64,000 nt of DNA from Malacoraja senta (GCA_038087875.1 CM075992.1:6016001-6080000), one strand, 5' to 3'. Shown: positions 1-64,000, counted from the stretch's first letter. A program made the numbers and translations. The notes: generated from the sequence alone by a model not told the origin.

Positions 1-529
1 CCTCCAGCACTTTGTGTTTCACTGCACATTATTGATTATGAAAACTAATAAACTCAAAATGCAAGACAAGCGACCACTAGAAATTGTTTATTGTGAAATC
101 GAAATTTTTCGATAACGAGGAAAAATAAACATTCTTGATATGTAAACAGAGGCTGCTAGTTTACCAACTGAATAAAAACAAAATGCTGGAGTATCTCAGC
201 ATCTCTGGAGCGACGTTTTGGATCGGGACACTCCTTCAGGATGTTACCATGATAATAATGCCTTCTCACCCCAACCATACCCAGTCTGAATGGTTTCGTG
301 TCGTCGTCCCCCCCCCCCCCCCCCCACCGTAACGTCGGTTATCCATTCCCTCCACGTATGCAGCCTGACCAACTGATTTATTCCAATACTTTGTGTATGT
401 TTTAATTTTTTCTGCGGGTTGATTGAATTTTTATGATTTTCAGTGAGTGCATTTGTATTCTGGAAATTAAATAATTAACAAGAGCAAACAAATTGCGATG
501 GCGAAGTCCTGACGAGGGACTTCGGGGTC

Positions 530-920
530 CCGAGAAAGGGGTGATCGGGGAAGGGGTGAGGGGGCGAGGCGAGGAAGGGGAGGGGGCGAGGAAGAGGTGA
601 TCGGGGTTCGGGGAAGGGTGAGGGGCGAGGAAGGGGTGATCGGGGTAGGGGTGAGGGCGAGGAAGGGGTGATCGGGGTTCGGGGAAGGGATGATGGGGGG
701 GAGAGGTAGGGGTGATCGGGGAGAGGAAGGGGTGATCGGGGTTCGGGGAAGGGATGATGGGGGGGCGAGGTTGGGGTGATCGGGGAGAGGAAGGGGTGAT
801 CGGGATAGGGGTGAGGAAGGGGTGATCGGGGTTCGGGGAAGGGTGATCGAGGCCCGAGGAATCGGGGTTCGGGGAAGGGTGATCGGGCGAGGAATGAGTG
901 ATCGGGGTAGGGGTGATCGG
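530..920. repeat. G/purine-rich degenerate minisatellite (core GGGGTGATCGGGG) in intron 1 of the minus-strand gene
   Basis: Many copies of ggggtgatcgggg with ttcgg/gaagg/gagg spacers; explains the Pro-rich minus-strand ORFs. Confidence 0.9.
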
Positions 921-929
921 GCGCCCAGG

Positions 930-1470
930 CCTTGGTGCAAAGGGACGCCTGGAATAACGGCAACTGCTTCGGGTTGTTATGCCGAGGCTGAAGGCGGGTT
1001 CTGACTCCTCCGGGGGAGAAGGAGGGGTCACTACGACTCGGGGCGCTACAGGCGACCGGGCCGAACCCTGGCCGTCACCCCGGCAACCGCCCCCCGTCTC
1101 TCCGGCCCTCAACCGCCACCAGGCCTTGGTCTGTGTGCGTTAGTGTGAGAGAGGGGGGGGGATCTCTCCCTCCCCCATCACCTCCCACGGCTCCCTCACT
1201 CCGCACAAACCTCCCCCCGGTTGCTTACCGTCGCCTCCGCCGCTCGGCTCCTTCATTTTGGGGCAGTCGCGGGGCTCGGCCTTTGTCAGGTTCTCCGGGC
1301 TGGCGGCGGCGGCGGCCATCTTAGGAGAGGGAGAACGCGCGGCCGGCCAGGCGGGGGCGAGCGCCGCGCACTCGATGGGGAGGAGCGGGGGGCGGGGAGA
1401 GCCATCCAGGCCCGAGCACCCGATCGCCGACCGCCGACCGCCGATCACCCAAGTGACGTCATCGCCAATT
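930..1470 (-). promoter_or_regulatory. CpG-island promoter with perfect CRE (TGACGTCA 1454-1461), CCAAT (1465-1469) and a YY1-like motif over the ATG
   Basis: Dense CpG/GC; motifs read directly; GGCCATCTT overlaps the start codon. Confidence 0.7.
1229..1319 (-). CDS. First coding exon of an unidentified gene (MAAAAASPENLTKAEPRDCPKMKEPSGGGD, phase-1 end); gene continues left of the window
   Basis: ATG at 1319 in AAGATGG context inside a CpG island; donor CG|GTAAGC at 1228; Ala-run N-terminus. Confidence 0.7.
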
Positions 1471-1479
1471 CCCATCAGT

Positions 1480-1920
1480 AGTGTATGGAGGAGCTGCAGA
1501 TGCTGGTTTAAACCGTAGACAGACACAAAATGCTGGAGTAACTCAGCGGGACAGGCAGCATCTCTGAAGAAGGGTCTTGACCCGAAACGTCACCCATTTC
1601 TTCTCCCCAGAGATGCTGCCTGTCCCGCTGAGTTACTCCAACTTTTTGTGTCCATCTCCCAACAACACGAGTATGTTTGAAGAGTCTGAAGAAGAGTCTC
1701 TACCCGAAACATCGCCCATTCCTTCTCTCCAGAGATGCTGCCTGTCCCACTGGTTATTCCAGCTATTTGTGTCCATCACGAGTATGTGTAGTTTAGGAAG
1801 GAACTGCAGACGCTGGTGTAAACCGAAGATAGACGCAAGAAGCTGGAGTTATTCAGTGGGTCGGGCAGCATCTCTGGAGAAGAATAGGTGACGTATCGGG
1901 TCGAGTCCCTTCTTCAGACA
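1480..1920. repeat. Cluster of Penelope-tail-derived palindromic repeats with hammerhead-like cores
   Basis: Inverted arms (agacacaaaatgctggagtaactcagcgggacaggcagcatctct and its reverse complement) around CTGAAGAAGGGTCTTGACCCGAAACGTC at 1564-1591; related to the Penelope tail at 25467-25563. Confidence 0.8.
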
Positions 1921-1962
1921 GATACTCTGAAGCTAGCGTACTGATGGTGTGATAGCTGGTAT

Positions 1963-2265
1963 GTTTAGTTTAATTTAGTTTAGAGATACACTGCAGAACC
2001 AGGCCCACCGAGTGACTGACTAGCGATCCCCGCAAATTAACACAACCCTACCCAAACCAGGGACAATCTTTTATATTTACACCAAGCCAATTAACCTACA
2101 AACGTGCACATCTTAACATACAAAACGAATATCTCAGAGAAAAACCCATGCATGTCACGGGGAGACCGTACAATCTCTATACAGACATGTATCTATAGTC
2201 AGAATCGAACCCGGGTCTCTGGCGCTGTAAGGCAGTAGCTCTACCGCTACGCCACCATACCGCCC
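1963..2265 (-). mobile_element. tRNA-derived SINE (HE1/V-SINE type)
   Basis: A-box and B-box (gggttcgattc) head, central core, (TAAAC)n tail on the minus strand. Confidence 0.8.
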
Positions 2266-2529
2266 ATATGTATGTATAGGAAGGTAGACACAAAATCCTG
2301 GAGTAACTCAGCGGAACAGGCAACATCTCTGGAAGGAAGGAATGCGTGACATTTCAGGTGGAGACCCTTCTTCACACTGAGAGTCTGAAGACTATCGGAA
2401 GGAACTGCAGGTGCTGCTTTAAACCGTAGACACACACAAAAAGCTGGAGTAACTCAGCAGGTCAGGCAGCATCTCTGAGAAAAGGAGTAGGTGATGTTTC
2501 GGGATGAGACCCTTCTTGTGTCTACCTTT

Positions 2530-2794
2530 CCAACACCATGAGGCTGGTTGCACTAGTTCTATTTATCCCACTTGCTCATCCACTTCTTACACACAAGGGG
2601 CAAATTACAGAGACCAATTAACCTGCAAACCCACATGTCTTTGAGATGTGGGAGAAAATTGGAGTACCCATGGGAAACCCACATGGTCACAGGGAGAACA
2701 GGCAAACTCCACACAGACAGCACCCGAGGTTAGCATCGAACCCAGGTCTCTGGCACTGTGAGGCAGCAGATTTACCAGCTGTGCCACCGTGCCA
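2530..2794 (-). mobile_element. tRNA-derived SINE (HE1/V-SINE type)
   Basis: Minus-strand head ggcacggtggcacagctggta...gggttcgatg plus core. Confidence 0.75.
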
Positions 2795-3634
2795 CGGTCT
2801 GTGAGCTCTCTCCTGTATGAGATGGGTCAGAGGTCTGAATAGCTCCATAAGGTCAATATAATGGTAAAATAAAATGCTGAAAATACTCCTCATGTCAAGC
2901 AATATTTCCTCATTGATAATTTCTGACCCTGTGAAGATTTCTACCACTTTCTGACCATATTTCAGATTTCCAACTGGCACAATTTTTCAGTACTTAGCTT
3001 CTAATTGATTACCAAAAAAAATCTCTTTGAAAAAATGAACTGACATGATAGTAGTATTGATATTGACACTGCAGCCACAAGTATTTGAGAAGCTTGTTCT
3101 GTGTGCTTGAGAAACTGTGTCAGCAGGAGGGAGAACCTTTGAGGAAAGAGAATACTTTTCACAAGGAGAACAAACAAACATCACTTTTCTTTGCCATTTT
3201 ACTGCTTTTCTCTTTGAAACGTGTTTTTCAAGAATCATTGATTTTCCAATATTGGTACACGGAAACTTTGCTTTCAAATTAAAACAAACTTTGATGGTTG
3301 CTTATCTGTGGTAGCACTTTGATTTAAAAATTATTATTCGATGACTTGAACTGTCTATGCCAATGCAAAACATCCATGTATGGAAGCACGAGAATATGGT
3401 TATTATATAATTTATAATACCTTTGTAGATTATTCTATCAGACATTTGGATACGTGGATAGGAAGGGTTTAGAGAGATATGGGTCAAAAGGAGGCAGGTG
3501 GGTTTAGAGTTGATGGGGCATCTTTATTGCATGGGTAATTTGGACCGAAGGGCCTGTTTCTGTGCTCTATGACTCTCTATCAGGTCTTCCCATAACTAAT
3601 GTTCTTGATGCTGATTGAATTATGTCATTTTTAC

Positions 3635-3834
3635 NNNNNNNNNNNNNNNNNNNNNNNNNNNNNNNNNNNNNNNNNNNNNNNNNNNNNNNNNNNNNNNNNN
3701 NNNNNNNNNNNNNNNNNNNNNNNNNNNNNNNNNNNNNNNNNNNNNNNNNNNNNNNNNNNNNNNNNNNNNNNNNNNNNNNNNNNNNNNNNNNNNNNNNNNN
3801 NNNNNNNNNNNNNNNNNNNNNNNNNNNNNNNNNN
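3635..3834. other. Assembly gap (200 N)
   Basis: Run of N. Confidence 1.
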
Positions 3835-3872
3835 CCACGTGCTGCTCACTGAAGCATTCATCCATCCCAGAC
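3835..3872 (-). CDS. Candidate exon of the unidentified gene running into the gap (SGMDECFSEQHV)
   Basis: Acceptor ctctgtgtctgtgtgcag; open in phase 2, matching the end phase of exon 5377-5467. Confidence 0.3.
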
Positions 3873-5376
3873 CTGCACACAGACACAGAGCGACACAGTA
3901 TTATCATCAGCCAGCGGCAACCCTTGCTTATTTTGTGCCTGTGTCTTCATCAAGGTGACTGATGATTGTGACCTTCTTCCCACCCCTCGGTTTGCATCAG
4001 GCCCATGGCATCGAGCATGCAACGGGTATTGTTCCCGTACAATGGGCTCCAATCCCCCCCCCCCCCCAATCCATTAATTGTGCAACACAATCCCGACTCA
4101 AGTCTTCAAAAGGACAACATACTTCCTCCATCAATTACAAATGTTAAGGGAGGTAAAGAACAAGTGTTAGGATATATACAGGAACACAGAACAGTACAGT
4201 AAAGCACAAGAGCAGGCCCTTCGGCCCACAATGTTTGTGCTGAACATGATGCCAAGTTAAAACTAATCTCCTTTGTCTGCACTTGATCCATGATGCAAGT
4301 CTGATAAAGGGTTCTCGACCCGAAACATCACTTATCTATGCTCTCCAGAGATGCTGCCTGAGTGCTTTAAAGATGGGAACTTGCATTTACATGGAACAGC
4401 ACAGGAACAGGCCCTTCAGCCCACAACGTCTATGCCGAACATAATGCCAGATTAAAGTAATCTCCTCTGCCTACACATGATCCATATCCCTGCATATCCA
4501 TGTGCCTGTCTAAATGCCACATTCGTATCTGCCTCCACCACCACCCCCACCCTTGGCAGCTCGCTTCAGGCAACCAACAATGGAAATATGGAACTCAGGG
4601 ATAAGAGATGAGTGCGCGGAGGAGGAGAAAGTAGCGGAGAGGCAAAGGTGGTGAGATCTCACCAACTGATCAAAATCATCCTGTTACCCATGAATGTCAT
4701 CCTCACTATCATCATCACCTCCCACTCTGTACCTGCGATGCTGCTGCAAGCAAGATTTTGATTTGAGGACACAAGGTGCTGGAATAACTCAGCGGGCCAG
4801 GCAGCATGTCTGGAGAACAGGTTCTCCAGAGTTGCTGCCTGACCCAGTGATTCAATAATACTTTACAGTCACACGTACCTAGGCACAGTGACATTCTTTG
4901 CTTATGCCCGCTGAGTTATTCAAATCAAATTCCTCGTATGTTGCAAAACATACTTGGCTAATAAGTGACGTTTCGGGTCTGAAGAAGGGTCTCGACCCGA
5001 AACGTCACCTATTCCTTCGCTCCATAGATGCTGCCTCACCCACTGAGTTTCACCAGCATTTTTGTCTACCTTTGATTTTTCCTGCATCTGCAGTTCTTTA
5101 TTAAATACTTGGCTGATCACGTATGATTATGATTATGGTTATTCCTGCACTTTGTGTCCTTTTGTGTAAATCAGCATCTGCAGTTCCATGTTTCTACAAG
5201 ATCTTTCTTAGAACTGTGCTCTTCACCATACTTGTGCTGATGACAATATACACCAATTGACCCCTTCACTTCGCACCTTACTAGCCTCTAGTATGGCATC
5301 AGAAGGTAGCTCACTTACTAAAGTCCGACCCAATAGGGAAAGTTCAACAAGCAAGCTCTAGATGATTCGCACTTAC

Positions 5377-5467
5377 CCACTCGTCTCCTTGTCCCGCGAG
5401 ATGCTGAGGTAATGGAGGTAGTGAACTGTCGCTGTTTCATCGCTCTCTGGAGATCGCTTCATTTCTG
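5377..5467 (-). CDS. Candidate internal exon (AEMKRSPESDETATVHYLHYLSISRDKETSG)
   Basis: Acceptor tttcttccag (NAGNAG), donor GG|GTAAGT; open in phase 1, matching the large exon. Confidence 0.4.
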
Positions 5468-5868
5468 CTGGAAGAAATTCAGTCGCTTTGATACAAAACT
5501 TTCTTTCTTCCCGCCAGCCCCCCCCCCCCCCCGCCCATCTCAATCACACTCGGTCACATTCAGTGCAGCAGCTGGGATAGTGCAGTGCACTAAATCCGAC
5601 AGCTGGTAGAACATAGAACAAAGTGCAGAAGATAGGCACAAGGTGCTGGAGTAACTCAGTGGGTCAGGCAGCATCTCTGGAGGGCATTGATAGGTGACGT
5701 TTCGAGTCGGGACCCTTCTTTAGACTAAAAGTCGAGGGGAGAAAGACAGCTCACAACAGGTGCATGGAATAGTGATCCTGCCTCAAGGAGGGTAGCCAGA
5801 GGTTCAGTCTAAGAGGCGTAATTTGGAGAAGGGTTTTAGGGCGAGGAGGGAAGATTTGGAATCAGAGT

Positions 5869-6160
5869 GGGCGGCACAATAGAGCAGCACTGCCTCACTG
5901 CGCCAAAGACCCGGGTTCAATCCTGACCTCGGGTGCTGTCTGTGTGGAGTTTGCCCCATCTCCCTGTGATCGTGTGAGCTTCCGCCGGGTGCTTTGGTTT
6001 CCTCCCACATTCCAAAGAAGTGCAGGCTTGTAGGTTACTTGGCATTCTGTAAATTGCCCCTAGTGTGTAAGGATAGAACTAGTGTACGGGGTGATCGTTG
6101 GGCTGAGAGGACTCGGTGTGCCGAAGGGCCTGTTTCCATGCTGTATCTATAAATTAAACC
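5869..6160 (+). mobile_element. tRNA-derived SINE (HE1/V-SINE type)
   Basis: gggcggcac head, B-box gggttcaatcc, core, CR1-like tail ccgaagggcctgtttccatgctgtatct. Confidence 0.8.
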
Positions 6161-6794
6161 AAGTGATATAGTCCAGAATACGACCACTTGACCCATTATG
6201 CCAGTGACAGTTCTCTGCTAGAGGCATCTAGTTAATCCCACTCTTTCCTGACTGCCTTGTAATGTTTAAGGGCAGCAATTTAGATGAGTATTTGAGGATT
6301 CTGGCACTAGGCATTTGACTACTTGAGCCCATGTTTTACTGCAATCTTCTTCCATCTCACTGTTGACACCAATTATCATCCACTTCTTTCAACTACAGTA
6401 GCTCCCTGACTTACATAAGGGTCACACACCACAGACACTTGCTTAAGTCAGATGTTACACAAGTCGGACATGGAAGGGAACCATGTTATACAATGTACTA
6501 TTCGTACTGTATATTACCAGTGGGAGACCATGTGGAAGCTCCGACACGGAGACCGTGCGCGAGCATCCACGAGAACAGCTGACTGGCTTGCACAAACAGT
6601 TACATGTGACGACAGTAGGGCACCACTAACAAGACGCGCAACTCGGAAATAAAACAATGGGCTTAAAGAACTGCTGAGAGTAAGTGTGTTTACGTAAGTC
6701 GGGGAGTGCCTGTATTCTGCTGCAGCTCATGTATGATTGCTCAACAACTAGAAACCTTCAGTATTATATTTAAGGAAGTATATTTTACTTCCCT

Positions 6795-7104
6795 GGGCGG
6801 CACGGTGGTGCAGCGGTAGAGTTGCTGCCTTGCAACGCCAGGGACCCAGGTTCGATCCTGATTACAGGTCCTGTCTGTATGGAGTTTGTACGTTCTCCCC
6901 GTGGCCTGCGTGGGTTTTCTCCGGGATCCCCGGTTTCCTCTCACACTCAAAAGACGTACAGGTTTATAGATTAATGGGCTTGATATAATTGTAAATTTTC
7001 CCTAGTGTGTGTAGAATAGCATCAGTGTGCGGGGATCGCTGGTCTACGCGGACTCAGTAGACCGAAGGGCCTGTTTCTACGCTGTATCTCTAAACTAAAC
7101 TAAA
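6795..7104 (+). mobile_element. tRNA-derived SINE (HE1/V-SINE type), full length
   Basis: gggcggcacggtggtgcagcggtagag...ggttcgatcc head; (TAAAC)n tail. Confidence 0.85.
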
Positions 7105-7174
7105 TTCATTCAGTAATTTTAGAGTACTAAAATAGAGGCCTTCCTTGGGTAATGAACAGGTTCCATCTTTTAGG

Positions 7175-7705
7175 TCATAAGGAATAGGAGTAGAATTAGG
7201 CCATTCGGCCCATCAAGTTGACTCTGCCATTCAATCATGGCTGATCTATCTCTCCCTCCTAACCCCATTCTCCTGCCTTCTCCCCATAACCGCTGACACC
7301 TGTACTAATCAAGAATCTATCTATCTCTGCCTTAAAAATATCCACTGACTTGGCCTCCACAGCTTTCTGTGGCATTGAATTCCACAGATTCATGACCCTC
7401 TGACTGAAGAAATTTCTCCTCATCTCCTTCCTAAATGAACGCCTTTTAATTCTATGGCTGTGACCTCTAGTCCTAGACTCTCCCGCTAGTGGCAACATCC
7501 TCTCCACATCCACTTTATCAAAGCCTTTCACTATTCTGTACGTTTCAATTAGGTCCCCCCTCGTTCTTGTAAACTCCAGCGAGTGCAGGCCCAGTGCCGA
7601 CAAACGCTCATCATAGGTTAACCTACTCATTCCTGAGATCATTCGTGTAAACCTCCTCTGGATCCTCTCCAGAAACAGCACATCCTTCCTCAGTTATGAT
7701 GGCCA
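7175..7705 (-). mobile_element. CR1 LINE 3' fragment
   Basis: ORF 7259-7681 ERIQRRFTRM..RGDLIETY..RTRGH..FFSQRVMNLWN plus CR1 3' UTR. Confidence 0.9.
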
Positions 7706-9315
7706 AACGTTTAAAGATACAAAGTGCTGGAGTAACTCAGCGGGTCAGACAGCATCTCTCGAAAACACGGAGAGGCAACGTTTCAGGTTGAGATCCTTCT
7801 TAGGACCTGAAACGTCACCTATCCAGGTTCTCCAGAGATGCTGTCTGACCCGCTTTGTTACTCCAGCGCACTGTGTCTTTTTTTTGGTACTTTCTGTCAT
7901 TACGCGGAGACTGAAGAAGGGTGCCGACCCAAATGTCACCTCTCCCTTTTCCCCAGAGAGCCACAAAGTTACTCCAGCATTTTGTGTCTGTCTTTTGTGA
8001 AAATGAATGAGTTGGCCAGGATGGATTGGGAAATTTCTTTGAAAGACAGGACATTGGAAAGGCGGTAGCTAACATTTAAAGAACAAATGCAGGAGCTGCA
8101 ACATTTTTGCTTTGCTCTGCGGAGTGAAAAGAGAAACCAATTCAACGATGCTCAACAGGAAATGTTAAGGATATTATTAAATCCAAAGGGGATCTCAACC
8201 AACCACCTTTTGTCAATTAGCCTAAATCTTTCTAATCTGCTAAAGGCCCCAGCAGACACATCTCCCCTTATTTATTCTGCCACAAACCTTTGTTATTGTG
8301 CATCCTGGTTTAATAACACATCGAACAGTACAGCAAATGAACAGACAGTCACAGGGTGAACATGCAAGTTCCACAAGATCAAGAATGGGTGTCAAGGGGA
8401 GAAACAGGAAAATGGGATTAGGAGGCAGAGATCAGCCATGAGTGAATGACGGAGTAGACTCAATGGGCCGAATGGCCTAATTCTACTCCCATAACGTGGG
8501 AACTTGTCAGGATCGAACCCGGTTCTCAGGTGCTGTGAAGGTACACAAAAATACTGGAGAAGCTCAGCGGGTGCAGCAGCATCTATGGAGCGAAGGAGAT
8601 AGGCAACGTTTCGGGCCGAAACGTCGCTTATCTCCTTCGCTCCATAGATGCTGCTGCACCTGCTGGGTTTCTCCAGCATTTTTGTGTACCTTCGATTTTC
8701 CAGCATCTACAGTTCCTTCTTAAACTCTCAGGTGCTGTGAGGTTGAACCTCTACTAGCTGCGCCACTGGACCACCGCAACACACAAAAATACATCAAATT
8801 CAAAAAATAAAATGGTGATGCTGGAATTCTGAAACAAAAGCAGAAAATGTTGGAAAAACACAGCTGCTCAGGCAGCATCTGTGGAAACAGTCAAGAGGGG
8901 AAACAATGAACTACAGATGCTGGTTAATACAGAAAAGAACACAAAGTGCTTGAGTAGCTCAGCGGGTCAGAGTCTGAAAGAGGGTCTCCACCCAAAACAT
9001 CATCTATTCATGTTCTCCAGAGATGCTGCCTGGCCTGCTGAGTTACTCCAGCACTTTGTGTCCAAGAGTCAAGTGTTTTTATTTGTTCGAAGACAGACAC
9101 AAAATGCTGGAGTAACTCAGCGGGGACAGGCAGCATCTCTGGAGGGAAGGAATGGGTGACGTTTTGGGTCGAGACCCTTGTTTGAAAACAGAATAATGAA
9201 ATCCTTATTTGCAGCAGGTTAACAGCTATCAATGTTGTGGATCTGTGACCCTCCATCAGAGATGAAGCAATATCTCTTTTTGTTTTAAATTCTGCACTGG
9301 GTCTCTCTGACTTAC

Positions 9316-10459
9316 CTGCTGTATTCTCGCTTGTCAGAGCTTGTTCTGTCCGATGAACCTCTTTCACTGGCGATTCTTGCTCTTGGGATGCCATGGCCGT
9401 TGCTTTGGAGCTGCCTTCGTTCCTGAAGGACGCATCAAGAGAAGAACTCTCCACGTTACTCTGATGCTCAAGAGGTTCCATTGCAAGCTGGGTTTCGGGC
9501 CAGGAGCAGAGAGCACCGGGCACGTTACTGGTCGCCTCTCCGCCGCCTTCACTCGACATCGCCGCATCTCCCTTGCCTCCATCGACGGGACTTTGATGGA
9601 AGCACTCCATGCCGTTGCCATCTCTCGCACAGGCAACTTCAAACTCATAGGACATCGGGTCGACCGAAGTGCTTATATCTTCTTCCGTCTCGCAAGACAC
9701 GTCGAAGCTGTAGGAAACCGGATCCAAAGAGGTATACTGCACCTCCTCGCCGCACGTCACATCGTACTCATAGGACATCTGGTCCAGCGCGGTGTACTGG
9801 TTCCCATCGCGGTCACAGGACAAATCAAACCCGTACAACATCCCATCCTCGGACGGGCCACGGACCGCGCTTAGCGTGTGCATATCCTGCTCCTCATGCA
9901 TGTAAGTCGTCAGCAATCCCTTACCTCCTACTTCGGAAAGGTTTAGATTGATTCCGTCCAAGATATTCTCTGGCAGGCAGGTGTTGAAAGAACTTGGCTG
10001 GCTGCAACGGTTGGGAGCAGCCATCAAGTTCTCCGTCAGCAGGGGATGTGTTGGAGCAGGTCCAAGCTTGGCTCCCACTGGTCTTGGATCAGATTGAATC
10101 GGTTCCTTGTGGACTTGCGGTTCTAACGGACTCGCTGGCTTGTAGCTGGGGGGGTCCGGGAACTGACTGTCAAACTCTACCCCGTGTCTCGAGCCCGCGA
10201 GTGTCCTCAGCTGCGGTGGGATCCCGTCAAGGGATTGCTCACGCTCCAGAAGACAGGTGGTCCCACCACTGACCCCCTCCATGACACTCAGGTGCAAACT
10301 GGTGTTTTCCTCCCCTCCTGAACTCTGTGGAGGTCTGGCATGGACCACTTGATCTCCACATAGGTTCAGCACATCATCAGGGCTACAAAATCCCTTGTTG
10401 ATGTTGGTCTGCAGCTCTTCATCCCATTGTATTAGCTCCTGATGATTGCTTTTCTCCAT
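9316..10459 (-). CDS. Large coding exon (381 codons +1 nt) of an unidentified acidic, probably disordered protein with an internal ~20-aa repeat
   Basis: Uninterrupted non-TE ORF; acceptor ttcttgtcttccag (exon starts 10529), ATG 10459, donor CAG|GTAAGT at 9315. Confidence 0.8.
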
Positions 10460-11342
10460 TGAACTGATGGGACAATGGAGTACTATTGTAAATCGGCATA
10501 TAATTTTATGACTAGGAATCTTCTTTTAACTGGAAGACAAGAAGTTTATAATAAAATTAATTGCAAATCCAATAACCACATATTTTATTCACCAAATTCA
10601 ATCCCATCAGCATCTTACCCAATCTTCACAATTTATAGATTCCAATCTAATTGGAAACGAATTACCAATCAATTAATAGACTATCAGTCTATTACCAGGG
10701 GACACAAGGAACTGCAGATGCTAGCAAAACACAAAGTGCTGGAGGAACTCAGTGGGTCAGGCAGCATCTGCGGAGGGAATGGACAATCAATGTTTCAGGT
10801 CGGGATCCTTCTTCAGACTGTTTGCAATGGGGGAAGAAAGCTGGAAAGGGGAGGTGGGGTGGGACAAAGTTTTGAACATGATCGGTAGATACAGGTGAGG
10901 GGGGTAGTTTTAATTGCAGATGGGTGGAGCGAGTGAGAAAGATGTGAGGTGTAAAGGAGACTAAAGGGCGTCAGGTAAGGAGAGAAATGGAGGAGTGAAA
11001 TGTAAAGCTAGTGGGAGGGGAAGAGGGGGCGATAAAAGGTCAGTGAGGGATTTTGGGATGGGAGATGAGTATATGAAGGAAGGTAAAGGAGCAGGGTGAC
11101 TGGGGAAGTGGGAGATTACTCATCTTTACCAATCTCTATACAGTTTATGACTTACACTTCTGTCCTTTTCCCAGTTATGCTTAGTCAGGAGTCAATAGTA
11201 TTTGATGGTCGTATGTGCTGTCAATGGAGTAATGAAATTCTTACTTGTTGCAGTTTAGCAGGCCTGTTAATGCAACAACACAGAAATATATAATGATCAA
11301 TAAATTAATAACAGTAAAACTTGGTAACCACAATAGTACAAA

Positions 11343-11660
11343 GGGCAGCACTGTGGCGCAGCGGTAGAGTTGCTGCCTTACAGCGCTTGAGCCCCGGGTT
11401 CGATCCCGACTACGGGTGCTGTCTGTACAGAGTTTGTAAGTTCTCCCTGTGACCGTGTGGGTTTAGTCCGAGATCTTTGGTTTCCTCCCCCACACTCCAA
11501 AGATGTACAGGTTTGTAGGTTAATTGGCTTGGCGTATGTGTAAATTCTCCCTAGTGTGTGTAGGATAGTGTTAATGTGCAGGGATCGCTGGTCGGTGCGG
11601 ACTCGGTGGGCAGTAAGGCCCGTTTCCACGCAGTATCTCTAAACTAAAACTAAACTAAAA
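11343..11660 (+). mobile_element. tRNA-derived SINE (HE1/V-SINE type)
   Basis: A/B-box head, core, aaact tail. Confidence 0.85.
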
Positions 11661-11919
11661 CCAAAGTCGGCAGTGCAACCAAAGACACAGTGCATAGAAG
11701 ATCATGGGTCGGTCATACCCTCTACAGGTGCTGCCTGACCTGCTGGGTTTGTCCAGCACGCTTTTTTCCTCAAGATTCCAGCATCTGCAGTTCCTTGTGT
11801 CTCCATAGAAAATCATAGTCCAGGTTAATGTTGAGCAATGTTCAAGAGCCTGATGGTTACAGGGAAGAAGCTGTTCTTGAACTCGATAGTCATGGTTTGC
11901 AGACTCCTATACTGTTTTC

Positions 11920-12160
11920 CTGCCTCAATGATTTCTCGTGCAAAACAAGATCTCCATCACAAGTACTGACCTCCCCGCCATCAAATGGAGGTGGTGCTAC
12001 CTCAAAAAGGCAGCCAACATCATCAAGAACCCACACCAGCCTGACCACGCCCTTACTTCATTCCTGCCATCAGGAAAAAGGTTTAGGGGTCTGAAAACCA
12101 TGATGTCCAGTTTCAGGAACAGCTTCTTCCAAAAGAACAATCGGGCTCTCGAACATTATA
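11920..12160 (+). mobile_element. Rex1/Babar-like LINE 3' fragment
   Basis: Translation KKAANIIKNPHQPDHALTSFLPSGKRFRGLKT..FRNSFF resembles the ORF2 C-terminus of this clade. Confidence 0.65.
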
Positions 12161-13789
12161 TGTGTAAGAGGGAACTGCAGATGCTGGTTTAAAACGAAGA
12201 TAGACATAAAATGCTGGAGTAAATCTCTGTTGTGCTGAAGCAAAGCAAGAATTTCATTGTCCCATCAGGAACACATGACAATAAACTCTCTTGAATCTTG
12301 AATCTTGAGTAACTCAGCGGGACAGGCAGCATCTCTGGAGAGAAGGAATGGGTGACATTTTGGGAGAAATTTGAAGAACTGTCTGAAGAAGGGTCTCGAC
12401 CCAAAACGTCACCCATTCCTTCTCTCCAGAGATGCTGCCTGTCCCGCTGAGTTACTCCAGCATTTTGTGTTTATCTTGAACATTACAAATAGCAACTGAA
12501 CTTCGAACTACAAACTGACATGGTTGCACTTGCGTTCAGTATTTTGTTTTGTTTTGCTACATATTGTCAAACCTGTTGTGCCGCTGCAAGTAAAAATGTC
12601 ATTGTTCCGTTTTGGTACATATGACAATTAAACATTCTTGTCTTTCTTGACCCCCGCAGATAAATAACAAACATCAAGGTGTGAAGATGGGTCCAGAACT
12701 GAAACATCATCCTTCCACCTCCCTCTGAAGAAGGGTCTCGACCCGAAATGTCACCCATTCCCTCTCTCCCGAGATGCTGCCTGTCCTGCTGAGTTACTCC
12801 AGGTTTTTTTGTCTATCTTTGGTTTAAACCAGCATCTGCAGTTCCTTCCTACACCTTCCACCTCCCTCCGCAGATGCTGCCCAACCTGCTGAGTTCCTCC
12901 AGCAGTTTGTCTTTTACTCACGATTCCAGCATCTGCAGTCTCATGCCACCAATGTGAAGGAGAGATGGCGATCAGTTTATTTTTTAATAATAATTGCTTC
13001 ATCAACAGCTGACAAGGATGACTTCACCAGCACCATAGCATCATGAAAATCCTGACCTCACCCTATCGTAGATACTTCCATTGTCCCCCAACCACTGCAA
13101 AAAACTGACATGTCTTACTTTTCCAGTACTCCTAAAGGCTTTTTGACCTGAAAGATCATCCATTTTGTTCTATATCTCTCTACGTCACCGCTTATATCTC
13201 TCGTTTCCCTTTTCCCGACTCTCAGTCTGAAGAAGAGTCTCGACCAGAAACGTCACCTACTCCAGAGATGCTGTCTGACCAGCTGAGTTACTCCAGCTTT
13301 TTGTGTCTATCCCTATCCATAGATGCTGTCTGACCTGCTCAGTGTTCATCTTCTGCTTTCCTACTGGATTTTCTTCTCATTTTGTTTTGCTTTTTCTTCT
13401 TTGGTTGCGATAAAGACGTTGGCCTTTTATGCAGTAGTACTGTGGTTGTCAATTCATCAAAACTATTGATTATTATGCATTATCTGGGTGTATTGTGTTA
13501 CATGCCTGTTATGATGCAGCAGGTAAGAATATAATTGTTCTGTTGTTGCTTCATATGACAATTAAACACTCTTGACTCTTGTTTGCAAATGAATGTTGAT
13601 GAGTCAGTAGTGAAACTGCTCTTCCCTTTAAAACTTTAGTTAGATAGGTAGATAGAGTGGTAGAGGCAAGATAGACACAAAACACTGGAGTAACTCAGCG
13701 GGACAGGCAGCATCTCTGGAGAGAAGGAATGGGTGACGTTTCGGGTCGAGACCCTTCCTCAGACTGATAAATATTCAGAGTGGTAGAGG

Positions 13790-14625
13790 GCTATATGGAT
13801 ATGCTTGACTTCATTGAGTGGAGCACTGAGTATAAAGGGCCTGTCCCACTTGGCGATTTTTTCGGCGACTGCCGGCGTCATATCAGTGTCACAAAAAGAT
13901 TTTGAACATTTCAAAATCAAGCGGCGACAATAAAAAATGTTGTGACACTTGATAAACACTGCGTTAATACGCCGCTAATTTTTCGGTGACCTGATACGTC
14001 AGTCAATGATGCCGGCATCGCCGAAAGAATCGCCAAGTGGGACAGGCCCTTAAGAGTCAGGAAGTCATCCTGCAGCTCTGTAAGACTTTGGTTAGGCTTT
14101 AGTTGGAGTATTGCATGCCATTCTGTTCACCTCTTTACAGGAAAGATTTGAGGTTTCGGAGAAGGTGCAGAAGAGATTTACCACATTGCTGCCTGGATTA
14201 GCTATAAGAAGAGGTTGAACAGACTTGGATTGTTTTCAATGGAGCCACCGCGGCTGAGGGGAGACCTGATGGAAGTATATAGAAATTAGTGAGGCATAGA
14301 TAGGGTAGACAGTTAGAACCTTTTTTCCCCAGGGTGGAAATGTCAAAGACCAAAAGGCTTAGCTTTAAGGAGAGAAGAGTGGTGTTTAAAGCAGATATAT
14401 GGGGCAGATTGTGTTAGAACAGAGGTTGGTGGGTGCCTGGAACGCACTGCCAGGGCTGGTGGTGGAAGCAGATACGATAGTGACATTAAAGAGCGTTTCA
14501 GATAGGCACCTAAAAATGCAGGGAATGGAGGAATGCAGGCAGAGAATATTGGTTTAACTTGGCATCATGTTTGGCACGGACATTGTGGGCTGAAGGGCAT
14601 GTTCCTATGCTGTACTGTTCTATGC
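13790..14625 (+). mobile_element. Degenerate CR1 LINE 3' portion, interrupted by a MITE
   Basis: CR1 coding remnants run across the MITE (gcactgagtataa|gagtcaggaagtc); CR1-type tail. Confidence 0.8.
13836..14050. mobile_element. PIF/Harbinger-type MITE
   Basis: TIR AGGGCCTGTCCCACTTGGCGATT; TAA target duplication at 13833-13835 and 14051-14053. Confidence 0.85.
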
Positions 14626-15210
14626 TTAACCAGTGCTATATAAATGGAACCCAATTTAACCCGCAGACATTTGGAGAGGGAGATTTCACTCATAGGTCCA
14701 GAAGCAAAAATTAATTCCAAATCCCTTCATATTTTCCTACGTTAATTAGCACATCCATGCCTCCAGCTCCATTGGAACGAACCCACAAAGGAACACCATG
14801 CCTCATTAAACCCAACATCTTTACACCTTTGCTTAATTAACCTTTAACACGTAACTGTAAATAGAGCACAGTGTGAGGCCCTGTGGGACATGATCTTTTT
14901 GCCAGATGTCAGACTGGTCATAACTCACTCACGGCAAGAGAAAGTCATTTTATTGGGCAAGTTTGCCCATATCCGAGGCAGATTAGCAGTTATCGACCAG
15001 TTCGCACTGATTAGAGCAATTGGCTGGGACACTCTTGTAAATCAATTGTTTCGAGCTGTGTGTGCATTTCTTTCAAATTATAAGCACTACACAATCTTGG
15101 TATTGGTTTATTATTGTCACATGAACTGAGACGCAGCGGATAAAATTTTTGGTTTGACAGTCAAACTGCCGAGGCCAGGATGGAGTCAGAACGCTGGATC
15201 GGTGAGGTAG

Positions 15211-15510
15211 AGGGCGGCGCAGCGGTCGAGTCGCTGCCTTACAGCGCTTGCAGCGCCGGTGACCCAGGTTCCATCCCGACTACGGGTGTTGTCTGTAGGG
15301 AGTTTGTACGTTCTCCCCATGGCCTGCGTGGGTTTTCTCTGAGTTCTTCGGTTTCCTCCCACACTCCAAAGACACACAGGTATGTAGGTCACTTGGCTTG
15401 GTAAATGTAAAAATTGTCCCTAGAGTGTGTAGGATAGTGCTAATATGCGGGGATCGCTGGTCGGTGCGGGCCCGGTGGGCCTGTTTCCGCGCAAGTTTAA
15501 ACTAAACTAA
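15211..15510 (+). mobile_element. tRNA-derived SINE (HE1/V-SINE type)
   Basis: Head, core and aaact tail. Confidence 0.8.
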
Positions 15511-16998
15511 AGTCATAGAAAGATACAGCATGGAAACAGGCCCTTCAGCCCACCAATCCATGCTGATAATCAGAGACTAAATTAGTTAAAAGATACAGCA
15601 TGGAAACAGGCCCTTCAGCCCACCGAGTTCACGCCAACCATTGATCACCTAATGATACTAGTTCTATGTTATCCCACTTTCGCATCCACTCCCTACATAC
15701 TAGGGGCAATTTTCCGAGGGCAAGTCTTTGGGATGTGGGAGAAACTGGAGTAACAAAAGGAAACCCATATGGTCACAGGGAGAAAGTGCAAACTCCACAC
15801 TGACAGCACGAGAGGTCAGGATCGAACCGGGGTCTCTGTTGCAGTGAGGCATACCAGGCCAGAAATGGGTCAACTAACAGGCAAGAGGCTAGATCTCTTC
15901 TGCAGAGAAGGATATGGGCAGCACAGCGACACAGTTGGAACAGCTGCTGCCTCACAGATCCAGCGTCCCGACTCCATCCTGACCTCGTCTGCTGTCTGCG
16001 TGGAGTCTGCACGTTCTCTCTGTGACCCCGCAGGCTTCCTCCGGGTGCTCCTGTTTCCGCTCACATCCCAAAGACTTGCGGGTTTGTAAGTTAATTAGCC
16101 TCTGTAGATTGTTCTTGATGGGAGGCAATTGCCAGACCCTGGGAGGGTGCTGAGATGGTGGGAAACTTGGCAGGAATAAGGTGGTATTTGTGTGGTGCAA
16201 ATAGGTGCTTGACTCTCCATTCCCTACATGTCCATGAGTCTATCCAAACGCCTCTTCAACCTCACTATTGTATCTACCTCCACCATCACCCCTGGCAGCG
16301 TTACAGGCACCCATCACACTGTGTAAAGAAAACCTTGCCTCCCATTCATGTCCTTTGTGTTTTGCTACTGAAATAAATAAATAGCAGGCCAGGGTTGTGG
16401 GAGGATGCAGATTAGTACATTCACTGATACCTCCGTGAGCTCTTTCCAAACCAACATTAATGAGCCAGATGGGCAAGCACACCAACGTACAGTTAGGGAT
16501 TTGTGTTCTGCCCTGTGATTCATTCACAAAATGTATCCAAATGCTTGGCATGTTTCAACATGGAACATCTTTGCAACAGAACGGTGAATGCAGAGCAGAT
16601 GTAATTGGAGCTTGATTAATGCATGAACGTTTCAGATTTTTATTTTCAGGCACTGCCTCAAATTGAAAGTTTAACGGTGTATTTTTCCCTCTGCAGCTCA
16701 TAGATACTTTCATAAAGTAAGCAGCCAACGCCTCCACTTTTTTTGGGAAGTTTAAAGCGGTTCGGTATGTCGCCAATTACTCGAACAGGCTTCTACAAAT
16801 GCGCTGTAGAAAGTAATGAAAAATGAACTGCAGATGCTGGTTTATACCAAAGGTAACACTCAAACTGCTGGAATACCACGGTGGGTCAGGCAGCATATCT
16901 GGAGAAAATGCAGAGAAAACATAGGGGGATCCGTTGTGGGGGGCGAGGCCACCGAGAACAAAGGGGGACCATTGGGGACTAAATGGAATGGTTTGTCA

Positions 16999-17318
16999 AG
17001 GGCCTGTCCCACTTACGTGACTTTTTCGGCGACTGCCGGCACCCGTCATAGGTCGCCGAAAATTTTCAACATGTTGATAATCCAGCGGTGACCAGAACAA
17101 GGTACGACTCTTTGGGCGACTACTCACGACCATACAGGCTTCACCCCGCAACATGTCGGCAGGGTGTCGCCTGTATGGTCGTGAGTAGTCTCCTTGTCAC
17201 CCAAAGAGTCGTAGCGTCTTTCTAGTCACCGCTGAATTTTCAACATGTTGAAAATTTTCGGCAACCTATGACGGGTGCCGGCAGTCGCCGAAAAAGTCTC
17301 GTAAGTGGGACAGGCCCT
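16999..17318. mobile_element. PIF/Harbinger-type MITE, palindromic over its whole length
   Basis: Same TIR as 13836-14050; flanks TCA/TAA; arms complementary to the centre. Confidence 0.85.
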
Positions 17319-17994
17319 TAACTTTGTCGGCGGCCTTTTTTGTGGCCACTCTCTGCATACCTGTATATGCAAAACAAAGGATCCTACTGTGACATGTCAC
17401 ATGTGATTATCATTCATTCACAATGAACTTGAACTTGAGCTAATATATATATATTTTTAAATATTGAATCTCTGCAGAATCCCTCGGAAAAGAGTAAAGG
17501 GATATCTGACCTGTCACTGCATGGTTGAGGAAGGCATGGTTTTATGAGTGGTGAATATCATGGCCAACGGTCTAGTCTTAGCTGGGGGGACTCTCCACCA
17601 CAGTCATCTTCACTGCCGAATTTATCTGTGATAACATCCGAATAAAATCGGTGCTGGTTACAGGAAGGTTACCCTTCAAGAAACACAAAACAGAGTTAAC
17701 ATGTAGCTAGTCCTCAACAGGCATTGTCCTCCAATTCTTTTCAATACCAAAAGCAACATTGTTCCCAGATTACTCCTGGCTCCTTTTACAGAACTTAGAT
17801 CAGTGCAGGAATTAGAAACAAAGAACTGCAGATGCTGGTTACAAGAAAAAAAAAGGACACAAAGTACTGGAATAGCTCAGAGGGTCAGGCAGCATCCCGG
17901 GAGTCTGAAGAAAAGTCCCGACCCGAAACATAATCTATCCACATTCTCCAGGGATGCTGTCAGTTATTCCAGTCCTTTGTGCTGTTTTTTAATA

Positions 17995-18830
17995 GAACGG
18001 TATTGCACAGGAACAGGCCCTTCAGCCCACAATGTCCGTGCTGAACATTATGCCAAGTTAAAGTAATCCCCACTGCCTGCGTTTGATCCATGTGCCGGTC
18101 CAAAAGCCTCTTAAACATTACTATCGTATCGGCCTCCACCACCACCCCTGGCAGTACATTCTAGACACTGATCTCTGTGTATAAAAGCCTTCCCTTGCAC
18201 ATCTTCTTTAAACTTTGCCCCTCTCACCTTAGAGCTATGCCTTCTAGACTTTGATATTTCAACCCTGGGGAAAAGCTCTGACTGTCTACCTTATCTATGT
18301 TTTAAATAAATGTATATACTTCTATCAGGTTTCCTCCCACCTCGAATAATGAAAGGCCTGGATAGAGTCAATGTGGAGTGGATGTTTCCATTAGTGGGAG
18401 AGTCTAGGACCAGAGGCCAGAGCCTCAGAATAGAAGAACGTACTTTTAGAAAAGAGATGATGAGGAATTTCTTTGGTCAGATGGTGGTGAATCTGTGGAA
18501 TTCATTGCCACAGACGGTTGTGGAAGCCGTCAATGGATATTTTTAAGGCGGAAATTGTCAGATTCTTGATTAGTACGGGTGTCAGGGGTTATGAGGCGCA
18601 GATAGGAGAATGGGGTTGAGAGGGAAAGATCGATCAGCCATGATCGCATGGTGGATTGGACTTGATGGGCCAAACCAAGTTCTTCTAACCTCTTATCTCT
18701 AACACCCTCTAATCCAAGCATCATTCTGGTAAACCTCCTCTGCACCCTTTTCAAAGCCTCCACATCCCTCCTGTAATGGGGCGACCAGAACCGCCAGAAC
18801 ACTCCAAATGTGGTCTAACCAAAGTCTTCC
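17995..18830. mobile_element. Nested CR1 fragments (plus-strand 3' end ~18345-18675 inside an older minus-strand CR1)
   Basis: ORFs 18310-18546 (+) and 18530-18802, 17960-18145 (-) all CR1 ORF2 C-terminal. Confidence 0.8.
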
Positions 18831-19449
18831 TTTGTGCTCACATTATTAACATGATGTTGCCACAGTTACTACCTCTGGAGGAGAGTTTCACAGCTCCACA
18901 GCACTCAGTGAAGAGGATTCTATTCCCCAACAGCATCAGTCTCCTATTTTTAAAGTAGACACAAGGAACGGCAGATGTTGGTTTACCAAAAAAGACACAA
19001 AGTGCTGGAGTAACTCAATGGGTTAGGCAACATATCTGGACAACGTGGATTGGTGATGTTTCGAGTCTGAAAAAGGGTCCCGACAAAAACAAAATCACCT
19101 ACCCATGCTCTCCAGAGATACTGCCTGATCCACCGAGAATGCATCGCCTGGGGTGGTGGTGGAGGCAGATATGATAGTGGTGTTTAAGAGGTTTTAGAAA
19201 GGCACATACAAGTGCAGGGAATAGAGGGATATGGATTATGTCCAGGCAGATGAGATCAGTTCAGCTAGGCATCATGTTCAGCATTAACATTGCGGGCCAA
19301 AGGGCCTGTTCTGTGTTGTACTATTCTATGTTCATATAGTTCTCAACATTGCAGTGTATCAGTTCCACAGACAAAGCCCAGTGTCCACAATGGGGTAGAT
19401 GTCAATCGGACAGTACTAGTTTGTGGAAGGGCCATTCAGTAGCCTGATA

Positions 19450-19744
19450 AGGGTGGCACAGCAGTAGAGTTGCTGCCTTGCAGTGCCAGAGAACGGGTTA
19501 AATCCTGACTATGGGTGCTGTCTGTACGGAGTTTGTACAGTCTCCGTGACCGCGTGGGTTTTCACCGGGTGCTTCGGTTTCCCCCTACACTCCAAAGACA
19601 TGCAGGTTTGTAGGTTAATTGGCTTCTGTAAATTGTCCCTAGTGTCTAGGATAGAACTAGTGTATGGGCCATCGTTGGTCGGCATGGACTCGGTGGGCCG
19701 AAAGGCCTGTTTCCACGCTGTATCTCTAAAACTAAAACTAAACT
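19450..19744 (+). mobile_element. tRNA-derived SINE (HE1/V-SINE type)
   Basis: Head, core and aaact tail. Confidence 0.8.
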
Positions 19745-21299
19745 GAGGGGAAGAAACTGTTCCTGAGTCTGGTGGTGTGCTTTCAAGCTTCTGTACCTTC
19801 TGTTGGACAGGAGCTATAACAGTAAATTAATCTGAGTATGAAAGCATTTCTGGACAAAATGGATAGGTGACGTTTCAGGTTGTGACCTTTCTTCAGAGTC
19901 ATAACGTCACCTATCCATTTTCTCCAGATATGCTGCCTGACCATCTGAGTTACTCAGCATTTTGTGTCTGTCTTTGGTATAAACCAGCAGTTCCTTCTTA
20001 TTACATTGAGTCTGAAAGATTTAATTAGAAATTTACCTTAGCAGTTGTGCTGTGCATTTTGTATTATGTAGTGGAACAGAAGTATGTTCAAAGAACAATT
20101 CATCATCGAAAGAGTCCTGAGCAGCACCACATGAGATCTGTCGTAAAACATACAAAAATAGTCGTTTCACATAACATACAGAAATAGCACAGTTGCCCAC
20201 AGATACAGACAGATCCGCTCTGAGGTGAACTTTACGTAATCCTCTCTTGCTCTCCTCTTTGAGGCAATGGTGAATGGGTGGACAAGTGCGCAGCAGTAAA
20301 TCAAAATCAAACCAAAACCTGCACTTCTCCCAACAGTGACACCAGCACAATTTTGGCACTGTCTTTAAGAGTAGGAACACTACCCAATTACCCTGGCTGG
20401 TAAGCCCAAAACTATGGCTCCAATCATCACCCTAAATGGCAGCCAATACCACAATACAAAACTAAAATAGCATACTGTTTCCTTTACATCATACAGAAAC
20501 TATGCTTCACTCTCTTATTCATTTAACAAATATGCACACAGTGGTTAAAACTGTAACAATTGCAGAATGACATTCCGTGGTGCTAACAATCCTCTGTTGT
20601 ACAGGTGACTGAATAGAAACATTTCATGACAAAATTATATAGTGATCAATTTAATTTAACCACAAGGCGACTGATCATTTAGGTTGCAACTTCAAGGTCT
20701 GTCCGTGCAGGGGGAAGGGGGACAGCAACGAGACAATGCAACGAGCAAACACTCATTCACACATTTAGCTCTGAGAACAGCGCTCAGCTGTGAATCCACC
20801 CCTCCCTTCCATCACATCACAATAGACACCTTGCCCTTGGAAGACACAATAACACCATCCATAGGCTGGATGGGGAACAATTTCTTTTTCTGACAGGACT
20901 CACTTTGCAGCAAGCTGCACAGTCCAGCAACTATAATAATCCACACTGTCACCATGCAATGCTCCAAACATTCATTTCTAAATGCACCTGAAAGTTTACA
21001 GTTAAGACATGGAAGTGCAGCCCAGTGCAATGTCACTGTACAATGAAACGCACTCCAATGTCAATATGCACTTTTGCATTCAAGACAATCAGATCCCACT
21101 TTGTTTGGAAATTGAAAGAAGCACATACAGGGGTTTGGAGGAAGATGGGTCTTTGCAGCTGTGCTCCCTCAGGCTGCACTCTCTCCTTGGTGGGTCCCTG
21201 TGGTGAGTGCCTGCTGGAGACTGCAGCCCCCTGCAACCAGCTCAGTGCAGCTCCATTGCAACCTCAGCCAAGTGGCATCCATTACTGCCTGGGAATCCC

Positions 21300-21530
21300 A
21301 GGTTCAGCCCCAGCGCGCCCGCCGGACGTCCCGCCCCCGCGCCCCTCCCATTGGCCGCCCCGCCGTCCATCAGCCGCCAGGCCCGCCTCCCCGCCGCGTC
21401 CATTGGCCGCCAGCGCCGCGGGGGGCGGGGTCCCCGGAGGGGCAGCGTCGTCCGCCATTGGCCGGGCCGGCTGCCAGTCACCCGACCCGACCCCCGCTTC
21501 CGCTCGGCGCGCAATGGCAGCGGGAGAAGG
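21300..21530. promoter_or_regulatory. CpG-island promoter with three CCAAT boxes (ATTGG at 21350, 21402, 21457) and GC boxes
   Basis: CATTGGCCG three times, interleaved with CCGCCC/GGGGCGGGG; dense CpG. Confidence 0.7.
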
Positions 21531-21534
21531 GCAG

Positions 21535-22260
21535 GGGGAGAGTGTGTGATGGAGAGGAGAGTGTGTGATGGAGAGGAGAGTGTATGTGATGGAGAGTGAG
21601 GGGGAGAGAGAGAGAGAGAGAGAGTGATGGAGAGGAGAGTGTGTGATGGAGAGTGAGGGGGAGAGGAGTGTATGTGATGGAGTGTATGTGATGGAGAGTG
21701 AGGGGGAGAGAGATGGGGATAGTGTGTGTGTGTGTGTGTGAGAGAGAGATGATGTCAGGTGAGAGATGGGGGAGATTGTTTGTGGGGAAGAAAGTGAGAG
21801 AGAGAGGGGGGGAGTGTGAGGGGGAGAGAGAAGGAAAAGGGGTGGGAGAGTGAGGGGGGAGAGAAAGGCGCGAGGGGTGAGGGAAGAGGGGATTAGGGGA
21901 GAGAACTTGGGGGTGAGAGAGAGAGGAAGGGGTTAGGGGAGAATGAGGGTGTGAGGGGCGAGAGCATGGGATCGAGGGTTAGGGGACAGCTTGGGGCGAG
22001 GGGGTGAGAGTTAAGGGAGAACTGTGGGCGAGAGTGTGAGGGGGAGTGTATTGGGGACTGCATGGGGTGAGGGGGAGAGCGAGGGTGTGGGGACGATGGG
22101 TCGGGGAGCATCAGGGGTAGGGAAGAGCATGGAGTGAGGGTAGGAGGAGGAGTGGGAGAGGATTAGGGGTACGAGGGGTGTGGGAGAGCACAAGATCAAG
22201 GGTAGGACGGTGAGAGGGTGGGAAGCGTGAGTTGAGGGTTAGGAGGTCAAAGGGAGAGAT
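21535..22260. repeat. Purine-rich low-complexity region (19-bp gtgtgtgatggagaggaga units, (GA)n, (TG)n)
   Basis: Read directly. Confidence 0.85.
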
Positions 22261-23189
22261 CCTGAGGGCTAGCTGGGCAATAATAATAATAATAATAATA
22301 CATTTTATTTATATAGCGCTTTTCAAGGACTCAAAGTCGCTTTACATTGAGAGTCAAAAACAAAACAAAATAGAACAGTAAGACAGAGATGCAATGAGGG
22401 ATGGTAGGTGGGGGGATACTAAGTGGGGGGCACAAGGGACCACAAAGTGGGGTGAGCCAGTTGGACCACAGGGTAAGATGCACAAACAGGGGAACCATAA
22501 AGCAGTGTACAACCGGGGGCAGAGGGAACCACAAAAGGGCGGCACAAGGTGGAGTGCACAAAAGGGACATAAAATGTGGTGCGCAAGTTGGACCTCTAAG
22601 TAGGGTGCACAAGGTTGGGGACATTACATGGGGGCTCAGGAAGCACAAAGTGGAAAGTGGTGGAGGATTTAGAAGAGAGAGGTAGCAGTGGGTGACGGTT
22701 TTCGGTTTGATAGGTGAGGCTCGGGTTGTGGAGGAGACATGATTGGTGATGAAGGGATGAGTCTAGATGAGGTGTGATGGGCTGAGGGGGGTGGGTGATG
22801 AAAAGATGGTGGAGGTGCTTTGTTATCCTTCTCAATACCTCGTTCCTGCAAGAAAACCAAACCTAGCCAACTTTGGCCACAACAGATCTTCAACCCTGGC
22901 ACCATCTTCCCACAACAGATCTCCAACTCTTGCCACAATCTTCCCACCCACTGTTGTTGCTATTCCTTCCAGTTGTATGACACCTAGGTTGTCCAAATGT
23001 TATGAAACAGTTGAAGCAACGTCTAAAGGTGTATGATAAAATAGGAGCACGTGGAACTGCAGATGCTGGAAATATTCCATAGGATTCAAACTGCTGGAAT
23101 AACTCAGCGAGTCAGGCACCTAAAGAGATCTACAGATGGCAGAACAGAAGGAGTGAGAGAGGGTGAGATGTTTTGTTCTGTGGCAGTGA

Positions 23190-23626
23190 TGTTAAAAAAT
23201 ATATATACAAAACATCAAAGTCTTAATACTTTCTTAGTGTGTCTCTACATTCAATATTGTCAGTGTTATACCCAGCAGAATTAGCACCTTTGTTTCCTTA
23301 CAGATAGCACCCTTGCCACACATGTTGCTCCCTGGGGTGATCTTCCTTCCCCTGTTTGGGGGTGTATCCACCAGACTGCTGCTCAATGTCCAGCAGCTGA
23401 GGGACCCTAGACTGTGGTCCTCCGCCACAGAGCCTTGGCGTTGGTTGCACCGAGCTGCTGTGCGTCCCTCAGCATGTACTCCTGCAGTCTGGAGTGGGCC
23501 AGTCGGCAACATTCCCCGACGGACATTTGTTGGGACACCAACAAGTTTCAGGCAGACCAAAGAGCGTTTTTCACCGAATTTATGGTCTTCCAACAACACT
23601 TCGAATATGTCTCTGCGAACAGCGCA
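23190..23626 (-). mobile_element. Tx1-like (L1 clade) retrotransposon 3' end
   Basis: Minus translation WKTINSVKNALWSA*NLLVSQQ..ECCRLAHSRLQEYMLRDAQQLGATNAKALWRRTTV* followed by a 3' UTR. Confidence 0.7.
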
Positions 23627-24305
23627 TACATAGATACATAGAAAATAGGTGCAGGAGTAGGCCATTCGGCCCTTCGAGCCTGCACCGCCATTCAATATGA
23701 TCATGGCTGATCATCCAACTCAGTATCCCGTACCTGCCTTCTCTCCATACCCCCTGATCCCTTTAGCCACAAGGGCCACATCTAACTCCCTCTTAAATAT
23801 AGCCAATGAACTGGCCTCAACTACCCTCTGTGGCAGAGAGTTCCAGAGATTCACCACTCTCTGTGTGAAAATGTTTTTTCTCATCTCGGTCTTAAAGGAT
23901 TTCCCCCTTATCCTTAAGCTGTGACCCCTTGTCCTGGACTTCCCCAACATCGGGAACAATCTTCCTGCATCTAGCCTGTCCAACCCCATAAGAATTTTGT
24001 ACGTTTCTATAAGATCCCCTAAATTCTAGCGAGTATAAGCCAAGTCTATCCAGTCTTTCTTCATATGAAAGTCCTGACATCCCAGGAATCAGTCTGGTGA
24101 ACCTTCTCTGCACTCCCTCTATGGCTATAATGTTCTTCCTCAGATTTGGAGACCAAAACTGTACGCAATACTCCAGGTGTGGTCTCACCAAGACCCTGTA
24201 CAACTGCAGTAGAACCTCCCTGCTCCTATACTCAAATCCTTTTGCTATGAAAGCTAACATACCATTCGTTTTCTTCACTGCCTGCTGCACCTGCATGCCT
24301 ACTTT

Positions 24306-25563
24306 GGTGCCACATCCTGCACCCACACACAACTGACTGACTTCATCCGCTTCACCACCAACTTCCATCCGGCACTCAAATACACCTGGACCATTTCTGA
24401 CACTCCCCTACCATTCCTTGACCTCACTATCTCCATCGAAGGTGATAGACTCCTTACCGACATCCACTACATACCCACCGACTCCCATGGCTATCTGGAC
24501 TACACTTCTTCCCACCCTGCTTCCTGTAAGGACTCCATCCTCCACTCCCAATTCCTCCGTCTACGCCGCATCTGCTCCCAGGATGAGGCGTTCCACACCA
24601 GGGCATCTGAAATGTCCTCATTCTTCAGGGAACGGGGGTTCCCCTCCTCCACCATAGATGAGGCTCGCACCAGGGTCTCTGCCATACCCCGCAACACTGC
24701 TCTCTCTCCCCATCCCCCCACTCACAACAAGGGCAGAGTCCCCCTAGTCCTCACCTTTCACCCCACCAGCCGTCACATACAACAAGTGATCCTCCGTCAG
24801 TTTCGCCACCTCCAACGTGACCCCACCACTCGACACATCTTCCCATCTCCCCCCCATGTCTGCCTTCCGCAAAGACCGCTCCCTCCGTAACTCCCTTGTC
24901 AATTCTTCCCTTCCCTCCCATACCACCCCCTCCCCTGGTACTTTCCCTTGCAACCGCAAGAGATGCAACACTTGTCCCTTCACCTCCCCCCTCTACTCCA
25001 TTCAAGGACCCAAGCAGTCGTTCCAGGTGCGGCAGAGGTTCACCTGCATCTCCTCCAACCTCATCTATTGCATCCGCTGCTCTAGATGCCAGCTGATCTA
25101 CATCGGTGAGACCAAGCGCAGGCTTGGCGATCGTTTCACCGAACACCTCCGGTCGGTCCGCAATAACCAACTTGACCTCCCGGTGGCTCAGCACTTCAAC
25201 TCCCCCTCCCATTCCGTATCTGACCTCTCTGTCCTGGGTCTCCTCCATGGCCACAGCGAGCAACACCGTAAATTGGAGGAAATGCACCTCATATTCCGCT
25301 TGGGCAGTCTACATCCTGGGGGCTTGAACATTGAATTCTCCCAATTCTGCTAGCCCTTGCTGTCCCCTCCCCTTCATCAGCCCTCTGGTTGTCTCCTGCC
25401 CTCCCCCAGCCCTCAGGCTCCTCCTCCGCCTTTTTCCTTTTTCCCTTTCTTCTCCCCACCCCCTATCAGTCTGAAGAAGGGTTTCGGCCCGAAACGTTGC
25501 CTATTTCATTCGCTCCATAGATGCTGCTGCACCCGCTGAGTTTCTCCAGCATTTTTGTGTACC
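24306..25563 (+). mobile_element. 5'-truncated Penelope-like retroelement (RT C-terminus, GIY-YIG endonuclease, tail with hammerhead-like motif)
   Basis: FTCISSNLIYCIRCSRCQLIYIGETKRRLGDRFTEH..VAQHF..GLN; duplication tgcctacttt at 24296-24305 and 25564-25573. Confidence 0.95.
25467..25503 (+). ncRNA. Minimal type-I hammerhead-ribozyme-like motif in the Penelope 3' region
   Basis: CTGAAGA (25471-25477), A, GGG-tttcgg-CCC stem II, GAAA-CG-TT (25491-25498); PLEs are known to carry minimal hammerheads; activity untested. Confidence 0.55.
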
Positions 25564-26725
25564 TGCCTACTTTCAATGACTGGTGTACCATGACACCCAG
25601 GTCTCGCTGCATCTCCCCTTTTCCTAATCGGCCACCATTTAGATAATAGTTGCCTTTCCTGTTTTTGCTACCAAAGTGGATAACCTCACATTTATCCACA
25701 TTAAACTGCATCTGCCATGCATCTGCCCACTCACCCAACCTGTGTAAGTCACCCTGCATTCTCATAGCATCCTCCTTACAGTTCACACTACCACCCAGCT
25801 TTGTGTCATCTGCAAATTTGCTAATGTTACTTGTAATCCCTTCATCTAAATCATTAATATATATTGTAAATAGTTGTAGTCCCAGCACCGAACCTTGCCG
25901 TACCCCACTAGTCACTGCCTACCATTCTGAAAGGGACCCGTTAATTCCTATTCTTTCTTTCCCGTCTGCCAACCAATTTTCTATCCATGTCAGCACTCTA
26001 ACCCCGAATACCATGTGCCCTAATTTTGCCCACTAATCTCCTATGTGGGACCTTATCAGATGCTTTCTGATAGTCCAGATACACCACATCCACTGGCTCT
26101 CCCTTGTCCATTTTCCTAGTTACATCCTCAAAATTCCAGAAGATTAGTCAAGCATGATTTCCCTTTCGTAATTCCATGCTGACTCCGACTGATCCTGTTA
26201 CTGCTATATTAAATGTGCCGCTATTTCATCTTTTATGATTGACTCCAGCATCTTCCCCACCACCGATGTCAGGCTAACTGGTCTATAATTCCCTGTTTTC
26301 TCTCTCCTGCCTTTCCTAAAAAGTGGAATAACATTAGCTATCCTCCAATTCACAGGAATTGATACTGATTCTATAGAACATTGGAAAATGATCACCAATG
26401 CGTCCACGATTTCTAGAGCCACTTCCTTAAATACCCTGGGATGCAGACCATCAGGCCCTGGGAATTTATCAGCCTTCAGTCCCATCAGTCTACTCAACAC
26501 CATTTCCTGTCGAATGTGGATTTCCTTCAGTTCCTCCGTCACCCCTAATTCTCTGGCTACTAGTACATCAGGAAGATTGTTTGTGTCCTTGGTGAAGATG
26601 GATCCAAAGTACCTGTTCAACTCATCCGCCATTTCCTTGTTCCCCATAATAAATTCACCCTTTTCAGTCTTCAAGGGTCCAACTTTGGTCTTAACTATTT
26701 TTTCCCTCTTCACATTCCTAAAGAA

Positions 26726-26925
26726 NNNNNNNNNNNNNNNNNNNNNNNNNNNNNNNNNNNNNNNNNNNNNNNNNNNNNNNNNNNNNNNNNNNNNNNNNNN
26801 NNNNNNNNNNNNNNNNNNNNNNNNNNNNNNNNNNNNNNNNNNNNNNNNNNNNNNNNNNNNNNNNNNNNNNNNNNNNNNNNNNNNNNNNNNNNNNNNNNNN
26901 NNNNNNNNNNNNNNNNNNNNNNNNN
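26726..26925. other. Assembly gap (200 N)
   Basis: Run of N. Confidence 1.
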
Positions 26926-27988
26926 TTGAGAATACCTTACAAGTATTTTTATATGCAGTCATCAAGAATTGGCGAGTTGGGAGTAATGCATTCCGTTTTG
27001 GAATCTGTAATAAGGTCTGAATATCAAAACTGAAACATCCCTTGCATTACCCACATGTTGATTTGTAGTCATGGAAACATAGAGACATAGAAAAAGTGTG
27101 TAGTACTAGGTCATTTGGTTATTCGAGCCAGCACCACCATTCAATATATCATGGCTGATCATGAGTTGGAAATGGTGGAAGAACATAATTTCTTGCTCTC
27201 AATGTCAGTAAACCCGAGGAACAGATTGTTAACTTTAGAAGAGGAAGGCCAAGGTTCTACAAGCCTACAAGCCTGTTTTCAGCAAAGGATCAGTGGTGGA
27301 GAAAGTCAACAACTTTAACTTCAAATTTCGGGCCATGCATATCTTTAAAGATCTGTCCTGAATCCAGCACATTAATCCAGCACAAGAATGTCTATCAACA
27401 CCTCTAATTCCTTATAAGATTGAGAAGATTTGGTCTGTCAACAAATATTCTCTTGAACCTCTGACCAGCTCAGCCTGTGGACTTTGGGAGCCACGGACTC
27501 CTGTAGGAGGTGGCCGATTCGGATGTCCAAGCCGCTGAGGATGTCCTCCAGTCCCGACGTCAGACTTCCATCACTCCGGCGAGCGGGCCTGAACATCGGG
27601 CTGCCTGTAGCGGCGACAGCGGGGGGTTCGTGAGCCCCCTGACCACGGGAGGACAACAGAGGAGGATGACTGAATTTTGGAGCCTTCATTCACAGTGGGA
27701 AACTTTGATCCCACTGTGTGGGGATGTCTGTGTTAAAGACTGTCTGTGTTAAAGACTATCGTGTTCTGTGCTCTTTATTATTCGTATGGCTGTATGGCGA
27801 CCACTAACAATGGCTGCCGGAAGTGAGAGTGAATGCTGGCACGACTAGCTGCCGCTGCTCTCTCTCCGAATTATGTATTATTGCTGTATATGTTGTTTTT
27901 GTTTCATTTTAATTATATATTTGTAATTTGCTTGTTTTAACTGTAAGGTGTCCTTGAGTGTTCTGAAAGGCGCCCATAAATCAAATGC

Positions 27989-28019
<31 letters not shown>

Positions 28020-28020
<1 letters not shown>

Positions 28021-28848
28021 CTTGTTTGTTTGTGCGTCTGCGTGCATGTGAGTGAGCGAGAGAGATCCTGAAATTATGCCAAAATGGTACACGATAGCGC
28101 TATAATTTTTGGACCACCATATTCACCATTGTCCTGTCGTGTGGTGTATCAAAGTTTTGTTCAGATTGATGTTATATTTTACGTTATTCACATTTTCAAC
28201 TTTACAAAACCCCACTTTGAGAAAAATCACTTGAAGTTGCAGTGGCAGTTACAGCTATGACGTCACAATGGGATCTCATTCACATAAACTGCCCATTAGC
28301 AGTGCTCCACCCGATGATGACATCACAATATGATCTCATTTACATTAAAAAGGCAGCAATGGGGGAGGGGATGAGGATTGTTGTTTAATGTTATTTAAAC
28401 AGATAGAGGGAGAGGGGGTAGGGAGGGGAGAGGGGTTATGCAGGATGAGGGGAGAGAAGAGAGCGCAGTTGGGGGCTATGGTTGAGTGGTGGAATATTGC
28501 GTTGGGGGAACGGGTTGCGTTGGAGCGGGTGAGTAGTGGAAACGGGTTGCGTTGGGGGAGCGGGTGAGTGGTGGAATATTACGTTGGGGGAACGGCGCCC
28601 AATGGGTCAGGGGGGTAGGGAGGGGAGAGGGGTTATGGAGGGAGGGAGTGACTGAGGGTAGGGGAAAGGAAAGGGAGGGAGAGGTGATGGAAGGAGTGGA
28701 GGAGGGTAGGAGGAGAGGGGAGATAAGAGGGAGGGGGAAGGAGTGTTGGGGGATGAGGGGAAATGAGCCGTAACTGCAGTTGGGGGCAATGGGAGTGTGG
28801 AATATTGCGTTAGGTGAATGGGGGCCCATTGAGTCCCACTTGGTCTAG
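28020..28848 (+). mobile_element. Non-autonomous Helitron-like element, copy 1 of a head-to-tail pair
   Basis: Homologous to 28849-29216 plus 34577-34830; ends in an imperfect hairpin and CTAG (28845-28848); internal G-rich minisatellite. Confidence 0.65.
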
Positions 28849-29375
28849 TATATTACTAAAACTCGTTTTGTTTGTGATTCTGTGTGTGGGCATGCGTGCG
28901 TGATCCAAGAACTATGGCAAAAGTACACAATAGAGCTGCAATTTTTGGACCATCTTACTCACAATTGTCTTGTGATGTGTTTTTTTTAATCAAGTTTTGT
29001 TCACATTGATGTTATATTTTACAAGTTATTCACATTTTTAACTTTAAAAAATCCAATTTGAGAAAGAATCACTTGAACACTGCAGTAGCAGTTACAGCTA
29101 TGACATCACAATGGGATTGTAGCCCTGCCCGCTACAATGTTGCAAATCCCAGGACACGGAGTCCTGGCAGCAACTGTAATTGGATTTTTTTTTCCAGTTT
29201 AAAAAGAGGGAGGGTGCAGACTTCCGGTGGCGCTATGGAGGCTTGAGTCCAGTGCCAACTAGCTCCGTGCCGAAGAATCTGAAAACGGGAGAAAATCGGG
29301 TCTTACCTGCAGCGATCGCGATCTGAACGGCTGCCTGCCGCGTGACGTCATCAGGCGCGCGACTTTGACGGTATG

Positions 29376-30420
29376 TCAATGCAACATACCCCCCCAAAAA
29401 AAACCCGTTAAAGGGAAACCACCGATGGAAGAGGTAGGCCTAACTGAGGCCTCGGCCTCAGGTACAATGACGTCCCAGGAAGACCCAACGAAGAAATCAA
29501 AGCAGAAAAAGTCTGAAATTGAAGATCTTAAAACTTTTCTCGCTGCTGAAATTAAACAGATTCATCTACAGTTGAAAACCTTTGAAGGAAAATTGAATTT
29601 TAAAGAGGAACTTAACTCTTTCAAGGTAGATTTTAAAGCAGAAATGCTTTCTACCGTTCAAGAAATACTGGAAGTCTGGAAGAGGTCGAGGGACGATGAG
29701 GTCAAGGAACAGATGGAAGTGCTGGAAGCCAGGTTCGTTTCGGTGGAATCGAACGCTAATATGGAGGTGGTCCCCATTCATCAAGCACTTGATCAACATA
29801 GAACAGCGATAACCGAACTTGAGAAATGGGCGGCGACAAGTGAGGAAACTGTAAATCGACTCCTTATTGAAAACCAACGCCTCTCCGGTATGGTGATCAA
29901 ATTAAGTGATAAGTGTACCGATTTGGAGGGGCGTCAAAGACGCAAGAATTTAAGAATTGTAGGGGTGAAAGAAGGAAGTGAGAGGGAAATGGGCCCTCGG
30001 GATTTTGTGGCAGACCTACTACAAAAAGCCTTAAAATTGGATCAAAAACCTTCACTCGGTCGAGCACATAGAGCGCAGGGGCGTCGTACACAAGATGATG
30101 CCCATCCAAGACAAATTATAGTAAAGGTGCAACTTGATCATGAATTTGACGAGATAATGAAGAAAATCGTCCGAAGCGGACAGCTCTATTTTGAAGGTGC
30201 GAGGTTCAGTATTTACTGAGATTATCCGGCAGAGGTCTTCAAGAAAAGAGCGCTGTTCACTGAGACAAAAAGAATACTGAAGAATGTACCTGATTTGAGA
30301 TACGGCTTGCTTTACCCCGCAAGACTAAGAGTCACCTACAAGCACAAGGAGCAATTTTTTACAGACCACGAAAAAGCACTGGAATATGCTAAAGAAATCG
30401 GGAACGTGACCACAGACTGA
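29376..30420 (+). pseudogene. L1 ORF1 with one premature stop (TGA 30217-30219)
   Basis: Coiled coil, DLEGRQRRKNLRIVGV, RAHR; the same frame continues past the stop through YPARLRV to TGA at 30420. Confidence 0.9.
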
Positions 30421-30695
30421 AGAATTTACAATACTCCTCAGGAGTCAAGGATTAACGGGACTTCGCCAGATTTAAAAGGACCTTTAAAGTTCTTTTAAGA
30501 GCTTTAAGGACATTCGAAAACCGAAATGGACGGTGGACATTGGAGAAAACCGTGGGTTTTTTTTAATTTAAATTTTTTTTTTTTAAAATCTTTTATTTTT
30601 AGTATAAACTTTAAGAACAATAATATCATAGTTGTGACCAAATGTTATTAATCACTATTACTATTTAGTATATTCATATCTAACTATATATGTAA

Positions 30696-33600
30696 CTACT
30701 AATACTTAAATGTAATTTAAAAGGTTTAGATTCAAACGATAGAGAATTATTAGAAAGGGAGATTACGATAAAGGATATTGAGGAGTCTATTGGCTCTTTA
30801 AAAAATGGTAAAGCAGTAGGACCAGATGGTTTAGGCTCTGAATTCTATAAAAAAAATTATGACTTGCTCTCCCCACGTTTACAAAGGCTGTATGAGCATA
30901 TCTATACTCAACAGAAACTTCCAGATACTTTAAATGAATCTATAATAACACTTATTCCTAAAGTTGATAAAGATCCGGAAGATCCGGGATCATATAGAGC
31001 AATTGCACTTTTAAATACAGATCAGAAAATATTAACTAAAATACTAGCACATAGATTAAGTACAGTGATGAATAAATTAATACACCCTGACCAAACAGGC
31101 TTTATTCAGAAACGGTACTCATATTATAATCTAAGAAGATTATTTAATATTATTTATTCTAAGAGAATTATTAATGAAGATCTAGCAATAATCTCACTTG
31201 ACGCTGAAAAAGCATTTGATCAGGTTGAATGGTCTTATTTATTTTCGGTGATGGAAAATATGCAGCTAGGGGAGAAATTCTGCACATGGATAAAACTGTT
31301 ATATACAAACCCTACGGCTAGAATATTAACAAACCAAAGGTTGTCATCTAAATTCAGCCTATCTAGAGGTTGTAGACAAGGATGCCCGTTATCTCCATTA
31401 TTATTTGCGCTTGCTATTGAGCCACTCGCAGAAAGAGTTAGGGGTCATCCGGAAATACATGGGTATAACACAAAGGACACAGTGAATAAAATTTCTCTAT
31501 ACGCAGATGATGTACTAATTTACATTACAAAACCAGAAATTAGTATTCCAAACTTATTAAAGCTAATAACCCAATTTGGTTCACTCTCAGGATACAGAAT
31601 AAATTGGAATAAAAGTGAAATTATGCCAATAAGGGAACACAACAAACAGATAATACAACAATTTCCATTTAAAATAGTAAACGAAAAATTTAAATACCTA
31701 GGTATTTACGTAACTAAGATATATACATCATTATTTAGGGAACAAGAGTTAGCTATTAAAATTTCAAAGGAAAGTTGGAATGAATACTTATTAAAAGTGC
31801 ATAAATGCTCGATTAATGTAAGACACACTTTAATACAATTTAAAATTTTACATAGATTATATTATTCGAAAACTAAAATTCATAAAATTTTCCCAAACGT
31901 ATCATCTATTTGTGATAAATGTCAATCCCAAGAAGCAACTATAGCGCACTCATTTGTCTTCTGTACAAAAATTCAAAAATTTTGGAAGGAAATTTTTGAA
32001 ATCTTTACAAAGTTATTTAAAACAAGACTGATACCCAAAGCAGAATGGATTATCTTCGGAATAACGGAAGATGATCCAGAACTAAATGTGTTTCAAAAGA
32101 AATTAATGGATTATGGGTTAATAACTGGAAAAAAGCTAATTCTAAAATTTTGGAAGAAGGCTCCAATACCAACTATAAATATGTGGATTTCAAATATGTT
32201 TGAAACATTACACCTTGAAGAGATAAGACTCCTCCTAGCAGGTAAACCAGATCACTTCCACCTGACGTGGTCTGCATTTATAGAATTATTACAAACATAG
32301 GGTGCAAAAGTACTTTAAAAAAAATAAAAAATTGAGGTCGGGTAAGGGGGGATGATAGTTGAAGAGTTGGTATGTCCTATTTACGTGATGCTCAAAAAAA
32401 AACATTTGTTTCTCTTTTTTTCTCTTTCTCTTTTCTTTTCTTAGGGCCTATTTCTTAACTCTTTTTCTTTTTGTTTTTAATTATGCTCTTATAGGGTCTT
32501 CGTCCTTTTTTGTTGTTACATTTTCTACACTTTTCTACACTTGCACTTTTTCCTTCACTTTCTTCTCTCTTTCAATCTTTTCTTTCTCTAGTGTAAAAAA
32601 ATAAATAAAGGGAGTACATTAATTGTAAGAAGATATAAATGACGAGTATTAATGTATGTGGTTGTAATGTAATGTACTTCTAATAAATAACAATTAAAAA
32701 AAAAAAAAAAAAAAAAAAAAATTATTTAAAGCAAATTTCCCCCCATTACTGAACAAACTACATAAGAATATTCAATATTGGAAAACACTTCCTATCTCAA
32801 TGGTTGGCAAAATTAATGCCATAAAAATGATTTTTTTACCGCAAATATTATACCTTTTTCAGACAATGTCAAAATATTTGTCAAAAAACTTTTTTTTTAA
32901 ATTGGATTCCATTGTTAATGATTTTATCTGGGATTATAAGAATCATAGGATAAACAAAAGACATTTGTGTAAATCAAAAATAAATGGTGGCTTGGTTTTA
33001 CCCAACTTTCTGTTTTATTTTTGGGCAGTTAATATTAAAAATATGAATTTCTGGTTGGAAGAAATAGATCAACAACCAAATTGGTTAAAAATGGAAAAGG
33101 AAGATTGTTTACCTTTTGATATCGGCTCGATATTACTTGCTACGTCTAAATTAAACAAAAAAAATTATAGGGAAAACCCTATAATATTTAGTGCTATACG
33201 AATTTGGAAACAATTAAAAAAGACATTAAAATTAGATAATTTATCACTTTTTCTTCCAATTGTGAATAACCCTTTGTTTAAGCCCTCATGGTTGGACAGG
33301 GGTTTTACACAATGGAAGAATTATGGAATTAAAAATATGGGACAACTTTACAAGGAAGGCACTTTTCTGACATTTCAGGAGTTGCAACAGACTTATGGAC
33401 TCCGAGGAAATGATTTTTTCAGATATCTTCAACTCAGAGATTATGTAAAATCGAATACTCAAAATTTTCGAATTAGAAATTCAGAAATTCTTGACGAATA
33501 TTGGAATAAACATCCTAATACAGAAAAATTAATATCTTATATATATAATATTTTATTAGACAGTGACATTCCATCGACGGACTTACACAGACAAACATGG

Positions 33601-34200
33601 GAAAAATAATTAAATCAAATAATAACGAAAGATACTTGGGAAGAAAGTTTACAACACATACATCAATGTTCATTAAATGCCAGACATTCTTTAATACAAT
33701 TTAAAGTAATACATAGGTTACATTATTCAAAAACAAAATTACATAAAATCTTTCAACATATCTCACCTATATGTGATAAATGTCAACATTTAGAAGCTAC
33801 CTTATCTCATATGTTTGCAAACTGTATAAAAATAAAAAAATTCTGGGTAAATATTTTTAGTATAATATCTAAAGTGACCAGCACACAATTGGACCCGGAT
33901 CCAAAATTAATAATACTCGGAACATTAGAATTAAATCAAACATTTACAACAACACAAAGAAACTTTATTGATTATAGTATAATAACGGGAAAAAAATTAA
34001 TTCTAAAATGTTGGAAAGGCCCTATAACCCCCACAATCAAAATGTGGATTATAGAAATGACGGAGACCTTAAACGTGGAAAGAATCAGATTTTCCCTGTT
34101 GGACAAACAGGAATTATTCGTTGGAACATGGTCTCCCTTTATTGATTATTTAAAGGGTCAGAATGGTTCAGCACAGGAACCTGACGAACACTCGGGCTAA
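30696..34200 (+). pseudogene. L1 ORF2 remnant (no endonuclease; interrupted by a second L1; stop at 33607-33609)
   Basis: Frame opens at 30696 (KAVGPDG, RT), resumes at 32729 (KANFPPLLNKL..MVGKINAIKM), ends in a CxxC..H..C knuckle. Confidence 0.9.
31738..32720 (+). mobile_element. 5'-truncated L1 inserted into ORF2 of the larger L1
   Basis: Own ORF2 C-terminus (CDKC..H....C), T-rich UTR, AATAAA, poly(A) 32696-32720; 8-bp duplication attattta at 31730-31737 and 32721-32728. Confidence 0.9.
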
Positions 34201-36059
34201 AGAATGGATGAAATGCTATACTCTGAAATGTACGAATATATCTCGAATCCAGTTTTTTATTTTAATAAATTTTTCCATTCTTCTTTAACTATCTTTTTCT
34301 TTTCTGTTTTGTTTTTTGTTTTGGGGGGGGGTTTCTTCTTTTTTTTTTTTTCTCTCTCTTTTCTTCTCTCTCTTTTCTTTCTTTACTTCATCTATCTTTT
34401 TAGTTCTATCTAGTTTAAAAAAAACAAAAAAAGGCAAAAGGTATTGGAGACAATGTAATAATAATTGACAATATTATCAATTCAAAAATGTAAGACTGTA
34501 ATGATGTTAATAGGTTGTGTACTTATCTCCAATAAAAAATATTAAAAAAAAATAATTAAAAAAAAGAGGGAGGGTGAATAAGGGGAAACGAGCTGCCCCC
34601 GCTCAGTTGGGGGCTATGGGTGAGTGGTGGAACATTACATTGGGGGAACGGGTTGCGTTGGGGGAACGGGTGAGTGATGGAAAATTGTGTTGGGGTACGG
34701 GTTGCGTTGGGGGACCAGGCCTTCTGTGGGGGCTATGGGTGAGTGGTCGAGTATTGCGTTGAGGGAACGGGTTGCGTTGGGGATCAGGCCTCCCGTGTGA
34801 CAGGGACCCAACGGGTCCCGCTTAGTCTAGTATGACAATAGAATTCTCTCGACTTGAAATTACTGCACAGATGGCCGCAGTACCAATAATACCCCGTTGA
34901 TGGCGTTGGTTAACGACTTGTACAGTTGCACAGGGCAATGTGAAATGGACAGAAATGCTGCATGTCAGGTCTAAATGTTTCTGGTTGATAAAGGAACGTT
35001 AACTTAAAGAGAGAGTCAAGAAACTGCAGATGCTGGAGTCTTGAGTAAAAAGCAAAGTGTTGGAAGAACAGCGGGTCAGGCAGCATTTGTGGAGGGAATG
35101 GACAGGCGATGTTTTGGGTCAGTACCCTTCTACTGATTTTCTGATCAGTCTGATCAACTTGATCAAGGGATACAAAATGTCTGTCCCTTCCCTCCACAGA
35201 AGTTGCCTGACCTGTTGAGTTCCTCCAACACTTATTTTTTTGCTCACTTAAAACCTCAATTATTTTTCTCTCTCCACAGATGCTGCCTGACATGCTGAGT
35301 ATCTCTGAGAGTTATGGTTTTTATTTCATATTTATCAGAAATTCCACTCTAAAAAAAGAAGACTGTATATATGTTAATCTGATTTGTTTGCATCTCTTAC
35401 CCAAAAAGTGGTTGTAAAAGTGGGTAAAAAAGTGTGTCTGAAGAGGTTCGCTAGTACTACTTAGGAGGGTTTAAACTAGAAATGCAGGGGGTTGAAACCA
35501 AAGTAGTACGTCAGATATTGGAAGGGGTAGAAAGGGTGAATGCACAGAATCTTTTACCCAGTGTAGGACAATCAAGAACCAGAGGACAGAGGTTTAATGT
35601 GGGTGGGGAAAGATTTAATAGGAACCTGAGGGGCAACTATTTTACACAGGATGCTGGCTATATGGAACATGCTGACAGAGGAGATAGTTGAGGCAGGTAC
35701 TATAGCAACATTGGGTTCATTAGAGACAGTCAGCATGACTTTATACACGGCAGATCGTGTCTTACTAAATTGATCGGGTTTTTGGAGGAGGTGATCGATG
35801 AGGGTAAGGAGGTGGATGTTTACATTTTAATAAGGCATTTATTAAAGTCCCCTGTGGTAGTCGGCTGATCTAGAAGATTAAGATGCACAGGAGTAATAAT
35901 GATTTGGCCGTATGGATTCAGAACTGGATTACTGACAGAAGACAGAGGGTTGTGATGGAAGGACAACATTCAGGGTGAAGGTCTCTGACAGTGATGTTCT
36001 GCTGGTATCTGTGCTGGGACCGTTGCTGTTTGTGATATAATATAATTGACTTGAACATA

Positions 36060-36870
36060 ACTGCTGGGTTCAGGACAGATTTCCTGAGAAATACACGCCC
36101 AGGAACATGAAGCTGTTGACCCTCTCCACCATCGACCCATGGATGAAGACAGGTTTTGTGCATCCTCAGCCTTCCTCTACTAAAGTCAACAATCAGCTCC
36201 TTGGTCTTATGTTGAGAGCAAGGTTGCTGTTTAGGCACCATTCAATCAGACGATCAATCTCCCTCCCATACTCTGACTCAACATTACCGTGACCTGTCCA
36301 ACAACGGTGGTGTCGTCAGTGAATTTAAAGATGGAGTTGAAACTGTTTCCGGCTACACAGTCATGGGGAATAGAATGAGTAGAGCCTTGAGGTGCCACTG
36401 TTGTGATCGAGGAGGAAGTGTTGTTGCCATTTCATACCGATTGTGGTCTGTAGATGTAGAAGTCAAGGATCCAGTTGCAAAGAGGCCCAGTTCTCTGAAC
36501 TTGGTAACAAGTTTGGAAAGGATGATGGTATTGAATGCGCATCAGTGATCTTCCTTTCAAACTGTGCGTAGAATGAATCGAGGATGTGATGCCTCGCTGT
36601 TGCTTGAGTTGATGCTTGGTTTTGCCTTGTGGAAATTGATGGCATGCAAGCCCTGCCACAGCTGCCGAATGTCCGCCTCATCCTCCAATTTAAAGCAAAA
36701 GTCCCTCTTAGCATTTTTGAACAATTGGTATTTGAACTGTATGAGTATGTGTTGCTAGCATTGAATGCCTTCTGTTCCTCAGAAGATTGCGGACTTCCAG
36801 GTTCACCCAAGGCTTTTGATTGGGGAACACTCCAATGGTTTTGGTGGAAACACATTCCCCCACGCATTTC
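36060..36870 (-). mobile_element. Degenerate Rex1/Babar-like LINE fragment
   Basis: KTKELIVDF and LCNWILDF-type RT remnants on the minus strand. Confidence 0.7.
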
Positions 36871-38001
36871 TTTATGAATATGGACAGGACAGGTTTGGAG
36901 GGATATGGACCAAATGCAGACAGGTGGGACTAGTGTAGCTGGGACATGTTGACCGGTGTGGGCAATTTGGGCCAAAGGGCCTGTTTCCACACTTTATCAT
37001 TCTATGACTAGGTCGGTAACAGCTGCATCATATTTGTTCTGTTCCCTTGCTGAGTCAGTGCCATACAGCACAGAAATAGACCCTTCGGCCTAATTTGTCC
37101 ATGTTGATCATGATGGCCCATCTACACTAGTCCCACACGTCTGTGTTTGGCCCATATCTTTCTAAACCTTTCCTAGTCCAATCTGAGTCCTTGAACATCG
37201 GCAAGTCTATGAACTCTTTCCTTTTCCTTTGGCTTCAACCATAGCGAGTCATACAGCATGGAAACAGGCCATTCAGCCCATCATAACCACACAAAGCCGT
37301 GGTCCAGCATCAGCATTAATGTGCTCTAGCTTTCTCGCTGCCTCAGGAGATGACACCAGATCTCCTGATATGCTGTTGTTGACATGCCCTGCAGTTTCTT
37401 AAGCAGGAACTAAAGGGCGTGCAGACACTAGGGCGTGCTTTCTCCGGGTGCTCTGGTTTCCTCCCAAATACCAAAGACGTACAGGTTTGTCGGTTAATTG
37501 GCTTTGGTAAAGTTTGTAAATTGTCCCGTAGTGTGTAGGATAGTGCTAGTCTACGGGCTGATTGATAGTCGGTGCGGACTCAGTGGGCCAAAAGGCCTGT
37601 TTCTGCGCTGTTTCTCTAAACTAAAACAAAACTGGCTTAAGGCCAATTGTGAGTGAGACAAATGAAACTATTTTTGGATTTCCAGTAGCTTCTGTTCCTG
37701 TGACCCTCTTCGCTGGAGTAACACATTCTCTCCTGTGGTCGCTAATCGTACTCCCTATCTCCACCCAATTGCATCGTGCCGATCACTGGGGAAGAAGCTG
37801 CTGGAATTACCGTGCTCCCAAGTCCCGGGATTTGAACTTTGAACTGTCCTCCCCAAACCACCTCCACCTCCCCTGGGACCGAACCCATGTTTGTATCCTC
37901 GTCCTGTCCAGGTAATCAGTCTCCCTGTCTAAATGACAACAGAGATATGGCCCTGAGATGCCCAACAAATACGTTTGATTATCTTTGCCTTGAGAATGGC
38001 A

Positions 38002-38023
38002 CAGGAAGAGAGTTTTCATTTCC
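38002..38023. promoter_or_regulatory. Ets site plus Ets-IRF composite-like element upstream of the EGF-domain gene
   Basis: CAGGAAG at 38002-38008; TTTCATTTCC at 38014-38023 equals GGAAnnGAAA on the minus strand, ~120 bp before the ATG. Confidence 0.4.
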
Positions 38024-38139
38024 TTTCCCCGTTGATTAGCTCGATGTGATGAAGAGATGAGATGGAGAATAAACTCTGGTGCTTTCAGAATCAGCTGACA
38101 CAGGAGCGGGTGAAGCTGCAGAGAATGAGTCCCGTCAAC

Positions 38140-38164
38140 ATGGGCCACTGTTTGCCCCTAATGG
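38140..38164 (+). CDS. Exon 1 of an EGF-TM7/ADGRE-like gene (MGHCLPLM; alternative in-frame ATG at 38125)
   Basis: AACATGG context; donor G|GTAAAT; phase 1 joins exon 39338 to give a signal-peptide-like N-terminus. Confidence 0.55.
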
Positions 38165-39337
38165 GTAAATATTCATTCCAATAATTCCCTTCCGCTCCCC
38201 ACTCCACTCTTTTCCCACTCTTTCCCTCCCCTCCTCTCAACTCCCTTCCTTCACATCCAACCCTTCCCATCTCCCAGTTCCCCTCCCTCTCTTGTCCAAT
38301 CTGTCCTCTCCTCCCACCCTCCCTCCGCCCTTTCCTTTCACCCCCCTCTCCTGACTCAGGGGCTGGGAGGGGAGGTGGGTGTGCGTCGAGAAGAGAGGGC
38401 ATGATGAGGTTTTCTTTTGGAGACTCCTGTTTACTCCCACATGCCAAAGATGTGTGTGGACTCTAGGGGTAGTTGATGAGAATGTGGGATTAATGAGAGA
38501 TGACTGTAGGCTGATGGTCAGCATAGACTCGGTGGGCCGAAGGGCCTATTCCCGTGTTGTGTCTCTCTGTGAATATTGGGCCAAGCCCCAGGGACACCTC
38601 CCTCACTCCCCGCTCTTCACATCATTGGAGGGCAGCAGGTTCCCACGGGCAGCCGGCAAGCCCAACAGTGCTGTACTCCACACACTGGGGGCCGTCCATT
38701 GGGGGGTCATTACTGGGGGCAATTTGGACCCTGGTCTATCGAGTAAATTGTAATTTGGGGGAAAAGGTCCATTGTCTTCTTTGCCGAGGAGACAGTCACC
38801 ATAATCTTCATTGGTAACAGCTATTTCACAGTGTTGTCCACAGCTCCCGTTAGCATTGATCAGGTTTAACTTTGTCGGAAGGTTTATCAATGAATCCCTA
38901 CCCCTGCTGGTCTTATAAAGTGTTGGACTGGGAGGGAGGGAGGGGAGAGGGGGTGGGTGTAGCAACAAGAAGCAGCCTTGGTAAAGCTGGGAGATGTCAC
39001 ACAAAATGACGACTTCTTTTGTTGACGATGTGAGAAAGTCGTGCAAAAACTGGAAGTCTTAAACAGGTGATATGGAGTCTCCTGAGCTTTAAACACCACA
39101 GTTGATAGTAGCGGTGTCTGCATTTTGGTAGTTGAGTACAAAGCACAGAGTGCTGAGTGTTCAGTGCCTTCGATCTACATCTCAGGAGGGGAGCCCATTG
39201 CCTTCAGCCAGTCTCCCTCCCATGGTCAATGTCAACGCTGGCCCATGCTGTATTGGGTTGTTGTCTTTTGTTTTCAGGAGAGAAGGAGCAAAACTGGGAG
39301 AACAAAAGTCTAACTGCTTAGTTTTGTTTCTTCCTAG

Positions 39338-39436
39338 TTGCCTTGAGCTGCAGTGTTTTCATGGTCGATCTATCCCAGGGTGCAACATGTTCACCCGGAT
39401 ATTATGAGGAACCAATGTTCAACAATCAGTGTATTG
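39338..39436 (+). CDS. Exon 2 of the ADGRE-like gene (VALSCSVFMVDLSQG ATCSPGYYEEPMFNNQCI)
   Basis: Acceptor gttttgtttcttcctag, donor G|GTGAGT, 99 nt phase 1-1; end of signal peptide plus a CxxGY..C half-EGF. Confidence 0.7.
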
Positions 39437-40534
39437 GTGAGTGCTAACTTGTCTCAGGTGACTGCTTTGTGCTTGAGATTAAAGTGGGGAACGCAGTCAG
39501 ATGAATGATTTTCATGAATGTATGCAGTATGTTTGTACGAGTGTATGCTTCTAATGTTTCTACTTAAGTGTGCATGTGTATAAGTATGTGCATAATTTGT
39601 TAAACTAAGATCTTATAGCATCGGGAGTAGACCATTCGGCCCCTCATTGCTGCTTGCCCGTTCAATGAGATGTCGGCTGGTTTTTTTTGCCACAGAGACA
39701 CTTCCCCGCTCTAACATCACACCCCTTGATTGTCTCATTGTCCAAACGTATATCGATCTTGACACGTCAACGCTGATCGTTGAAGAAATCATCGCTGCAT
39801 CCACCCTGTCAAGCCCTGTTATAACCATGCACACATCAGTGAGATATTTTGCACATATCCGTTCCTGCTTCATCTTTCCTCAGAGAGCAGCCCCTAGTCC
39901 AGCAGTCAGTCAATGAACCATTGCTGCCCTATTGTAAGGAGACCCTTCCTCAGGTACATAGACTAGACCCACACATGATATTCTAGCTCTGTCTCATCAG
40001 GGCCTTTTGTAATTGGAGCAAGACACCTTTACTCTTCTAGGTCAGGAGTTAGGAATAAGGAAGTTATGTTGCAGCTCGATAAGACTTTGGTTACCCTGAA
40101 TTTGGAGTACTGCAGACCCCATTACAGGAAGGATGCGGAGGTTTTGGAGAGGGTGCAGAAGAAATTTATATACCCGTTGGGACACGACGCCCCCCTCCCC
40201 CCCCCCCCCCCGCCGGGTTCCTCTTTGTTCTCCCGGTGGCCCTCCCCCCACACCGGGTCCCCCATTGATACCAAGTGCAGAATATACAGGCGTTACAGCA
40301 TTACAGAGAACATGTGGCTGGTCATGAGGTTGTACATTATTTTAATGCACATTTCTGCTGATAATTCTTGACCCTATTATCTCCGTACAATATCAACTGA
40401 CGTGTTGAACAAAGAGACTCACTGAGTAAGATCTGGTACAACTTAGTCTTTTAAAAAAGTTTTTATTACTTTAGTTCAGTTTATTGCCACATTTACCGAG
40501 GTACAGTGGAAAGATTTTGTTGCGTGCTAATTAG

Positions 40535-42046
40535 TAGCGATGTTACAAAAATTACCTGCAGCAGCGCTGCAGTTCTGCCACTGGCCGTGTGCGCAACTTT
40601 GGCGCCTTTTAGGGGGGTGGGGGGCAACACTAAAATGCCATTTTCTCCTGCTTATCGGAGGTGGACTTCCTCGGGCTGCTAGCTGCTGAAGAACAATTGA
40701 TCGGACTTCCGTTTCCGATTTTTAAATTTATTTAATTGCGAGACAATTTAATAATTCCATTAAAATAAAAAGCGATTTCTAACGCCCTTAAGGCGTACAA
40801 CGTGACAGATCGTTTGAACGGGACAAAACAAAATGTAAGTCGTGTATTTTACATATAAACTTGTTTCTTGGGATGGCTTTAATCAAATTTTACGATGCGA
40901 AAATTTGATTTGGGCCCCATACGAACCGGCAGTGTTTTTCCTGCCAATACGGGGTTCAAATTCACCGCAAATGCAACGTTCCAATCGATCACGTTCCAGA
41001 AAAACCCACTCGCAAGATGATTTAAATGCTCTTTTTTTGGGGACAATTATGTCATAAGAGCATCTAACTTGTCTATATTTTGTGTTATTGTCTACCCATA
41101 GTCAATATTTTTATACTAAATATCAGTTTTAGTCCCATGTATTGTGAACAAAATAATAATTTTAATTATATTGAGTGGATGTTTCTAGATTAATTTATGG
41201 GAATTAAACATTAAATTCCTTCCATCTGGCATATTAATTCATGACAGTGAGATTTTAGAAATCATGTTATATTGTGAATTCTTGTGTGAATGCGATTAGT
41301 TTGTTATTTGGATACTTAGGCTATTTTAAAATATATCCTTTTCTTCAGAAATGGAATCTACAGGACATTCTTAATGGGAAAGTAGTGGGCAGAAAGGCAT
41401 GTCATGTGTGGTTTGAAGAGCAAAAACTTGTAGTTTACAATGCCAAAATTGAAAAGTTGAGGAAAAACAAGGTGTACAGAGTTGCTTATTGGTTACAATC
41501 TGGGGAGTATGATGATGCTACTGATTATGATATGCCAATGTACCAGCTAGCAACTGATCTTTTCCAGATATACTTGGTCTATTGCTAGAAATTATAATGT
41601 ATTTACCTATCTGTTACGGATTTACAGCATATAATACAATAATATTAAAGTTCTGATCTTGAGAATATCACAGTTTATTACTATTTCCGTTACAACGGTC
41701 AATTTTGTAATTAATTACAATTAGGTAATTAACTAATTATATGCTTTAATTTCAGGTCATCCAAGTAAGATGTTTTATATTTGTTTCAGAATGCTTCAAT
41801 CTATAATAACTGAAAATGTCATTCAGTTCTCTTGATTTTTAAGAAAGTTATGGGCTTTTGACTGTCCTCGATCACAGCTTTTGTGTTAAGTCAATGGAAA
41901 AGCAATAGGGAACAAGATGCTAATTTCCAAGTATGACAATGGCCATAACTTTTTTAATACTGAAGATTTGAAAGTGAATTAGGTGTCAAATTAAACTTCT
42001 TTTTATGCTTTATCTGATGGGATCTCAAAATGTTGTAACATTTCTA
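40535..42046 (+). mobile_element. Non-autonomous TIR DNA transposon (hAT-like termini) with a terminal-exon remnant
   Basis: TIRs TAGCGATGTTACAA / TAGAAATGTTACAA (reverse complement); duplication taattag at 40528-40534 and 42047-42053; acceptor at 41348 then an open frame to 41588. Confidence 0.75.
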
Positions 42047-42083
42047 TAATTAGTACCTAAGTCACCTACACATGCCAGCACAT

Positions 42084-45000
42084 TATTTTACTTTGGAGTC
42101 ACATGAGTGACTACGTGAAGAAGACACGTCAGGGCGCATGTGCGTCATTACGTCTGACGCATTGGCGCACGGACCAGCGGGAGGACAGAGCTCCTCCTGT
42201 GGTAAGTACTTTTAAAGTACTTTTAAAGTAGTTTTAAAACACCAGCTAAGTTGGAAACTTAGCTGGAGTGAAAAGTTCCTTTGCTGTGGTGCCGTGCTCT
42301 GTGTTTTTTGTTACAGGCAGCACCATGGTGAAGACGAGCAGGGGGAGGGCAGCCGCAGGTAAAGCATAGGAGAGCTGTGGGAATGCGGTCTGTGAGCGGC
42401 TACCTCGTACCCCTGCACAGTCGCCGACCGCGAGCGGGGCGACTTCAGACTTAGTGCTAAAAAGCACCAAAGCCAACGCCAGTCGGGCGTAAGGCACGGG
42501 GAAGTCTGAGAGGCCCTCGGACTCAACTGAGTCGGTCCACAACGAGCCTGTACGGGGCTGGAGACGTTTTTTAAACGATTCTCCCAAATGGAGCACCTCA
42601 TACAGAGGTTGCTCCAGAAACGCACACTCCGGGGGGAGGAGTCGTGTGGGCGGTAGGCTGCAGAAAGGCCGCGCCGGCAGCACCTGGTAGAGGGCTGCTT
42701 AAAGCACCCTCATGCATAAGGTGAGTGCAGAGGGTCAGCTAAGTTCTGACCCGGACTCTGACGGAGACTTGGAACTTAGCGAAGAACGGCCGTTGTCAGA
42801 GGTCCATTCTCTGGCAGCACGATTCGCTGTCCCGTCAGAGTATGGAGTGCCACTGGGAAAGCGAAGACGGCCGTTGTCAGAGTTCCCATCTCTCGCAGTA
42901 CGATTCGCTGTCCAGTCAGAGTCTGGAATCACCAAGAAACAGGAGCCCGGGGTAACTGCGAGTTGCTGAAGGTGCCAGCAGTGAACCGGGTGATATGGAG
43001 CCAGATGGGCATGGGCGTGCAGTGCCCAGGAGATGAAGCTGCAGAGAATCCTGAAATTACTTGGCTCAGGAATCACGGCGTTCGCGAGAACGGTGGATGG
43101 AGGGCATATGTCGGAGACGCAGCAAGAGGTACTAGGGTTGCTTTGTAGCACCCATTTTTAGATAAATTGTCTCAGGGAAAGAGGCGCAGGTGCATTCTGC
43201 AGCGGGAACATGGTCAAACATCGGCTTTCCCGCCAGGAGCCGGGGACAACGTCATCCACCAGGTACCAAGGAGGTAGGTGGGCCTGGTTCTCAGGTGCAC
43301 ATATCAAATGTGACACAACTTAAATCTGTGGTACAGTACATCTGTTCTGGGATGAATGGAAGCAAATTACCTCAGCTCTGTTTATACAGAGTGTTATTCA
43401 AAGGTTTCGAATGGATTTCAATCCAAATTGTGATTTGCACATTCAGCATGTTCCTGGGAGAACTATTCAGTTTTCGTTAACAGAACAGATGGATGTTTAG
43501 ACTGCGCTTGGAAGCTTATGTGATAAAGGTGTAATTGTAAAGTTGGTTTAGCAACCCCATCAATTTGTGTCTAATATTTTCCCAGGCCAAAAAAGGATGG
43601 GGGATGTAGTATAGACATTGTAAGATGGAATTGTCACTGCCAAGCAACTGGGTCAAGAGGATGCTATATGGTTACTATAGAGCTTAAAGATGCGCATTAC
43701 TCAATGTCTGTTTATTTGCAGGATAAGGATATTTGAAATTCACCTGGATGGATCAACTATGGCAACAAAATTGTTAAAAACCTATAATAGGCATGCTGAG
43801 AGGCCAGGGTCAGGTGCTCATGGCTTACCTCGATGATATCTTGATTACAGGGGTATCCAAGAGAACAGCTGAAGTAACCGGTGGTAGTTGTTAAATCCAA
43901 TTTTCAAAGATCGGGCATTAATCATCCAGAGAAATCCAAATTAACACCTGACCATTTGGGTCACAATTGATTCAATTAAGTGACTCTGCCCAGGGAAAAG
44001 GGGTAGAGCTAATTGACAGCTGTATCAAGCTAATGGAGGCATTAAGGATACATTCGGGTCATTATAATAGACCTATGCAGTTATCAGTAAAGGCTATTTC
44101 TGATTTGCAATGGTGGATTCACCATGTGTCCATGAGTTATAGCAAGGTAATGCTTGACCAGCCTTCCATGATTTTGCAGATGAATGTCAGTGCACTCGGG
44201 TGGGGTGTCACGGATACAAATTTCAGCTGTGGAGGCAGATGGACTGAGCAAGAGGCATCGCTTCTGAAGACATGGGCAATTAACTATTAAGAGGTTTTTA
44301 TGGATAAGGCTTATTGCTCTAACAAATGTAATCTGCATGTTCAGTTTCAGATTGACAATACTACATATATATTAATCACATCGGTGGAATCAAGTCGGTA
44401 ACTTGTATCTTGTTTCATCTGATTGATTGATGAAAGGAATTTCAACTCTAAACCTCCTAAACCCAGGTATATGGCGATCTGGGATGTAAGTGTGGTCCTC
44501 AAGATGCTTCGACAGTAGGTTCCTGTCACGTCTCTGAATTTGCCAAACTAATCATGAAAGTGGTTATGCTCATGGCATTGGTTCAGCATAGCAAGTGAAG
44601 ATTTTGCAAAAGCATCTGCTAGACAGGATGGAAGTTGCTGAAGAGAATGTTATATATTTGCGTCCTGCTCAAACAGAGCAGGCCAGGTGTCACAGGTTTG
44701 TTAAAATTGTGTTTCAGCATAACCTACTGATCCATGTTTATGTGTAATGGCACATTTATTTTCATTATATTGAAGCTATAAAGACCTTAAGAAATGTGGA
44801 AACAGCATTGTTTATCAGTTACATGTAGCCACACAGGAGAATGTCAGTGCAGACTATCTCAAGGTGGTTTAAAACAAATGATGGTTCAGGCAGGTATTAA
44901 CACTGAAGTGTATATATCCTTTGCCACTAGTGCAGCAGCAAGGTCATCGGCTGGGGCGATGGATGTTCCCATCGGCCATATTCTTACAGGTGCCAGGTGG

Positions 45001-45602
45001 TCAAATGAATTGTTTTTTTAAATTCTTTACCATCGACCGATTGCCGATCGGCGAGAGGCTGTTTGCAAATTCAGTATTAAGTCCTGTTTAGTTTCCCCTG
45101 GGATAGAGGGGTTACTGTTTGTTTTGATTATTCAAATCAATTGTTATTGCATGATATTCAAATTTCATGTTTAACGCATTATTGATTGTTTCTCATCCGA
45201 AGTCAATCAATGCAGTGAGAAGCCGGGATTTGAATCTTCGGCATAAAATCACAGAGCTTTGAACTCTTCACGTAGTCACTAACGTGACTCCGAAGTAAAA
45301 TAGTAAGATTAAACGAGAACTTACCAGTTTGAAGTTTGATCTTTATTTTATGAGGTGTTACGTTGGTGATTACGTGCCCGCCACGCCCAACCCTCTCTCA
45401 TAAAAAGGTCATATGGTAGTTCTCATGTTGCTCATCTTATTATGTTACTTCACATATTGTGTTATCTGTGATTTCATACCGCTGCTTTGAAGATTGACGC
45501 GCATGCGCCCTGACGGGTCTTCTTCACGTAATCACCAACGTAACACTTCATAAAATAAAGATCAAACTTCAAACTGGTATGTTCTCGTTTAATCTTACTA
45601 TT
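42084..45602 (+). mobile_element. DIRS1-type tyrosine-recombinase retrotransposon with intact termini and decayed ORFs
   Basis: Left ITR from 42086, ICR ~45266-45376, right ITR/extension ~45495-45602; gag, RT (AYLDDILI), RNase H and YR remnants. Confidence 0.9.
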
Positions 45603-45789
45603 AATGTGCAATAACGGCACATTTAATTCACTTTCAACTAATTATTTATTACACTAAATCACAATAATCGCAGCTTAGATTTAAATACTCCCCATGCGAG
45701 GTGGACTGGCCAGACTTACATCCATGGAGGTTGTCATTTTCTCTGAACTCCAAGCACAGAGTATTCCTTCTGCAATGACTGTTCCCAAA

Positions 45790-45870
45790 TTTTCACGGTC
45801 GTTCTATCCCAGAGTAAAACATGTCCAGCAGGTCATCAAGTTGATCCAAATGACAAAACCCAGCGTATAG
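45790..45870 (+). pseudogene. Truncated paralogous copy of exon 2 (FTVVLSQSKTCPAGHQVDPNDKTQRI)
   Basis: Aligns with 39357-39436 plus ~50 nt of downstream intron; homologous acceptor absent; last Cys changed to Arg. Confidence 0.7.
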
Positions 45871-46087
45871 GTGAGTGTTAAATTGTCTCAGGTGACTACT
45901 GTTTGCCTGATATTAAAGTGGTGGTGAGGACAGGGAGAGGGAGGCAGAGAGAGGGAGAGAGGGAGAGAGAGAGAGAGACAGACAGAGACAGAGAGAGAGA
46001 GAGCGCAGGAGTAGGCCATTCGGCCTTTCGAGCCAGCACCGCCTTTCAATATGATCATGGCTGATCATCCAAAATCAGTACCCCGTT

Positions 46088-46804
46088 CCTGCTTTCTCCC
46101 CATATCCTCTGATTACAATTCCACTTCCTGATCCCCAGCTCTCACAGGATCCAAGGTCACGTTCTCACTTGCAGCCCCCGTGCGGAGCCGTGGAGGATAT
46201 TTACTTGCCTTGGTTGCTCCAACAGCTCCTTCCAAACCTGTGACCATTATCACCGTAGGAAAAGGGCTTCAGTTACTGGGAACACCACCACCCGAAGGTT
46301 CCCCTACAAGTCATTCACAATCCTGATTTGGAAACTGTTTGCTGATCCTTCGTCATTACTGGGTCTAAATCATGGACCTCACCTTGTGAGCAACTAATAT
46401 TCTGTTCCTTGAGCCGAGACACAACCAGTTCCTCACCACCAACACACTCGCTGCTCTGGCTGAATTCATTCTCACATTCAACAACTTGTCCCACAACTGA
46501 GCACAAGCTACACCTGCACCTTCACTGAGATAGATGGAGCAGTCCTTCTTTCAGTCTCTCCCCCTCAACTCTTTCTCCATGGCTGCACAGGTGCTGTTCT
46601 CCGCACGTTACAGAAAGTGGACATATTCAATTTGTTTTACTCCAGTTTCCCTGGTGCTCTGTTGAAACAAGGAACTGCAGTTGCTGGTTTAAAAAAGAAG
46701 AAAGAAAGTGCGGTGGTAACTCAACAGGTCAGGTAGCATCTCTTGAAAACCGCCACGAACGTCTTTTCGCAATTTGAGAAGGAGAAGGTTAAATCGGAAG
46801 TGTC
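46088..46804 (+). repeat. Local segmental duplication, copy 1 (copy 2 at ~51478-52189)
   Basis: Near-identical ~700 bp including the same CR1 5' junction. Confidence 0.9.
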
Positions 46805-49017
46805 AGTGATGCAGTTGAACAAAGGGGACTATGAAGGCATGAGAGAGGAGCTGGCCAAGGTAGACTGGAAAGGGATGCTAGCAGGAATGACGGTGGAACA
46901 GCAATGGCAGAATTTCTGGGCATAATCCCTAAGACGCAGAATCATTTCATTCCAAAAAGGAAGATTCTAAGGGGAGTAGGAGGTAACCGTGGCTGACAAG
47001 AGAAGTTAGGGATAGAATAAAACGAAAAGAAAAGATGTATAACACAGCAAAGAGTAGCCGGAAGCCAGAGAATTAGGAAACTTTCATAGGACAACAGAAG
47101 GAAACAAAATGGGCAATATGGGCTGAAAAGATGAAGTACGAGATGGCCAGGAATATAAAGAAGGACAGTAAAAGCTTCTTTAGATATGTTAAGGGAAAAA
47201 GAATAGTCAAGTCAAATGTGGGTCCCTTGAAGGCAGACACAGGTGAAATTATTATGGGGAACAAGGAAATGGCAGAAGAGTTGAACAGGTACTTCGGATC
47301 TGTCTTCACTGAGGAAGACACAAACAATCTCACAGAAGTACTGGAGGACAGAGGGTCTAAGGGGGTAGAGGAACTGAAAGAAATTTTCATGAGGCGAGAA
47401 ATAGTATTGAGTAGGCTAATGGGACTGAAGGATGATAAATCCCCTGGGCCTGATGGTCTGCATCCTGGGGTCCTCAGGGAGGTGGCTCTAGAAATAGTGG
47501 ACGCATTGGTGATCATTTTCCAATGTTCAATAGATTTAGGATCAGTTCCTGTGGATTGGACGATAGCTAATGTTATCCCACTTTTCAAGAAAGGAGCGAG
47601 AGAGAAAATGGGGAATTACAGACCAGTTAGCCTGACTTCGGTGGTGGGAAAGATGCTGGAGTCAATTATTAAAGAGGTAATAATGGGGCATTTGGATAGC
47701 AGTAAAAGGATTAGTCCAAGTCAACATGGATTTATGAAAGGGGAATCATGCTTGACTAATCTTCTGGAATTTTATGAAGATGTGACAAGTAAAATGGATG
47801 AAGGGGAGCCAGTGGATGTAGTGTATCTAGACTTTCGGAAAGCCTTTGATAAGGTCCCGCACGGGAGACTGGTGACTAAAATTAGAGCACATGGTATTGG
47901 GGGTAGGGTGTTGACATGGATAGAAAATTGGTTGGATGACAGGAAGGAAAGAGTAGGAATGGGTCCTTTTCAGAATGGCAGGCAGTGGCGAGTGGAGTGC
48001 CGCAAGGCTCGGTGTTGGGGCCGCAACTGTTTACCATATATATTAATGATTTGGAAGAGGGAATTAGGAGCAACACTAGCAAGTTTGCGGATGAGACAAA
48101 ACTGGGTGGAAGTGTGAAATGTGAAGAGGATGTTAGGTGGTTGCAGGGTGACCTGGACAGGTTGAGTGAGTGGGCAGATGCGTGGCAGATGCAGTATAAT
48201 ATAGATAAATGTGAGTTATCCACTTTGGTGGCAAAAACAAGGGGGCAGATTATTATGTCAATGGGGTTTGGTTAGGTAAGGGGGAGGTACAGCGAGACCT
48301 GAGTGTCCTTGTACACCGGTCACTGAAAGTTAGCGTGCAGGTACAGCAGGCAGTGAAGAAAGCTAATGGAATGATGGCCTTCATAACAAGAGGATTTCAG
48401 TATAGGAGTAGAGAGGTTCTTCTGCAGTTGTATAGGGCTCTGGTAAGACCACATCTGGAGTATTGTGTACAGTTTTGGTCTCCTAATTTGAGGAAGGACA
48501 TCCTTGTGATTGAGGCAGTGCAGCGTAGGTTCACGAGATTGATCCCTGGGATGGCGGGACTGTCATATGAGGAAAGATTGAAAAGACTAGGCGTATTCAC
48601 TGCAGTTTAGAAGGATGAGGGGGGGATCTTATAGAAACATATACAATTATAAAAGGACTGGACAAGCTAGATGCAGGCAAAATGTTCCCAATGTTGGGTG
48701 AGTCCAGAACCAGGGGCCACAGTCTTAGAATAAAAGGGAGGCCATTTAAGACTGAGGTGAGTAAAACCTTTTTCACCCAGAGAGTTGTGAATTTGTGGAA
48801 TTCCCTGCCACAGTGGGCAGTGGAGGCCAAATCAGTGGATGGATTTAAGAGAGAGTTAGATAGAGCTCTAGGGGCTAGTGGAATCAAGGGATACGGGGAG
48901 AAGGCAGGCACGGGTTATTGATTGGGGACGATCAGCCATGATCACAATGAATGGCGGTGCTGGCTCGAAGGGCTGAATGGCCTCCTCCTGCACCTATTTT
49001 CTATGTTTCTATGTTTC
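46770..49017 (+). mobile_element. CR1 LINE, 5'-truncated, frameshifted ORF2
   Basis: ORFs 47131-48117, 47985-48275, 48335-48610, 48682-48921; ctatgttt tail. Confidence 0.95.
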
Positions 49018-49380
49018 TTCCACGGTGATCTCACCTTCTCCCAGTCCTTCTCAGGAACTCCCCTTCGCATCTGGATCTCAGGAGAGAAGCCATTCACGTA
49101 CATCCTTTGTAATCTATGAATCTCCACAGCTTTCTTTACCTTAACGTGTAGGAAGGAACTGCAGATGGTGGTTTACACCAAAGATAGACACAAAATGCTG
49201 GAGTAACTCAACGGGACCGGCAGCATCACTGGAGAGGGGGAATGGGTGACGTTTCAGACGGAGGAAGAGTCTTGACCCAAAATGTCACCTATTCCTTCTC
49301 TCCAGAGACACTACCTGTCCCGCTGAGTTATCTTTATCTTAGTCCCTCCTTCGCATACACCTACACACACGTGCACACAT

Positions 49381-49415
<35 letters not shown>

Positions 49416-51236
49416 CTCACACACACACACACACACACCATGGTAAGGCATAGTATAATGAATAACGGGGAACAGCACAGGCCCCCCCCCCCCTCCTTCC
49501 CACTCTGGGACATCAGTCCAGGGCAAAGACTGGGCCTAGGGGGGCAGCCGACTACCTGGATGCTCCAGGATTGTTTTGCAGATCCCTGGAATTAAGGAGT
49601 AATTTCCTGGCGGCTGCACTGTGCAACTTCCAAAAGAAATAGCACAGGGTTGCGGTGGGTTGTGTCAGCTGGGTTCAATCAATCCAAAGTATTGATTGAA
49701 CCCAGCTGACATTCTAAATATATTAGAGATTGGGAGATGAGTTTATGGACCAGCCAGGTTCCTTGGATGGAGACCGTGTCATGCTGAGGAACATGTCCCA
49801 TTGGGTCAGCAGTGCCAGCTGCCGTGGTCACTCCTGTCCCAAGCTCCAGCCTAGGCTCAGTGTACTACTAAACATCACCAACTTCTCGTTCTCACCCAAC
49901 AAACAGCTAACAATGACCTGTTTCCTTTATCATCATTACTTTTTTGCATATCTTTCATTCATGTTTTATTATCTCTCTTCATCATCGTCTATACTCTCAT
50001 TTCCCTTTTCCCCAACGAGTCTGAAGAAGGGTCTCGACCCGAAATGTCACCCATTCCTTCTCTCCAGAGAAGCTGCCTGTCCCGCTGAGTTACTCCAGCA
50101 TTTTGTGTGTGTCTTTGGTTTAAACCAGCATCTGCAGTTCCTTCCTGCACTAAACATCAATGCAGGAATGGGCATCACCTCCCCACACCTCCCCCTGGTG
50201 GTGTCCATAAGTACCTACACCTCTCCCCACACGTCCTTGGGTACATGCTGCCGACTGGCACATCGAGACTACAGGTGTAAGATGCAAGTGGCCTCCCCCC
50301 TCTGGTAAAAGCAGGAGAGATCCAGAAATGGGGGGCAGCTTGATGGCTAGATCACCATGGAAACATGCAGCAATAAAATGAGACATTTCTCATCTGTCAC
50401 GTGCTGATGAGAACACCAGTGCAGCAATCGATGCGTTGGAGGAAGAGTTGATGGAGTGGGTCCAAATAGGACAAACCAGAATTGCTCAATTTATCCCGTG
50501 GACAGACAGGTGTAGATTGTGCTCAGTTCATAAGACCTGGGGGCAGAATTAGACCATTTGGCCCATCGAGTCTACACCACTATTCAGTCATGGCTGTTCT
50601 GTCTTTCCCTCTCAACCCCATTCTCTTGCCTTCTCTTGCCTTCTCCCGGTAACCCCTGACACGTGTACTAATGAAGAACCTATCAATCTCCGCTTTAAAA
50701 AAACTCGAAGACTTGGCCACTAGCAGAAACAGCCTCTCCATATTCTTTCCATCCAGGCCTTTCATTCTTCAGTAAGTTTCAATGAGATGCCCCCATCATC
50801 CATCTAAACTCCAACAAGTACAGGCCCACAAACGGTGGGTTCAGCCAGAGCAGCGAGTGTGTTGGTGGTGAGGAATTGGTTGTGTCTCTGCTCAAGGAAC
50901 AGAATATTAGTTGCTCACAAGGTGAGGTCCATGATTTAGACCCAGTAATGATGCAGGACCAGCAAAGTATTTCCAAATAGGGTTGTGCATGACTTGGAGG
51001 GGAACCTGTGGGTGGTGGTGTTCCCAGTGCCTGAAGCCCTTTTCCTATTTGCTGATAAAGGTAAAAATGTCTGGAAGCAGCTGTTGGAGCAACCAAAGCA
51101 AGTAATCGACTGACTTCCAAGGACATTTCCTGCAGTATTTAAGAGTCACCACATAGACCAGGCCTGGTGATCACACCAGGTTAACAACAAGTAAACATTG
51201 TGATTTTGTTGTTAACGATTGTCACTGTTTACACAG

Positions 51237-51377
51237 ATATCGATGAGTGTGGATCCTCGCCCTGTCACCATAATGCACAATGTATCAACATGCCGGGTTA
51301 TTACTGGTGCTGGTGCAAAGGCGGGTTTCTGGAATCAGCTTCGTCGACCGGAAACCAGGAAAATATGATCTGTGAAG
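51237..51377 (+). CDS. Calcium-binding EGF domain exon (DIDECGSSPCHHNAQCINMPGYYWCWCKGGFLESASSTGNQENMICE), ADGRE-like
   Basis: Acceptor ctgtttacacag, donor AG|GTGAGG, 141 nt phase 1-1; DxDEC, six Cys, CxNxxGxY/FxCxC; long C5-C6 loop as in EGF-TM7 receptors. Confidence 0.9.
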
Positions 51378-52159
51378 GTGAGGACAGGAAGAGTCAACCA
51401 CATTGGTGCGTTGGTCACATGGGCTTGACCTGGTGAGGACACCACATCTCCTTCCCTGGAGACGTGAGAGAAACCGATTCCTGCTTTCTCCCCATATCCT
51501 TTCATTACAATTCCACTTCCGATCCCCAGCTCTCACAGGATCCAAGGTCACGTTGTCACCTGCAGCCCCCGTGCGGAGCCGTGGAGGATATTTACTTGCC
51601 TTCGTTGCTCCAACAGTTCCTTCCAAACCTATGACCATTATCACCGTAGGAAAAGGGCTACAGGTACTTGGAACACCACCACCCGAACGTTCCCCTACAA
51701 GTTATTCACAACCCTGATTTGGAAATTCTTTGCTGATCCTTCGTCATTACTGGGTCTAAATCATGGACCTCACCTTGTGAGCTACTAATATTCTGTTCCT
51801 TGAGCAGAGACACAACCAGTTCCTCACCACCTACTCACTCGCTGCTCTGGCTGAACTCATTCTCACATTCAACAACTTGTCCCACAACTGAGCACAAGCT
51901 ACACCTGCACCTTCACTGAGATAGATGGAGCAGTCCTTCTTTCAGTCTCTCCCCCTCAACTCTTTCTCCATGGCTGCACAGGTGCTGTTCTCCGCACGTT
52001 ACAGAAAGTGGACATTTTCAATTTGTTTTGCTCCAGTTTCCCTGGTGATCTGTAGAAACAAGGAACTGCAGTTGCTGGTTTAAAAAAGAAGACAGAAAGT
52101 GCGGTGGTAACTCAACAGGTCAGGTAGCATCTCTTGAAACCCGCCATGATCGTCTTTTC

Positions 52160-54297
52160 GCAATTTGAGAAGGTTAAATCGGAAGTGTCTGCATCCCAGG
52201 GTCCTCAGGGAGGTGGCTCAAGAAATAGTGGACGCATTGGTGATCATTTTCCAATGTTCAATAGATTCAGGATCAGTTCCTGTGGATTGGACGATGGCTG
52301 ATGTTATCCCACTTTTCAAGAAAGGAGCGAGAGAGAAAACGGGGAATTACAGACCAGTTAGCCTGACTTCGGTGGTGGGAAAGATGCTGGAGTCAATTAT
52401 TAAAGAGGTAATAATGGGGCATTTGGATAGCAGTAAAAGGATTAGTACAAGTCAGCATGGATTTATGAAAGGGAAATCATGCTTGACTAATCTTCTGTAA
52501 TTTTATGAGGATGTGACAAGTAAAATGGGGAACAAGGATATGGCGGACCAATTGAATAACTACTTTGGTTCCGTCTTCACTAAGCAAGACATAAATAATC
52601 TGCCGGAAATAGCAGGGGACCGCGGGTCAAAGGAGATGGAGGAACTGAGTGAAATCCAGGTTAGTCGGGAAGTGGTGTTGGGTAAATTGAATGGATTAAA
52701 GGCCGATAAATCACCAGGGCCAGATAGGCTGCATCCCAGAGTACTTAAGGAAGTAGCTCCAGAAATAGTGGATGCATTAGTGATAATTTTTCAAAACTCT
52801 TCAGATTCTGGAGTAGTTCCTGAGGATTGGAGGGTAGCAAACGTAACCCCACTTTTTAAGAAGGGAGGGAGAGAGAAAACGGGGAATTACAGACCAGTTA
52901 GTCTAACATCGGTAGTGGGGAAACTGCTAGAGTCAGTTATTAAAGATGGGATAGCAGCACATTTGGAAAGTGGTGAAATCATTGGACAAAGTCAGCATGG
53001 ATTTACGAAAGGTAAATCATGTCTGACGAATCTTATAGAATTTTTTGAGGATGTAACTAGTAGAGTGGATAGGGGAGAACCAGTGGATGTGTTGTATCTG
53101 GACTTTTAGAAGGCTTTCGACAAGGTCCGACATAAGATATTAGTATACAAACTTAAAGCACACGGTATTGGGGGTTCAGTATTGATGTGGATAGAGAACT
53201 GGCTGGCAAACAGGAAGCAAAGAGTAGGAGTAAACGGGTCCTTTTCACAATGGCAGGCAGTGACTAGTGGGGTACCGCAAGGCTCAGTCCTGGGACCCCA
53301 GCTATTTACAATTTATATTAATGAACTGGATGAGGGAATTGAAGGCAACATCTCCAAGTTTGCGGATGACACTAAAGTGGGGGGCAGTGTTAGCTGTGAG
53401 GAGGATGCTAGGAGACTGCAAGGTGACTTGGATAGGCTGGGTGAGTGGGCAAATGTTTGGCAGATGCAGTATAATGTGGATAAATGTGAGGTTATCCACT
53501 TTGGTGGCAAAAACAGGAAAGCAGACTATTATCTAAATGGTGGCCGATTAGGAAAAGGGGAGATGCAGCGAGACCTGGGTGTCATGGTACACCAGTCATT
53601 GAAAGTAGGCATGCAGGTGCAGCAGGCAGTGAAGAAAGCGAATGGTATGTTAGCTTTCATAGCAAAAGGATTTGAGTATAGGAGCAGGGAGGTTCTACTG
53701 CAGTTGTACAGGGTCTTGGTGAGACCACACCTGGAGTATTGCGTACAGTTTTGGTCTCCAAATCTGAGGAAGGACATTATAGCCATAGAGGGAGTGCAGA
53801 GAAGGTTCACCAGACTGATTCCTGGGATGTCAGGACTTTCATATGAAGAAAGACTGGATAGACTTGGCTTATACTCGCTAGAATTTAGGAGATTGAGAGG
53901 GGATCTTATAGAAACGTACAAAATTCTTTTGGGGTTGGACAGGCTAGATGCAGGAAGATTGTTCCCGATGTTGGGGAAGTCCAGGACAAGGGGTCACAGC
54001 TTAAGCATAAGGGGGAAATCCTTTAAGACCGAGATGAGGAAAAACTTTTTCACACAGAGAGTGGTGAATCTCTGGAACTCTCTGCCACAGAGGGTAGTTG
54101 AGGCCAGTTCATTGGCTATATTTAAGAGGGAGTTAGATGTGGCCCTTGTGGCTAAAGGGATCAGGGGGTATGGAGAGAAGGCAGGTACGGGATACTGAGT
54201 TGGATGATCAGCCATGATCATATTGAATGGCGGTGCAGGCTCGAAGGGCTGAATGGCCTACTCCTGCACCTATTTTCTATGTATCTATGTATCTATG
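52160..54297 (+). mobile_element. Chimeric CR1: duplicated, internally deleted fragment (to ~52528) joined to a different CR1 (52529-54297)
   Basis: ORFs 52165-52500, 52513-53109, 53182-54198; ORF2 position steps back at ~52528; ctatgtat tail. Confidence 0.9.
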
Positions 54298-54686
54298 TAA
54301 CGTCAAAACAATACTCACATCCCAAATGTGAGAGTATCTTGCCCTAGGGGGATTGGAGTTGAATATACCCCTCATTAATTTCGAAACCAAGGGGTGAGAT
54401 CCCACAGAATGGTGGTCGAATCCCCGCCACAAATAGGTCGATAGGGCACTCCTGGCGCTGTTGATGGCACTGTAGCTAAGTCCTTCATCGAAATTAAGGT
54501 TAGCAAGGAACTCCAGGACATTTGTTACGGTAGCTGAGTTATACTCAATATTAGTCCTGGAACAATATAGTTCCCATTTCCTGATGTAAGTCAGCTACTG
54601 TTTCCTGGTAGACTCTCTTTGCGCCGCCGTGATCATGTTGATGGTTCGGTCTGTCAGTCCAAGATCCAGAAGTGGCCTGTTCAAAT

Positions 54687-55448
54687 TCAGCAAATTAACA
54701 GATTTGTCCTGTCATGGCATGGATGACTTTCGCCTGTTACAGGATGGACCATCAAGTCTGGTCGTTTGGCGACGGCCATACATGGTTCTGAAACCATGTC
54801 GAGAACCACAGGGAACCATGGCTGGGTAGGCCAGTCGGGTACTATCAAAACACCTGACGCAGAGTCTTGTTGTATTTTGCGTAAGACCCGACTGATGACG
54901 CAGAAGGGGGGAAATGCATAGAAAAACAAATTTCCCCAGTGCAGCGAAAATGCGTCCATCGCTGCTGCCCCAGGGTCTGGTTCCCAAGCAACATATGTCG
55001 GCAACTGGTGGTTAAGCCTAGATGCAAATAGATCGATATCTGGTGTTCCATATCGTGCTACGATGTCAGCAAACACTTTGGGGTCCAACATCCATTCGGT
55101 GTTGTCATTGAATTTTCGTGACCTGGTGTCTGCCACTGAATTGAGTTTACCTGGTAGGTAAATAGCAGATATCCAAATGTTTCTGTTGATACACCATTGC
55201 CAGATTGAATTGGCCAGATCATCACATGATATCGATCTGATTCCACCCATGTGATTAATATAAGCCACCACAGTGGTATTATCTATTTGCAGGCGAACAT
55301 GCAGATGATGCATTTTTGAACAGTACGCCTTCAGACCATTGAACGCTCCCAACATTTCCAAATAATTTATACCAAGTGTATAAAGTAGAGATGATTCATG
55401 CGCATCCCATTTGCCACCACAACTGGAGATGGTGTTGGTGGCACCCAA
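54687..55448 (-). pseudogene. DIRS RNase H C-terminus plus DNA adenine-methyltransferase-like domain
   Basis: INYLEM..DNTTVVAYIN..YLPGKLNSVADTRSR then DIDLFAS..DAF..W..YAFPPF..PDWPTQPWF; frameshifted from the upstream RNase H. Confidence 0.85.
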
Positions 55449-55600
55449 CCTTGAGTGCTGGCATCAGTCTGTAATACAACTGACGGGTTGTTAATAATAA
55501 TGGAGCTGAAGGAACGCCGGATGTTATGCGTCCACCATCGGAGTTCCAAAATAGCTTTTGTTGGTAATTGCATTGGTCTGTTGAAATGACCAGTATGACC

Positions 55601-56724
55601 AGTATTGGGGGTTCAGTATTGATGTGGATAGAGAACTGGCTGGCAGACAGGAAGCAAAGAGTAGGAGTAAACGGGTCCTTTTCACAATGGCAGGCAGTGA
55701 CTAGTGGGGTACCGCAAGGCTCAGTGCTGGGACCCCAGCTATTTATGATATATATTAATGATTTGGACGAGGGAATTGAATGCAACATCTCCAAGTTTGC
55801 GGATGACACGAAGCTGGGGGGCAGTGTTAGCTGTGAGGAGCATGCTCGGAGGCTGCAAGGTGACTTGGATAGGCTGGGTGAGTGGGCAAATGCATGGCAG
55901 ATGCAGTATAATGTGGATAAATGTGAGGTTATCCACTTTGGTGGCAAAAACAGGAAAGTACACTATTATCTGAATGGTGGCCGATTAGGAAAAGGGGAGA
56001 TGCAACGAGACCTGGGTGTCATGGTACACCAGTCATTAAAAGTAGGCATGCAGGTGCAGCAGGCAGTGAAGAAGGCGAATGGTATGTTAGCAGTCATAGC
56101 AAAAGGATTTGAGTATAGGAGCAGGGAGGTTCTACTGCAGTTGTACAGGGTCTTGGTGAGACCACATCTGGAGTATTGTGTACAGTTTTGATCTCCTAAT
56201 CTGAGGAAAGACATTCTTGCCATAGAGGGAGTACAGAGAAGGTTCACCAGACCTATTCCTGGGATGTCAGGACTTTCATATGAAGAAAGACTGGATAGAC
56301 TCGGTTTGTACTCGCTAGCATTTAGAAGATTGAGGGGGGATCTTATAGAAACGTACAAAATTCTTAAGGGGTTGGACAGGCTAGATGCAGGAAGATTGTT
56401 CCCGATGTTGGGGAAGTCCAGAACAAGGGGTCACAGTTTAAGGATAAGGGGGAAATCTTTTAGGACCGAGATGATGAAAACATTTTTCACACAGAGAGTG
56501 GTGAATCTCTGGAATTCTCTGCCACAGAAGGTAGTTGAGGCCAGTTCATTGGCTATATTTAAGAGGGAGTTAGATGTGGCCCTTGTGGCTAAAGGGATCA
56601 GGGGGTATGGAGAGAAAGCAGATACAGGATACTGAGTTGGATGATCAGCCATGATCATATTGCAGGCTCGAAGGGCCGAATGGCCTACTCCTGCACCCTA
56701 TTTTCTATGTTTCTATGTTTCTAT
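55601..56724 (+). mobile_element. CR1 LINE 3' portion inside the DIRS pol gene
   Basis: ORFs 55568-56191 and 56264-56635; ctatgttt tail. Confidence 0.95.
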
Positions 56725-57562
56725 GATGTTTTTAATTTTTAGTTAGTTTAATGTCTGTTTAGGGGAAACTTTAACTTTCTATGTGAGGGAGGGTGGCAGG
56801 GTAAGGGGGAAACTGTTTCACAGTCGTTCCTGGCGGGGACGCGACTATTTCTCCAAGTCGCGTCCTCGCCCCCCTCCTCGCGGCCTACCACCTGGATTGT
56901 AGCGGCCTTTCCTGCCGGGGACCGGGAACTGGACCAGAGCTGCAACAGCGGCGGCGCAGCGCTGAATTCACCGCGGAGCGGGCGATGCCGACCTGGATCG
57001 CCGCTCGGAGCTCGTGGAGCTGTGGTTTGGGAGAGCTTCCAGCATTTGGGAGAGCTCCAACATCGTGGAGCTGCGGTTTGGGAGAGCTTCCAGCGCGGCC
57101 GGCGCTGAACAACATCACGGAGTCCTGGGGCCCTTTGCCGAGGGCCGCCAGCGCTGCATCTCTGCATCTCCGCCCGGCGCGGCCTGCGGACTTTGGGAGC
57201 CGTGGACTCCGGTAGGAGGGGGCCGACTCTGATGTCCAAGCCGCTGAGGAGGTCCCCCAGCCCCGACATCGGACTTACATCACCCCGGCGAGCGGGTCTG
57301 AACATCGGACCGCCCGTAGCGGCGACTGCGGTGGGCTCGGGGAGGCTCCGACCATGGGTGAACAGTGGGGAACATTAGAGGAAGATGACTGACTTTGGTG
57401 CCTTCCCTCACAGTGAGAAAATTTGATTCTGCTGTGTGGGGATGTTTTATGTTGAACTCTATCATGTGTTGTGTTCTTATTTTTATTGTATGGCTGTATG
57501 GTAATCACACATTTCACTGTGCCATCTGGCACATGTGACAAATAAATGTATCTTGTATCTCT
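56725..57562 (+). mobile_element. GC-rich non-autonomous retroposon with a LINE-like tail (related copy ~27470-27800)
   Basis: Shared ggactttgggagcc..gatgtccaagccgctgagg block; AATAAA and tatcttg tail; interrupts DIRS pol. Confidence 0.6.
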
Positions 57563-57816
57563 CTTGTCTTAAGTGCTTGCACCTTTGCTCTCTGTAAATT
57601 TTGGTAGTGCAAAGGTCCAAACTGTGTGGCTGGAAAAGCAGCTACGAGTTTGCCAATCACCCTAGCTACTTGTCCGATGGATGGTTGACTGATGACAGCA
57701 AGGTTGCTGCAAACTTCCATTAATTCAGTTGCCTTGCCCCTAGGCAAAGTCACAGTCAAGTGAACTGAATTAATGGTGAATCCCAAATAGTCCATAGTCG
57801 TGGATGGTGTTAACTT

Positions 57817-58674
57817 TCATTTATCTGGATGGATGATAAACCCCACTTTCTTAAACAAACATATGGTAGCTGTAACAGCTGTTTTGGCTAATTTGTAGGT
57901 TTTACCCACGATTAGTATGTCATCTAAATACGCCATGACAATATGTTTTTGTTTCCGAAGAAACGCCAGAGCTGGTTTCAGTAATTTGGTGAACAGTCTG
58001 GGGGCTGAGGTTAACCCATTAGGCAGTGCTTTGTACTGCCAAAGCTGCCCCATCCAGTTAAACTTCAGATATCGGCGGTGATCCTTGTGTATAGGCACCG
58101 AATAGTATGCATCTTTTAAATCGATGCATGCAATGAAGTAGCCTTCGGAAATCAATTGTTTGGCCGTGACAAAGGTTTCCATTTTGAAATGAGTATACTG
58201 CACAAATGTGTTCAGTTTTGTCAAATCGATGATGATGCGACACCCACCATCCTTTTTCTTTTTTGTGAAAATGTTTGACACAAATTCTAGAGAGTCATGT
58301 TGAGATCTCTCAATTACACCTTTGGTATATAGCCTCTTAAGTTCAGCATGACCATCCAACTTCTCTTGTTGTGATAGCATAAACGACCTGCGGGGTGCAT
58401 GCTGAACCGGAGGAAGGTGTTTGTTTATGAATTCAATTTTGTATCCTTGAACACTATGCAGTATATAAGAATCAGAGGTTATTGATCTCCATGCCTCCCA
58501 AAACAAGTGTAACCTACCCCCAACAAGTGTATACCTTGCACCTGCTCTGTCCTGGGAGGAACCAGACCCACCTACCTCCATGGTTATCAGTGGGGTGTTC
58601 ATCTCTTCTTCTTCTGTTTCTTGGCCGGTTGAGATGCTGGAGTTCGAGGTTGGCGCATCTTCCAAGAAGGTCAC
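57817..58674 (-). pseudogene. DIRS reverse transcriptase (stop at 57817; frame continues to ~57565)
   Basis: KKDGGCRIIIDL, IDLKDAYY, LPNGLTSAPRLFTK, AYLDDILI. Confidence 0.9.
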
Positions 58675-59807
58675 TCTGGGCCGCGGTCTAAAAAAGACCT
58701 TTGTCCTTGAGTTGCGGCCTTCGAGCTTTCACCAGCTTCGACGTGACGCGGCCTGCTGGTGGATGCGTAGGGGTGCTGTTGCCAAGGTGTTTTGCCCGAT
58801 GGAGCCTTGATGAGCCCGGCGGCTTTCGCCTCTTCATCCAGCTCTTTAACCTGTTTGGAAAGGTTGCCCCCGAATAACAAAATTGGCGGCTGTGTGGTGT
58901 TGGTCTTGCACAGAGCCGCAAATTTGGGGTTCAAGGCTGGGCGGATGGCGTTTTTTCGGAAGCAGTTAATCTCGAACTGCGTATTGCAGAGGAGCGCCAG
59001 AGCATCTTGCTGAGCCTCTGTCATTTCCGAGTCATCCACCGACCGGGCAAATGCTGTAATCCCCAAAGCTAGAAGTTTGAGGATCTTCTGCATCTGCACC
59101 TCCTGTGCCCTTATACCTGCACCAATATGTCCCCAGATGGAGGTATTCACTGCTGGAACATTGAGTGAGATACAGTTCCCTGGTGCCAGGTATTTTGCAG
59201 TGGGTTCATTGAGCGCCCGTTCCTGTAGTTGATGGAAGGAAAGGTAGTCAATGCTGGCTGCTAGTTCTGGTTGCAGCGGCTGCCCTGACTGTGGAGGCAC
59301 CGCAAACTTCGTTACCATTCCCAGCATCTTCTCTTCTGGCACCCCCAGCATACTTGAGGTATCTTCAGCCAACCCTTGTTCGGAGTCAGCCCAGAAATGA
59401 CTCCCAATGCTCCCCTCTGTCGAGGGAGATGCATTGTGCAGCCCTGAAAAAGGTGCTGCCATGGGCGTCCTAGGAGGCCCGTAGTGACGTGACTCCTTCT
59501 CCCGGAGTGTGTCACGGTGGAGCAATTGCTCCACTAGCCGCTCCAGACGGGATATGCGACCACTGTCGCTGTCTGCCGGCGGCGTTTGCTCATGGCCCGA
59601 TACTTTGGAGTCCATGTGCGTGTCCCGCTTCCGTTTGGCGTTCCTGTCAGCCTGTGGCGACCCAGACTGCACAGGTGCCGGGACAGGGACTGCTGATCGC
59701 ATAGATAGCGATGCTGCAGTCGGCCGCTGTTGGCTACCCGTGCTCTCGCGGTCCTCCTCAGCCAGTTTTTGAGCGGCCCGTTTGGGCTTTGTGCGAGTCT
59801 TGTCCAT
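58671..59807 (-). CDS. DIRS gag-like ORF1 (intact frame)
   Basis: ACCACCATGG start at 59807; LLFGGNL-type motif; overlaps the start of the RT frame. Confidence 0.8.
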   Translation of the reverse strand: MDKTRTKPKRAAQKLAEEDRESTGSQQRPTAASLSMRSAVPVPAPVQSGSPQADRNAKRKRDTHMDSKVSGHEQTPPADSDSGRISRLERLVEQLLHRDTLREKESRHYGPPRTPMAAPFSGLHNASPSTEGSIGSHFWADSEQGLAEDTSSMLGVPEEKMLGMVTKFAVPPQSGQPLQPELAASIDYLSFHQLQERALNEPTAKYLAPGNCISLNVPAVNTSIWGHIGAGIRAQEVQMQKILKLLALGITAFARSVDDSEMTEAQQDALALLCNTQFEINCFRKNAIRPALNPKFAALCKTNTTQPPILLFGGNLSKQVKELDEEAKAAGLIKAPSGKTPWQQHPYASTSRPRHVEAGESSKAATQGQRSFLDRGPE

Positions 59808-61584
59808 GGTGGTTCTTCCTGCAACACAGAAAGACACTCCAAACGACCTCAGAGTAAGTACTTACCTGTAGGTCTCTGGTTTTAAGCTTACCGCTGCGGG
59901 GAACGCTCCTCCCCGCCTGTCGCTGCGCAATGCGTTAGACGATATGTCACGCATGCGCCCTGACGGGTTTTTCACGTAGTCACTCACGTGACTCCGAAGT
60001 AAAATATAGGATTAAATGACACACTTCTAAGGCCTTTCATGGAGATACAAAATATTTTGTTTCTTCTTACTTGTTAATACTTGTTTAATTGTTGTTTAAG
60101 TATTATGAAAACATGCTAACAATTTAACAAAGTCTATGGGCATCATTCAAAATAATTTAAGTCATAGGAAATATTGCAATATGATTCTAAACCAAGAAAT
60201 CAAAGAACACTGGAATTTCCAGAGAAAGGAAGGATGGAGCTTTCTTAATCTCCACTTTCAAATGATGAAATGGAGAGTTTATATGCAGTGAGGTATAAAT
60301 ATTCCCCTTAATGTTTCCAAAGACATTTTGCAGTCCTGAATAAAAATACCTTAAAGTAATATCTGGCTTAACATCATCAAATTATTGCTAGGTAATGCAA
60401 AAATGGAGATTCAGAAATAATTGTTCTTGGAAGAAACAGTTGCAAAACAGTAAGTTGTAAGAACCGCTGATTTGAAAAAAATGTTTATCAGGATTTTCTC
60501 TGGCTGGATTAATAACATGCATCTTCTGTCAACATTTAAATTAGCTTTGATCTTTGCCCTTTCAAATTAAGGTGAAGCCTCGAGGAAAGCTAGCATTTCA
60601 GATCTACATACCTTAAAAGGTTCAGCAAATTGATATTAATTGTCGATACACTAAATTGGGTTTTGTGAAGAACAGGTAAATAATAGAAAATCCATCTCGA
60701 AAATCACCAAGGAAAAATCAGGATAATTAAAAAAATGTACCTGGAATAAACTTCTTTCAAATTGTGCCGAGCTGAAGTCTTCTTTTTACACTATGCAGAA
60801 ATTTAGAGTAAGGAGCCCCTGTCCAATTTTCTTATCTTCTTTGGCTCTGTTGTCAGTTGTCTACACTTAAAAGAAATGGAACAGAGATTGTTTCAGCCAA
60901 AAAGCAATGCTCTCTCATTGAAGATTTACAAAGCATATGAAAATCAGTGGAAGGGAAGAACTGACAGCTATTTCTTTAATCTAAACACCATGAGTACTAA
61001 TGAGCATTGTTTTAGTTTTTAAGAGTGCATGTTAAGCTGCGATTTTATTGTTTTCTCAAGCAGCAGTAAATCATATACAATCTTCCCACCCTCACACTAA
61101 TCTTTCCAACTGAGTGAGGCAATAGACCAGCAGAGAAAGCCCCCGTTCTATTTAACCATATTAGTTGCAGATCATTACATATTACTGGTAAGACATTTTT
61201 ATCATATTAATTTCCAGGGGACTTAGCAGGGGGGTATGTATTGGTGGCAGAACCTAGAACTGGGGAGTCACTGTTTAGAAATAAGGAGTAACCTAATTAA
61301 ACAGAAATAAGACATATTTTTTTGTTCTCAAAAGATTGTGAGTCTTTATAACTTCTTTAAAAGGGCCATGGAAGTTGTGTCTTCGAATATTTTTAAGGCA
61401 GAAATAGGTAGATTCTTGATAAGTAAGGAAATTAAAATTTTCTGGAATAGGTGGGATTGTAGAGGTGAGGTTACTATCAAATCAGCCTTATTAAATGGCG
61501 AGGCATGCCTGAGGGGCTGGATGGCCTATTCCTGCACTTGATTTGTATGTCCACATGCATGCATGTTAGATTTAATGTCAGAGA

Positions 61585-61900
61585 CCGCACAGTGGCGCAG
61601 CAGTAGAGTTGCTGCCTTACAGCGCCAGGGACCCGGGTTCGATCGTGACAACGGGTGCTTGTCTGTACAGAGTTTGTATGTTCTCCCTATGACCTGCGTG
61701 GCTTTTCTCCAAGATCTTCGGTTTCCTCCCACACTCCAAAGACGTACAGGTTTGTAGGTAAATTGGCTTGGTATATATGTAAATTGCCCCTTGTTTGTGG
61801 GCTAGTGTAAATGCGCAGGGATCGCCAGTCGGTGCGGATTTGATGGGCCGAAGGGCCTGTTTCACGCTGCATCTCTAAACTAAACTAAACAAAAACTAAA
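61585..61900 (+). mobile_element. tRNA-derived SINE (HE1/V-SINE type)
   Basis: A/B-box head, core and aaact tail. Confidence 0.8.
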
Positions 61901-62779
61901 AGACCAGCAACACGTCAATGGATGGTGAGATGACGAAGGGTATGCTAAAGAAATTGGTGGCAGGAGTTGCCAAGGTCTGTAGGGGAATCCAACACAGCAA
62001 CAGGGAGGAATTGGAAATTGTAGAAACAAAACCGGTTCACGTTAAAAAAATACAGGAGTCAAAAGAAATTTCCTGTTATAAGAAACTGGAGAAAGTCAGG
62101 AAAAAGAAAATCACTTCTGAGTAACATCAGTGAAAACATTTTGAAAAACAGAAGCATGATGATGAGCCACAGTATGCTGGCTGTGTCTAATCTTTCTGAG
62201 GCAAATGCCTGCTCTATGTCCAGGACATACTGATCAACCATCACATCTATCACATATTCAACACACACACTGACCCGAGTCCCATGCATAAGAAGGTTAG
62301 GTAAGCATTCATCCTCAGTGCTTCTCTTAGAGTCAGTGTTGAGATGCCTGCTCCATTTAATAGCCTGTTCAATGCTGGCTGCCAAAATGTTTACAGTGCT
62401 GACCCATTTGAGAGGTAAATTAGGGAGTAAAGATGTTCATGAATACTCCTGCCTGCGGGTTAGCGAGGTCCTGAGGACACAGATGGGTATTTAATCGGAG
62501 TCATTTTCTTTCCATGGGTTCACACTCAGGAAGGTCGATCTGACATCTGTGACACTGACCATGAGTACAGGCACACGCGAGGCTGTCAGGGCAGGCCATG
62601 GTCCACTGATCTTCTGTTAAAAGCGAGCATAGAAGGCAATGAGCTCATTAGAGATGGGTGCATTGCTGCCAGTGATACTGCCCAACATCACATTGTGGCC
62701 CGTTGTAGCATGCAAGCATTGCTATAATCGATGGGTGTTCGTGCGGTTAATCCTGGAATCAACACATGTCCGGGATTTC

Positions 62780-62978
62780 TCTTATTTCGCTTGGGTAGTT
62801 TACACCCCGGTGATATGAACATTGACTTCTCTAACTTCAGATAGCCCTTGCTTTCTCTCTCCATCCCCTTCCCCTTCCCAGTTCTCCCACCAGTCTTACT
62901 GTCTCTGCCTACATTCTATCTTTGTCCTGCCCCCTCCCCTGACATCAGTCTGAAGATGGCTCTCAACCAAAAACATTG
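62780..62978 (+). mobile_element. Penelope 3' end fragment with decayed hammerhead-like motif
   Basis: Similar to 25290-25500 (FRLGSLHP..NI.FS.F*, pyrimidine tract, cagtctgaaga). Confidence 0.7.
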
Positions 62979-63616
62979 TGAGTCTGCTGTGAGAACGACC
63001 TGCATTTTTTACTCCTTCTGGGCTTTATTTTGTAAATATGCCTTGGTTGCTGATTTATAAGCTAGTCTATGCATAGGATGTGTTTCTTTAGAGTGGAATG
63101 ACTTATTTTATGAGCTTCAGCTTGGTAACAATTATTGGCAGCTCTTCCACTTCTGAGTCACGAGATTATTCAAGCCCAACTCTGCAAATTGAGCATAAAA
63201 TGTAGGCCAGCAGTTCAGTACAGCAGGTTTAGATTTAGGTTTAGGTTTATTATTGTCACATGCACTGAGATACAGTGAAAAAGCTTTTGTTTTGCATGCT
63301 ATCGCTGCCTTGCCGCGACCGCTGAAAACCAATGCAGAATCACTCCCTGGAGCTGGAATAACTCCCTGGAGTAACTCTTGCTTCTGGCTTCCTGATCCTC
63401 CAAAAATATTCTAAATGGAATTTAAACTGGAAGTGGTGGAGGCTCCATCACCAAACTCCAAACTCTGAACAATAACAGCCTATTGCATTTTATCTGTTTA
63501 TTTATTGTGTATATATATGGTCTATGATATATATACACACTGAACTTTTATCTCCTGTTCTGTATTATGTTTACATATTCTGTTGTGCTGCAGCAAGCAA
63601 GAATGTCATTGTCCTA

Positions 63617-63849
<233 letters not shown>

Positions 63850-64000
63850 CACACACACACAATTTCCCTCCTGGGATTAATAAAGTTCTATCGTATAGTA
63901 TCGTGTGTGTGTAGGAAGGAACTGCAGATGCTGGTTAAAACTGAAGATAGACACAAAAAGCTGGAGTAACTCAACAGGTCAGACAGAATCTATGGACAAA

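Follow-up and report, generated by a model that had tools for sequence, protein, structure and literature searches.

Dispersed hammerhead-bearing repeats in a Malacoraja senta genomic window as probable Penelope-like pLTR insertions, in solo and fold-back form

Endonuclease-bearing Penelope-like elements (PLEs) of the Neptune and Nematis types encode a C-terminal GIY-YIG endonuclease with a CCHH zinc finger and a CX2-5CxxC linker, and are further characterized by hammerhead-bearing pLTRs, 5' truncation, inverted 5'-truncated copies, solo pLTRs, an optional 30-40-bp tail at one end, junction palindromes with microhomology, and variable target-site duplications (PMC8557442; PMC3846280); the linker is absent in Penelope/Poseidon (PMC8557442). 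PLE minimal type-I hammerheads combine CUGANGA, GAAA and UH boxes with an extra base after A9, a G10.1-C11.1 pair and a palindromic 15.2-16.2 pair; they are mostly single dispersed motifs, and opposite-strand pairs 100-700 bp apart have been noted (PMC4209133). In work on PAc, a green anole Poseidon element, the Penelope protein (a predicted dimer) initiates cDNA synthesis at two positions within the RNA, which bound the tail; it cuts and extends both strands of the DNA, and works on uncleaved RNA (PMC11167929). Metazoan non-LTR retrozymes, which are probably moved by PLE proteins, are non-coding, pLTR-related and high in copy number, and carry a type-I hammerhead (PMC7229834; 10.64898/2026.07.22.740005).

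The repeats described here, from a 64,000-nt stretch of M. senta (GCA_038087875.1 CM075992.1:6016001-6080000; hereafter the window), share, together with the coding copy among them, the Neptune/Nematis and minimal-hammerhead features listed, and differ in their extreme density, in being mostly pLTR-only insertions, and in the piling up of 5' ends at the hammerhead's first base. Stem II has 5 bp, compared with 7-8 in Schistosoma hammerheads, and stem I has 2 bp, as in a Drosophila virilis variant, compared with the 4-5 usual in PLE hammerheads (PMC4209133). Unlike retrozymes, whose units repeat in tandem, head to tail, whose canonical hammerheads cleave efficiently, and which give abundant linear and circular RNA monomers (PMC7229834; 10.64898/2026.07.22.740005), the copies are dispersed or head-to-head and their minimal motifs are mostly decayed. 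We found no description of an elasmobranch family in the literature; the repeats likely belong to a known Penelope kind rather than to a new self-cleaving RNA family.

A 5'-truncated coding PLE is present on the plus strand at 24306-25561, inside a CR1-like LINE and between the halves of a 12-bp target-site duplication (24294-24305 and 25562-25573); it retains a frameshifted RT thumb region, a CX4CxxC linker, GIY-YIG, the 3' UTR and a pLTR. The segment 24306-24854 aligns with the C-terminal RT region of RT-GIY proteins, RT being 5'-truncated here, and no RT catalytic core was found in the window. The plus-strand frame at 24790-25353, which encodes the linker zinc finger and the GIY-YIG endonuclease, is 60-66% identical to shark and ray proteins; its GIY-YIG region scores 22.5 bits in Pfam (E 1.4e-4), just below the cut-off of 22.6. 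By eye, a CxxC between the two motifs and two later His residues form the CCHH zinc finger, and the CX4CxxC linker agrees with the CX2-5CxxC pattern. The pLTR contains a minimal type-I hammerhead motif at 25471-25498 (plus strand), with cleavage predicted after 25498; in a zebra-shark relative (P0003), a read-through peptide matches the translated motif (SLMKGLRPKR vs SLKKGFGPKR). As judged from domain features, which are common to the Neptune and Nematis types, the source is a Penelope-like element, likely of Neptune type. PAc, by contrast, is described as a Poseidon element that lacks the linker zinc finger and has an ORF starting at stem II (PMC11167929).

The preliminary description had reported a recurrent hammerhead-like pattern on both strands, and the motif is present at every place that it named, including the coding copy's terminal repeat, although the motif there (stem II with two U-G pairs, ending in GUU) belongs to another subfamily. 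Its assignment to Penelope-like minimal type-I hammerheads, in which stem III is palindromic and A9 is followed by an additional base, agrees with the features listed in PMC4209133. The quoted pattern has only two exact matches (4979-5006; minus strand 13735-13762), six at up to one mismatch and 21 at up to six. Relative to it, the motif at 1564 has one loop/stem change, that at 12383 has a core broken by G12 to A, those at 12725 and 50021 each have one altered stem III base, and that at 13227 has two broken stem II pairs; 1564, 4979 and 12383 lie in fold-backs, and 12725, 13227, 13735 and 50021 in solo copies. A profile derived from the window recovers 52 fragments (4,511 bp, or approximately 37 insertions, 7% of the 64 kb), and none in each of 10 shuffled windows. 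A minimal-hammerhead descriptor gives four matches (4979, 13762, 25471, 50021); 100 shuffles averaged 0.03 matches, with no more than 1 in any of them. No Rfam hammerhead model matched, with E limits of 1 or 10. Contigs of two organisms bear out the claim that the family is very high-copy.

The copies are end pieces of about 100-130 bases, most of which start with the minimal hammerhead motif. Direct repeats of at least 10 bp occur at 13 of 34 tested boundaries (one doubtful), compared with 9 of 150 random intervals, and target-site duplications are 10-17 bp long, vs. 8-10 bp in rotifer PLEs. There are two 3' end points, about 35 nt apart: site A, ~89-96 nt after C3, and site B, ~125-133 nt after C3; by its sequence, the stretch between them reads as the optional Penelope tail. 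PAc likewise has two insertion end points bounding the tail, at a similar distance past stem II (111-118 nt; measured from where stem II begins, site B here lies at 116-124 nt), and its genomic copies run through the cleavage site, as here (PMC11167929). In 22 of 27 core-bearing copies, upstream homology extends no more than 10 nt beyond the first base of the hammerhead; this homology was assessed against four references only and the 3' UTR diverges fast, so some of these 5' ends may be subfamily differences. The cleavage site coincides with neither end of the copies. The loose pLTR ends listed from contigs of two organisms (24, with 3153 further) lie ahead of 25465-25475, past 25555-25564, or past 25504-25505, the point at which the other subfamily diverges; none of those listed is at the cleavage site, 25498. 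In organism B contigs, the listed joints that lead from 25558 to 25465 may represent head-to-tail pLTR repeats elsewhere.

Solo stubs include 1677-1773 (plus; core 1686; 14-bp target-site duplication), into the duplication of which the tailed stub 1796-1958 (minus; core 1917-1890; 14-bp duplication) has inserted; 5626-5734 (minus; damaged core); 9087-9185 (minus; 5' bases of the core lost); 12725-12853 (plus; tailed; starting at the core's first base; 17-bp direct repeat), which is nested in an older copy at 12681-12944; and 13667-13776 (minus; intact core 13762-13735), which ends at site A and has a perfect 13-bp duplication. A coreless stub with tail lies at 11706-11803 (plus; 13-bp duplication), and two adjoining decayed stubs at 2281-2533 (minus) each have a 10-13-nt inverted piece at the 5' end. 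Upstream sequence is retained in an older, tailed copy at 10700-10850 (minus; pyrimidine-rich), and in the copies at 13166-13311 (plus; stem II broken) and 49962-50152 (plus; core 50021-50048; tail), which have ~60 nt of it in common. The profile also marks decayed fragments, listed without strand, at 4297-4361, 5138-5189, 7905-8003, 16822-16922, 23052-23121, 35246-35307 and 46671-46769.

By eye, 14 of the ~37 insertions are fold-backs: the core lies between long arms in nine, one arm is very short in three, and the CUGANGA box is lost in two. The core was thus rightly described as central between inverted arms in the nine, but most insertions are not fold-backs. Inverted arms are 5'-shorter, and junctions show microhomologies of 3-4 nt. 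The tail is on the inverted arm only in seven of the nine long fold-backs, on neither arm in one, and unclear in one (by eye). At 1479-1660 (plus), for example, a tailed inverted arm (1479-1563) meets, across a 4-nt microhomology, the arm that carries the core (1564-1591) and ends at site A; the inverted arm is likewise tailed at 8896-9063 (plus; core 8974; nested in an older copy; 10-bp duplication), 12159-12473 (plus; core 12383; inverted arm interrupted; 12-bp duplication) and 17815-17991 (plus; core 17905). A junction at stem II recurs in 5 of the 14, across differing subfamilies and outer ends; stem II junctions are found at 7713-7886 (minus; both arms ending at site A), and, with tailed inverted arms, at 18955-19137 (plus), 19845-20006 (minus; 12-bp duplication) and 49144-49330 (plus; damaged core 49259; 11-bp duplication). 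Other head-to-head forms, without an assigned strand, are a near-perfect palindrome of the coding subfamily at 8541-8725 (centered on stem II/GAAA, lacking the CUGANGA box, tailed on one arm only, with a 17-bp duplication), a small coreless fold-back at 4765-4850 centered 3' of the ribozyme, and an old pair at 35018-35243 in which both arms reach the ribozyme's 5' edge. The tailed stub at 4963-5104 (plus; intact core 4979-5006; 13-bp duplication) has its tail on the core arm and a second, inverted arm of 15-16 nt, an arrangement that fits snap-back better than twin priming.

Taken together, the repeats are probably separate Penelope-like pLTR insertions, made by the element's own RT-endonuclease from uncleaved RNA and decaying without function. 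Copying of uncleaved RNA by that enzyme is likely, as is the decay of the inserted copies as dead by-products. Immediately ahead of the hammerhead, the element's RNA would have either its 5' terminus or a strong stop. A stub of 95-130 nt would then result from priming at the first pLTR, and longer, coding copies from priming at the downstream pLTR of read-through RNA. Where both nicks are primed, the site A cDNA would reach the 5' end first and anneal by microhomology, most often at stem II, to the site B cDNA, and this joining would leave the core on the tailless arm of the resulting fold-back. More tentatively, and with somewhat less than even confidence, we suggest that a dimeric RT-endonuclease primes both nicks at the two start sites of a single uncleaved RNA, with the core always left on the tailless arm, and that shark and ray genomes hold a fossil record of integration at perhaps hundreds of thousands of sites. 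If true, this would account for the inverted pLTR and the one-sided tail, which have long lacked an explanation, would map the transcript start, and would provide in vivo evidence that the ribozyme does not set insertion ends. Head-to-head products are not addressed in the main text of PMC11167929.

The state of the ribozyme bears on the proposal that these repeats are a non-autonomous, retrozyme-like family whose RNA self-cleaves (as monomers at junctions, or as dimers), circularizes, and acts in host introns, a reading that we consider very improbable. The CUGANGA, GAAA and UH boxes are intact in 11 of 21 full-length motifs, and four of these 21 combine an intact core with all five stem II pairs and the stem III palindrome, which favors that proposal; metazoan retrozymes are pLTR-derived, with some in one chondrichthyan genome (10.64898/2026.07.22.740005), loose same-strand neighbors exist (e.g., 1564 with 1686), and the organism B joints are possibly head-to-tail. 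The extra A after A9 is present in 27 of 28 copies, the G10.1-C11.1 pair is G-C in 19 of 28, and 15.2-16.2 is C-G in 18 of 38, with most others showing CpG decay. Against self-cleavage, catalytic G12 has become A in 11 of 36 copies, comparable to other CpG positions (11/45, 9/38), and so decays like a neutral CpG. Conservation at non-CpG core positions does exceed that of the flanks (279/299 vs. 2256/2710, with 1491/1690 for the best flank); we attribute this to selection acting on the source elements, along with bias at the alignment edge. This difference is also compatible with some selection on copies. Clear covariation in stem II did not appear: the 28 window copies show one two-sided change at one pair and none at others, and the subfamilies differ by two one-sided changes that preserve the pairing, as U-G.

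Of the 12 loci folded, 10 have a predicted helix I of 0-2 bp, and only two, both at fold-back junctions, reach 3-4 bp; apart from these junctions, the 4-5-bp helix I of PLE minimal type-I hammerheads is absent from the 12 loci, as are the 6-bp helix I and loop contacts of retrozyme hammerheads, stem I being 2 bp with no evident loop 1-loop 2 partner. The 4-bp stem I that an inversion junction was said to create at 4975-5010 is there in letters, but these sit in a 15-16-bp arm pairing with GAAA and the cleavage site, a helix to which the short stem loses by 17 kcal/mol (predicted probability 0.000). In five of six fold-backs the hammerhead fold lies 17-31 kcal/mol above the energy minimum, and 7 in the sixth; these energy models, which miss tertiary contacts, thus predict a core buried by the arms. 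No tandem array of the unit was found among 30 arrays in the window, nor head-to-tail units each with a complete hammerhead, nor neighboring pairs with two intact motifs; copy ends also coincide with the cleavage site at neither start nor stop. The suggestion of self-cleaving intron RNA is therefore unsupported, with G12 lost at a neutral CpG rate, no clear stem II covariation, and arms predicted to bury the core; that of a separate retrozyme-like family is likewise unsupported, given the lack of tandem arrays in the window, the scatter of fold-backs on a weakly resolved tree, the grouping of two short insertions with the coding copy, and the published Penelope insertion anatomy. For copies near 9316-10463 (minus strand), a single large segment that resembles an exon, an intronic location is itself plausible. 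In source elements the hammerhead would be kept intact, perhaps cleaving only as a dimer or with protein help.

Two other explanations keep a Penelope origin. Fold-backs could arise by self-priming (snap-back) of one strand, either cDNA or antisense RNA, the latter as proposed for rotifer Penelope elements (PMC3846280), and we regard this as unlikely. Junctions on small palindromes such as stem II, a hairpin just upstream of the core at 2375, and the near-perfect palindrome at 8541-8725 centered on stem II/GAAA would suit it, and 4963-5104 fits the cDNA version; however, snap-back cDNA cannot make the second arm longer at its 3' end, as seen in seven of nine long fold-backs. Antisense self-priming would also place the tail on the 5'-shorter arm, but presupposes an antisense RNA whose end falls on the first base of the hammerhead, and no sign of such an RNA was found; in vitro, given a sense template, the anole protein extends both DNA strands (PMC11167929). 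Less probable still, the common short subfamily could be a SINE-like non-autonomous element with its own masters, transcribed from the hammerhead's 5' edge and trans-mobilized by Penelope protein, with the ribozyme as a passive part. Its 5' boundary is sharp and bears an initiator-like TCAGT; copy number is very high, identity to the coding copy is only 80-87%, and pLTR sequences can mobilize passengers in trans (PMC3846280). No coding partner of this commonest short subfamily was seen in the window, so a non-autonomous master is possible. Yet the 13227 and 50021 copies extend ~60 nt upstream into common pyrimidine-rich, 3' UTR-like sequence, coding-subfamily copies take the same stub and fold-back forms, and, by analogy with the anole element, in which the RNA needed for insertion reaches ~55 nt past the RT start site, a stub would lack that part (PMC11167929).

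In a tree from one 64-kb window and 77 alignment columns, of weak resolution, fold-backs are scattered among solo copies. The fold-back label requires 12 changes for 12 rows, with 500 of 500 shuffles as low, hence unclustered. In this 77-column tree, 4979, 8527-8628 and 8601-8716 cluster with 25471 at 99/96, and the short insertions 4963-5104 and 8541-8725 group with the coding copy. A MITE-like fold-back family with one master was rejected, given the differing outer ends and junctions and the unclustered label on this few-column tree. Copies also lie beyond the range first described, at 145-406, 52062-52160 and 63908-64000; the profile reports them as decayed fragments (145-243, 327-406, 52062-52160, 63908-64000), listed without strand.

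The hammerhead motif that the preliminary description placed in the tails of Penelope-like elements (PLEs) was recovered by a pattern search of the window at every position named there; the quoted pattern occurs twice exactly, six times with up to one mismatch, and 21 times with up to six mismatches. An iterated profile detected 52 fragments (4,511 bp of the window; none in 10 shuffled windows), which were grouped by eye into about 37 insertions, and a minimal-hammerhead descriptor gave four matches in the window vs. 0.03 per shuffle. In the numbering used for the repeat, hammerhead C3 is position 1 and the predicted cut follows position 28. Besides CUGANGA, GAAA, and UH, the motif has an extra A after A9 (27/28 copies), a stem II of 5 bp with a G-C closing pair, and ACGU as its palindrome; stem I measures only 2 bp. 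In the available part of PMC4209133 the same features are given for the minimal hammerheads of metazoan PLEs, of which monomers were uncleaved and dimers weakly cleaved, and the assignment to the minimal type-I PLE class is thus upheld. Because the motif lacks a closed stem III, it is expected that an Rfam search of the window returned no hammerhead family, only chance hairpin matches below the gathering score. The degenerate 28-nt pattern had no match in viral contigs and none in metagenome contigs. PLEs with minimal hammerheads are reported across fish, amphibians, and reptiles, and dimeric variants were reportedly described by Luense et al. in 2017.

The coding copy (24306–25561, plus strand) is a 5′-truncated and frameshifted PLE within a CR1-like LINE, flanked by a 12-bp duplication, with the motif at 25471–25498 in its terminal repeat (pLTR). 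Its GIY-YIG frame (24790–25353; Pfam match just under cut-off) has a CxxC between both motifs and a CX4CxxC linker, a linker type found in Neptune and Nematis and absent from Penelope/Poseidon (PMC8557442, portion available). The encoded protein is closest (60–66% identity) to proteins of whale shark, devil ray, zebra shark, and stingray, which makes an elasmobranch host likely; the zebra-shark protein runs on into a peptide that matches the translated hammerhead motif. The GIY-YIG coding region also has an isolated second fragment at 62779–62871 (75% identity to the coding copy). One run of the organism that best matches the window contributes 78,759 contigs aligning to the coding copy, and another organism contributes 87,503, which cover the coding part and pLTR but barely the 3′ UTR; summed contig depth, which does not equate to copy number, peaks in the pLTR bins. 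A further 5,555 contigs come from run X18, which is RNA by guess only and indicates neither transcription nor RNA ends. Directly before the hammerhead, the 3′ UTR (25353–25470) closes with a pyrimidine tract and CAG, bases that also resemble an initiator element. Judged by its bases, this stretch resembles a splice acceptor, as in Drosophila virilis Penelope, in which an intron ends at helix I (PMC4209133, in part); among the joints listed (15 of 267) in contigs on the coding copy, none is a GT-AG joint to the putative acceptor.

Of 34 boundaries tested, 13 (one of them doubtful) have flanking direct repeats of 10–17 bp, vs. 9 of 150 random intervals; boundaries were set by eye, two rows combine events, and at 2275/2393 the 10-bp repeat may reflect internal homology. 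The repeats mark the short copies (pLTR stubs) as separate target-primed insertions. Two 3′ end points were placed by eye, A at approximately 89–96 and B at approximately 125–133 from C3. The stretch between them, here called the tail, matches the optional 30–40-bp PLE tail in the accessible text of PMC8557442 and PMC3846280; an anole element has a tail bounded by two reverse transcriptase start sites (PMC11167929, in part). Alternative stems, in which two similar motifs before A and B would pair with a shared upstream strand, were considered as the cause of the two end points; such stems appear in folds of some copies, not all. At the 5′ side, homology to four references extends no more than 10 nt upstream of the core in 22 of 27 core-reaching copies and 11 nt in the copy at 5723, and four copies continue further; one anchor (35153) was misplaced by 3 nt, which by eye does not alter the outcome. 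The idea that the extra G preceding the first AGT is cap-derived was rejected, since copy 50021 carries that G within continuing homology. Among the 24 of 3177 loose contig ends shown, those before the pLTR fall at 25465–25475 with unrelated flanks in three runs, those behind it at 25555–25564 (others, at 25504–25505, mark the point of divergence of the other subfamily), and none at the cut site. Templates for insertion therefore passed through the cut site, as for the anole element in vitro (PMC11167929, available part).

At least three insertions lie within or beside older copies. Those at 8813–9185, 12681–12944, and 1677–1958, twice shortly 3′ of an older cut site, suggest that the endonuclease favours its own pLTR as target. 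Two closely similar coreless pLTR fragments, at 46635–46769 and 52026–52160, have the same sequence to either side and are flanked by a 7-bp repeat; they extend approximately 35 nt beyond site B and stand just upstream of CR1-like frames; the pair look like one old insertion carried by another mobile element.

Head-to-head fold-backs, in which two arms meet in inverted orientation, make up 14 of about 37 insertions, with arm-to-arm identity of 74–100% across aligned stretches in the 13 examined. One junction recurs in five of them, where stem II and the bases preceding the core share 3 nt of microhomology, yet the five differ in subfamily and outer ends; the remaining junctions use other microhomologies, and two fold-backs are palindromes without CUGANGA. 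In a weakly resolved tree (44 of 51 aligned fragments, each with at least 45 bases in the region; 77 columns), fold-back arms are dispersed among solo stubs, requiring 12 changes for 12 rows, as low a number as in 500/500 shuffles; copy 4979 and both arms of 8541–8725 join the coding copy (support 99/96). The differing subfamilies and outer ends, together with this scatter, indicate that fold-backs are a product that recurs and not a family from a single master.

The position of the tail bears on how they form: it is on the inverted 5′-shorter arm only in seven of nine long fold-backs, absent from one, and ambiguous in one. The tail would fall on the inverted arm if both nicks were primed, from sites A and B, and the products then joined by microhomology. 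Simple snap-back of the cDNA cannot leave a tail solely on that arm; self-priming on antisense RNA, proposed in the available text of PMC3846280, could also do so. At 4963–5104 the core arm bears the tail and the second arm is 15–16 nt, which looks like snap-back; both routes, twin priming and snap-back, may therefore operate. A separate 49-bp inverted repeat at 49663–49711, approximately 90% self-complementary, has no relation to the pLTR.

Of 21 full-length motifs, 11 have every box intact, and four also keep the five stem II pairs and the palindrome. Non-CpG core bases are kept at 279/299 positions vs. 2256/2710 in flanks (best flank 1491/1690; tail 428/469), where flanks include subfamily differences and copies are not independent. 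Catalytic G12, which lies in a CpG, has become A in 11/36 copies, decaying as other, non-catalytic CpG guanines do (11/45; 9/38). Of the five stem II pairs, four have no two-sided change among 28 copies and the fifth has a single one. Given those subfamily differences and that non-independence, we infer that the better-kept non-CpG core reflects selection on source elements rather than on inserted copies, although this conservation runs counter to our own reading that the copies are not under selection.

With nearest-neighbour models that lack tertiary contacts and protein, the hammerhead fold with stems I and II enforced is predicted to exceed the minimum by 17.9, 17.0, 21.3, 18.5, 30.6, and 7.0 kcal/mol for six fold-backs and by 7.1–17.3 kcal/mol for six solo or coding copies, and the predicted probability of the first stem I pair is 0.000 in 12/12 folded copies. 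At 4975–5010, the 4-bp stem I proposed for the inversion junction loses to an unbroken helix that spans both GAAA and the cut site (predicted −28.7 kcal/mol, z −6.7). Co-folding of two core-only copies gave approximately −6 to −7 kcal/mol for a hammerhead dimer vs. approximately −25 kcal/mol mispaired, which is uninformative as tertiary terms are absent from the model. Tandem units, canonical hammerheads, and circular RNA define metazoan retrozymes (PMC7229834; bioRxiv 10.64898/2026.07.22.740005; both in part), and the window copies show neither tandem units nor canonical hammerheads. With no tandem array containing the repeat unit, no neighbouring pair of copies with two intact motifs, and a minimal motif, the proposed retrozyme-like family is not supported in the window. 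Contigs of the second organism have joints from 25558 back to 25465 (strand not given), and head-to-tail pLTR repeats are possible outside the window.

The Malacoraja senta family is one more PLE with a minimal hammerhead, a combination already reported, and is probably, we assume, present in Repbase/Dfam under some name. Each structural feature described here has been published for PLEs (also PMC8969392, available part). Titles and abstract openings of the literature searched contain nothing on this pLTR family or on elasmobranch PLE hammerheads, and shark and skate terms are absent from two of three supplements of PMC4209133; one chondrichthyan with retrozymes, in the accessible part of bioRxiv 10.64898/2026.07.22.740005, may bear on the novelty of elasmobranch hammerheads. 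What goes beyond the routine is that 5′ ends cluster and that the tail is one-sided, features through which the integration mechanism can be tested. The family is valuable as a natural experiment on the origin of Penelope inverted terminal repeats and the role of hammerheads: in a genome where short insertions occur approximately every 2 kb and many have clean target-site duplications, tallies of ends and junctions would put both questions to the test.

An exon-like open segment of 1,148 nt (9316–10463, minus strand) is bounded by an AG acceptor and a GTAAGT donor, so that neighbouring copies probably sit in introns; where intronic, the many 30–80-bp inverted arms would supply double-stranded RNA. 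The segment encodes an acidic, weakly repetitive protein stretch with no relative among longer proteins or in Atlas, and some of its sequence words are common to runs of seven other organism labels; no RNA dataset is listed as containing 9300–10450. At 54687–59861 (minus strand), a reverse transcriptase frame (Pfam RVT_1) with upstream and downstream frames is interleaved with CR1-like copies; we take the downstream frame to resemble the RNase H/methyltransferase regions of DIRS-type retrotransposons. LINE frames, presumably L1/Tx1-like, occupy both strands of 29263–34200 (ORF1-like, 29263–30219; reverse transcriptase, 30696–32300 and 32698–34200). GC-rich, promoter-like stretches are found at 1144–1480, directly adjoining the 1479–1958 copy cluster, and at 21207–21550. 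Another dispersed repeat family of approximately 100 bp adjoins the 5723 copy at 5735–5830 and occurs in at least nine other places.
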